The notes under the pieces were generated by a model. That model did no database searches, was not told the origin of the DNA, and saw nothing but the letters and a program-made list of their open reading frames with translations. The position numbers and the translations under genes were made by a program. Shown piece after piece: positions 1-64,000 of a DNA stretch of 64,000 bases (its first letter is position 1; each line of letters begins with the position of its first letter). Source of the DNA: Eledone cirrhosa (taxonomy: Eukaryota); assembly GCA_964016885.1 (NCBI GenBank), contig OZ024741.1:167648001-167712000 (forward strand), written 5' to 3'.

Positions 1-3000
1 AACCTTCTATAACACAGTATTCCACATTGCTATCACCTTCTATAACACAGTATTCCACATTGCTATAACCTTCTACAACACAGTATTCCACATTGCTATA
101 ACTTTCTATAACACAGTATTCCACATTGCTATAGTCTTCTACAACACAGTATTCCACATTGCTATAACCTTCTATAACACAGTATTCTACATTGCTATAA
201 CCTTCTATAACACAGTATTCCACATTGCTATACCCTTTTACAACACAGTATTCCACATTGCTATAGTCTTCTACAACACAGTATTCCACATTGCTATAGT
301 CTTCTACAACACAGTATTCCACATTGCTATAACCTTCTATAACACAGTATTCCACATTGCTATTACCTTCTATAACACAGTATTCCACATTATTATAACC
401 TTCTATAACACAGTATTCCACATTGCTATAACTTTCTATAACACAGTATTCCACATTGCTATAGTCTTCTACAACACAGTATTCCACATTGCTATAACCT
501 TCTATAACACAGTATGCTACATTGCTATAACCTTCTATAACACAGTATTCCACATTGCTATAGCCTTTTACAACACAGTATTCCACATTGCTATAGTCTT
601 CTACAACACAGTATTCCACATTGCTATAGTCTTCTACAACACAGTATTCCACATTGCTATAACCTTCTATAACACAGTATTCCACATTGCTATAACCTTC
701 TATAACACAGTATTCCACATTATTATAACCTTCTATAACACAGTATTCCACATTGCTATAGTCTTCTACAACACAGTATTCCACATTGCCATAGTCTTCT
801 ACAACACAGTATACCACATTGCTATAACCTTCTATAACACAGTATTCCACATTGCTATAGTCTTCTACAACACAGTATTCCACATTGCTATAGTCTTCTA
901 CAACACAGTATTCCACATTGCTATAGTCTTCTACAACACAGTATTCCACATTGCTATAGTCTTCTACAACACAGTATTCCACATTGCTATAACCTTCTAT
1001 AACACAGTATTCTACATTGCTATAACCTTCTATAACACAGTATTCCACATTGCTATAGCCTTTTACAACACAGTATTCCACATTGCTATAGTCTTCTACA
1101 ACACAGTATTCCACATTGCTATAACCTTCTATAACACAGTATTCCACATTGCTATAGTCTTCTACAACACAGTATTCCACATTGCTATAGTCTTCTACAA
1201 CACAGTATTCCACATTGCTATAACCTTCTATAACACAGTATTCCACATTGCTATAGTCTTCTACAACACAGTATTCCACATTGCTATAGTCTTCTACAAC
1301 ACAGTATTCCACATTGCTATAGTCTTCTATAACACAGTATTCCACATTGCTATAGTCTTCTACAACACAGTATTCCACATTGCTATAACCTTCTACAACA
1401 CAGTATTCCACATTGCTATAGTCTTCTACAACACAGTATTCCAGATTGCTATAACCTTCTATAACACAGTATTCCACATTGCTATCACCTTCTATAACAC
1501 AGTATTCCACATTGCTATAACCTTCTACAACACAGTATTCCACATTGCTATAACTTTCTATAACACAGTATTCCACATTGCTATAGTCTTCTACAACACA
1601 GTATTCCACATTGCTATAACCTTCTATAACACAGTATTCTACATTGCTATAACCTTCTATAACACAGTATTCCACATTGCTATAGCCTTTTACAACACAG
1701 TATTCCACATTGCTATAGTCTTCTACAACACAGTATTCCACATTGCTATAGTCTTCTACAACACAGTATTCCACATTGCTATAACCTTCTATAACACAGT
1801 ATTCCACATTGCTATAACCTTCTATAACACAGTATTCCACATTATTATAACCTTCTATAACACAGTATTCCACATTGCTATAGTCTTCTACAACACAGTA
1901 TTCCACATTGCTATAGTCTTCTACAACACAGTATTCCACATTGCTATAGTCTTCTACAACACAGTATTCCACATTGCTATAACCTTCTATAACACAGTAT
2001 TCCACATTGCTATAGTCTTCTACAACACAGTATTCCACATCGCTATAGTCTTCTACAACACAGTATTCCACATTGCTATAGTCTTCTATAACACAGTATT
2101 CCACATTGCTATAGCCTTTTACAACACAGTATTCCACATTGCTATAGTCTTCTACAACACAGTATTCCACATTGCTATAGTCTTCTATAACACAGTATTC
2201 CACATTGCTATAGTCTTCTACAACACAGTATTCCACATTGCTATAACCTTCTACAACACAGTATTCCACATTGCTATAGTCTTCTACAACACAGTATTCC
2301 AGATTGCTATAACCTTCTATAACACAGTATTCCACATTGCTATCACCTTCTATAACACAGTATTCCACATTGCTATAACCTTCTACAACACAGTATTCCA
2401 CATTGCTATAACCTTCTATAACACAGTATTCCACATTGCTATAGTCTTCTACAACACAGTATTCCACATTGCTATAACCTTCTATAACACAGTATTCCAC
2501 ATTGCTATAGTCTTCTACAACACAGTATTCCACATTGCTATAGTCTTCTACAACACAGTATTCCACATTGCTATAACCTTCTATAACACAGTATTCCACA
2601 TTGCTATAGTCTTCTACAACACAGTATTCCACATTGCTATAGTCTTCTACAACACAGTATTCCACATTGCTATAGTCTTTTATAACACAGTATTCCACAT
2701 TGCTATAGTCTTCTACAACACAGTATTCCACATTGCTATAGTCTTCTACAACACAGTATTCCACATTGCTATAACCTTCTACAACACAGTATTCCACATT
2801 GCTATAGTCTTCTACAACACAGTATTCCAGATTGCTATAACCTTCTATAACACAGTATTCCACATTGCTATCACCTTCTATAACACAGTATTCCACATTG
2901 CTATAACCTTCTACAACACAGTATTCCACATTGCTATAACTTTCTATAACACAGTATTCCACATTGCTATAGTCTTCTACAACACAGTATTCCACATTGC

Positions 3001-6000
3001 TATAACCTTCTATAACACAGTATGCTACATTGCTGTAACCTTCTATAACACAGTATTCCACATTGCTATAGCCTTTTACAACACAGTATTCCACATTGCT
3101 ATAGTCTTCTACAACACAGTATTCCACATTGCTATAGTCTTCTACAACACAGTATTCCACATTGCTATAACCTTCTATAACACAGTATTCCACATTGCTA
3201 TAACCTTCTATAACACAGTATTCCACATTATTATAACCTTCTATAACACAGTATTCCACATTGCTATAGTCTTCTACAACACAGTATTCCACATTGCTAT
3301 AGTCTTCTACAACACAGTATTCCACATTGCTATAACCTTCTATAACACAGTATTCCACATTGCTATAGTCTTCTACAACACAGTATTCCACATTGCTATA
3401 GTCTTCTACAACACAGTATTCCACATTGCTATAACCTTCTATAACACAGTATTCCACATTGCTATAGTCTTCTACAACACAGTATTCCACATTGCTATAG
3501 TCTTCTACAACACAGTATTCCACATTGCTATAGTCTTCTATAACACAGTATTCCACATTGCTATAGTCTTCTACAACACAGTATTCCACATTGCTATGAC
3601 CTTCTACAACACAGTATTCCACATTGCTATAGTCTTCTACAACACAGTATTCCAGATTGCTATAACCTTCTATAACACAGTATTCCACATTGCTATCACC
3701 TTCTATAACACAGTATTCCACATTGCTATAACCTTCTACAACACAGTATTCCACATTGCTATAACTTTCTATAACACAGTATTCCACATTGCTATAGTCT
3801 TCTACAACACAGTATTCCACATTGCTATAACCTTCTATAACACAGTATTCTACATTGCTATAACCTTCTATAACACAGTATTCCACATTGCTATACCCTT
3901 TTACAACACAGTATTCCACATTGCTATAGTCTTCTACAACACAGTATTCCACATTGCTATAGTCTTCTACAACACAGTATTCCACATTGCTATAACCTTC
4001 TATAACACAGTATTCCACATTGCTATTACCTTCTATAACACAGTATTCCACATTATTATAACCTTCTATAACACAGTATTCCACATTGCTATAACTTTCT
4101 ATAACACAGTATTCCACATTGCTATAGTCTTCTACAACACAGTATTCCACATTGCTATAACCTTCTATAACACAGTATGCTACATTGCTATAACCTTCTA
4201 TAACACAGTATTCCACATTGCTATAGCCTTTTACAACACAGTATTCCACATTGCTATAGTCTTCTACAACACAGTATTCCACATTGCTATAGTCTTCTAC
4301 AACACAGTATTCCACATTGCTATAACCTTCTATAACACAGTATTCCACATTGCTATAACCTTCTATAACACAGTATTCCACATTATTATAACCTTCTATA
4401 ACACAGTATTCCACATTGCTATAGTCTTCTACAACACAGTATTCCACATTGCCATAGTCTTCTACAACACAGTATACCACATTGCTATAACCTTCTATAA
4501 CACAGTATTCCACATTGCTATAGTCTTCTACAACACAGTATTCCACATTGCTATAGTCTTCTACAACACAGTATTCCACATTGCTATAGTCTTCTACAAC
4601 ACAGTATTCCACATTGCTATAGTCTTCTACAACACAGTATTCCACATTGCTATAACCTTCTATAACACAGTATTCTACATTGCTATAACCTTCTATAACA
4701 CAGTATTCCACATTGCTATAGCCTTTTACAACACAGTATTCCACATTGCTATAGTCTTCTACAACACAGTATTCCACATTGCTATAGTCTTCTACAACAC
4801 AGTATTCCACATTGCTATAACCTTCTATAACACAGTATTCCACATTGCTATAACCTTCTATAACACAGTATTCCACATTATTATAACCTTCTATAACACA
4901 GTATTCCACATTGCTATAGTCTTCTACAACACAGTATTCCACATTGCTATAGTCTTCTACAACACAGTATTCCACATTGCTATAGTCTTCTACAACACAG
5001 TATTCCACATTGCTATAACCTTCTATAACACAGTATTCCACATTGCTATAGTCTTCTACAACACAGTATTCCACATTGCTATAGTCTTCTACAACACAGT
5101 ATTCCACATTGCTATAGTCTTCTATAACACAGTATTCCACATTGCTATAGCCTTTTACAACACAGTATTCCACATTGCTATAGTCTTCTACAACACAGTA
5201 TTCCACATTGCTATAGTCTTCTATAACACAGTATTCCACATTGCTATAGTCTTCTACAACACAGTATTCCACATTGCTATAACCTTCTACAACACAGTAT
5301 TCCACATTGCTATAGTCTTCTACAACACAGTATTCCAGATTGCTATAACCTTCTATAACACAGTATTCCACATTGCTATCACCTTCTATAACACAGTATT
5401 CCACATTGCTATAACCTTCTACAACACAGTATTCCACATTGCTATAACCTTCTATAACACAGTATTCCACATTGCTATAGTCTTCTACAACACAGTATTC
5501 CACATTGCTATAACCTTCTATAACACAGTATTCCACATTGCTATAGTCTTCTACAACACAGTATTCCACATTGCTATAGTCTTCTACAACACAGTATTCC
5601 ACATTGCTATAACCTTCTATAACACAGTATTCCACATTGCTATAGTCTTCTACAACACAGTATTCCACATTGCTATAGTCTTCTACAACACAGTATTCCA
5701 CATTGCTATAGTCTTTTATAACACAGTATTCCACATTGCTATAGTCTTCTACAACACAGTATTCCACATTGCTATAGTCTTCTACAACACAGTATTCCAC
5801 ATTGCTATAACCTTCTACAACACAGTATTCCACATTGCTATAGTCTTCTACAACACAGTATTCCAGATTGCTATAACCTTCTATAACACAGTATTCCACA
5901 TTGCTATCACCTTCTATAACACAGTATTCCACATTGCTATAACCTTCTACAACACAGTATTCCACATTGCTATAACTTTCTATAACACAGTATTCCACAT

Positions 6001-9000
6001 TGCTATAGTCTTCTACAACACAGTATTCCACATTGCTATAACCTTCTATAACACAGTATGCTACATTGCTATAACCTTCTATAACACAGTATTCCACATT
6101 GCTATAGCCTTTTACAACACAGTATTCCACATTGCTATAGTCTTCTACAACACAGTATTCCACATTGCTATAGTCTTCTACAACACAGTATTCCACATTG
6201 CTATAACCTTCTATAACACAGTATTCCACATTGCTATACCCTTTTACAACACAGTATTCCACATTGCTATAGTCTTCTACAACACAGTATTCCACATTGC
6301 TATAACCTTCTATAACACAGTATTCCACATTGCTATAGTCTTCTACAACACAGTATTCCACATTGCTATAGTCTTCTACAACACAGTATTCCACATTGCT
6401 ATAACCTTCTATAACACAGTATTCCACATTGCTATAGTCTTCTACAACACAGTATTCCACATTGCTATAGTCTTCTACAACACAGTATTCCACATTGCTA
6501 TAGTCTTCTATAACACAGTATTCCACATTGCTATAGTCTTCTACAACACAGTATTCCACATTGCTATGACCTTCTACAACACAGTATTCCACATTGCTAT
6601 AGTCTTCTACAACACAGTATTCCAGATTGCTATAACCTTCTATAACACAGTATTCCACATTGCTATCACCTTCTATAACACAGTATTCCACATTGCTATA
6701 ACCTTCTACAACACAGTATTCCACATTGCTATAACTTTCTATAACACAGTATTCCACATTGCTATAGTCTTCTACAACACAGTATTCCACATTGCTATAA
6801 CCTTCTATAACACAGTATTCTACATTGCTATAACCTTCTATAACACAGTATTCCACATTGCTATACCCTTTTACAACACAGTATTCCACATTGCTATAGT
6901 CTTCTACAACACAGTATTCCACATTGCTATAGTCTTCTACAACACAGTATTCCACATTGCTATAACCTTCTATAACACAGTATTCCACATTGCTATTACC
7001 TTCTATAACACAGTATTCCACATTATTATAACCTTCTATAACACAGTATTCCACATTGCTATAACTTTCTATAACACAGTATTCCACATTGCTATAGTCT
7101 TCTACAACACAGTATTCCACATTGCTATAACCTTCTATAACACAGTATGCTACATTGCTATAACCTTCTATAACACAGTATTCCACATTGCTATAGCCTT
7201 TTACAACACAGTATTCCACATTGCTATAGTCTTCTACAACACAGTATTCCACATTGCTATAGTCTTCTACAACACAGTATTCCACATTGCTATAACCTTC
7301 TATAACACAGTATTCCACATTGCTATAACCTTCTATAACACAGTATTCCACATTATTATAACCTTCTATAACACAGTATTCCACATTGCTATAGTCTTCT
7401 ACAACACAGTATTCCACATTGCTATATTCTTCTATAACACAGTATTCCACATTGCTATATTCTTCTATAACACAGTATTCCACATTGCTATAACCTTCTA
7501 TAACACAGTATTCCACATTGCTATAGTCTTCTACAACACAGTATACCACATTGCTATAACCTTCTATAACACAGTATTCCACATTGCTATAGTCTTCTAC
7601 AACACAGTATTCCACATTGCTATAGTCTTCTACAACACAGTATTCCACATTGCTATAGTCTTCTACAACACAGTATTCCACATTGCTATAGTCTTCTACA
7701 ACACAGTATTCCAGATTGCTATAACCTTCTATAACACAGTATTCCACATTGCTATCACCTTCTATAACACAGTATTCCACATTGCTATAACCTTCTACAA
7801 CACAGTATTCCACATTGCTATAACTTTCTATAACACAGTATTCCACATTGCTATAGTCTTCTACAACACAGTATTCCACATTGCTATAACCTTCTATAAC
7901 ACAGTATTCTACATTGCTATAACCTTCTATAACACAGTATTCCACATTGCTATAGCCTTTTACAACACAGTATTCCACATTGCTATAGTCTTCTACAACA
8001 CAGTATTCCACATTGCTATAGTCTTCTACAACACAGTATTCCACATTGCTATAACCTTCTATAACACAGTATTCCACATTGCTATAACCTTCTATAACAC
8101 AGTATTCCACATTATTATAACCTTCTATAACACAGTATTCCACATTGCTATAGTCTTCTACAACACAGTATTCCACATTGCTATAGTCTTCTACAACACA
8201 GTATTCCACATTGCTATAACCTTCTACAACACAGTATTCCACATTGCTATAGTCTTCTACAACACAGTATTCCACATTGATATAGTCTTCTACAACACAG
8301 TATTCCACATTGCTATAGTCTTCTATAACACAGTATTCCACGTTGCTATAGTCTTCTACAACACAGTATTCCACATTGCTATAGTCTTCTACAACACAGT
8401 ATTCCACATTGCTATAACTTTCTATAACACAGTATTCCACATTGCTATAACCTTCTACAACACAGTATTCCACATTGCTATAACCTTCTATACCACAGTA
8501 GTCCACATTGCTATAGTCTTCTACAACACAGTATTCCACATTGCTATAACCTTCTATAACACAGTATTCCACATTGCTATAGTCTTCTACAACACAGTAT
8601 TCCACGTTGCTATAACCTTCTATAACACAGTATTCCACATTGCTATAACCTTCTACAACACAGTATTCCACATTGCTATAACCTTCTACAACACAGTATT
8701 CCACATTGCTATAATCTTCTACAACACAGTATTCCACATTGCTATAACCTTCTATAACACAGTATTCCACATTGCTATAGCCTTCTATAACACAGTATTC
8801 CACATTGCTATAACCTTCTATAACACAGTATTCCACATTGCTATAACCTTCTATAACACAGTATTCCACATTGCTATAGTCTTCTACAACACAGTATTCC
8901 ACATTGCTATAGTCTTCTACAACACAGTATTCCACATTGCTATAGCCTTCTACAACACAGTATTCCACGTTGCTATAGTCTTCTACAACACAGTATTCCA

Positions 9001-12000
9001 CATTGCTATAGTCTTCTACAACACAGTATTCCACATTGCTATAGTCTTCTACAACACAGTATCCCACATCGCTATAGTCTTCTATAACACAGTATTCCAC
9101 ATTGCTATAGTCTTCTATAACACAGTATTCCACATTGCTATAGTCTTCTATAACACAGTATTCCACATTGCTATAGTCTTCTATAACACAGTATTCCACA
9201 TTGCTATAGTCTTCTATAACACAGTATTCCACATTGCTATAGTCTTCTACAACACAGTATTCCACATTGCTATAACCTTCTATAACACAGTATTCCACAT
9301 TGCTATAGTCTTCTACAACACAGTATTCCACGTTGCTATAACCTTCTATAACACAGTATTCCACATTGCTATAACCTTCTACAACACAGTATTCCACATT
9401 GCTATAACCTTCTACAACACAGTATTCCACATTGCTATAACCTTCTATAACACAGTATTCCACATTGCTATAGCCTTTTACAACACAGTATTCCACATTG
9501 CTATAGTCTTCTATAACACAGTATTCCACATTGCTATAGTCTTCTACAACACAGTATTCCACATTGCTATAGTCTTCTATAACACAGTATTCCACATTAC
9601 TATAACCTTCTACAACACAGTATTCCACATTGCTATAACCTTCTATAACACAGTATTCCACATTGCTATAGTCTTCTACAACACAGTATCCCACATTGCT
9701 ATAGTCTTCTATAACACAGTATTCCACATTGCTATAACCTTCTATAACACAGTATTCCACATTGCTATAGTCTTATATAACACAGTATTCCACATTGCTA
9801 TAGTCTTATATAACACAGTATTCCACATTGCTATAGTCTTCTACAACACAGTATTCCACATTGCTATAGCCTTTTACAACACAGTATTCCACATTGCTAT
9901 AGTCTTCTACAACACAGTATTCCACATTGCTAAAACCTTCTACAACACAGTATTCCACATTGCTATAACCTTCTATAACTCAGTATCCCACATTGCTATA
10001 GCCTTCTATAGCACAGTATTCCACATTGCTATAACCTTCTACAACACAGTATTCTACATTGCTATAGTCTTCTATAACACAGTATTCTACATTGCTATAG
10101 TCTTCTACAACACAGTATTCCACATTGCTATAGTCTTCTATAACACAGTATTCCACATTGCTATAGTCTTCTACAACACAGTATTCCACATTGCTATAAC
10201 CTTCTACAACACAGTATTCCACATTGCTATAACCTTCTATAAGACAGTATTCCACATTGCTATAACCTTCTATAACACAGTATTCCACATTGCTATAGCC
10301 TTTTACAACACATTATTCTACATTGCTATAACTTCTACAACACAGTATTCCACATTGCTATAACCTTCTATAACACAGTATTCCACATTGCTATATTCTT
10401 CTATAACACAGTATTCCACATTGCTATATTCTTCTACAACACAGTATTCCACATTGCTATATTCTTCTATAACACAGTATTCCACATTGCTATATTCTTC
10501 TATAACACAGTATTCCACATTGCTATAACCTTCTATAACACAGTATTCCACATTGCTATAACTTTCTATAACACAGTATTCCACATTGCTATAGTCTTCT
10601 ATAACACAGTATTCTACATTGCTATAACCTTCTATAACACAGTATTCTACATTGCTATAACCTTCTATAACACCGTATTCTACATTGCTATAACCTTCTA
10701 TAACACATTATTCCACATTGCTATAGTCTTCTATAACACAGTATTCCACATTGCTATAGTCTTCTATAACACAGTATTCCACATTGCTATAACCTTCTAT
10801 AACACAGTATTCTACATTGCTATAGCCTTCTATAACACAGTATTCCACATTGCTATAACCTTCTATAACACAGTATTCCACATTGCTATAACCTTCTATA
10901 ACACAGTTTTCTACATTGCTATCTCCTCCTATAACACAGTATTCCACATTGCTATAGCCTTCTATAACACAGTATTCCACATTGCTATAGTCTTCTATAA
11001 CACAGTATTCTACATTGCTATAACCTTCTATAACACAGTATTCCACATTGCTATAACATTCTATAACACAGTATTCCACATTGCTATAACATTCTATAAC
11101 ACAGTATTCCACATTGCTATAACCTTCTATAATACAGTATTCCACATTGCTATAGCCTTCTATAACACAGTATTCCACATTGCTATAACCTTCTATAACA
11201 CAGTATTCCACATTGCTATAACTTTCTATAACACAGTATTCCACATTGCTATAACCTTCTACAACACAGTATTCCACATTGCTATAACCTTCTATAACAC
11301 AGTAGTCCACATTGCTATAGTCTTCTACAACACAGTATTCCACATTGCTATAACCTTCTATAACACAGTATTCCACATTGCTATAGTCTTCTACAACACA
11401 GTATTCCACGTTGCTATAACCTTCTATAACACAGTATTCCACATTGCTATAACCTTCTACAACACAGTATTCCACATTGCTATAACCTTCTATAACACAG
11501 TATTCCACATTGCTATAGTCTTCTACAACACAGTATTCCACATTGCTATAATCTTCTACAACACAGTATTCCACGTTGCTATAGTCTTCTACAACACAGT
11601 ATTCCACATTGCTATAACCTTCTATAACACAGTATTCCACATTGCTATAGCCTTCTATAACACAGTATTCCACATTGCTATAACCTTCTATAACACAGTA
11701 TTCCACATTGCTATAACCTTCTATAACACAGTATTCCACATTGCTATAGTCTTCTACAACACAGTATTCCACATTGCTATAGTCTTCTACAACACAGTAT
11801 TCCACATTGCTATAGCCTTCTACAACACAGTATTCCACGTTGCTATAGTCTTCTACAACACAGTATTCCACATTGCTATAGTCTTCTACAACACAGTATT
11901 CCACATTGCTATAGTCTTCTACAACACAGTATCCCACATTGCTATAGTCTTCTATAACACAGTATTCCACATTGCTATAGTCTTCTATAACACAGTATTC

Positions 12001-15000
12001 CACATTGCTATAGTCTTCTATAACACAGTATTCCACATTGCTATAGTCTTCTATAACACAGTATTCCACATTGCTATAGTCTTCTATAACACAGTATTCC
12101 ACATTGCTATAGTCTTCTACAACACAGTATTCCACATTGCTATAACCTTCTATAACACAGTATTCCACATTGCTATAGTCTTCTACAACACAGTATTCCA
12201 CGTTGCTATAACCTTCTATAACACAGTATTCCACATTGCTATAACCTTCTACAACACAGTATTCCACATTGCTATAACCTTCTACAACACAGTATTCCAC
12301 ATTGCTATAACCTTCTATAACACAGTATTCCACATTGCTATAGCCTTTTACAACACAGTATTCCACATTGCTATAGTCTTCTATAACACAGTATTCCACA
12401 TTGCTATAGTCTTCTACAACACAGTATTCCACATTGCTATAGTCTTCTATAACACAGTATTCCACATTACTATAACCTTCTACAACACAGTATTCCACAT
12501 TGCTATAACCTTCTATAACACAGTATTCCACATTGCTATAGTCTTCTACAACACAGTATCCCACATTGCTATAGTCTTCTATAACACAGTATTCCACATT
12601 GCTATAACCTTCTATAACACAGTATTCCACATTGCTATAGTCTTCTATAACACAGTATTCCACATTGCTATAGTCTTATATAACACAGTATTCCACATTG
12701 CTATAGTCTTCTACAACACAGTATTCCACATTGCTATAGCCTTTTACAACACAGTATTCCACATTGCTATAGTCTTCTACAACACAGTATTCCACATTGC
12801 TAAAACCTTCTACAACACAGTATTCCACATTGCTATAACCTTCTATAACTCAGTATCCCACATTGCTATAGCCTTCTATAGCACAGTATTCCACATTGCT
12901 ATAACCTTCTACAACACAGTATTCTACATTGCTATAGTCTTCTATAACACAGTATTCTACATTGCTATAGTCTTCTACAACACAGTATTCCACATTGCTA
13001 TAGTCTTCTATAACACAGTATTCCACATTGCTATAGTCTTCTACAACACAGTATTCCACATTGCTATAGTCTTCTACAACACAGTATTCCACATTGCTAT
13101 AACCTTCTACAACACAGTATTCCACATTGCTATAACCTTCTATAAGACAGTATTCCACATTGCTATAACCTTCTATAACACAGTATTCCACATTGCTATA
13201 GCCTTTTACAACACATTATTCTACATTGCTATAACTTCTACAACACAGTATTCCACATTGCTATAACCTTCTATAACACAGTATTCCACATTGCTATATT
13301 CTTCTATAACACAGTATTCCACATTGCTATATTCTTCTACAACACAGTATTCCACATTGCTATATTCTTCTATAACACAGTATTCCACATTGCTATATTC
13401 TTCTATAACACAGTATTCCACATTGCTATAACCTTCTATAACACAGTATTCCACATTGCTATAACTTTCTATAACACAGTATTCCACATTGCTATAGTCT
13501 TCTATAACACAGTATTCTACATTGCTATAACCTTCTATAACACAGTATTCTACATTGCTATAACCTTCTATAACACCGTATTCTACATTGCTATAACATT
13601 CTATAACACAGTATTCCACATTATTATAACCTTCTATAACACAGTATTCCACATTGCTATAGTCTTCTATAACACAGTATTCCACATTGCTATAACCTTC
13701 TATAACACCGTATTCTACATTGCTATAACATTCTATAACACAGTATTCCACATTACTATAACCTTCTACAACACAGTATTCCACATTGCTATAACCTTCT
13801 ATAACACAGTATTCCACATTGCTATAGTCTTCTACAACACAGTATCCCACATTGCTATAGTCTTCTATAACACAGTATTCCACATTGCTATAACCTTCTA
13901 TAACACAGTATTCCACATTGCTATAGTCTTCTATAACACAGTATTCCACATTGCTATAGTCTTATATAACACAGTATTCCACATTGCTATAGTCTTCTAC
14001 AACACAGTATTCCACATTGCTATAGCCTTTTACAACACAGTATTCCACATTGCTATAGTCTTCTACAACACAGTATTCCACATTGCTAAAACCTTCTACA
14101 ACACAGTATTCCACATTGCTATAACCTTCTATAACTCAGTATCCCACATTGCTATAGCCTTCTATAGCACAGTATTCCACATTGCTATAACCTTCTACAA
14201 CACAGTATTCTACATTGCTATAGTCTTCTATAACACAGTATTCTACATTGCTATAGTCTTCTACAACACAGTATTCCACATTGCTATAGTCTTCTATAAC
14301 ACAGTATTCCACATTGCTATAGTCTTCTACAACACAGTATTCCACATTGCTATAGTCTTCTACAACACAGTATTCCACATTGCTATAACCTTCTACAACA
14401 CAGTATTCCACATTGCTATAACCTTCTATAAGACAGTATTCCACATTGCTATAACCTTCTATAACACAGTATTCCACATTGCTATAGCCTTTTACAACAC
14501 ATTATTCTACATTGCTATAACTTCTACAACACAGTATTCCACATTGCTATAACCTTCTATAACACAGTATTCCACATTGCTATATTCTTCTATAACACAG
14601 TATTCCACATTGCTATATTCTTCTACAACACAGTATTCCACATTGCTATATTCTTCTATAACACAGTATTCCACATTGCTATATTCTTCTATAACACAGT
14701 ATTCCACATTGCTATAACCTTCTATAACACAGTATTCCACATTGCTATAACTTTCTATAACACAGTATTCCACATTGCTATAGTCTTCTATAACACAGTA
14801 TTCTACATTGCTATAACCTTCTATAACACAGTATTCTACATTGCTATAACCTTCTATAACACCGTATTCTACATTGCTATAACATTCTATAACACAGTAT
14901 TCCACATTATTATAACCTTCTATAACACAGTATTCCACATTGCTATAGTCTTCTATAACACAGTATTCCACATTGCTATAACCTTCTATAACACCGTATT

Positions 15001-15895
15001 CTACATTGCTATAACATTCTATAACACAGTATTCCACATTATTATAACCTTCTATAACACAGTATTCCACATTGCTATAGTCTTCTATAACACAGTATTC
15101 TACATTGCTATAACCTTCTATAACACCGTATTCTACATTGCTATAACATTCTATAACACAGTATTCCACATTATTATAACCTTCTATAACACAGTATTCC
15201 ACATTGCTATAGTCTTCTATAACACAGTATTCCACATTGCTATAACCTTCTATAACACAGTATTCCACATTGCTATAGTCTTCTATAACACAGTATTCCA
15301 CATTGCTATAACCTTCTATAACACAGTATTCTACATTGCTATAGCCTTCTATAACACAGTATTCCACATTGCTATAACCTTCTATAACACAGTATTCCAC
15401 ATTGCTATAACCTTCTATAACACAGTATTCTACATTGCTATATCCTCCTATAACACTATTCCACATTGCTATAGCCTTCTATAACACAGTATTCCACATT
15501 GCTATAGTCTTCTATAACACAGTATTCTACATTGCTATAACCTTCTATAACACAGTATTCCACATTGCTATAACATTCTATAACACAGTATTCCACATTG
15601 CTATAACATTCTATAACACAGTATTCCACATTGCTATAACCTTCTATAACACAGTATTCCACATTGCTATAACATTCTATAACACAGTATTCCACATTGC
15701 TATAACCTTCTATAACACAGTATTCCACATTGCTATAACATTCTATAACACAGTATTCCACATTGCTATAACATTCTATAACACAGTATTCCACATTGCT
15801 ATAACCTTCTATAACCCACAGTATTCTCCATACTCTCCTACACTGTAATCTTTTATCTATATTGCTATAGCATTCCGTAACTTTGTATTCTACAT
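1..15895. repeat. 33-bp tandem satellite, consensus TTCTA(T/C)AACACAGTATTCCACATTGCTATA(ACC/GTC), ~480 units, runs off the left edge
   Basis: Unit read directly throughout; very homogeneous to ~15815, with a last diverged unit at 15861-15895 (attgctatagcattccgtaactttgtattctacat). Explains all ORF-track calls from 3596 to 15926. Confidence 0.99.
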
Positions 15896-16136
15896 ATTCT
15901 GCAATGATTTGAGCAAACAACAACACTTACTTTATTAAGATTTAGAAAAACAATTTTAGAAATAAAGTTTGTTGTGAGCAACATGGAGGAGACGCACAGC
16001 ATGCAAAGTGTCAACAACAACTAATAGCCTACAGATGCCATTCTGATATTTTTCTTGAAGCTGTTCTGTCTATAATTTTGATTAAACAGAGAGCTCATAT
16101 ACTCCATAGATGGTGACTAGATTAAATGATATCTAT

Positions 16137-16850
16137 TAACTCTATTGTTACCATATTTCTAATGAAAGATTACTGCTTATTATTTTCAAATCATTATAGG
16201 GCGGTGGATAGGCAGTATCGGTAAAGCGTCAGACACCATGCTTTGCTGGATAGAGTTACGGCCCTTTACAGCCTGAGTTCAAATTCTGCCGAGGTTAACT
16301 TTGCCTTTCATCCTTACGAGGTCGATAAAATAGAGCACCAGTAACGTACTGGGGTCGATTTAATCGACTTTCTCCTCCCCCCAAATTACTGGCCTTGTGC
16401 CTATACTAGAAAGCATTATTTTCAAATAATTTGAAATCAAACAATTTGGACGGATTAAGTAGTATTACTAACCCTCTAATTAGTAAGCTGGTGTTTGGTG
16501 CATAAATTAAGAAAGTTCTTATATAAAATTATGATGGAAGGTTTTTAGATAAATTTAAACAATAAAAAAAGAAACAGTCTTGTATTGTAGAACCAAGCCA
16601 GTTCGAAGCAGTTTGGTATAAAAAGGTTAACCCTTTCATGACTGTATTTCTAATGAAAGACACTATTTCAATTAATGAAACATTTTGAGAGATATACTAA
16701 AATTATTATTTCATTAAGTTAGTAATGTAACATGGTTCTTATACAAAATTGTGTTGCAAAATTTTGATTTAAATAGAAACTTTTTAATATTGGGGATTTT
16801 GTTTCATTAGATTAAAGAAGGATTGGGCTGTGTTGGTATCAAAAGGCTTA
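16137..16850. mobile_element. Two tandem degenerate piggyBac-like MITEs (TTAA-bounded) sharing the TTAA at 16627-16630
   Basis: ttaactctattgttaccatatttctaatgaaaga...ggtataaaaaggttaa followed by ccctttcatgactgtatttctaatgaaaga...ggtatcaaaaggcttaa; the two units are mutually similar; a related copy lies at ~46227-46424. Confidence 0.55.
16198..16420 (+). mobile_element. tRNA-derived SINE with Meta/MESC-like central domain
   Basis: B-box gagttcaaattc; core gcctttcatccttacgaggtcgataaaatagagcaccag; flanking direct repeat attattttcaaat (16179-16191 and 16415-16427); further copies at 49273, 56520 and 57481. Confidence 0.8.
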
Positions 16851-17040
16851 AATAACCCAATTTCATATTTTAGCTTATAAATATTATAGCTTGAAAATAT
16901 TAATTATGTATCATTATAGAAAACCTAATGAATTTTTGCACAATAAAACAATAAAGTTATAAATCTAAAATTACTTTTGTTAACTGATTTTGCATTTTTA
17001 GGCTATTTATACCAACTCTCTCTATCTGACTATATATATA

Positions 17041-17338
17041 TGTGTTAGGTAATTCCAAAGGAAAAACAAAGGAAAAAAGAGTGCTCTACGTATAGAATAG
17101 TGCTATTTAATTAGAAAGTGAACAACACAAAATATAACTACTCCATTACCAAAGGTTTCTGGATCACAGACGATAATATACATCTGGATCGTTCGTCAGA
17201 CAGATGTTATAGATAAAAGATATCTTTTATCTATAACATCTCTGTCTGACGAACGATCCAGACGTATATTATTATTGTCTGTGATCCAGAAACCTTTGGT
17301 AATGGAGTAGTTATATTTTGTGTTGTTCACTTTCTAAT
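17041..17338. mobile_element. Foldback (palindromic) hammerhead-bearing mini-element, PLE pLTR-like, with left-side tail
   Basis: Arms 17110-17221 / 17222-17338 with no loop (centre gatatc); unpaired tail 17041-17109; abuts (TA)n. Confidence 0.85.
17232..17315 (+). ncRNA. Type I hammerhead ribozyme (mirror copy on - strand ~17133-17211)
   Basis: Stem I CUCUGU/AUGGAG plus UAUAAC/GUUAUA; core CUGACGA (17246) ... GAAA (17289); stem II gauc-cagac/gucug-gauc; stem III ACC-uuu-GGU; cleavage triplet GUA at 17299-17301. Confidence 0.8.
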
Positions 17339-17448
17339 ATATATTAATAAAAGGAATTCCAACTTTGTCTGATTTACTCGTTTTATTTACAATCCTTTAA
17401 AATAATGATATTATAATGAAATAGTATGGTAGAATATTAAATGTTAAT

Positions 17449-17487
17449 TGGACAACTACTTTCATGGTTTCGCAATCTTCAGGTTCA
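17449..17487 (-). ncRNA. Minimal hammerhead motif in the Neptune-like pLTR (mutated copies at 18422-18460 and ~23400-23452)
   Basis: ugaac-CUGAAGA-uugc-GAAA-...; across the copies stem III is AGCAU-gaaa-GUACU and stem I is ugaac/guuca. Confidence 0.55.
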
Positions 17488-17891
17488 TATTCAGTGGTGA
17501 CAGTCAAGTTTGCAATTTTCAACTGTAATGAGATGGCTAAAATATGTGCCTTATATACAGTAAAAAGGGGCTACAGAATGCTAAGTTTTGCAAACTGTAT
17601 TTCGACCAATCGGTGTGTGGTTTCACTAGATTACTAAAGCTGATTGGTTTAGGCGTCACAGTTGGTTGAGCATGTCTAATGACTACTAATTGACCCTATC
17701 CAAAGCATCAATTGTTTTGCTATTTTTAGAAATGATGAAAATAGCATTTTCTAGGGTTTTTGTAAAAATTCTTCAGTAATCATCAACATCAACATCACTT
17801 TTATTATTATTATTGTTGTTGTTGTTGTCAGTGGTGGTAGTCGACATGGTCGTAGGCGTAGTCATAGTAGAAGTAATACCACTAAGCATTA

Positions 17892-18312
17892 TTATTGTTC
17901 ATTTAGCTTGGGTTGGAATTTATCAATAAAATTCTTTTCTTTAATGTTTCTCTTGATTTCACTTGGGCTGTGTAGTTTGTCGACTGGAAATATTATAAAT
18001 ATTTTCTGACCATATGTTGCTAGATGGTTACTCAGGGGTATCTGACGGACATTTGGGTCTTTGATTTGCTGTCGGTGCACCCGTGCACGTTCTGATAGTG
18101 CATTTCCAGTTTGACCGACATATAGTTCTTCACAATTCGGGCATTTAATGCAGTGAATTACATTTCTGCTTTTGCAGTTCATATTTGCATTTGGGAATAT
18201 TTTTCCAGTTTTTGTGTTCATATATTGACCAGTATGTATGAACTGACATGTACCACATCGACTATCATTGAATTTAGATACAGTGAATAATTGGTCTTTG
18301 TTGGTAAGGTCA
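17892..18312 (-). pseudogene. PLE GIY-YIG endonuclease fragment with upstream CxxC linker
   Basis: RCGTC...NCKSRNVIHCIKCPNCEELYVGQTGNALSERARVH...H...KEKNFIDKFQPKLN; the N-terminal part of the ORF-track call (18313-18461) is merely the inverted pLTR. Confidence 0.85.
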
Positions 18313-18317
18313 AACCG

Positions 18318-18380
18318 ATTGGTCGAAATACAGTTTGCAAAACTTAGCATTCTGTAGCCACTTTTTACTGTATATAAGGC
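18318..18380 (+). promoter_or_regulatory. Putative pLTR Pol II promoter (reverse CCAAT plus TATA box) upstream of the hammerhead motif
   Basis: attgg at 18318 and tatataagg at 18371; same arrangement in the 23239-23340 copy (aaccaatcag, gattgg, tatataaggc). Confidence 0.4.
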
Positions 18381-18672
18381 ACATATTTTAAAATTGCAAA
18401 CTTGACTGTCACTACTGAATATGAACCTGAAGATTGCAAAAGCATGAATGTACTTGTTCAATTAACATTTAACACTTAATATTCTACCATACTATTTCAT
18501 TATAATATCATTATAATTTTAAAGGTTTGTAAATAAAATAAGTAAATCAGACAAAGTTGGAATTCCTTTTATTAATATAATCTTCTATACACCCGTGTTT
18601 ATTTATTTATATATATATATATATATAGTGACGAAACATAAGTCAATTGCATGAACTCATAATCCTTTATTT

Positions 18673-18728
18673 ACTACTATATATATTTCGATGATAGCCA
18701 TTGAATGGCTATGACCTCATCAGGCAGT
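18673..18728 (-). ncRNA. Type I hammerhead ribozyme in a TA-bounded pLTR-like segment (18627-18915)
   Basis: ACUGC-CUGAUGA-gguc-AUAGCCA-uucaa-UGGCUAU-cauc-GAAA-UAUAU-AUA-GUAGU; stem I ACUGC/GUAGU; self-complementary stem III AUAUAUAU. Confidence 0.8.
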
Positions 18729-19040
18729 TCTTAGATATGCCAGCTCTGTGTTTATAGTGTTGATGGTATCAGAGCCTTGGGACATATGAACTTGTTAGGA
18801 ATAATTTAATGTTGTCAGCAGGAATAGTCTTGATTCTCATTGTCAGTTTGAAGATGGTAGTAGGGTTGGTATTTGACCTCAAAAAGGCAGGTGGTTCTGT
18901 AAAGTTCAAACCATCTATATATATCCATATATATAAATATATGAATGAAGTAATTCCGTCGGAAAGGTACAGGAAAAAAGAGTGCTCTATGTAGGCTACA
19001 GAGTTTATTAGTTATGTAATAAACAACATAAGATAATTAT

Positions 19041-19101
19041 TTCATTTACCAGTGGTTTCTTGAAAGCAGATGTTGCATCTGTTTTCAGTCGTCAGAATGA
19101 A
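19041..19101 (-). ncRNA. Type I hammerhead ribozyme near the 3' end of a PLE-like segment ending at ~18942
   Basis: UUCAUU-CUGACGA-c-ugaaaacagaug-caa-caucugcuuuca-a-GAAAC-cacug-GUA-AAUGAA; perfect stem I; downstream tail homologous to 17041-17110. Confidence 0.82.
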
Positions 19102-19571
19102 TAAAAAACATGGTGTTTTTATTAAATATGGATTTTAAAACAAAATTTAAGTAATATGAAAGTGAGGGTGAGAAAAAATCGGGCGAATAAGAAGAGGGGA
19201 AAAAATATAAAAAAATATATATATATAAACAATAAATATCCAGAACATAAACATACACACACTCAACCACGCGCATATACTTAAAAAGTATGTAGACATA
19301 TACTTTTTCACATAAGCGTATATGCGTCTACAGACAGGGACATAAATACATACACATACATGAAGTAATAAGAATAAATAAATAAATGAATAAGAACAAA
19401 AAATACAAAGTCAAAAACAAAATAAAGACAAAAGGATATGTGTTGACAACGATAAGTATGAGTGTGTGTGTGTGGGGGGGGGGGATAAAAACAACTTGAA
19501 AATAAACAAATACATGAGATGTGCATATACATAAATATATATATAAAAAAAATATATATATATATATATAT

Positions 19572-19969
19572 GTAAAAGTTCTATTTAAATTGTTGGGATG
19601 CAACAAGCAAATATTTTTATAACTGATATAAAGCACTCAACAAATAATTGCAGTAAAAATACGATATTAACAAATGGAAACTATATTTATAAAACCATAT
19701 TTATTTCATTATACATATTTCAAGGACACCAAGTTAAATTATGGTGTGCTTTCAGCAGATAAAATATAATATAGATCAGTTTTATAAATAAATATTGACA
19801 TACCCTTAAAGAATGGTTGCATTCTTTAAGGGTATGTCAATATTTATTTATAAAACTGCTCTATATTATATTTTATCTGCTGAAAGCACACCATAATTTA
19901 ACTTGTCCTTGAAATATGTATAATGAAATAAATATGGTTTTATAAATATAGTTTCCATTTGTTAATATC

Positions 19970-19973
<4 letters not shown>
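19572..19973. mobile_element. Foldback hammerhead-bearing mini-element with left tail, between (TA)n tracts
   Basis: Arms 19659-19815 / 19820-19973 with a 4-nt loop; each arm has UAUUUUAU-CUGCUGA-stem II-GAAA-UAUGU-AUA-AUGAAAUA; tail 19572-19658. Confidence 0.8.
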
Positions 19974-20008
<35 letters not shown>

Positions 20009-20524
20009 CATACATACACACGCGCAAACACATAAACATGCATAAAAACTCATACACACGTATAAAAACACATACACATATGTTTATCTATATATATACA
20101 CACACAAAAATATAAAATAAACATACGTACACATCCACATACACATGCATGCAAAAATACATATACACATACACACGCATACACATGTATATATAAACAT
20201 GCATACAACCAAATATACATACACATCCACATACATACACATAAAACCCTACAATAAAGAGCATTGGTTCATAACCTATGTACATATGTATACAAATGTG
20301 TGCGCGCACGCACACGTAATAATAAATCAACACACGCATACAAAAAAACCATACGTAAATCCATACACACAAAAAAACCCATATATACAAAAGCATACAC
20401 ACATATATATGACACACGTGCATATAACCATATATAAATATAATATAAGCATAAATAAACACACATATATATATATATATACACACATATATATATATAT
20501 ATACACACATACATACATACACAT

Positions 20525-20584
<60 letters not shown>

Positions 20585-20620
20585 GCACGCATACACACAT
20601 ATACACACACATACAAATAA
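19973..20620. repeat. (TA)n/(CA)n/(TACA)n compound microsatellite region
   Basis: Direct reading; source of the YI/HT/CV low-complexity ORFs. Confidence 0.9.
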
Positions 20621-21061
20621 ATAATCAAAATACTATAAATGTATGTACACATAAGCTGTCTGCATATGCGCCCGCACACAACCCTATGTGAGTACATTAA
20701 AAAACTTAGTGGGTTAGTAAGGACAAAAAGGGAGTAAAATTGAAATAAAATAATAAACACAATTATTAAGAACAGGTAAGGAAAAAAAGGTTTGTGATGA
20801 GATCTAGATAAGAGTATCTGGTTAAAAAGTGAACTGAGTAAATGATAAAGGTGGTGGGTGTGTATGTGTAAAAGGTAAGGTAGATTAGGGGGGATTATAA
20901 GTCAACTGAAAAAAATTTGATAAAAATAAAAGGAAAAAGATAAAAATAAAGAGATATATAGAAGGAGATGAGGGAGAAAAAGTATATATGGGTAGGAAGT
21001 ATGAGTTCATAAGGTAATAATATTTGTGGTGAGTGGAAGGCGTGGTGAGTAAAGAAGAAGC

Positions 21062-21950
21062 TCAAGGTGGTTGAGTAATCGTAGGAATGTTAATCCAGTT
21101 AAAAAGTAGATGCGATTTCAGATGCGGACAACATCTGAAGATCTCGGTCTTAGAGTTGAAGCAAGTGGAAGGGGCTTTCAAGTTTTGGAAAATTCTAAAT
21201 TTTTCCGTGGTGCACAAAGAACATTTCTTTGTGCCCCTTTGGTATTCTCTTGAATGGTTTAAAATAGACAAATAGTGTACGGAATGTTTTTGTCTTTGAA
21301 CTCCCACACTTTATTTGCAAGCGCTGTTGCTGTTCTTTTTTCAGGGTGTTTGAAAGAAGCGACATGTGCATAATACCTGGTTTTGAATCTGTCCTGAGTC
21401 ATGCCAACATTTTTGTTTGGTTTAGTGTTTAAGTAAAATTGTTTATTGTTATAATTAATTCTAGGATGATTTGTCATGTTATTGTTATCTATGTATTTAA
21501 ATCTATTCGAGTATCCTGCTCTATATAAAGCTTCATTGTAATATTCTGCCTTATCCTCAAAAATATTTTTATTAGCAGAGATGCGTGAAATCCGTTGTTG
21601 GACGCTATTGACAATAGTGTTTTTTTATATATCTAGGATGATTTGAATTGAAACTTACGTAATTTAGATTTTCGTTAATTTTATGGAATGGATAGTAAAG
21701 ACCTCTGCTAAGGTTTAAGGTTACATCTAAGAAGTTAACGATTTTGTAATTATTCTCGATTTCTAAATTAAGGTTGTAGTTGTTGAAAAATTGTATTATG
21801 GATTTCCTTTTCCTATTAATTTCACTATTGCTATGGTTTTCAATTAAAAGTAACATATCATCACGATATAAACCTCCAGTCATCTCTGGCATTTTCCTAT
21901 GCAGTACATTATTAATAAATAATCCAACGAGGTCCATTACTTGTGCCGAA
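21062..21950 (-). mobile_element. Frameshifted Penelope-like element RT + GIY-YIG remnant (Naiad-like)
   Basis: RT motifs SAQVMDLVGLFI...GGLYRDDML...VNFLDVTLNL...SNHP; endonuclease VGMTQDRFKTRYYAH...TALANKVWEFK and C-terminal CSLCTTEK...NSKTEIFRCCPH. PLE call is solid; the subgroup is from motif memory. Confidence 0.8.
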
Positions 21951-22213
21951 ACGTTTTTTCTGTTCATTGCCAGAGAACGTCTCTATGAACCACCTAAGGG
22001 AATATTAGTCTACGACTTCTTTTATACCATAAACGTGGTTCTGTCTTTGTGTGTAATTGTTTTTCACTGCTCCAAAGAATGAGGTATTATATTCGTTTTT
22101 ACCCGTTCTTTGCCAGGGACCGTTTCCACGAACCAAAGTATCGTCTTCCTGTCTTCCTCCGGTTGCAACGTTTTTTGAAATATTCACTTCTGCATTCACA
22201 GATTGACTTTGTT

Positions 22214-22264
22214 AGTTTCAGAAGATCCCGTTAAGGGTGAAAGCAGCGATTCTTTGCTTAAACT
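22214..22264 (+). ncRNA. Type I hammerhead ribozyme with one core change (CAGAAGA)
   Basis: AGUUU-CAGAAGA-uCCC-guuaa-GGGu-GAAA-GCA...UGC-UU-AAACU; stems I, II and III all pair; (TA)n starts ~20 nt downstream. Confidence 0.65.
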
Positions 22265-22284
22265 TTAATCTGTTATTTTAATAA

Positions 22285-22410
22285 ATATATATATATATAT
22301 ATACATCTATATATATACATCTATATATATTTATATATATATATACATATATATATATATACATCTATATATATTTACATCTATATATATATATCTTTAT
22401 ATATATATAT
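22285..22410. repeat. (TA)n microsatellite with CATCTA interruptions
   Basis: Same interrupted motif recurs at 23563-23922. Confidence 0.9.
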
Positions 22411-22857
22411 TAGAAGGTGTCATACCAAAAGATTGGTGCAGTAGCATCATTGTCAACTGCTACAAAGGTAAAGGTGATGCACTAGATAGAGGAAACTATA
22501 GAGGTATAAAGCTGATGGACCAGGTCATGAAAGTAACAGAAAGTTATAACACAGTTGATTAGGGACCGGGTGAAACTAGATGAGATGCAATTTGGGTTTG
22601 TACCAGGAAGAGGCACCACTGATGCCCTCTTCCTTGTGAGGCAGTTACAGGAAAAGTACCTAGCTAAAAGTAAGCCACTCTACCTGACATTCGTCGATCT
22701 CGATAAAGCCTTTGACAGAGTTACCCGTGCTATAATCTGGTGGGCTCTTAGAAAACTAGGAGTAGATGAATGTCTTGTGATAGCTGTACAAGCCATGTAT
22801 AGGGGAGCAGTCAGCAAAGTTAGGATTAGCAATGAGTATAGCGAGGAATTTAGCGTA
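22411..22857 (+). mobile_element. RTE-clade LINE internal RT fragment
   Basis: [27 protein letters not shown]...FVDLDKAFDRV...ALRKLGVDE. Confidence 0.92.
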
Positions 22858-23058
22858 TCACCATCAACATCACTTTTATTATTATTGTTGTTGTTGTTGT
22901 TGTTGTTAGTGGTCGTAGTCATAGTCATAGTAGGATATCCCATTATTATTGTTCATTTAGCTTGGGTTTGAATTTATCAATAAAATTTATTGATAAATTC
23001 AAACCCAAGCTAAATGAACAATAATAACTATCCTACTATGACTATGACTACGACCACT

Positions 23059-23094
<36 letters not shown>

Positions 23095-23562
23095 AATAAT
23101 AATAATAAAAGTGATGTTGATAGTGATGATTACTAGAAAATGCTATTTTCATCATTTCTAAAAATAGCAAAACAATTGATGCTTTGGATAGGGTCAATTA
23201 GTAGTCATTAGACATGCTCAACCAACCGTGACGCCTAAACCAATCAGCTTTAGTAATCCAGTGAAACTACACACTGATTGGTCGAAATACAGTTTGCAAG
23301 ATTTAGCATTCTGGAGCCACTATTCACTGTATATAAGGCACAAAATTTACCCATCTCATCACAGTTGAAAATTACAAACTTGACTGTCACCACACATTAT
23401 GAACCAATTATGAAAATTGCGAAAATTGCGAAAGCATGAAAGTACTTGTTCAATTAACATTTAATATTCTACCATACTATTTCATTCTAATACCATTATA
23501 AATTTTAAAGGATTGTAAATAAAACGAGTAAATCAGACAAGGTTGGAATTCCTTTTATTAAT

Positions 23563-23563
<1 letters not shown>
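22857..23563 (+). mobile_element. Second Neptune-like PLE 3' end, folded back at ~22985
   Basis: 22987-23563 matches the reverse complement of 17341-17930; 22857-22983 is its inverted copy. Confidence 0.85.
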
Positions 23564-23921
<358 letters not shown>

Positions 23922-23922
<1 letters not shown>

Positions 23923-25103
23923 ATACCTGACACAAACCCAAACTGCATTTCATCGAGATCAATTCGCTCCCTGATTAGTTGCGCTATAACTCTTTCTGTG
24001 ACCTTCATGACCTGGTCAACTAACTTAATGCCTCTATAGTTTCCCCTATCTAGAGCATCCTCTTTACCCTTGTAGCAGTTAATGATGATGCTGCTATGCC
24101 AGTCTTTCGGTGTGACCCCATTCTGGTTAACTATACGGATGACCATAGTATGTCCCACCATTCCAGATGCCTTCAACATCTCAGCAACTATCTCCGAAGG
24201 CCCAGCTGCCTTGCCTGTCTTCATATCTTTGATTGCCTTACTTATTATACTACCTTTAACTTGCACCGCTGGTCCTTCTATTGGATCGATTTGGGGCAGA
24301 CTATCTTTTTCCCATTTATTCTCCTCATTTAATAGTCTCTCGTAGTGACACTTCCAGGCTATCTTCTTATCATTATTAGTGAGGGCAAGTACACCATTAT
24401 CATTATGGACACACTTCTCCCCGACAATATCATGGTTTTCCTTGACACATTGTCTAGCAATCCTGAGCACCTCACGTTTTTGGTCGTCACGTTGTAGAAC
24501 ATGCTTGAACTTTCTTTCCTCTGCTTCCCTTCTTGCAAAGTACACTTGTCTCCTAGCTTCCCTCCTGGCCACTTGATAATCTTCTCTACTTCCCCCATCC
24601 CGCCATGCTTTCCAAGCCTGCTTTTTGGCCTTGATTGACCTCTCCACCTTACTGTTCCACCACCAAGTTACTCTCCTCCTGCCTATAGGCCTGCTCCAGC
24701 CACAGGTTTCATCTGTCGCCTTTAGCAGGTTAGCTTTCAGGAATTCCTACTGTTCCTCTATATTGTACGACTCTAATTACTCTTCCTTACTATCAAAAGC
24801 ATCAAGTAATATGCTTTTAAATTTATGACTGGCTGTGGGGTCCTTTAATTTCCATATTTTTCTCCTGAGGATAGTCCTCTTCTGTTGTCGAATACGTCTC
24901 ATCCTGACTATGAGGTCGCTAATTATGAGTCTATGTTGAGACGTGCATTCTTCATGGGGGAGGGATTTAGTGTTTACAACAGACACTCTGTCACGTCTTC
25001 TGGTAAGGATATAATCTACCTGGCTTGTGTGTTCCCCCGATCTATAGGTGATCAAGTGATTGTCTCGTTTTTTGAAGTTAGTGTTACAGATAGTTAGGTT
25101 ATT
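23922..25103 (-). mobile_element. RTE LINE fragment (AP-endonuclease C-terminus to RT N-terminus)
   Basis: NTNFKKRDNHLITYRSG..SQVDYIL...SQHRLII; [10 protein letters not shown]...[17 protein letters not shown]...QFGF. Confidence 0.93.
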
Positions 25104-25115
25104 TATATACATATA

Positions 25116-25156
<41 letters not shown>

Positions 25157-26356
25157 ATATATTTATATATATATATATATATATATAAACATATATTTAT
25201 ATATATATATATATATATAAACATATATTTATATATATATATATATAAACATATATTTGTATATATATATATATAGTTAGAGAAGCAAAAAATTGCTTAT
25301 TGTGTTCCAGTTTACTGCTATTTGCAGTATAGCAATATAAGGTTGCACTTACCAATGAAACGGTCGTAAATACCTAGATAAAATCCTTCTCTTAATGCTT
25401 ACCTGTGTTTTCTCTTTTATCTATATATATATAAACATATTTATGTATATATATATATAAATATGTGTATATATATATATATATATAAACATATATTTAT
25501 AAACATATATTTTTATATATATATATGTATATATAAACATATTTATATATATATAAACATATATTTTTATATATATATATATAAACATATATTTATATAT
25601 ATATAAACATATATTTATATATATATATAAACATATATTTATATATATATATATAAACATATATTTCTGTATATATATAAACATATATTTATGTATATAT
25701 ATATATATATAAATATGTGTATATATATATATAAATAAACATATATTTATGTGTATATATATATATAAATAAACATATATTTATGTGTATATATATATAT
25801 AAATATGTGTATCATCATCATCATCATTTTACGTCCGCTTTTCCCTGCTTGCAAGGGTGGGACGGGAATTGATTCTGGCTTGATTTCTACAGCTGGATGC
25901 CCTTCCTAACACCAACCTCATTTACAGTGAGTGCTGGGTGCTTTTTTTGCCGTGGCACCTCCACGACCACTTTACAGTGGAATGATAGGGACCCCAGTCC
26001 CTATCATCTCATTTCTACAGCTGAGTAAACTGGAGCAATGTGAAATAAAGTGTCTTGCTCAAGGAAACAACACATCACCCGGTCTGAGAATTGAACTCAC
26101 AACCTTTCGATTGCAAGGCCAACGCTCTAACCACTAAGCCATGTGCCTCCATATATATATATATATATATAAATATGTGTATATATATATATAAACATAT
26201 ATTTATGTATATATATATATAAATATGTGTATATATATATATATATATAAACATATATTTATGTGTATATATATATATATATAAATATGTGTATATATAT
26301 AAACATATATTTATGTGTATATATATATATAAATATGTGTATATATATATATATAG
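25103..26356. repeat. (TA)n-derived minisatellite (ataaacatatattt / ataaatatgtgt variants) split by two insertions
   Basis: Direct reading; insertions at 25276-25421 and 25812-26151. Confidence 0.88.
25812..26151 (-). mobile_element. tRNA-head, CORE-like SINE with RTE-type 3' tail and (ATG)n end
   Basis: A-box tggcttagtgg, B-box gagttcaattc, ccttgagcaagacactt core, tail gcaagcagggaaaagcggacgtaaaa(tga)n; near-identical copies at 36258, 50122, 58352 and 60203. Confidence 0.9.
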
Positions 26357-27755
26357 ACTTGTGTTCGATCATATTTATAAAACGAAAGACAGCTTTCGAT
26401 CTTAGGAATGCTGAGAGCAATAATCTATATGATTTACAAGCATAATGGAAGAATCTATTACTTGAAAACAAAGAAGGGAATTGGTTTCTCTCTGTATTCA
26501 AATTTTTATTGGACAAATTAATATTACTGGTGGTTGGCAATATTAATCAACCAAATAGCGTGCAGCTTATGGTGTGTGTTCTTAGCTAGACTTTGCGGAA
26601 TATTTATTGTGAATTGGCATTTGTCTCCATTCATAAAGTAATATTGATGGGATAAAAATTAGTTTGGTAATATAATCCAGCTGGGGAAATACTCGGCTAC
26701 CAACATAAACAAATGTTTTAATTCACGAAAAAGACATTTTTCTCGTTCGCCATTTTCCTACAAAATGATATTCGTGGATGTGAAGAATCTCTAAGTCTAA
26801 CGAAATGGAAGCCACCCTATAAGGTATTTAATGCGCCAGCATCTCCCTCTCTCAGTTCATAAAAAAAATAATTTCCGATTCTTTTGAAGGTCATATTTGT
26901 TCAAATGAAAAATGAACTTAACCTCCAAAGCAAGGTGTAATATTGACCCCCACCCAATTAACTCAAAGACGAATAATTCCTGATGGTTTTGAAGGCCGGA
27001 TTCGTTCAGAACATTAAAAAGCAACAGGAAAAAACGAATTTTACCTATAAAGCATGACGGGTGTAATTGTAAAGAAAAATCCGAAGGTAACCTTCCACCA
27101 CCTCCCCAGTTAACTAAAAAAACAAATGATTTTCGACGGTTTTGAAGACCCTATAAATTCGTTCAAAACACTGCTTGGATAACATTTGAGCTTGTTGTGT
27201 TAAGAAATAACGTCGATATGAGCACAGAAATATCTGAATAAAAATAAGTATCATGAGGTAAGATTCATGCATTCTTATCAGTTTAAATATCGGCATTATA
27301 ATTATATTGTAACGCTGATTTGTAATGTATATAATCTCATCGATATGATATTGGAACACACCGATGCTTGAATTTTTTTGGTATTTTACTTAATGTTTCA
27401 AAAATTACCATTGGTATATCACATTTATTTCTTCCCCTACTTTACATATTTTTAAAACTTCAGTAATTGATTTGACAGGGACGTCATTTTCATTTTAGAT
27501 TGACACTTTCATCATTCGTTTAGCATTTTCTTTCCAACCAGAGCATTTTTGTATCTAATCAAAATAAATCTACTTTATAGGGGCAAACTCAGACCAAGTC
27601 AATTGAATTTTTACTTTTAGAGAAGCCATAAACATTGCATAACCCTTCACTTCGAATTTATATTTGAGAAATCAATGCTTTAGTAAAACCATAACAAATC
27701 ATATAACGTGTCTTAATCCATTAAAATGGGAAGTATGTTTAAAGCTGTCGTATTT

Positions 27756-27792
<37 letters not shown>

Positions 27793-27797
<5 letters not shown>

Positions 27798-28190
27798 GTC
27801 CCACAACATCCAGGCCGAAACAAATGAGATCGTGTAGGTGTCACGACAAAAAACACACAGTCCACGCTGTAAATGTGGCCGTGTAGGCAACACGGTAAAA
27901 ACCTCCCAGCCCCACACTGTAAATGTGGTTGGTGTTAGGAAGGGCATCCAGCTGTAGAAAACCCGCCAGACAGTCCACGCTGTAATGTGGCCGTGTAGGC
28001 AACACGGTAAAAACCTCCCAGCCCCACACTGTAAATGTGGTTGGTGTTAGGAAGGGCATCCAACTGTAGAAAACCCGCCAGACAGTCCTATGCGAGCAAG
28101 ACAACCACTCTTGCCTCAAGTGGGAAAACCCCCGTCCAAACCCATGCAAGCGTGGAACACGGACGCTAAACCTGATGATGATGATGATAT
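27793..28190 (+). mobile_element. RTE LINE 3' UTR fragment with internal ~112-bp tandem duplication
   Basis: Matches the 3' UTR of the 61508-62757 LINE; duplicated unit 27857-27969 / 27970-28081; ends in (tga)n. Confidence 0.85.
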
Positions 28191-28473
28191 ATATACATGT
28201 AAACAAATTCAGATGATGGAATAGATTTAAAACATTTACCTTCCAATTTGTTCAAACAGCAGTCAAACCACACTAATGCGAGGACGATGAAATAAAATAA
28301 AAAGGAAAAAAATGTATTAAACACAGCTAAGTATCGGTGATTGCAGTGTATCTTCAGCGGTATTAATTACACCCAATGATCTTGGGTTCATCGCTTTATA
28401 AAATTTCATTAAAAATGTCGCCTTCAATCGATGAACAGATTTCCTTTCCCATTTGGGCTTGCTTTTATCAGAT

Positions 28474-29939
28474 CATCATCATCATCATCATCACCGTTTT
28501 ACGTCCGTTCTTCCACGCTAGCATGGGTTAGACGGGTTGCCCTGTTGTGTGCAGTGTCTGGTCGGCTGACCATGCCTTGCTCATACAGGAACTGATCTGG
28601 CTTGATTTCTACAGCTGGATGCCCTTCCTAACATCCAACCTCATTTACAGTGAGTGCTGGGTGCTTTTTCGTGGCGCCTACACGTCCACTTTACAGTGTG
28701 GGCTGGGTGCTTTTTTGCCGTGGCACCTCCACGACCACCTTGTGGTGGTGGGGGGGGGGGGGCATATTGTTTATATGCTTCAGCATGTACCCATGGGAGG
28801 TCGGGTACTCTGTATTACTGCATGACGCCAGAAGTCACGGTCGTGTGTCAGGGTAAGGTCGGCTTTTATCACCTCATCCCAGGTCATCTTGGGTCTCCCC
28901 ACTCCGCGGTTTCCATCAACTTCTAGTGCTCTGCACCTTTTTATGCAGCTGTCATCCTTCATATGCATCACATGCCCATACCAGCGCAACCGCCTCTCCT
29001 GCACACAGCATTTGATTCCTCTTATGCTCAGTCTCTCTCTCAATTCATTTATGCTTTGTCGTTCACGTATATTACTGTTACACATCCATCGGAGCATGCA
29101 GGCTTTGTTTGTCTCTAATCTACGTAAGTCTTCCACCTTCAGCGCCCAGGTCTCACTACCATGCAACATCGCTGTTCGGATACACGCATCATACAGTCTG
29201 CCTTTCATTCTGAGGGAGAAGCCTTTTGCAGCTAGCAGTGGTAGTAGTTCCCTAAACTTCTTCCATCCCGTTCTTACCCTAGTTATTGTACTTTCTGAAC
29301 ACCCACCTCCGTTGCTAATTCGGTCACCTAGGTAGCAGAAGCTGTCTACTGTTTCTACAGGGCCCTCCCAGAGATTGGTGGTACTTGTTTCCTGTGGCTG
29401 TTTGCTGCTTGCTGTTTCAGCACAGCTGCTGCATGTGAATCCTACATTCTTAATTAAGCTTCCTGAGATCCCGCTACATCTCTTGTGTACCCATTGTTTG
29501 CATTTGGGGCAGAGAATGGAGTTCCTACCTACACCTTTCCTACATACTGAGCAAGGCCATTTCCCTGAGGGGATCTGGGTTCTGTTTTCTCGTCTACTTA
29601 CAAGGACCTTAGTCTTTGTCATGTTGACTTTGAGACCCTTTCTCTCTAGTCCCTGCTTCCAGGTTTGGAATTTATTCTCTAGTTCTACCATAGATTCAGC
29701 TATGAGTGCAAGGTCATCAGCATACAGGAGTTCCCATGGGCATCCGGTCTTAAACTCCTCCGTTATTGCCTGCAGGACTATGATGAACAGGAGATGGCTA
29801 AGAACAGAGCCCTGGTGGACCCCAACCTGTACGCTAAATTCCTCGCTATACTCATTGCTAATCCTAACTTTGCTGACTGCTCCCCTATACATGGCTTGTA
29901 CAGCTTTCACAAGCCATTCATCTACTCCTAGTTTTCTAA
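28474..29939 (-). mobile_element. 5'-truncated RTE LINE: RT C-half, zinc-finger insert and 3' UTR
   Basis: GVHQGSVLS..LF...LLYADDLAL...FCYLG...LHGSETW...RRLRWYGHV, intact over 376 aa; contains CSVC..C..C..WVHKRC...C..C; (cat)n tail at 28474. Confidence 0.95.
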
Positions 29940-29970
29940 ATCATTGGTTTTCTAGATCATTGGTTATAAT

Positions 29971-32607
29971 CAGTGGCGGATTAGCCAGGTTGTCAACTTG
30001 CTTGATGTCAAGTGGCCCCCCCAGGGCCCACGGTAGTACTTTAGGGGCCAATACAAAAACGTTGCTTTCAAAGAAAATATCAGTTCTAGAGAAAGAATAA
30101 GGAAAAAAATACAATTAAACATACTAGGGTCAACTTTTACATGAGATCGAGTATGTATTTAAAAGACGGAAAAAGAATTTGCCAACGACCGCTATGAGGA
30201 ATTGAACACCATATTTTCCAGATAGTGGATAGAAGATATCTGGAAGGGTTCAATTCCTCATAGCGGTCGTTGGCAAATTCTTTTTCTGTCTTTTAAGAGT
30301 CTTCACCCTATTTTATAAGTAATCTTTTTAGCATTTCTGCGCTTGAGCACTTTCTTTCTACTCATATAATTCAGTATTTATATATCATTTGTTGTTTGTA
30401 GGGGGAAAATATGAAAATATTAAAAGTAGTATCTGACAAATGATAGAATAAATGAAACCGATATGAAAGGTTATATAGATATTTAATGAAACCCATAAAG
30501 CAGGAAAGACGATAAATTTGAAATGGAGGAGCTATTAAGTGCCGTTATGCTGAGAGGACATGATGTGGGTGATAAATTTTTCAGTTTTTCCATTTTTAGA
30601 AACTAGATTTATTTACCTTAGCCATTGTATTTTGATTATCTATGAAAAAAATGTTCGCTATATTATGTCTCTGGCGGTATATATTTTGATTTTCTTCTAG
30701 TTACTAAGTGATAATGTGAGATTCGAGAGGTTTTCAAGGAAACCGGCTTCCAGTTACAATGCAAGGTGGGAGATGATCTATCTGTCTATCTCTCTCTCTC
30801 TATATAGGGCTATATTTGTACAACACTCATGAGCATATCTATGAATAAGTGTAGGCATGTCAGTTCGTCTTCTCGCGCTCTGAGAGAGAGAATTGAGTCT
30901 TCGCGCGCAGTGAGAGAGAGAATTGTATGTACAGATAAAACTGAAAATAATTAAATAAATAAAAGTAAATTTTAGTCTTTAATTGATAGAATAACCGAAC
31001 AAGGTATCCAACAATGTAAAATACTTCAGCAAAATCCATACATAAGTGTAAAGTAGGTGAGACCATAAAGATTCCAAAGGTTAATACTTGCAATATAATT
31101 TTCTACTTTTGGGACAAGGCCAGCAATTATCCAGTACATTACTGGTACTTTAATACTTGCAATATAATGTTTATTCGAACAGTCTCGGTGGTTGAGTGGT
31201 ATAACTGCTGGTTATATAATTGTATAACTGCTAATGTTCAGCGTTCAATCTCTTCGCCCCCCCCCCCTCACACCAAAGAATTGTTTCTTGCGTTACTAAC
31301 TAGAATGTAGAAGGCATTGCTTTTCAAATAGATTTCTTTCCGACCTTTCACAAAACATTTTTCATACAGATAATTTTTTCGACATCTTCAAAAACACATT
31401 TCATATAGATTTTTTTCTACTCATCACAAAACATTTCATAGATTTTTTTTTTCGACACTTTCAAAAACACACATTTCATATAGATTTTTTTTTTACCTTT
31501 CACAAAATGCACTTATCGTATAGCTTCTTTATTTTTATTTTTTTATTTTTTTTTAGACCTTTCACAAAACACTTTTTCATAGATTCATTTTCTACATTTT
31601 CAAAACGCATTTCATAGAGATTTTCTTTCGAAACTTTCAAAAACACGCTTTCAATATTCTTTTTTTTTTTTTACCGTTCTCAAAATATTTTTTCATATCG
31701 ATTTTTTTTTTTTCGACATTTCTCAAAACACACTTTTCATACAGATTGTCTTTCAATACTTTCAAAAACACACATTTCATTTATTTTTTTCGACACTCAG
31801 AAATACGCATTTCATATTTATTTTCGACATTTTCAAACCACATTTGAAATAGATTTTATTTTTCGACACACTCTTCATATAGATTTTTTTTTCGAAACTT
31901 TCGAAAACAAACTTTCAAAAGCACGCTTTTCATATAGATTTTTTTTTCGACCGTTCTCAAAATATTTTTTCATATCGATTTTTTTTTTTTTTTCTTCGAC
32001 ATTTCTCAGAACACACTTTTCATACAGATTTTCTTCAATACTTTCAAAAACATACATTTCATTTATTTTTTGTTTCTTTTCGACACTTTCAGAAACTGAC
32101 ATTTCATACACATTTCATATTCATTTTCAACATTCATTATTTCGACACTTTCAAAAAAAATTTCATATAGATTTGTTTCGAAACTTTCAAAAACCATTTT
32201 CATACACATTTTTTTCGATACTTTCTAAAACATAACTTTTCATTTATTTTATTTATTTATTTTTTTTTTACATTTTCAAAAACACATTTCATGTTTTCAA
32301 CACTTTCAAAAATACTCATTTCATGTAGTTTTTTTTCCGACCCTTTCAAAAACACTCTTTTCATATCGATTTCTTTTTGAGCTTTCATAAAACACTTTTG
32401 ATACAGATTTTTTTTTGACATTTTCAAAAACACATTTCATATTTTTTCGACCGTTCTCAAAACATTCTTTTCATATGGGTTTTTTTTCGACATTTCTCAC
32501 AATACACTTTTCAATACAGATTTTCTTTCAATACTTTCAAAAACACACATTTCATATTTTTTCATAAAAGACACTTTTCGGCCTTTCATAAAACACAATT
32601 TTCATAT

Positions 32608-32639
<32 letters not shown>

Positions 32640-35211
32640 CGACACTTTCGAAAATCCACATTTCATATAGATTTTCTTTGACACTTTCAAAAATACTTTT
32701 TTCATATAAATTTTTTGTCGACACTTTCAAAACCACACTTTTCATATAGATTTCTTTTCGACCTTTCATAAAACACAATTTTCATATTTTTTTCGACCCT
32801 TTCAAAAACATGCATTTCATATAGATTTTTTTTTTACATTTCACAAAACGTGGCTTTCATATTAATATAGATTTTTTTTTTCCGGACTCTCTTCAATATA
32901 GATTTTTATTTTATTTTTTTTTATTTTTTTCCTTCTTCGACATTTTCAAAAACACATTTCATATTTGTTTTCAACACTTTCATAAATACTCATTTTGTAT
33001 AGATTTCTTTTTTTTGATACTTTCAAAAATACACATTTCGTATACATTTATTTTCGAATATAGATTTTTTTTTTTTTTTCCTTTTTCGAAAATAAGCTTT
33101 TCGTATAGATTTTATTTTCCTCCGTTCTCAAAACACACTTTTCATACAGATATTTTTTCGACCTTACACAAAACACTCTTTTCATAGATTTACTGTCGAC
33201 ACTTTCGAAAACTCTTCATAGACCCCCCCCCCCGACATTTTCAAAAACACATTTCATGTTTTCAACACTTTCAAAAATATGCATTTCATAGATTTCTTTT
33301 CGACCTTTCATAAAACACAATTTTCATATAGATTTCTTTTCGACTTCTTCAAAAACACATTTCATGTAGATTTTTTTTTTCTATCTTTCACAAAACACAC
33401 TTCCATACTGATTTTTTTTTTTTTTTTTTTACAACACTTTCAAAAACACACTTTTCATAAAGATTTTTTTTCGATACTTTAAAAAACACTTCATATAGAT
33501 TTTTTTTTTTTCACTAAACAAGTTTTTCATAGTTTTTTCGACATTTTCAAAAATACACATTTCATATAGATTTATTTTCGATACTTTCAAAAACACTTCA
33601 TATAAATTTTCTTTCGACGCTTTTAAAAACCAATTTCATATAGATTGTTTTTTTGATAATTTCGAAAACACGTTTTTCATATAGATTTTTTTTTCCACCG
33701 TTCTCAAAATACAGATTTTTTTTTTTCTTTGACACTTTCAAAAACACATTTCATAGATTTGTGTTCGTTACTTTCAAAAGCATACTTTTCATATTCATTT
33801 TTTTTTCGAAACTTTAAAAAATACGCATTTCATATTCAACATGTTTAAAAACATTTCCTATAGATTTTTTTTTTCAACCGTTCTCAAAACACACTTTTCA
33901 TACAGAATCTTTTCGACAACACGCTCTTCACATAGAATTTCTTTCGATACTTCTCAAAACACACTTTTGATAGATTTTCTTTCGAAACTTTCAAAAACAC
34001 GCTTCGTACACATTTTGTTTCGACACTTTCGAAAACAAACTTTACATATATATATATATTTGTTCTTTTCCACATTTTCAAAAACTCATTCCATATTTTG
34101 TTTCGACATTTTCGAAAACACCTTTCTTATACCTTTCTCAAAACACAGAATTTTTTTCGACACTTTCAAACTCAGTTTCCATATAGATTACTTTTCGTTC
34201 TTTCACAAAACACACTCGTTTACAGATCTTTTTTCTTTGACACTTTCAAAAACACTTTTCATGTAGATTTTTCTTTGTCACTTTCAAAAACATTTCCTAT
34301 ACATTTTTTTTCGACACTTTCGAAAACAAACTTTTCATAGATTTTTTTTGATTTTTTTTAGACATTTTCAAAAGCAAGCTTTTCATATAGATTTTTTTTT
34401 CGACCGTTCTCAAAACATTTTTTTCATATAGATTTTTTTTCGACATTTCTCGAAACACTTTTCATAGATTTTCTTTCAATACTTTAAACACTCATTTCAT
34501 TTTTGTTTCTTTTCGACACTTTCAGAAAGTGACATTTCATATTCATTTTCGACATCCATATATTTTTTCGACACTTTCAAAAAAAAATTCATATAGATTT
34601 TTTTCGACCGTTCTCAAAACATTCTGTTCATATAGACATTTCTCAAAATACACTTTCAATACAGATATTCTTTCAATTCTTTTTTTCGACACTTTCAGAA
34701 ATACGCATTTCATATTTATTTTGGACATTTTCAAAACATTTGAAATAGATTTTTTTTCGACACTTTCATAAACACACTCTTCATATATATTTCGATACTT
34801 TCTAAAACAAACATTTCATAGATTTTTTTTTCCCCCAACACTTTCAAAAATACATTTCATACTTTTTTCAACTTTCAAAAATACACTTTTCCTAGATTTT
34901 TTTTTACGACACTTCAAAACCACTCTTTTCATATAGTTTTTTGGTTTTTTTTCGACACTATATATTTTCGACATAGAGATTTTCTTTTCCAGCACTTTCA
35001 AAAAGACATTTCATACACATCTATTTTTTTTTTTTTTTGACACTTTCGAAAATACGCATTTCATATAGATTTTTATTTTTTTTATTTTTTTTTTTATTTT
35101 TATTTTCGAAATAGAGGATTTAAAAAAAAAATTCATATAAAAATTACATGATAGTATTGTAGTTGTCTAGGCCTCCTTGCAACCAATATTTTTAGAACCA
35201 GTCCGCCAATG
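29971..35211. mobile_element. Putative non-autonomous hAT-like DNA transposon carrying a satellite
   Basis: Imperfect TIRs cagtggcggattag (29971) / ccagtccgccaatg (ends 35211); subterminal ggcccc/gggccc motifs; no clean 8-bp TSD. Confidence 0.5.
31315..35120. repeat. Degenerate AT-rich satellite, ~33-38 bp unit gat(t)ncgacactttcaaaaacacatttcatata
   Basis: Roughly 100 variable units with alternating T- and A-tracts; variant ccgttctcaaaa recurs at ~31673, 31950, 32449, 33121, 33697, 33877, 34403 and 34607. Confidence 0.92.
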
Positions 35212-35241
35212 TATATATATCTATGTGTATGTGCCTAACAT

Positions 35242-35703
35242 TTGTGAAGGCTGTACAAGCCATGTATAGAGAAGTCAGGGTTAACAATGACTATAGTGAG
35301 GGATTTAGTGTACAAGTTAGTGTCCTTAGCTCGCTCCTGTTTATCGTTTTTTAGACTATAACAGGAGTTTAAGACCGGCTGCTCATGGGAATTTCTAAAG
35401 AAATCCAAACATGGAAACGGGGCATAGAAAGAAGGGGTCTTAAAGTCAACCTGACAAAGACTAAGGTCCTAGTAAGTAGAAGAAAAAACAAAACCCAGAT
35501 CCCCTTAGGGAAATGGCCTTGTCCAGTATGTAGGAAAGGCGCTGGTAGAAATTCCATCCTTTGCCCCATATGCAAAATGTGGGTACACGAGATGTAGTGG
35601 AATCTCAGTAAGTTTAGCTCAATGTAGGCTTTACATGTGGCAGTTGCACTAGAACAGTAAGCAGCAAACGACTGCAGGAAACAAGCTTACCAAATTCTCA
35701 GAT
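35242..35703 (+). mobile_element. Degraded RTE LINE internal fragment
   Basis: GLKVNLTKTKVLV...KWPCPVCRKGAGRNSILCPICKMWVH, homologous to 28780-29910 with deletions. Confidence 0.9.
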
Positions 35704-35741
<38 letters not shown>

Positions 35742-36257
35742 ATGAGAAGAATGAATACTGCGTGGTTGCACATGGGTTACATATGATAAAAATAGTCCTT
35801 CATCAGTGATTTTCCAACCTTCATTGGTATTTCATCGCTTTAAAAATCATATACCTCCAGTTGGTGCGAGCAATAGCTAAATAAAGCTATTGGGACAAGT
35901 AAATCGCGTAAAGCGAGCGAAACAAGTAAACAAACATAGAAGGATAGCAACGCAAAGATAGGAAAAAACAAGCACATGGGAGTCCGATCACCTTAAACTG
36001 TGTGGATTTCATGGGCGAGAAGGACCGCAGACCATCCGACGTGAGTGAGGTGTGAGCAAGAAAGGACCCCACTTCAGGCCAAATGGGAGGAAGTGAGAAG
36101 GGGAGAAGCAGAGAGTGAGTGAGTGGAAGTGCGAGGAAGAGGCCAGTCGAGAGAAAGTGTAACTGACAGAGGGGGCGAAAGAAGGTGAGAGAAACAGAGA
36201 GGGGGGAAGCAGTAAGAAACAGACAAACGCAGTTGGGGAAAATATATATAAAAGTGA

Positions 36258-36632
36258 CGGCACATGGCTTAGTGGTGAGAGCATTGGGCTTACAATCGAA
36301 AGGTTGTGAGTTCAATTCTCAGACTGGGTGATGTGTTGTTTCCTTGAGCAAGACACTTTATTTCACATTGTTCCAGTTTACTCAGCTGTAGAAATGAGAT
36401 GATAGGGACTGGGGTCCATATCATTCCACTGCAAAGTGGTCGTGGAGGTGCCATGGCAAAAAAGCACCCAGCGCACACTGTAAAGTGGACGTGGAGGTGC
36501 CACGGTAAAAAAAGTACCCGCTGTAAATGAGATTGGTGTTAGGAAGGGCATCAAGCCAGAATCAGTTCCCATCCCACCCTTGCAAGCAGGGAAAAGTGGA
36601 CGTAAAATGAAATGATGATGATGATGATGATA
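36258..36632 (+). mobile_element. RTE-tailed tRNA SINE (full length)
   Basis: ggcacatggcttagtggtgagagc...ggacgtaaaatgaaa(tga)n. Confidence 0.9.
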
Positions 36633-37279
36633 CATATGAGAACACTATTTTGCTTATGTAAGCGATAGTATGAATCTACTTCGTTGTAAAACACATCCTT
36701 AAACCAACACCACTAATGACTGATTTTTAAACAAAATGTAACATAATTAAAAATAGCGATACTTTAACACAGCAAAGATTAAACACTACTTTACTCACAA
36801 AACACGCTCTGTTAAATTGCACTGCTTCTCTGATTTAAATTTGCCACAAGAAATCGGAATTTAGAATGCACGCCATTATTAACTCATATGTTCTCTACCT
36901 CCAATCTTTCTTTATATTGGAGTGAAGAACCTGACTAATAATGATGTATTTACCTATTGGATATCTATTAATGTGAAAACTAATTCTTATGGACTCTGGA
37001 CTATTTTGTGTTTTTCTCTCTATATGTCATGTCACTACCACCAATGAATGTTCCTCTGACAATCACTCAAAATAAAATGTACAATTTTTTACCACAGCTT
37101 AAAAAACACTTCACTATATTTAGTACCTCATTTCCAACAATCGAGGAAACAAACCAAATTCTAAGTGCTTACCAATGTGTCCGAACACGGAATAACCGAA
37201 CACCCACCGTCATCGCCTCCAGCTCTCTCGCCCTTTCCATCTCTCTGTATTATGAGCAAATGGGGTCCCACATGCTGGC

Positions 37280-37810
37280 TGCTCCACAGCCCTGGCAGAC
37301 AGAATGGAGAAGGCGTTTCCCTGGAGGATGGTAAGGGAGATGCTCTGGAAGAGCCATTCCTTCTTGTGAGACTCACACCTGCGGCTGGCCAGCTCAGCGC
37401 CTATGGTGGTAAGTAGGGAGGTAGCCCTAGGGCCAAGGACACCAAAAGTCTCCACTGCCAAGGGCGCGACTGCAAACCTGTCGAAGAGCGACCGGTACTT
37501 GGAGAGTTTGTCCTCCGCAGGCCGAAGTGCAACAGAACCTGGGTTAGTTGCAGACTGCACCAGGTTGTGGCTGGAGAAAGTGTTGCTGCAAGTGGCATCC
37601 CAGACCAGGGGTTTGCCACCACGGAACGGGAAGATGGTCATACTGTCTGGCCTTTTGCCATCCCCTCAGTCCAGCCCCACCGGCTTGAGCTGGGGGGGGA
37701 AGCCTGCAGCATCCAAGCCATGCTTTATGATCTCGTTGAGGGTGGCTGGCACTGTAGCAACAGGAAAGTGGGTGGAGGCCGAAAGAGTCCACGGTGGCTC
37801 CACAACGACA
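37280..37810 (-). mobile_element. CRE-like non-LTR retrotransposon 3' fragment (restriction-like endonuclease)
   Basis: Frameshifted HPLSC...LNEII...DGKRPD.MTIFPF..GKPLVWDATC...KLSKY...PLAVETFGVLG...LFQSISLTILQGNA. Confidence 0.8.
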
Positions 37811-37901
37811 TTGCCTCTACCTTGCTTTGCTTACCTATATTCAATATTTGATAATGCCAACATTCCTGATATATGTATTTGATTAAATTCAATCCCTTTT
37901 T

Positions 37902-38028
37902 ATAATCCTGATGATATGCAGGTATTTATATATAATGTATTGTATAAATAATTAATTGTTTCTGATTGATTTGTTGTTTGCATATGTATGTAAACTTATC
38001 ACCTGTATAGAAACGATTTTAGATATTA
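37902..38028 (+). ncRNA. Hammerhead-like motif with a 77-nt loop II
   Basis: auc-CUGAUGA (37908)-UAUGCAGGU...ACCUGUAUA-GAAAC (38010)-gauu-UUA-gau; 9-bp stem II; stem III degenerate. Confidence 0.55.
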
Positions 38029-38087
38029 AATGGATTTAATTTGATAACCTTGGTTCTCTTCATTAAACATATATATGCGTGTGTGTG

Positions 38088-38130
<43 letters not shown>

Positions 38131-38133
<3 letters not shown>

Positions 38134-38303
38134 AAGAGACAGGACCCCGACGGCTGAGCTTCGGTCATTTCGACAGCTAGATCTGATCTAACTGTTGAAA
38201 CAACTGGAGCTCAGCTGTCGGGATCCTGACTCTTTTCCTACTACCCTAAGTATTGAGTACTCTGCTGCGATATGGTCCACCTGGTATCTTACCACACCTT
38301 CTT
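38131..38303. mobile_element. Foldback element with half hammerhead and right-side tail, in (TA)n
   Basis: Arms 38134-38183 / 38185-38236; GAAAC..GAGCUC..GUC stem III; tail homologous to 58941-59005. Confidence 0.8.
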
Positions 38304-38319
38304 TATATATATATATATA

Positions 38320-38525
38320 GAAAATTTAATATAGAAATAGCTTCTACAGGACTAGAACAGTTTCATTCAGAGGAAATCATCGGAAAGCTTTCCTGATGAT
38401 TTCCTTCGAATAAAACAGTTCTAGTCCTGTAGAAGCTATTTCTATATTAAATTTGATGTTTACAACTCTACTAATGTATTGAGTACCTTACTTACTATGA
38501 TTAGCCCCGATTGAACCGAAGACTT
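38320..38525. mobile_element. Foldback hammerhead element with right-side tail
   Basis: Arms 38322-38387 / 38388-38454, centre ggaaagctttcc; arm consensus CUGAUGA-uuuccucugaau-GAAAC-uguucua-GUC-cuguagaagc. Confidence 0.8.
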
Positions 38526-38569
38526 GTGTGTGTGAGAGAGAAAATAAACACCTTTTATTTCTTTTACAG

Positions 38570-38615
38570 AGCATTTTACCCTGTGTTGTTCATTGCAGAA
38601 GTTTATGTTGGCAAA
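38570..38615 (+). CDS. Candidate host-gene exon A (phase 2 to 0): AFYPVLFIAEVYVGK
   Basis: ccttttatttcttttacag acceptor and AAA|gtaagt donor; joins exon B in frame. Confidence 0.55.
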
Positions 38616-39145
38616 GTAAGTTGTTTGCTTGTAATTTCATTGCTTCATTTTTTAATATATTTTTTAACAGGTTTTCTTTATCTATTTATTTTTTTATTGG
38701 ACTTATTTCACTGTCATCAGTCAATGCCAACATTAGCTCTTAACATCCTCTAACACATGAATCCACAATAAGACATTTTTGAAAAGTTCAAAATAACAAA
38801 ATACTTTTGAAAAATACAAAATAACACTGACTGAACCACATTTAAAATGTCTTTTCTTTAATACAGCAATTTTACAGTGATCTTTCCACTAGTGTAGGTA
38901 TTATAAACATTTTAATTAATGAACCACATTAACAAGACATACTTGAAAAGTACAAAACAGCATTATGATGGCATCACATTAAAAATTTCAATCTTTACTT
39001 GAATTAACAAACTACATGAGACCACTTCTTCAAGAGTCTAAAATGGCACAATGACTGCTTCACAATAAAAATTCAAGTCTTTACACTAATACTGCAAATT
39101 TTCACAATAGTCTATCCACCAGTAAAGATGCTATAAACATTTGAG

Positions 39146-39365
39146 TTAACCCTTTAGCATTTAAACTGGCCGTATCTGGCCCCAATTCTCTTAACTCTTT
39201 GTTAAAACCGGCTGTAACCAGCCATTCATGCCGATGTTAAGGTATTGTTCTCAAAATAAATATCAAAATCTCATAGATTCAATATTATGAGATAATTATG
39301 TGAAATAAAGTGTTTACCATGAAAATACAATAGTATATAGAGTAATGTAAATGTGAAAGGGTTAA
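39146..39365. mobile_element. piggyBac-like MITE
   Basis: TTAA-ccctttagcattta ... taaatgtgaaaggg-TTAA. Confidence 0.75.
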
Positions 39366-39589
39366 CAAACCTGTTTTTACACATTTTCTGCTAAACCATT
39401 ACAGAATGTTAAGAGTTAAAATAAAATAGCAAAACCTATCACCTTTCAGCTTTCCAAACTTTATCGAAGCTTTCCTTCTTCTCCAAATTTGTTATCCTCT
39501 TTCATTGTCCTTATCATATTGATTATCAGTGATAACCATCATAATTGTGAGTATGTATCCTATTTAGAATAGATACACAATATCTCTGC

Positions 39590-41542
39590 ATGTTGTAAGA
39601 AGTGACTAAAATGTTTGGTGCCAGGAAGGACATCTAGCTGAGGGAGACCAGGTGGTGGAAAAGTACTGTGGATAGAACCATAAACCAAATAGACAGGTAT
39701 GGAAAGATTGGAAAAATGGAGGCAGCAGAGACCAGTATCATGTAGCTAAAAGAGAGGCGAGATAACAGGTGTACATAGCACCAAAAGAGAGATTGAAAGG
39801 AGGAGTTTGCCAATGTCTTGTGATCAGAGATGTGAGGCATTTCACATTGCAAGGCATTGTGTCAATGTAAAACAGGATATTGTTGCGGAAAAAAGTTTGA
39901 AATGTCACTGATGTATTTAGCATCACTGATGCTCAAAAGGAAGAAGCCTGGAAAAGCTACTACGAGACATTGATGAATGTGGAGAATGAATGGAAGGAAG
40001 CCAGACAACCTCAAGGGACCAGCTATCGAAATTGACAGTTATAGGGTAAAAAAACAAAGCAATGGTCAAGTCGCTGAGATGCTGAAAGCATCTGGTGAAG
40101 TAAGAGTAGAACTAGTTACCCACATAGTCAATCAGATATAAGGGGTCACTCAATGACTAGCACAGCAGTACAATCATAAATTGTTATGAGGGAAGGGAGC
40201 AACTATAGGTAAAACTAATGAACCAAGTTATGAAAGAGACAGTTCTAGCACAACTAATTAGGGAAAGAGTCAAATTAGACAAGATGCAATTCAGTGTTAT
40301 GCCAGGGAGGAACACCACAGCTGCTTTCTCTTTTTAGTAAGACAACTACATAAGTTATTCGATAAGAATAACCCTATAAGTTCTTACATAAGAATAACCC
40401 TCTATATGTAGCTTCTGTTGATGAATAGAAAGCCTTTGTCAGAGTACCTCATTCTGTCCATAAATGGTCCATAAAGGAAATTTGGAGTAGAATAGTGGCT
40501 TGTGAGAGGAATTCAGAGGAGCTGTCAGTGAGAGTAGGAAGTGAGTTTAGTGAGGAATTCAAGGTACAGGTACACCAGAGTTCAGTTCTTAGTCGGCTTC
40601 TGTTTATCATAGTCCTTCAGGCCATATAAGAGGAGTTTAAGACTTGTTATCCATGGGAACATCTGTAAATCAATGATCTCATAGCTGAATCTGTGGAAGA
40701 ACTATATAGAATCAAAAAAGGCTGAGAGTAAACTTAGCAAAATACAAAGTGTTAATAAGTAGGAAAGAAGATAAGGCCCTGATCTCACCAGAGAAGTGTT
40801 CGAAATGTAGAAAAAGAGTAGCCATAAACTCTACATGATGTACACAATGCAAATCTTGGTTACACAAGGTGTCATGGGATAACAGGCACTGACAGGAAAG
40901 GAAGACTTTGTATGTTGTAGATATTCAGGCTCAATTGATAGTAAAAGGGCTAATGATATAAACCTTTTCCAATCCTAGAAAGGATCCACAGAAGTGGTTG
41001 GTAGCTTCTGCTATCTAGGTAATATAATTAGCAGTGGAGGAGGGTGATCTGAGAGCACATTAGCCAGAATAAGCATAAAATGTTAACAAAGGTAGTAGCT
41101 CTCTAAACTTCTTACAACAAAAGTTTTCTCTCAATGAATGAAAGGTTGGCTGTATGACACATGCATGTGAAGTATGACGCTGGATCATAGAGGCATGAGC
41201 AGTGAATATAAAGGGTATATGATGGGAAATGAGGCAGACAAGCTTTGAAGGATGTGCAATAAGGGGTATAAGAGGAATCAGATATAGTGTGCAAGAGAGG
41301 AGACTGCACTGGTATGGAAATCTGATGTGCATAGATGATGATTGCTGGATGAAGATATCCAAGTGGAGGGAAGCCATAGTAGAGGAAGACCAAAGAAGAC
41401 CTGGGTGAAGGTGGTGAGAGCTGATCTCACATTGCTGAAGCTCACAGAGAAGAAGAGGTGTTACAAGTGGAGAGAAGCTGTACTGAAAACAACCTGACCA
41501 ACCCATTCAAGTGTGGAACAGCAGGTGTAAAATGATGATGGT
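39590..41542 (+). mobile_element. Old, heavily mutated RTE LINE (RT through 3' tail)
   Basis: Colinear degraded similarity to the younger RTE copies (gatgcaattcagt..ccagggagg, caccagagttcagttcttag, ggagactgcactggtatgga) ending aaatgatgatg. Confidence 0.85.
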
Positions 41543-41749
41543 GTGTGTGTGTGTATTCCATAACTTCGCTGTTTGACTGAAAATTGATTGAAAAAATAAG
41601 TGACATTGATATAATCAATTAAATCAAGGTGATGCTTAGCATGGCCATATTCTAATGGCCAAAACAAGCAAAAACATTAAAGAATTTCTTTCTTTATCCT
41701 TTATTTGTCCTTTTATTTACTTTAATATTTATTTATCAATTTTATTTAG

Positions 41750-41818
41750 AAAGGAGGTCAGAAAGAAATACTTGATGTCATTGGCCAGAATATGGTGAAC
41801 TATCCAGGAAAGCAACAG
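41750..41818 (+). CDS. Candidate host-gene exon B (phase 0 to 0): KGGQKEILDVIGQNMVNYPGKQQ
   Basis: ~60-nt pyrimidine/T-rich tract ending tttag; CAG|gtaagt donor; 69 nt, open. Confidence 0.7.
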
Positions 41819-43164
41819 GTAAGTTACATTATTATTATCATCATTGTTTGTCTGCTTTCCTGGTTAGCAAGGGTTGGATGGGTTTTCATAGAGGAACTTA
41901 GTACTGATGTGGGGCTACTGACCTCCCAGATATGCTGGGGGGATTGTCATCTTGCTTACATACGGTCTCACATTCTACTGAGTGCATAGCAGATTTTTTG
42001 TCATGTCTTTGACATAACTGAATTGTCCTCTCATCCCTTTGTTTGGCAAAGTTTCTATGGCTAGATGCTCTTCCTATCACTAACCACTTGACAGCATGTA
42101 CTGGATGCATTTATTGTTTATATCACCAACACTAGAGAGGTTGTTGTGCCATGATACAACAGGAGGGTCTGCTCACCCTTTTTTTTTTTTTTTTTTTTTT
42201 GCATGGTTTCTTTGCCTAGGTGCCCTTCTTCTCAACAACCACCTTGTAGGGTGTACTGGGTGCATTTTGTGGCCCCAGTGAAAGAAGTGTTGTTGGTCCT
42301 TCTTCCAATGGAAGATCTCGCTGCTCTGTGGATGGGAGTGATAGGAAGGAGATATGTATTAAGTTATGGCAAGTGTGGTGTGATTTGACAGGCTGATAAG
42401 TGGGGAAGAGGATGCAGAAGTGAGAACACTGAAATGGAGATAGTAGTGGAAGTTGGGGTAGGGATGATTTGGTCATTTAGCACTGGGGTGGGGATAGCAC
42501 TCACCAGTGCCAGGACTGAGATGTGTAGTCATGGAAAGAATATCTAAGGAGTGATAGTAGAGGGGACATAGGTGCAGTGCATAAGTGTGAAGAGAATAGC
42601 TACTAGGGTTTCTAAAGGTTTTAGAGGGAGCAGCATCTAAGGAATCATTACAGGAAAGGGCATGAATGGAATGGGGGCATGTAGCGATAGTGAGGATAGT
42701 TGCTAGGAAGTGCTAGTGAAGGGGGAATTGGTGGAGTGCATAGGGATGATGAGAGTACCTACTAGGGTGTGATAGTGAGTGTATCTAAAGGCTTTTGAGG
42801 GCAGCAGCTAAGGAATGAATGCTGGAGAGGAGTTTGTAGTGATGCTGAGGATATCTGCTAGGGAGTGCTAGTGGAAGTTGGGGGACATGGAGATAAGTCT
42901 GGTCACATGCTTCTGTATTTATTATTTAAATGCTCTGTGCACCTTTACTCATACAACTCTTTGGATTTGTTTACCCAAAGTTTTAATTCCTGATTCCACA
43001 TGGAGTACACCTTAGTTGAATTGGTTTGTTCTCTTTACTAATTGTCAAACCTCATTAAGCTTGAGATTTGATTCACATAACTTTACTAATTTGATCTTTC
43101 AACCTGTGTTTTTTAACACAAACACATACACATGCATGTATGCACATACACACATGAACTCACA

Positions 43165-43600
43165 CTTCATCTTTGCCCACTTATTTCTGAGAGGGTTGCG
43201 GTGGCAGTCCTCAAATACTCCTTCTTCCAGCGGATCCTGTCAGAAGCAACTGCTACTTACTGATCCAGCTGGATCCTCAAGCGAGACCAGCCAATCCCAT
43301 GGATGTTATCCAACCATCTTGCTGGGGGTTTATCCCTGGGTCTCCCGCTGGCTGGTTTTGCCAGTAAAACCTGTCCAGCAATTCTTTCCTGAGACATTCT
43401 AACCACATGCATATAGTATCGGATCTGTGATCTCTCAATTCGGAGAAGTAGCGGCTGTACCTGGAGTGACTCTCTGATCTCCAAGCTATGCACTTTATCG
43501 AGTAACGTTACTCCAAAGATCCTTTGTAGGAACCCTATTTCGACTTCTTGTACTCGCAATTGTATTCTTTTAGTCATTACCCAAGATTCATGACTCACAA
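43165..43600 (-). mobile_element. RTE (Expander-like) LINE 3' end, second family
   Basis: HESWVMT...EIGFLQRI.GVTLLDKV...IRESLQVQPLLLRIERSQIR..HVVRM...GRPR; second copy at 47045-47380. Confidence 0.85.
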
Positions 43601-43670
43601 AATATAATTGTCTGAGATTTTAAAAAGTATTTTGACATTGTCACTACTGCCAACAACACCACCAGCCTTC

Positions 43671-43705
<35 letters not shown>

Positions 43706-43794
43706 TCTTGCCATTCTCTTTCCATAAAGACTTGTTACATACATTCATATATACACACACACTTATCATTTCCTTTCTAGTGTCAGATGTTTTA

Positions 43795-44060
43795 AATAAT
43801 AATAATAATGAAAATATTGTGTACAGAGTTCAGGTGCACTACAACTCATCAAAAAGTGTATGTATGTAAAAGGTTGTACCCAGTAATGCTGAACCCCATC
43901 ACAGAGTAAGGTATGTGCCCAGGTTTCCGTGACTGTGATAAAGTCAGGGTCGATGCTTCTGACGTAGGAGTTAAACAGATGTATCTTGTTGCATAAACTG
44001 CGAGCATTTAAGGACAACAATTTGTACCCTGCTTGCAGTTTATAATGGTGTAGAGGATGG
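43795..44060 (-). mobile_element. CR1/L2-group LINE remnant: AP-endonuclease N-terminus fused to the 3' tail
   Basis: LSLNARSLCNK...PDFITVTETW; 43795-43870 matches the 3' end of 45925-46226. Confidence 0.7.
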
Positions 44061-44329
44061 CAGGTTGTTCTGGTTTAGGTTCCCAGAGTTGTTTTACACA
44101 AAATATACAAGGCCATTATTATAATTCATATTTAGGGAGTATTTGTCATTGTTTACGTTGCTGGTATTGTGGCTATTGTTCTGGAAAGATCTTCACTATT
44201 TTCTCAAGATAGAAATCTAGTCTAAACACTGATTCTTATGTTCTCCATCTGTCACCCTTTTAGGAATAAAAGAAATTAGTATCATTAATATCATTATCAT
44301 AGTTGACATCATAATCACCAACGACAACA

Positions 44330-45060
44330 ATAACATCATCACTCACTACCACCATCACTACCACCATCACTATCACCACCACTACCACCACCACCGACAA
44401 CACCACCGACAACACCATCATTACTTACACCACCAACACCATCATCACTTACATCATCAACACCATCATTATCAACATCAACACCATCATTATCAACATC
44501 ACCACCATCATTATCACCACCAACACCATCATTATCACCACCAACACCATCATTATCACCACCAACACCATCATTATCACCACCAACACCATCATTATCA
44601 CCACCAACACCATCATTATCACCACCAACACCATCATTATCAACATCAACACCATCATTATCAACATCAACACCATCATTATCAACATCAACACCATCAT
44701 TATCACCACCAACACCATCATTATCACCACCAACACCATCATTATCACCACCAACACCATCATTATCACCACCAACACCATCATTATCAACATCAACACC
44801 ATCATTATCAACATCAACACCATCATTATCAACATCAACACTATCATTATCACCACCAACACCATCATTATCACCACCAACACCATCATTATCAACATCA
44901 ACACCATCATTATCACCACCAACGCCATCATTATCAACATCAACACCATTATCAACACCATCGTCACTCACCTCCACCACCACCAACAATAACACCATCA
45001 TCATTAACATCAATGCCATCATCATTGGCACTCACCTCCACTATCACCACTACTACCACT
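44330..45060. repeat. 21-bp minisatellite accatcattatca(ccacc/acatc)aac within CAC/CAT triplet-rich DNA
   Basis: Regular core ~44455-44960 with two alternating variants; source of the DNDGVGG and MMVLVVI ORFs. Confidence 0.92.
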
Positions 45061-45121
45061 GTTATTAACTGGCAATATTTTTATAAGCTTAGAGATTGTG
45101 ATCACTTTACAACTTCTAAAA

Positions 45122-45292
45122 TCACACACCACACACACCACACGCACCACACCACACACACCACACGCACCACACCACACACCACACACACCACATGCAC
45201 CACACGCACCACACACCACACATGCCACACACCACACGCACCACACACCACACATGCCACACACGCCACATGCCACGCACTGCACCACACTA
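45122..45292. repeat. (CACAC/CAC)n low-complexity repeat
   Basis: Direct reading. Confidence 0.85.
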
Positions 45293-45924
45293 CTCTCATA
45301 TTGTTGAAAATCTAAAAGATATTTTATTTCATGAAATATAAGAGATAAAACTATGGAACTTGTTTTGTTTATGTAAGATTGTGGTGTGTTGAGAGGAATG
45401 TGTTGTGTGGCTACAAGCAACAACATTTTTTGTTTGTATGGATTGGATGGGTGATTATGGTCTGAGACTAGACTGACCATGGGAACCATATCTTGATTGT
45501 TATATTCCATATTTGGCATGGTTCCTATGGGTGGGATAACCTTCCTAATGCTAACCACTTTACGGATTGTTCTGGATTTTATCATAGCACTAGCATTATC
45601 ACTTTACAGAGCATATTGGGTGCATTTTATCATGACACCAGCACTACCACTTTACAGAGTGCATTTTATAATGGTACCAGTACTATCACTTTACAGAATG
45701 TATTTGAAAAGATGTTTTGAAATAAAAATGTCTCATTTTAAACTAAATTTATAAATGACCAGGCTTTATGGGTTTAGATTAAGGATTTTATTTTGATGAA
45801 AGTTGGACAAAGACTCTTTGCCATTGTTCTAGACAACTGTAATCAAAGTGTTTCCTTAGTGATGATTCTGTCATCAACACATCCATAATTTAACCCTTCT
45901 GATATATGTCTAACACCCGTGAGC

Positions 45925-46226
45925 ATGCCTACAAAGTCAAACATTTTTTCATGCTCAGAGTTGCTGAAAGCATGGAACAAACTACCTGTATCGGTTGTTA
46001 GCTGTTGGGACACTGCATCCTTCAAAACTTCCATGCTTCCTGAAATTCACCAACACTATGCCTGATATTCCCCCTCCATATATACGCATGCATCTATGTG
46101 TCTATATGTATATCATGACTCGTACACTGTTCACTTTCCTGACATTTGTACAATATTCTATGTACTATACATGTACCTTTGATGAGTTGTAGTGCACCTG
46201 ATCACTACACAATAATTTCATTATTA
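45925..46226 (+). mobile_element. CR1-like LINE 3' end
   Basis: Encodes FF..RVA..WNKLPVSVV....ASFK; 3' UTR ends cattatta. Confidence 0.7.
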
Positions 46227-46810
46227 AAGTGTCTGAGACGGCCCTTGGTTCTAAAATACAAAACGAAAAACCTTTCATCATAACTTTATGCAAAAACCTT
46301 TGTTTTAAATACTTGCTTAATAAGGAGAAAGTTTGTTGTATTACTAAATACCTACAAATACTTCAAAATTAATTGAAAATCATAGGTAGTGTCTTATTAT
46401 AAATATGGTAAATGAAAGGGTTAAAGAATAGCGAAGGTGTATCTGATTCTGGACTATTCATTACCCCCATCTTCCCACTTAAGCAATATCTCCTTAGTAA
46501 GGAAACTAATAATTCAAATAATTTCGATTTAATTATTCTCATCTTTATTTTCATTGCTATTATTATTAATTTTTTTTCATTATTACATTTTTTAAAACTA
46601 CCTATTATGTTTTGTCTACATCCTAAAGTATTGTTAAAATGCCAGGCCTCAGACTTTAAAATTGTAATAAAATTCTATTTTGAATATCTTTTTCTTTTCC
46701 TTCCAATCTTTCCAATCTTTCAAATTTTCAGGCCATTGTTTCTTTTTGCAATGTACGGAGAACTGGAGGGGGAAAGAAAAAAAAGTTTTATTTATTTTTA
46801 TTATTTGCAG

Positions 46811-46870
46811 CCATTTTTGCTCCAACTTGGTGAGACTGAAGTTCTAGTCATGACACGTGACAAAAAACAG
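46811..46870 (+). CDS. Candidate host-gene exon C (phase 0 to 0): PFLLQLGETEVLVMTRDKKQ
   Basis: ttatttttattatttgcag acceptor and CAG|gtgagt donor; 60 nt; only frame 0 is open. Confidence 0.7.
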
Positions 46871-46929
46871 GTGAGTAATCATTTAAGTATTTCTCTGTAG
46901 GCAACATTTAAATTTGAGACCGAGCTGAT

Positions 46930-47042
46930 TCAGGTATGGCTATGTGGTGAAAATGTTTGCTTTAAAACCACATGCTCCTAGGTTCTATTCCAGTGCATGG
47001 CATATAGATTTCTACTATATTCTTAGACCAACCAATGCCTAA
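46930..47042 (+). mobile_element. Degraded octopus-type (OR-like) CORE SINE head
   Basis: caggtatggctatgtggtgaaaatgtttgc..aaccacatg...ttctactata; related old copies at 49570-49735, 55120-55272 (-), 55695-55790 (-) and 56690-56800. Confidence 0.6.
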
Positions 47043-47044
47043 AT

Positions 47045-47380
47045 TTCTTCTTCATCCACTTATTCCTGTGAGGGCTCTGGGAGCAGTTCACAAGCATTCA
47101 GCCTTCCAGTGGGTCCTGTCAGAAACAATTGTCTCCAATTGATCCAGCTTGATCCTCAAGCAAGACCAACCTAACTCATGTATGTTATCCAAGCATCTTG
47201 CTTGGGGTCTACTCCTGGGTCTCTTGCTGGCTGGTTTTGCCTGTAAAATCTGTCCAGTGATTCTTTCCTGAGTCATTTTGATCACATGCCACTAGTATCG
47301 AAGCTATGATCTCACAATTTGAAGTAGTAGTGGCTCTGTCTGAAGCGATTCTCTGATTTCCGAGCTATGTACTCTATCAA
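47045..47380 (-). mobile_element. RTE (Expander-like) LINE 3' end
   Basis: MTQERITGQILQAKPASKRPRSRPQARCLDNI, homologous to 43165-43500. Confidence 0.85.
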
Positions 47381-47549
47381 TGCCTAAACTATTTGTCATA
47401 TTTCAGGAAGAATGGTGAAAAATTAGATAATTATAACCAACATTATGGAAAACATTCCCTAAGAGTGGGCAGTGTGATTAAACAAGAAGCATTTTAAAAC
47501 CATTTTCCTCTACTAAAGTAATGGGTTAGCCTTTCAGGGGAGGGGGGGG

Positions 47550-47925
47550 GGTCCTATTTGCAGCATTGCCCCCTCACCAATGCCCTGGCTTTCGCTTTCT
47601 CCACTACCCATGTCTTTATTGGTCTCCCCTTTTCTCTACTTTCTTCCACATTGATTTCTATTGCTCCTCTCATCCAGTGACTGTTTTCCACTTTCAATAC
47701 TTGACTTAACCATCTCACTCCATTTGACTTCATAACATTATTTATTATCATTTCATTGTTTGTCTTCCTCTCTCTGTGATAAGCAATACTCCACTTATCT
47801 TCTGGACCATTCTCATTTCCTTTTTTTTTACAGCTTTTTCTACTGCTCTACATTTATCACCCATGCCCCACTCTCATAAATCATTGCATTTCTCACATGC
47901 AACATACACCTTTCCCTTCAGTTCA
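47550..47925 (-). mobile_element. Old RTE LINE C-terminal fragment
   Basis: VRWLSQVLK...EINVEESREKGRPIKTW. Confidence 0.6.
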
Positions 47926-48299
47926 GTGTGATTAAATGAATTAAAAATATAATTATGCCTTAATTGGAAATTATACTCAATGGGTTATGATCATTACTGA
48001 GATATCACCATAAACAATTATACATTGATTACTAATTTTTAGTTTTTGATGAAATATAAATTGTACATATTTATTTTTTATGTAATTATATTTTACTAAA
48101 ATTTGAACGTTATTATTTTTGGGGTGGGGGTGAGGAGTAATTAAATTTGTGGTGAATGTTTTTTATTTTAATTCAGTTTTTAAAAGTAACAACACTAAAG
48201 TTACTCAGTGTAACAAAAGTAAAGTTACTAAACTGTGTCTCTCTTGTGTAAGTGTTCACCATTTAAATCATAAGAATGTTTTACAAATTTTGAAGATTC

Positions 48300-48850
48300 C
48301 ATATATCATGGCCATTTGTAGCTTATGAATTAAAGACTGACGTTTTTTTCTCTACAAATCCAAGCTTAGTCATACTTTGTTCCAGGTAGGTTGGTATATA
48401 ACCTGTAGCTCCAATGTTTATGAAGCTGAATGTGGATATTGGATCTGCAAATTCCTCATCAATGGTCTGTAGATATCCTCTTTCTCTTGTGTTTGTCTTA
48501 CCACATCGAGTGGGTGGCTGACTTCTACAACAGAGCATGTTTTAATCTGGTGGCAGTTTTCTATTTTTAGATTCCACCAGTATTCCTTTGGACCATCAGT
48601 CTCAACATATTTCTTCCTATTTGATTATATTTTTGTCTTCTGTTATACATTCCAGATCATTCTAGCTATCACATGTCTCATGGGAAGTTAGTAATGAGAA
48701 GACATTCTTTCACAGTTGGCAATAATGTGGCTAACATCTTCAATCTTTGTTTTGTGCAACCTACATTTATTAACTGATGTCCTTCATCTTTTGTACAGTA
48801 GCTTTTTTAATCTCAAGTACCCATATACAACCTTTTAAATTTTGTTTGCT
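48300..48850 (-). mobile_element. Degraded R4/Dong-like non-LTR element C-terminus (zinc knuckle + RLE)
   Basis: KCRLHKTKIEDVSHIIANC...Y*LPMRHVIARMIW...YWWNLKI...FINIGATGYIP. Confidence 0.6.
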
Positions 48851-49272
48851 CATTGAGTAGAGTTTTCCAATCATCCTGGGAGAGAGATTTGTATCATGTT
48901 TTATTTCGTGTCTCTCTTCTTGATCAATGGATATCCTAACATCATCATCATCATCATCATCATTTAACGTCCATTTTCCACGCTAGCATGGATTTGGAAG
49001 GAGCATGGACAATATTATAATTTTCATGCTCATAAACCTGGGAAAGATATGTATGTATTTGTGTTTGTGTGTGTGTTTATGTTTATCTGTGTTTCTGTTT
49101 TGAAATTTAGCAGTTCAACACAAGAGATGAATAAAATACTTTTCAGTCTTGAAAAATAGAAATGTGGTTGATATGGTCAACTTAAGTGGTGCCCCAGCAT
49201 GGCTACAGTCAAATGACTTAAACCAGTAAAAGGATAAATGAATATTGTTATAAAACTATTACTAAAATATAT

Positions 49273-49462
49273 AGGGCGGTGGATTGGCAGTATCGGTAGA
49301 GGGTCAGACGACATGCTTTGACGCATAGTTACGGCCCTTGCCATTCTGAGTTCAAATCCCGCCGAGGTTAACTTTGCCTTTCATCCTTACGGGGTCGATA
49401 AAATAAAGTACCAGTAATGCACTGGGTAATTGTGGCCTTGTGCCAAAAGTAGAAACAATTAT
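49273..49462 (+). mobile_element. Meta/MESC-like tRNA SINE copy
   Basis: Homologous to 16198-16420. Confidence 0.8.
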
Positions 49463-50121
49463 TACTATTACTAAACTGTTGTTATATAGCATTACCAAAG
49501 TTATTAATCTGTTGTTAACCTGGCTTAAGTTACTATTGTTGTGAACCAATAGTTAAGATAAACTATTAAGAAGCATGGTTATATGGGTAAGAAGTTTGCT
49601 TCATAATCATGTGGTTTGGAGTTTGATACCACTGTGTAATACTTTGGGAAAGTGACTTTTACTATAGCCTTATGTTAAGTAATAACTTGAGTAGAATTTG
49701 TTAGATAGACACTATATAGAAGCTTGTCGTATGTGGTAGTATATCGGCTCAGGTTTGTTGGAGGTATATATGCTGGAGATTATTTCTGGTGGTAGTACTG
49801 ACTGTGGGTGTAATGCCAGTTACATAATGGGTAGTGGTCACTACCGAGTAATATAGAAACAATGTAATATAAAAACTGCAGCCTGATGATGCCCATCGTC
49901 TTTATATAAGTAATTGGTGGTTGTTATGCTGTAAGGTTTAGAGTATGGTTTTGAAGGATGTGATTGCTTTTTACTTTATCTCTTATGTAGTATGTGTCTG
50001 GTAAGTGGATTAAGAATAGGTATATAGATTGCTTTACTCGAGTTCATGGTTAGTGTTGGTTTTGTGTAGATGTATTTGTGTTCAAGTTAAGAAAATTGCC
50101 GGTCATAGTTATATATATATA

Positions 50122-50622
50122 TCATTTCATTTTACGTCCGCTTTTTCCCTGCTTGCACGATTGGAACGGGAACTGATTTTGGCTTGATTTCTACAACTGG
50201 ATGCCCTTCTTAACACCAACCTCATTTACAGTGAGTGCTGGGTGCTTTTTTTGCCGTGGCACCTCCAACACCACTTTACAGTGGAATGATATGGACCCCT
50301 GCCCCTATCATCTCATTTCTACAGCTGAGTAAACTGGAGCAATGTGAAATAAAGTGTCTTGCTCAAAGAAACAACACATCACCCGGTCTGAGAATTGAAC
50401 TCACAACCTTTCGATTGCAAGGCTAATGCTCGCAATCGAAAGGTTGTGAGTTCAATTCTCAGACCGGGTCATGTGTTGTTTCCTTGAGCAATACATATAT
50501 ATATACATAGAGGTTGGTTTTAGGAAGGGCATCCAGCTGTAGAAATCAAGCCAGAATCAGTTCCCGTCCCACCCTTGCAAGCAGGGAAAAGTGGACGTAA
50601 AATGATGATTATGATGATGATG
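50122..50622. mobile_element. Head-to-head RTE-tailed SINE pair (- copy 50122-50430; + pieces 50432-50491 and 50510-50622)
   Basis: 60-bp inverted arms 50360-50419 / 50432-50491; outward-facing tails. Confidence 0.85.
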
Positions 50623-50903
50623 ATCATCATCTTCAACGTTTAACGTCCGTGTTCCACGCTTGCATGGGTTTGGACGGGGGTATTCCCACTTGAGGCAAGA
50701 GTGATTGTCTTGCTCGCATAGGACTGTCTGGCAGGTTTTCTACAGTTGGATGCCCTTCCTAACACCAACCACATTTACAGTGTGGGACTGGGAGGTTTTT
50801 ACCGTGTTGCCTACACGGCCACATTACAGCGTGGACTGTGTGTTTTTTTGTCGTGACACCTACACGATCTCATTTGTTTCGGCCTGGATGTTGTGGCACC
50901 AAT
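50623..50903 (-). mobile_element. RTE LINE 3' UTR fragment
   Basis: Near-identical to 61510-61790. Confidence 0.88.
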
Positions 50904-50916
50904 GATACATACATAA

Positions 50917-50963
<47 letters not shown>

Positions 50964-51000
50964 CATAAATACATATATATTTCTGTATATATATATATAT

Positions 51001-51785
51001 GTGTGGTAGATAGTTTCCGTTACCTGGGTGACCAAATTGCTAGTGGAGGAGGGTTTTCGGAAAGCATAGTAACCAGAGTGAGATCGGGTTGGAGAAAATT
51101 GAGGGAGCTACTACCATTACTAACTACAAAAGGTTTTTCTCTCAAAATGAAAGGCATGTATGATGCATGTATACAAACAATGTTGCATGGCAGTGATACC
51201 TGGGTACTGTGCAGAGGACCTGCGAAAATTGGAAAGAAATGAAGACTCCATGCTTTGCTGGATGTGCAATAGCAATATACGTGAATGGCAACGTATAAAT
51301 ACACTGCGTGAGAAATTATGCTTAAGAGGGATCAGTTGTTGCATGCAGGAGAGGAGATTGCATTGGTATGGATATGTGATGCGTATGAAGGATGACAGCT
51401 GTATAATAAGGTGCAGAGCACTGTCGATGGAAACTGTGGTGTGGGCAGGCCTAGGAAAACTTGGGATGAGGTAATAAAAGCTGACCTTGCACAATTACAC
51501 CTCTCAAAGGCAATGGCTCACAACTGTGACCTCTGGTACTATGCACTTTTACGGAAGACCCACCCCTATTGTTCTCGGGACGAGGCTTATACCGAGTAGG
51601 CAATACCTTCCTCACCTGCTATTCCCTCTTATCTACTTCCCATAGCGGTAACCATACCTCCCCTACTACCCTGTCCACATCTTTTCCCTCCAAACCCCTC
51701 CACCCTCCCTAGTCCCCACTGTGTTGTGTTGGTGACACAACAAAGGTGCCTAGTCCACATTGTAAAGAACGTCCAAATGGTGATT
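51001..51785 (+). mobile_element. RTE LINE 3' coding fragment and UTR
   Basis: VVDSFRYLGDQI..GGG.SESIVTRVRSGWRKLRELLPLL...RRLHWYG. Confidence 0.9.
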
Positions 51786-51827
51786 GTGTGTGTGTGCATA
51801 CACGGATGCACACACACCACACACACA

Positions 51828-52165
51828 CACTTTTCCATGCTTGCATGGGTTGGACAGGTCCTACTCAGCACTTGTCACATTCCTTCTTCATCTCTTCTGC
51901 CAGTTTTAGCGATTTGAGGTCTACTCTCACATCTCCCCAAGTCTTTCTTGGTCGTCTTCTATTGTGGCTTTCTTCCATTGGGATTTCCTGGTATTTCTTC
52001 ACCCATCGGTCATTGTCCATATGCATCACATGTCCATACCAAAGCAGTCTTCTCTCTTGCATGCTACATCAAGTTCCTCTTACGCCAAGTTTTTCCTTCA
52101 GATTGCTTATGCTATGTAGCTCGTGCACACTAACATTACACATCCATAGAGCCTTCTCGACTTAT
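51828..52165 (-). mobile_element. RTE LINE 3' end
   Basis: MQERRLLWYGHVMHMDNDRWVKK...RPRKTW. Confidence 0.85.
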
Positions 52166-52606
52166 TCCTTTATATTTGTGTGTGTGTATATGTATATCAT
52201 CATCATCGTTTAAGGTCCATCTTCCACGCTAGCGTGGGTTGGACGGTTTTGTTCCACTTGAGGCGAGATTGGTCGGGAGACCGTCTCGCTCATACAGAAC
52301 TGTCTCTAACACCAACCACATTTAGTCTGATTAGTTTCACGCTTTATATTGGAAAGGGGAAAAAAAGTCTGACATGTCAGTCTTAAGCCCTTCAGGAGTA
52401 CAAAATAGACAGGATCACAAAGGAGAATCAGACAAAAGGTCCAAGTAAAACAAAAAAATATCGATAATGAAGTGTGAAAATAAGACAACCATTATATATA
52501 TATATATATATATATATAATGACAGGAGGCTGGGCTGGTTGCATTACATCAACGTTGGTGATACGGAATGACCATTTCTATACAGTGGTGAACCGATAAA
52601 CCTAAA

Positions 52607-52634
<28 letters not shown>

Positions 52635-52641
<7 letters not shown>

Positions 52642-53056
52642 GTTTGAATATGTATAATAAAGCCAAAACAATGCAGGTATGGACATAGAATAAAGAATGC
52701 AAATGCAAAAGATATTGTTGACAATTAGTCTTTTACCTTAGATTTATTTAAATGTCCTTAATTTTCGAGATAATATCTCTTCTTCAGAGGGAAATAAAGG
52801 TCTCAAACCAGCGTTCTAAGTACTTGGCAAGCTACTTAGAACGCTGGTTTGAGACCTTTATTTCCCTCTGAAGAAGAGATATTATCTCGAAAATTAAGGA
52901 TATTTAAATAAATCTAAGGTAAAAGACTAATTGTCAACAATATCTTTTGCATTTGCATTCTTTATTCTATGTCCATACCTGCATTGTTTTGGCTTTATTA
53001 TACATATTCAAACGTTTATACCTCATTACACAATGCTTCAAGTGAACTATAACCTC

Positions 53057-53060
<4 letters not shown>
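52635..53060. mobile_element. Near-perfect 386-bp foldback hammerhead element with 40-nt right tail, in (TA)n
   Basis: Arms 52635-52826 / 52828-53020; tail cctcattac...cctcctct 53021-53060; (TA)n on both sides. Confidence 0.9.
52862..52901 (+). ncRNA. Minimal type I hammerhead (mirror copy on - strand ~52755-52795)
   Basis: cCCU-CUGAAGA-a-GAGAUA-u-UAUCUC-GAAA-A-UUA-AGG; stem III AAUU is self-complementary (dimer type); triplet UUA. Confidence 0.75.
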
Positions 53061-53108
<48 letters not shown>

Positions 53109-53159
53109 ATTAAGTCAAATATGTAAAATTTGGTTTCGCTTATTATAAATTATAGATAT

Positions 53160-53214
53160 ACTGCTATATATATTTCGATGACAGCCATCATTGACTGTGA
53201 CCTCTTTAGGCAGT
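53160..53214 (-). ncRNA. Degenerate hammerhead homologous to 18673-18728
   Basis: ACUGC-CUAAAGA-gguc-ACAGUCA..UGGCUGU-cauc-GAAA-UAUAUAUA-GCAGU; core G5A change. Confidence 0.65.
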
Positions 53215-53363
53215 CTGAATTGGTGTGGGAAAGACAGGTACACATGTTGTTGAAGTGTGTTTTACTTCAATACATCGATATGTCCAGCTCCTGGTTGTGT
53301 TGTTATTCCTCTGAGGAACGGAAATCATATAAACAACCAACATATACTAAAAAAAAATATACA

Positions 53364-54612
53364 TATGATTGGCAAGAAAGTAATTTCGGTTTTTTCATGT
53401 GAAACAAGTAGTTTTTTTTTTTTTTTTTTTTCATACAAAGAATGAACTTTAATCAATTATATATCTTCCATTTTGTTCGATGACCTTTTGCCGTCGTTCT
53501 GGCAATTTCATGATTCCGTGCTCATAGAACTTCTGGTCCTTATCTGCCAAATACTGAAGCAAGTGCGATTTCAGGTCATCATTATTATTGAAAGTGTTAC
53601 CATTCAAAGAATTTTGCAAACTTCTAAATAAATGGTAACCTGATGGTGCAAGGTCAGGGCTATATGGTGGATGTGACATCACTTTCCAACCAAGCTCCAA
53701 TAATTTTTCACGAGTTAGCAATGACATGTGTGGTCTAGCGTTGTCATGGTGGAACATGATTTCTTTACGATTTGCCAATTCTCGCTGTTTTTCTTTGATT
53801 GCTTCCTCCAGTTTCATTAGTTGTTGACAGTAAACATCTGAATTGATCGTTTGGTTCCTTGGAAACAGCTCAAAATACACAACACCTTTGTAATCCCACC
53901 AAATTAACAGCATGAGCCTTTTTTTTTTTTTTTCTTCAATTCAGCTTTCGATGTGGTTTGTGCTGGTTCATTACACTTAGACCATAATCATTTTCGATTG
54001 ATGTTATTGTAAACAATTCATTTTTCATCACCTGTGATGATTCGTTTAAAAAAAAAGGCCAATTTCATTACGTTTGAGATGCATATCACAAATATTTATT
54101 CGTTGTGTTAAGTGAATCTCTTTCAATTTATGTGGAACCCAAATATCGAGCTTCTTAATGAGTCCAAGACATTTTAAGTGATTTTCAATTGTTGCGTGTG
54201 ATATATTTAACCTCTCTGCAATCTCACACAGTTATATGACAATCAGATTCAATTATGGCTTGGATTCGGTCATCAACTTCAGTAGGTCAACCAGAACGTT
54301 GGTAATTTTGAGTGAAAAATCTCAAAGGAATTTTTAAAACCATTTCTGACATGTGTGTTCTGTTAAGCAATTAGCACCATAAACTTCACATATCTCTTTG
54401 TGAGCCTCAGCAGCTTTCTTGCCTTTACGAAAATAAAAAAGCAAATCATGACACAGCTGTAAACAAAACTACATGCAATTTGCTTTTAAAGTAAGCTAAA
54501 AGTAGCAGCTATCAAATGTCAAAAGGAAAAAGTCATAACGTTGACTTGTCATTTAAAAAAATTGTAACTATTTATTTGAGAAAAACGAAATTACTTTCTT
54601 GTCAACCCAATA
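53364..54612 (-). mobile_element. Defective mariner transposon (mellifera-like TIRs), ~1.25 kb
   Basis: TIRs ttggcaagaaagtaatttcg / cgaaattactttcttgtcaacccaa-TA; transposase LLIWWDYKGVVYFEL...HHDNARPH...HPPYSPDLAPSGYHLF (third catalytic D to G); frameshifts upstream. Confidence 0.93.
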
Positions 54613-54685
54613 TATGTTTATATAATATTAAGGATACTATTTATAGTTATGTATATACTAAAACTTTTTATAGTTATGTATATTT

Positions 54686-54936
54686 TAAACCCTAAACAGT
54701 GAAGGTCAGTCATTTATTACTACCTTATTACCAGTAAGATAAATAGCTCAATGTAATAACATCAGTTGTTCTACAGAGCAGTTATATAGAATTCACAAGA
54801 ATCAAAGCTATGTTCAAAGCATTTATTCACTTACAATTGTTTCATCCAAACCTAGACTCCAAGCCTAGGTTTGGATGAAACAATTGTAAGTGAATAAATG
54901 CTTTGAACATAGCTTTGATTCTTGTGAATTCTATAT
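54686..54936. mobile_element. Foldback element with half hammerhead and left tail
   Basis: Perfect 72-bp arms 54784-54855 / 54865-54936 with a 9-nt loop; GAAAC-AAUU-GUA-agugaa at 54877. Confidence 0.82.
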
Positions 54937-55945
54937 GTTTATATATATATATTTCAATGATAATAGAAGGCTGGATTCCAATATAATCCTTTACTTGCTT
55001 GTCATTTGACTGGCGCATCATTTGAAAGGATTTTTTCGAGTCTGATATTTATTTTGTCTCCTTTTGTTGAATTGTTAAGTTACTGTAAATGTAAATACAA
55101 ATACACACACACAATGTCATGCTTCTACACAGATTCTGTCTACTAAATTCTACTTGCAAGGCATTTGTCAATGCATGGCTATAGAAGAAATTTAGCCAGA
55201 GTACCAAGCAGTAGAATTGAACCTAAATCTACATGATTGTGAAGTGAACTCCTTAACTCCATAGCCATGCCTATATAGAAACATGGCTGTGTGTGTTCAT
55301 ACCTTTGTTTATGTTAAGTTTAAAAACTGGTGTTTATGCTTGTCTCTCTATTAATTCAGTTTGACTAATAGAAATACATAAAATAAGTACTAGACTGCTA
55401 CATACACTGAGGCCGATACTTTGAAGGCTTCAGTATGGCTGCAGTCAAATGTCTGCAAATGGTAAAAGAAAGAAAATAATAACAATACACAAGTTACAAA
55501 ACTATTATCATATAACAGTAATCATCCTTCTGGTGGTTTCAATGATCAACAATTCAGTTCAATCAACTGAATGTCCAACACCCAAATTGATGTGTAAGTG
55601 GTTGAGTGCTCTACAGACACATGTACCATCAGCAGGTATGAGTATTCCCAAGCCAGATAAATGTGACACAATGTGACAATACCTGATGTTTTATGAAGTT
55701 CTATAGTTTCCATCTACCCAATTTCACGCATGAAGCTTTGGTCAACATGAGGCTATTATAAACTTCTTAACCACTCAGCCATGCCTGCATCTATAACAAT
55801 ATAACATTGAAGTTACTAAACTACTGTTATATAACAACTAGTGTTATTTGTCATATGACAGATCATTTTGGGGAGTATGTTTACCACTGTGGGTAACAAT
55901 AGGTAAATACATAAAAAAATGTAGAATTGTATTAACAAAAATATA

Positions 55946-56046
55946 CAGGGTGTTCTCAAAAAATGTATACACACTTTGATTACCTGTACAGGCAATATTT
56001 ATTAGAATGCTGTTGAAGTGTGTATACATTTTAGGGGGACACCCTG
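55946..56046. mobile_element. 101-bp Tc1/mariner-type MITE
   Basis: TA-cagggtgttctcaaaaaatgtatacacactt ... aagtgtgtatacattttagggggacaccctg-TA. Confidence 0.85.
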
Positions 56047-56519
56047 TATATATTCACTACTGCTGTATTTTGTTGAAATGATTCATTTTATTGCTCATGC
56101 CCCAACACTACAAATATGGTATTTTTAAAAAAGCAACGATTTGAGAAAAAGGATAAAAGAGTTAAAAGGCATATATATTTTCATACAACTTTACTCCAGT
56201 CATGAAAATAATGAGGAAAAAGTGAAAAGAAAATCTAAATATTGTACATTCCATGTTGTGCCAGCAGATGACAATTACTTGTGTATATGTGAACATGTGT
56301 ATGTGTGTGTATATGTGAACATGTGTATGTGTGTGTATATGTGCCTCTCTGACTGTCTCACTCTTTGCCTGCCACTCTGCTTAATATGTATATTCCTCCT
56401 GCAACCTATACTGTAATTCTTTCTATCTGTAGCTCCTTTTTACTCTTTCTTCCCTTCTCTATATTAAATATACATCTGACAGACCAACTAGGCACATTGG
56501 ATATTATATATTTTCCAGC

Positions 56520-56655
56520 ATAGTTACGTCCCTTTACGGTCTGAGTTCAAATCCTGCCGAGGTTCACTTTGCCTTTCATCCTTATGGGGTCGATAAAATA
56601 AAGTACCAGTAATGTACTGGGTAATTGCTGGCCTTGTGCCAAAAGTAGAAACAAT
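56520..56655 (+). mobile_element. 5'-truncated Meta/MESC-like SINE
   Basis: Matches 49325-49458. Confidence 0.8.
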
Positions 56656-57480
56656 ATATTAAAGGTGGATAGGGCATGGACAAATGTTAAGACTTCACTT
56701 AACAATTATTAGGTCTCAAAGTCAATCCAACTGCATGGCATCTTGGACGAGTGTTATTTACCATAGTCTTGGGTTGACCCATGCCTTCTAAGTTAGGTTG
56801 GGTAGGGAGAAACGTTTGTCAGATGGATTGTGCTTATCATTTGAAGGGGGCCCAGCCTTGTCATGCACTGTCCTGCTGAATAATCATCACTATTTTTTTG
56901 TCTATTTTCCATGCTGGCATGTATTAGATCGGTTATCATGTTCTATGGCTAGACAGATCAGATGAATGTGTCTCACTCATATGTTCCCTTCTGGCATGGT
57001 TTCTCTGGCTGGATGACTTTCCTAATGCCAACCACTTCACAGCATGTACCTGGTGTATTTTGTCACCACCACTACCACTACCACTACCACATGACAGGGT
57101 GGACTGAATACATTTTATTGTGATACCAGTACTACCACTTTACAGTGTGGGATGAGTACATATTTATGTGGACTGAAAGAATTGTTTTAATGGAACATAT
57201 CTGTGGAATGCTCAGACACTTTCACATTAATTTCATGAGCAGGCTGTTCCAAATAACTGGAACACTGATTGTCAAAACTAAAGGTCTATTTTATTCCATT
57301 CCATGTATCAAAGATACTTAACTTCCTAAACTATTGTGAAATAAACAGTAATTAAAAAATTACTTTTACACAATATAGACATTAAAGAAATCAATGAAAC
57401 TACTATACTTTGGGTCATGCTGCTAATAAAAACCCATGCACCATTGAATTTCACTTCAGTTTTATTATTAGTCAGGTAAC

Positions 57481-57710
57481 TAGGGTGGTGGATTGGCAGT
57501 ATCGTTAGAGCATCAAATTTTGTGGTATTTAGCTATGACTCTTTACATTGAGTTCAAATTCTGCCACGGTCAGTTTTGCTTTTCATCCTCCAGTGGAAGA
57601 TGGGGGTTGATAAAATAAAGTACTGATAAAATGTCAAGTACTTGGGTTGATTGGATCGACTTTTCCCTCCCACCAAATTGCTGAACTTGTCCCTCAATCA
57701 GAAAACATTA
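57481..57710 (+). mobile_element. Diverged Meta/MESC-like SINE
   Basis: agggtggtggattggcagtatcg...gagttcaaattctgcc...gataaaataaagtac. Confidence 0.72.
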
Positions 57711-58003
57711 TCAGGTAGCTAATTTATTCCTCGGTTGGTTTAGTAACTAGATGGTTATTTAATTGACAGTTCTATTGTCACACATTTTGAGACTTTCTCA
57801 ATGGCTGTTCTTGCTTTGCTGTGTATTCATTTTGATTTTTCTTTTTATTTATCTATCTTGTGACAAGATGGAGTAACTAACACAAATACAAAAGCAAAAT
57901 ATTATATAATATTTCACAATTTACTAGATAGAAACATGGGATTTCATATAACTTAATTGACTTCCCAGACATCTAGTTTTTCTTTATTGATGTCAATTTG
58001 CAG

Positions 58004-58043
58004 AAGTGCTATCTTCAAAAGCTGTCTACATGTTTCGGTGTAT
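58004..58043 (+). CDS. Possible further exon (xVLSSKAVYMFRC, or KCYLQKLSTCFGV in frame 0)
   Basis: tttttctttattgatgtcaatttgcag acceptor and gtaagt donor; reading phase uncertain. Confidence 0.3.
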
Positions 58044-58199
58044 GTAAGTGTTTCTGAGTATATATGCATATGTTTGTGTATGCATATGTGTGCAAGATAA
58101 CAATATATATATATAAATTATATAATTATATTGTATAATAGAGTAATAGTTGTGTTGTTGCATATGTGTTTGTGTGTGTGCGCGCACACTCTTATGTTA

Positions 58200-58940
58200 T
58201 ATCATAGATTATACTTTTGTTATATATATATCATAATATATATACTTAGATATGTTATCGTATATATATCATATAACATATATGTATACTTATCATATAT
58301 ATATATATCATAAAACATATATATACTTGTATATGTTATTGTATATATATATCACCATTTTACGTCCGCTTTTCCCTGCTTGCAAGGGTGGGACGGGAAC
58401 TGATTCTGCCTTTACAGCTGCAAGCCCTTCCTAACACCAACCTCATTTACTGTGAGTGCTGGGTGATTTTTTTTTTTTTTTTTTTCCGTGGCGCCTACAC
58501 GACCACTTTACAGTGTGGGCTGGGTGCTTTCTTTTTGCTGTGGCACCTCCACGACCACTTTGCAGTAGAATGATAGGGACCCCAGTCCCTATCATCTCAT
58601 TTCTACAGCTGAGTGAACTGGAGCAATGTGAAATAAAGTGTCTTGCTCAAGGAAATAACACATCACCTGGTCTGAGAATTGAACTCGCAACCTTTTGATT
58701 GCAAGGCCAATATCATATAACATATATATATACTTGTATATGTTATCGTATATATAACATATATATAACATATATATATATACTTGTATATGTTATCGTA
58801 TATATATCATATATATATACTTGTATATGTTATCGTATATATATCATATATATATATATACTTGTATATGTTATCATATATATATCATGACATATTTATA
58901 TATATACTTATGTTATATCATATATCTATGTTATCATATA
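58200..58940. repeat. TA-derived minisatellite (tatacttgtatatgttatcgtatatatatca) split by a SINE
   Basis: Units on both sides of 58352-58710. Confidence 0.8.
58352..58710 (-). mobile_element. RTE-tailed tRNA SINE, head truncated
   Basis: Matches 25812-26122. Confidence 0.9.
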
Positions 58941-59132
58941 ACGAAGATGTGGTAAGGAACCAGATGGACTGTAACGCACCAGAGTACTCAATACTTAGGG
59001 TAGTAGAATGGGTAATAGGAAAATGTATGACCCCTACGGCAGAGCTCAAGCCATTTCGATGGCTATTTCTGGAGTCCAGAAATAGCTGTCGAAACAGCTT
59101 GAGCTCTGCCGTCGGGGTCATACATTTTCCTA
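58941..59132. mobile_element. Foldback element with half hammerhead and left tail
   Basis: Arms 59016-59073 / 59075-59132; arm consensus GAAACGGC-uuGAGCUCu-GCCGUC-gggguc; related to 38131-38303. Confidence 0.82.
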
Positions 59133-59154
59133 CATCTTATATCATATATATATA

Positions 59155-60195
59155 GATTTTATATGTGGCCGGTGCTCTGGTGTAATAAGTAGCAAGTGCC
59201 CACAGAATACTAGCTCATTCCATTGCACAGATGGTTCTAAAGAAATAGTGGTCACCTTCCGTTACCTGGGTGACAAAATCAGCAGTGGTGGAGGGTGCTC
59301 CGAAAGTACTGTAGCTAGTCAGAATGGGATGGAAAAAGTTCAGAGAGATTATACCACTATTGGCTGCTAAAGGGTTCTCTCTAAAAAGGAAAGGCAGGTT
59401 GTATGATGCCTGCATACGAACAGCAATGTTACATGGCAGTGAGACCTGGGCATTGTGTGCAGAGGATATACGCAGACTGGAGAGGAACGAAGCATGCATG
59501 CTCCATTGGATGTGTAATACGTGAACGGCAAAGCATAAACGAACTAAGGGAGAAATTAGGAATAAGAGGATCAGATGCTGTTTGCTCGAGAGAAGACTAT
59601 GTTGGTACGGTCATGTGATGCGCATGAAAGACGACCGCTGTATAAAAAAGTGCAGGGCAATAAAAATAGACGGTAGTCACGGAGTAGGCAGACCCAGAAA
59701 AACCTGAGACGACTTGATAAATTCCGACTTCACACACTTACACCTCTCCAAGAATAATGTCACTGGACCGAGATCTTTGGCGCTACACAGTCATAGAGAA
59801 GACCCGCCTTACCTAAGTACAAAGTGAAACCTACAGTCAGTAGGCACCTCTAACAAAAATACACCCCCTTCCCATTACCCCCACCCCATCCACACCACCC
59901 CTTTCAATGTAAAGTTATGTTGGTACCAATACATCCAGTCCAAACTAATGAGGTCGTGTAGGTGTCACGACAAAAAAACAGTCCACGCTGTAATGTGGCC
60001 GTGTAGGTAACACGGTAAAAACCTCCCAGTCCACACTGTAAACGTGGTTGGTGTTAGGAAGGGCATCCAGCCGTAGAAAACCTGCCAGACAGTCCTATGC
60101 GAGCAAGACAACCACTCTTGCCTCAAGTGGGAAAACTCCCGTCCAAACCCATGCAAGCGTGGAAGATGGAGGTTAAACGATGGCGGCGGCAGCGG
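59155..60195 (+). mobile_element. 5'-truncated RTE LINE with 3' UTR
   Basis: GWKKFREIIPLLAAKGFSLK.KGRLYDACIRTAMLHGSETW; same subfamily as 61508-62757. Confidence 0.92.
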
Positions 60196-60202
60196 CAGTG
60201 TT

Positions 60203-60530
60203 TCATTTAGGTCCACTTTTCCCTCCTGCTTGCAAGGGTGGGACGGGAACTGATTCTGGCTTGATTTCTACAGCTGGATGCCCTTCCTAACACCAACCTC
60301 ATTTACAGTGAGTGCTGGGTGCTTTTTTGCCGTGGCACATCCACGACCACTTTGCAGTGGAATGATATGGACCCCAGTCCCTATCATCTCATTTCTACAG
60401 CTGAGTAAACTGGAGCAATGTGAAATAAAGTGTCTTGCTCAAGGAAACAACACATCACCCGGTCTGAGAATTGAACTCACAACCTTTCGATTGCAAGCCC
60501 AATGCTCTAACCACTAAGCCATACACCTTC
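60203..60530 (-). mobile_element. RTE-tailed tRNA SINE
   Basis: Matches 25812-26151. Confidence 0.9.
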
Positions 60531-61079
60531 ATATGTACATATACATATTTAATGTCTTTAAACATCAGTGTGTGTGTGTAATATATATACACACATCCTA
60601 CCCTGGCAAGCAGGGAAAAGTGGGAGTAAAATGATGACATACAAACTCACACACTTGCACACAGACATATATGCAGAGACACGGCTATTAACTCTGTGTT
60701 CCAGTTGACATTCTGCGGCCATGCTAGGGCACCGGCATTAGAGAGCTATATAGAGGTTTGATATATATATATATAGTGGATTTCTTGGTGTCAATCCTGA
60801 TTAGATGAAAAGAATGAAATATTTTTCAGCTGACATCGAAGAGTTTTATTGTATATACATGTGTAGTGTGCTTGTGTGTGTGTGTTTGTAACAATATATT
60901 TCTTCATTTTACTGTCATTTGCTTTGTCATTTGTTTGCCTTTTGCATTGTTTACATACCAACACAGGAGCAAGAATGAAGCATTCATTCTACTGACATGA
61001 CTTTAAAATTGAGGCTTGTTTGCCTAATTGCAAACAAATCGAATGTTATTAATATTCAAAAAACTCTGATTACATTTAT

Positions 61080-61508
61080 TATATAGCTATATATATATAT
61101 ATAATATATATTATATCTATATATATATATATATATTATATATATATAATATATATTATATATCTATAATATATATAATATATATTATATATATTTATAT
61201 ATATATATATATTATATATATATAATATATATTATATATATATAATATATATAATATATATTATATATATATATATATAATAAATATATATTATATATAT
61301 TTGTATATAATATATATATATATATTTGTATATAATATATATAATATATATTATATATATTTGTATATAATATATATAATATATATTATATATATTTGTA
61401 TATATTATATATAATATATATTATATATATTTGTATATAATATATATTATATATATTTGTATATAATATATATAATATATATTATATATATTTATATATA
61501 ATATATAT
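61080..61508. repeat. Pure AT microsatellite/minisatellite (tatataatatatatt variants)
   Basis: Direct reading; similar tract at 62757-62960. Confidence 0.92.
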
Positions 61509-62757
61509 CATCATCATCATCATCAACGTTTAACGTCCGTGTTCCACGCTTGCATGGGTTTGGACGGGGGTAGTCCCACTTGAGGTAAGAGTGATTGTCT
61601 TGCTCGCATAGGACTGTCTGGCAGGTTTTCTACAGTTGGATGCCCTTCCTAACACCAACCACATTTACAGTGTGGGTCTGGGAGGTTTTTACCGTGTTGC
61701 CTACACGGCCACATTACAGCGTGGACTGTGTGTTTTTTGTCGTGACACCTACACGATCTCATTTGTTTCGGCCTGGATGGCGCGGCACCAACATAACTTT
61801 ACATAGAACGGGGTGGTGTCGATGGGGTGGGGGTGGGGGTGGTGGGACGGGGTGTATTTTGTTAGAGATGCCTACTGGCTGTAGTAGGTTTTACTATGTA
61901 TTTAGGTAAGGCGGGTCTTCTCTGTCCAGTGACATTGTCTTGGAGAGGTGTAAGTGTGTGAGGTCGGAGTTTATCAGCTCGTCCCAGGTTTTTCTACATC
62001 TGCCTATTCCGTGGCTACCGTCTATCTTTATTGCCCTACACTTTGTTATACAGCTATCGACTTTCATGCGCATCACGTGTCCATACCAACGTAGCCTTCT
62101 CTCGAGTAAACAACATCTGATCCCTCTTATTTCTAATTTTTTCCTTAGTTCGTTTATGCTTTGCCGTTCACGTATATTACTGTTACACATCCAACGGAGC
62201 ATGCAAGCTTCATTCCTCTCTAGTCTGCGTATATCCTCTGCACACAATGCCCAGGTCTCACTGCCATGCAACATTACTGTTCGTATGCAGGCATCGTACA
62301 ACCTGCCTTTCATTTTTAGGGAGAACCCTTTAGCAGCTAATAGTGGTATAAGCTCTCTGAACTTTTTCCAACCAGTTCTGACTCTAGCTACTGTACTTTC
62401 AGAGCACCCTCCCCCACTGCTGATTTTATCGCCCAGGTAACGGAAGCTGTCCACTATTTCTATAGAACCCTCTGCGCAATTGAAAGAGCTAGTATTTTGT
62501 GGGCACTTGCTGCTACTTATTGCACCAGAGCACAGGCCACATGTAAAATCTATGTTCTTAGTTAGCTTACCTGTGATCACACTACATCTTTTATGCACCC
62601 ATACTTTGCATTTAGGACATAAAATGGAGTTTCTACCTACCACTTTCCTACACACTGAGCATGACCATTTCCCAGAAGGGACCGCCGCCTTATTTTCTTT
62701 CCTACAAACTAGAACTTTAGTCTTAGCCAGGTTAATTTTAAGTCCTTTTGATTCTAG
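61508..62757 (-). mobile_element. 5'-truncated RTE LINE with open C-terminal ORF and complete 3' UTR
   Basis: CRK.VGRNSILCPKCKVWVHKRC...SFRYLGD...LHGSETW...RRLRWYGHVMRM; (tga)n end at 61508. Confidence 0.95.
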
Positions 62758-63060
62758 ATATATATTATATATATATATAATATATATATATTATATATAT
62801 ATATATAATATATATAATATATATTATATATATAATATATATAACATATATATATATATAATATATATATATATTATATATATATATAATATATATATAT
62901 ATATAATATATATATATTATATAATATATATATATATTATATAATATATATATATATATAGAGAGAGAAATATATAAAAGGTAAACAGAAATAACAAAAC
63001 AAATGATACATTATATGGAAAGAATATATTAGTTTAACGCTTGAAATAGGAGGAAAAGGG

Positions 63061-63096
63061 TCTTAACGTTTTAGACACTAGTCCTTCATCAGAAGA
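63061..63096 (-). ncRNA. Minimal hammerhead motif (G12A) in a TA-bounded pLTR-like segment
   Basis: UCUU-CUGAUGA-aGGAC-uagu-GUCU-aAAA-C-GUU-AAGA; stem I UCUU/AAGA; self-complementary stem III ACGU. Confidence 0.6.
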
Positions 63097-63478
63097 ATGA
63101 GTAATTTGAAAGTTTGAGGGGATGGGCAGGATGGAATTTAAAAAAAATTTTTTTAGAGAAAAATAATAGGTCCATTCATGTTGTCATCTCTCATATATAT
63201 TTTCACATATATATATTTTCACATATATATATAGAGCATGAGCAGAATATGCACACAGAACTATTACATAAGATAAACGGATAACAGCATCTCAAAACCA
63301 TCAAACAGCTTGCTGGCATACAATTTTGCTCATTAAGTGGTATTGTACTTGTAATACCAGTTTGTACATCAGATTGGAGAACCACTCTTTTAAGATGCAT
63401 GTGAGACAATAACAAAATAAAGGATGGATAGGAAAATTACAGGTGCCTTTCAACAAAAGCAGATAAATATATAGACAT

Positions 63479-63850
63479 ATGAAAAAGAATGAAACGAAAT
63501 TTCATTTCTCACTCTTATTACGGCTGATACTTAAATGTAAGTATGTATGTATACGTACATACATATATGTATACAGACGTACAGTAGTATGTATATATAC
63601 ATACATGCACACATATATATATATATGTACGTATGGGTTTACCGAACATTTATTATAATGTTCGGTTTGTTTGTAAACAAACAGCCCGAATTACGCCGTA
63701 CAGTGTTTAGGCAACCACGTCACCTTTTTGTTCAACACTGACACAGGAACGTCTGTATACATATATGTATGTACGTATACATACATACTTACACTTAGGT
63801 ATCAGCCGTACTAAGAGTGAGAAATGAAATTTCGTTTCATTCTTTTCCAT
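63479..63850. repeat. Inverted repeat, ~102-bp arms with a 168-bp spacer
   Basis: 63479-63580 / 63749-63850; inner hairpin accgaacatt/aatgttcggt at 63641-63666. Confidence 0.85.
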
Positions 63851-63971
63851 TTATCGTTTTCGGTGCGCCCAGCCGACTAACTCACTCGATAAGCAAATTA
63901 GGCTGCTCAGCCGTTAATATGCATAAAGAAAGTATATACTTTCAGACGTTCAATCTGACAGAAAGGTATAC

Positions 63972-64000
63972 GATGCTGATGATAGCTAATAAGCTTGAAA
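63972..64000 (+). ncRNA. Hammerhead core truncated by the window edge
   Basis: CUGAUGA-u-AGCU-aaua-AGCU-u-GAAA; stem III and the 3' strand of stem I fall outside the window. Confidence 0.5.

Follow-up and report, generated by a model that had tools for sequence, protein, structure and literature searches.

The seven palindromes of the window (the whole 64,000-nucleotide stretch of Eledone cirrhosa DNA analysed here) are very probably each built from two 5'-truncated, hammerhead-bearing ends of a Penelope-like element (PLE) lying head to head in TA-rich DNA, likely the outcome of one insertion with two reverse-transcription events; in several families, both copies likely ran off the capped 5' end of the PLE's RNA. 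A preliminary description had offered two readings, ultra-short PLE integration products or a non-autonomous, retrozyme-like class placing a ribozyme on both strands. The former is borne out by coding parents, a fixed tail in each family, copy-specific junctions and the finding that either arm may be the longer one. The latter finds no support: the seven elements have neither a common apex sequence nor a tandem monomer, and in five of the seven at least one arm has no intact ribozyme. If read as a new kind of ribozyme retroelement, the finding is ordinary.

Seven head-to-head palindromes in TA-rich DNA

All seven palindromes (E1–E7; Table 1) lie where they had been placed, each with a tail of 40–98 nt on one side only. 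They had been called near-perfect, which suits six of them (90.6–98.7% self-identity) but not E3, at only 81.2%. Pure (TA)n of at least 15 nt on both flanks, the strict form of the setting first described, occurs in three of the seven (those at 19572, 38131 and 52635); the other four have TA-rich flanks or a short TA run at one side. Not every one of the proposed six or so families stands apart from the rest: E3 and E7 have arm and tail in common and are sister subfamilies; the E4 tail motif is also present in E7. The E1 family alone yielded 1132 first-look candidates across the genome; its stop lies at 188 nt, counted from the end of the tail, and the tail-bearing arm of the window copy terminates there. 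A longer case of the same layout, a truncated PLE at 17339..18620 that had escaped the first listing, has ~270 nt from its own 3' end placed before it in inverted orientation, and its GIY-YIG ORF matches Pfam GIY-YIG at E=5.4e-05, above the cut-off.

Table 1 Palindromic elements, their arms and one longer relative
Feature	Position	Strand	Details
E1, whole element	17041..17338		palindrome 17110-17338; self-identity 94.0%
E1 tail-bearing arm	17041..17223	-	tail 17041-17109; hammerhead core 17199-17147
E1 inverted arm, tail-less	17220..17338	+	hammerhead core 17246-17301; end also at 188
Truncated PLE	17339..18620	-	GIY-YIG ORF 18461-17895
E2, whole element	19572..19973		palindrome 19659-19973; self-identity 96.2%
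E2 tail-bearing arm	19572..19815	-	tail 87 nt; hammerhead with core change; parent Hydra-type PLE
E2 inverted arm	19812..19973	+	core change identical to that of tail-bearing arm
E3, whole element	38131..38303		palindrome 38134-38234; self-identity 81.2%
E3 inverted arm	38134..38183	-	hammerhead 3' half only
E3 tail-bearing arm	38180..38303	+	sister subfamily of E7
E4, whole element	38320..38525		palindrome 38322-38454; self-identity 92.5%
E4 inverted arm	38322..38387	-	terminates at family stop
E4 tail-bearing arm	38388..38525	+	degenerate hammerhead
E5, whole element	52635..53060		palindrome 52635-53020; self-identity 98.7%
E5 inverted arm	52635..52822	-	minimal hammerhead, core at 52787
E5 tail-bearing arm	52823..53060	+	minimal hammerhead, core at 52868; 40-nt tail
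E6, whole element	54686..54936		palindrome 54784-54936; self-identity 96.7%
E6 tail-bearing arm	54686..54855	-	tail 98 nt; hammerhead 3' half; parent Hydra-type PLE
E6 inverted arm	54854..54936	+	
E7, whole element	58941..59132		palindrome 59016-59132; self-identity 90.6%
E7 tail-bearing arm	58941..59074	-	tail ~77 nt; hammerhead 3' half; parent Hydra-type PLE
E7 inverted arm	59073..59132	+	starts at putative transcription start

Long palindromes are a known class of artefact, and foldback chimeric reads in library or assembly might be invoked, as might ordinary DNA-transposon MITEs; we give either explanation practically no credence. The arms differ by 1–19% and begin at family-specific sites, the E7 junction pattern recurs at 19,206 loci genome-wide (~1 per 156 kb in 3.0 Gb) against 3 for a reversed control, and pieces that cross the apex region, none of them spanning a whole element, are present among the contigs of separate public runs and may derive from other copies and from the assembly's own sample. 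Arms run into PLE ORFs rather than transposases; these parent ORFs and the copy-specific arm differences led us to discard both explanations.

Coding parents

The search for parent PLEs from arms and tails, proposed at the outset, succeeded for five of the seven elements (four Hydra-type, one other PLE): the ORFs continuing from E2, E3/E7, E5 and E6 bear, by motifs, reverse transcriptase (RT) and C-terminal GIY-YIG, as in EN+ PLEs. The E7 and E6 parents have RWK and DKT motifs, a CxCX5C linker and a (TA)n target, and the E2 parent has DKT and CxCX5C. The E5 parent, whose first codons lie within the 40-nt tail leading into the ORF start, differs in its linker and endonuclease pattern and does not belong to the Hydra type; a profile comparison with the Hydra-type profile aligned 225 columns (E=0.006). 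No linked ORF was found for E1 in 30+4 loci or for E4 in 32+10 loci.

The E7 parent locus, L283, holds an open 717-codon Hydra-type ORF that Pfam does not recognise; among 35 relatives, one gave a weak RVT_1 match and one a weak GIY-YIG match, and the assignment to the Hydra clade therefore rests on motifs. Sequence searches of the PDB with the ORF and its profile returned nothing useful, and a protein search gave 822 relatives, almost all unnamed. Partial tandems in which the tail runs into the ORF occur at L283 and L217, ORFs bracketed by tandem pseudo-LTRs (pLTRs) at L384-L386, and the long coding copies L213 and L283 likewise show an inverted 5'-truncated copy and a one-sided tail.

Arm asymmetry and copy-specific junctions

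Among 203 tail-anchored family copies, 120 are two-armed, with an outer end that is constant within each family; these show the inverted 5'-truncated copy and one-sided tail of EN+ PLE insertions. One arm starts from the tail's far end; the other starts 40–100 nt upstream, at an inner site that does not vary, so that tail length is fixed within each family; the 5' ends of both arms vary between copies. Inverted ends adjoin TA or GA repeats in 110 of the 120. The inverted arm is longer by >10 nt in 44 of these copies and the tail arm in 22, the two being within 10 nt of each other in the remaining 54.

A propagating element should show one apex per family, as the preliminary description had noted; 115 of the 120 junctions are distinct. 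This diversity, together with the fact that either arm may be longer, marks these copies as insertion products, not as a self-copying palindromic class. The outer ends are common to a family, as in a non-autonomous family, but the single common internal junction of such a family is lacking, and all seven window elements are head to head rather than composed of the head-to-tail units, each with a complete hammerhead, of a retrozyme. That short copies are nevertheless transcribed and re-mobilized with the apex retained seems to us highly improbable, despite several observations that such self-propagation would accommodate. Short forms far outnumber long ones, parent upstream sequence being absent in ~70 of 100 (E7) and ~97 of 100 (E4) matches listed (hand counts); a few E7 junctions (L017, L040, L042 and L058) hold extra arm sequence, possibly a copied older junction; E1 and E4 have no coding parent among the loci searched; and the initiator is kept in short copies, an internal promoter being described for Drosophila Penelope in the available text of PMC2377424. 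Besides the junction diversity, however, the E7 junctions that do recur are either simple joins or a single segmental duplicate, the loop is found in either orientation with respect to the tail, the TATA box is lost in copies cut at the stop, and most copies are without a whole ribozyme (none in the sense arm of 30 E7 and 30 E3 copies).

A palindrome could also arise by self-priming, in which one cDNA or an antisense template folds back terminally and the mirror arm is copied from it, the tail being left by endonuclease resolution; such foldback has been proposed for Penelope in rotifers (PMC3846280, in the portion available). The 54 copies with nearly equal arms would fit this route, as would the rare E2 core change found in both arms and the resemblance of frequent E7 junctions to a hairpin with a 6-nt loop. 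Yet the tail-less arm has >10 nt absent from the tail-bearing arm in the 44 copies noted above, and the reverse holds in 22; one template arm cannot yield both asymmetries without later deletions, and the asymmetry therefore counts against foldback. Arm identity is, moreover, nearly equal within and between copies (0.936 versus 0.922 for E7; 0.979 versus 0.975 for E2), E5 being the exception (0.977 within versus 0.950 between). We regard self-priming as improbable; arm-length asymmetry in the 120 copies favours two cDNAs.

Hammerhead content

A whole or 3'-half hammerhead had been ascribed to every arm. This is correct for the two elements with a whole hammerhead in both arms (E1 and E5) and the three with only the 3' half (E3, E6 and E7), where only half remains because the arms stop inside the ribozyme; the remaining two are E2, with whole hammerhead geometry and a core change in both arms, and E4, degenerate in both. 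Rfam reported no hammerhead among 47 matches in the window, nor among those listed for ten loci (150 of 224 matches). A first, stricter descriptor, matched by 5 of 30 E1 copies, missed five families and was loosened after the sequences had been seen; the loosened form, which misses E1, was used for the shuffles. The expected enrichment is modest in the window (4 matches versus 0–3, mean 0.65, in 20 block shuffles). Long copies of E2, E4, E5, E6 and E7 match, and do so solely on the sense strand; for each of them, 0 of 500 shuffles matched.

The parent hammerhead of E7 is a U3-A8 core variant with a loop II of ~40 nt containing a TATA box and a putative start; it is predicted to fold as a three-way junction, with an energy no better than that of shuffles. 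A canonical CUGANGA core sought upstream of the E7 arm gave 5, then 192 matches, with none parent-like among the matches listed. The idea that the apex is simply the natural stem II hairpin was rejected, the parent loop being 40 nt.

Fixed arm stops and a putative promoter

The arms of four to five families end at a single position: at 130–142 nt in 45 of 57 E7 arms, 128–140 nt in 29 of 42 E4 arms, 264–277 nt in 20 of 51 E2 arms and 180–190 nt in 9 of 48 E1 arms. The E3 stop, at 128–140 nt in 33 of 47 arms, was counted with no parent reference, arms reaching past it being unscoreable. A hard stop is scarce or absent in E5 (4 of 37 arms) and E6 (3 of 41). In long copies, a TATA-like box lies exactly at -30 in 20 of 30 for E4 and at -29 to -31 in 22 of 25 for E7, and upstream of the stop, long E4 copies at other loci have CCAAT as well as TATA boxes; no TATA at about -30 was seen for E1, E2 or E5. 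The initiator consensus is YYANWYY. It is matched at the stop in E7, E1 and E5, against a background of 1–3% per position, and fails at one position in E2 and E4. At L283, the ATG of the long ORF is 237 nt downstream of the stop. Judged from DNA alone, stops with a TATA-like box upstream are likely RNA polymerase II starts.

Run-off at a cap might also leave an extra base. G precedes the arm end in 11 of 22 arms at the stop versus 41 of 175 elsewhere (Fisher p=0.018, with stop positions picked from the same data). Genome-wide, the base immediately preceding the stop differs from the parent in 445 E2 matches, versus 73 at a site 20 nt downstream; by hand count, these 73 comprise 31 point mutants, 27 of a single junction type in which the stop itself is used, and 15 further cases. 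G stands before the E2 stop, where the parent base is C, in 44 of 100 matches listed (hand count), and also in 5 of 11 non-flank junctions at the control site. For E7 arms adjoining (TA)n, a hand count of 100 matches listed, with T left out, gave C in 60, G in 33 and A in 7 as the base before the stop, which falls short of a clean cap signal. As a possible cap-derived base, G is enriched in the arm-end comparison and before the E2 stop, with the E7 count and the E2 control site leaving the overall picture mixed. Some of the Gs before stops can be explained by the other arm.

The sharp stops could instead reflect structural pauses of RT, for example at hammerhead loop II, or a 3' splice site, rather than an RNA 5' end. 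We consider this unlikely, while recognizing that the E7 stop falls within loop II of the parent hammerhead in a context resembling a splice acceptor, that the Penelope 5' intron ends at the hammerhead (PMC2377424 and PMC4209133, as far as their available text goes), and that the cap-G results are mixed. Against pausing or splicing, the E1, E2 and E4 stops are upstream of the hammerhead core and outside loop II, two families have the TATA-like box at -30, and the AG that splicing would remove is commonly kept in the arms.

A proposed strong-stop model

The sharp stops, the extra G and, where the start sits in loop II, the halved hammerheads would all follow from run-off at a capped end. How PLEs build inverted repeats and tails is still open according to the accessible text of PMC8557442 and PMC11167929; purified PLE protein is reported in the latter to cut and extend both DNA strands and to begin reverse transcription at two internal RNA sites bounding the tail. 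We propose, with slightly more conviction than doubt, that a PLE strong-stop product integrates. The transcript would begin within the pLTR, which would place a copy of the RT start sites 140–275 nt from the cap; priming there, on the 5'-proximal pLTR of the element's own mRNA, would give short products of fixed length. Two cDNAs, one per cut target strand, would run off the cap, adding a copy of it as one further base, and be joined via their 3' ends; (TA)n would thereby receive hairpins by the tens of thousands, each of fixed length and delimited by the promoter. In the families with such stops, the elements would then likely reproduce the initial 140 to 275 letters of the PLE's own RNA; the hammerheads would be passengers and the palindrome a by-product.

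If so, the apexes would constitute a genome-encoded map of PLE transcription starts and genomic evidence for twin priming, and the fixed stops under a TATA box make cap run-off sharply testable by RNA 5'-end mapping. Octopus is reported to have unusually many near-perfect dsRNA-forming loci, their source not being named in the available text of PMC5625713; the hairpins could be a main source of such dsRNA, and at the density of the E7 junctions may supply substrates for A-to-I editing.

Relation to known elements

The palindromic form had been thought undescribed; its layout, TA targeting and opposite-strand hammerheads are already published, as the accessible parts of the following sources show. 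EN+ PLE insertions (Craig et al. 2021, PMC8557442; Arkhipova et al. 2013, PMC3846280) likewise have an inverted, 5'-truncated pLTR copy placed head to head, a one-sided tail, a junction palindrome, microsatellite targets and a pLTR that overlaps the ORF start, with TATA and initiator-like motifs noted in one pLTR. They differ in tail length (30–40 nt there, 40–100 nt here); here, both copies are often too short to retain the ORF, and each family has a single base at which arm ends accumulate. For this pile-up in four to five families, apparently the addition made here, no printed precedent was found in the open-licence literature, the supplements of which might contain such stops.

The minimal PLE hammerheads of Cervera and De la Pena (2014; PMC4209133, in its available text) are, as here, of type I, with a short or palindromic helix III, an unpaired base before helix II and a U3-A8 core variant; paired copies 100–700 bp apart on opposite strands, ascribed there to truncated PLEs, resemble the present elements, three of which, by contrast, retain the 3' half only. 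Non-LTR retrozymes (PMC7229834 and bioRxiv 10.64898/2026.07.22.740005, in the text available) are also short, non-coding, hammerhead-bearing and PLE-related, but consist of tandem units arranged head to tail, each with a whole ribozyme, and give rise to circular RNA, whereas the elements here are head to head with copy-specific junctions and ribozymes mostly broken or halved.

The available account of Poseidon from Anolis carolinensis (Frangieh et al. 2024, PMC11167929) is an in vitro study, with joining of two cDNAs and run-off at a natural cap outside its scope; like the present families, Poseidon has two internal RT start sites bounding the tail and AT-rich targets. Both target strands are cut and extended, hammerhead cleavage is not needed, and the template's 5' end sets product length. 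With the Hydra clade, as far as described in the accessible text of PMC8557442, the E2, E3/E7 and E6 parents share the RW[KR], DKT and CxCX5C motifs, a C-terminal GIY-YIG-type motif, the hammerhead and (TA)n targets. The U3-A8 core and TATA-bearing loop II of the E7 parent set it apart from that clade, as does a very high copy number, one E7 arm motif having 25,204 exact matches.

Palindromes, families and junctions

All seven palindromic elements of the preliminary description (E1–E7, numbered by position) are present in the window, each being recovered by a centre-out scan and delimited by self-alignment (see table), with a tail of 40–98 nt on a single side. Long pure (TA)n on both sides is found in three of the seven, the other four being TA-rich. 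The seven elements make up six families, E3 and E7 being related. The same scan of the window yielded two further non-simple palindromes (~22857-23090 and 50355-50495).

Features of the window, with basis of delimitation or label
Feature	Position (strand)	Self-identity	Basis
E1 palindrome	17110-17338	94.0%	self-alignment
E2 palindrome	19659-19973	96.2%	self-alignment
E3 palindrome	38134-38234	81.2%	self-alignment
E4 palindrome	38322-38454	92.5%	self-alignment
E5 palindrome	52635-53020	98.7%	self-alignment
E6 palindrome	54784-54936	96.7%	self-alignment
E7 palindrome	59016-59132	90.6%	self-alignment
Presumed mariner-like transposase remnant	53452-53940 (-)		label from translation
Presumed RTE-like LINE fragments	23640-24746, 28783-29940, 61897-62790 (-)		labels from translations

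The genome (3.0 Gb, 1796 contigs) was searched with queries made of each tail and a short adjoining piece of arm, to avoid choosing matches by their apex, the junction of the two arms. First-look candidates numbered 23 to 2902 per element; the best 30 loci per element (for E5, all 23) gave 203 copies, seven of which are those of the window, and both arms were mapped on natural long copies. An inverted, tail-less arm with an outer end fixed per family is present in 120 of the 203 copies, this end lying 40 nt (14/14 E5 copies) or 77–80 nt (27/27 E7 copies) from the tail end, and 110 of the 120 inverted ends adjoin TA or GA repeats; the remaining 83 comprise single arms, copies with a tail on each arm and unresolved cases. 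Junctions are distinct in 115 of the 120 two-arm copies, and arm-to-arm likeness within one copy is barely above that between copies, E5 excepted. The E7-type head-to-head junction pattern occurs at 19,206 loci genome-wide, versus 3 for the control. Contigs from four public runs, which may share the assembly's sample, hold E7-family pieces, some across the apex region and none spanning an element.

Insertions of Penelope-like elements (PLEs) are known to include an inverted truncated copy, a one-sided tail and palindromic junctions (PMC8557442, PMC3846280), and a PLE protein has been described that cuts and extends both target strands, starting at two internal sites bounding the tail (PMC11167929). 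Two cDNAs joined via their 3' ends, a step that we infer, would give exactly the head-to-head anatomy. By more than 10 nt, the inverted arm is the longer in 44 of the 120 copies and the tail arm in 22, the difference being within 10 nt in 54; these asymmetric copies agree with two cDNAs and poorly with a single foldback.

The layout, the preference for TA and the pairing of hammerheads on opposite strands have all been published (PMC8557442, PMC3846280, PMC4209133). A retrozyme-like class had also been proposed; however, non-LTR retrozymes are described as head-to-tail with whole ribozymes (PMC7229834; bioRxiv 10.64898/2026.07.22.740005), and E1–E7 are not units of that kind. E1–E7 are a known kind of element, and the mechanistic variant considered below, a run-off origin of PLE arms, is likely to be new; this idea did not turn up in searches of the main texts of open-access papers.

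Coding parents

Upstream, the E5 family leads into an RT + GIY-YIG ORF whose first codons lie inside the E5 tail, and the E6 family leads into a 3–4 kb element with RWR, DKT and CxCX5C motifs. Genome-wide, 25,204 sites match the E7 arm motif exactly; those with long upstream sequence include the parent locus L283, where an inverted copy precedes a tandem whose open 717-codon ORF shows the motif set of the E6 parent. E2 tandems flank, on both sides, ORFs with DKT and CxCX5C. Such motifs mark the Hydra clade, for which (TA)n is reported as the preferred target (PMC8557442), and by their motifs the E2, E6 and E7 parents would be assigned to it. Pfam did not recognize the Hydra-type parent ORFs, and a protein search returned 822 relatives of the Hydra-type ORF, mostly unnamed. 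A linked ORF was not found at 30+4 E1 loci or 32+10 E4 loci. A longer example of the same head-to-head layout, with a Pfam GIY-YIG match, occupies 17339-18620 of the window.

A second copy of this last family (22857-23566), head-to-head with a short left arm, adjoins an RT fragment, and a broken Hydra-type PLE at ~20600-22280 (-) shares 74% identity with the E2 parent across 1731-2207 of its locus, L385.

Hammerheads

By descriptor search, both arms of E1 and E5 contain a whole type I hammerhead, and in E3, E6 and E7 the 3' half is all that remains. E2 keeps the geometry with a core change in both arms, and E4 is degenerate in both. Rfam reported no hammerhead in the window (47 matches) or, for ten loci, among the 150 listed of 224 matches. 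As first written, the descriptor failed to detect most families; a more relaxed form, adopted afterwards, does not detect E1. Long copies of E2, E4, E5, E6 and E7 each match the relaxed form, on the sense strand only (shuffles, 0/500 each). The E7 parent core is the U3-A8 variant, with TTGAGAA in 10 of 25 long copies and another base at position 7 in three more, and the parent is predicted to fold, at minimum energy, into the hammerhead three-way junction. This variant is known from PLEs (PMC4209133).

At ~2995-3105 of L283, stem-loop II of the hammerhead contains both a TATA-like box and the putative start; a transcript from there would therefore be without a complete ribozyme at its 5' end. 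In E7 copies L001–L030, a small hairpin within the arm has two CpG sites that often co-change, pairing being preserved.

Single PLE-type ends of another family lie at 18620-18920 (-) and ~53100-53330 (-); the type I hammerhead of the former, at 18723, is complete. An E1-related end at 18930-19140 (-) (71% identity) has a complete hammerhead at 19095, and its stem differences from E1 are paired changes.

Arm stops and a putative transcription start

Arm ends are unevenly spread. Counted from the tail end, they fall at 130–142 nt in 45/57 E7 arms, at 128–140 nt in 29/42 for E4 and 33/47 for E3, at 264–277 nt in 20/51 for E2 and at 180–190 nt in 9/48 for E1, with little or no pile-up in E5 and E6. 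Parent sequence is missing upstream of some 70 of the 100 E7 matches listed and some 97 of the 100 E4 matches listed (hand counts). Genome-wide, a foreign base directly 5' of the E2 stop, the position where its arms end, occurs in 445 matches versus 73 for a control position 20 nt downstream, the latter mostly point mutants or one junction type itself using the stop.

In 20/30 long copies of E4 the first base of a TATA-like box is at exactly -30, and in 22/25 of E7 it is at -29 to -31, CCAAT boxes lying farther upstream; the initiator consensus is matched at three of five stops tested (background 1–3%). In L283 the ATG of the 717-codon ORF follows 237 nt downstream of the stop. The simplest reading is that the stop is a transcription start. 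An mRNA begun there would have one copy of both priming sites close to the cap, and reverse transcription primed at these cap-proximal sites would yield short run-off cDNAs. With the start within loop II in E3 and E7, the 3' half of the ribozyme alone would be copied. A pLTR promoter is established in Drosophila Penelope, where it is internal and TATA-less (PMC2377424).

A G precedes the arm end in 11/22 arms ending at the stop versus 41/175 ending elsewhere (p=0.018), and precedes the E2 stop in 44 of 100 listed matches, the parent base being C (hand count). Against a cap G, however, 100 listed E7 arms adjoining (TA)n have C 60, G 33 and A 7 before the stop (hand count, T excluded), the E2 control site also has G in 5/11 non-flank junctions, and the other arm supplies some of the G's.

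Some E7 arms among the listed matches (for example, C1:20838036 and C1:23089408) have, in place of the parent's three T's, a pure T run 5' of the arm, such as stuttering of reverse transcriptase at the template end would leave.

Other repeats in the window

At 50355-50495, the front part of a tRNA-headed SINE copy is duplicated in head-to-head inversion next to a TA run, which may represent PLE-like handling of a SINE; four more copies (25999, 36276, 58587 and 60379) have TA-rich 5' flanks. A long, strongly GC-skewed tandem repeat occupies 1-15800.
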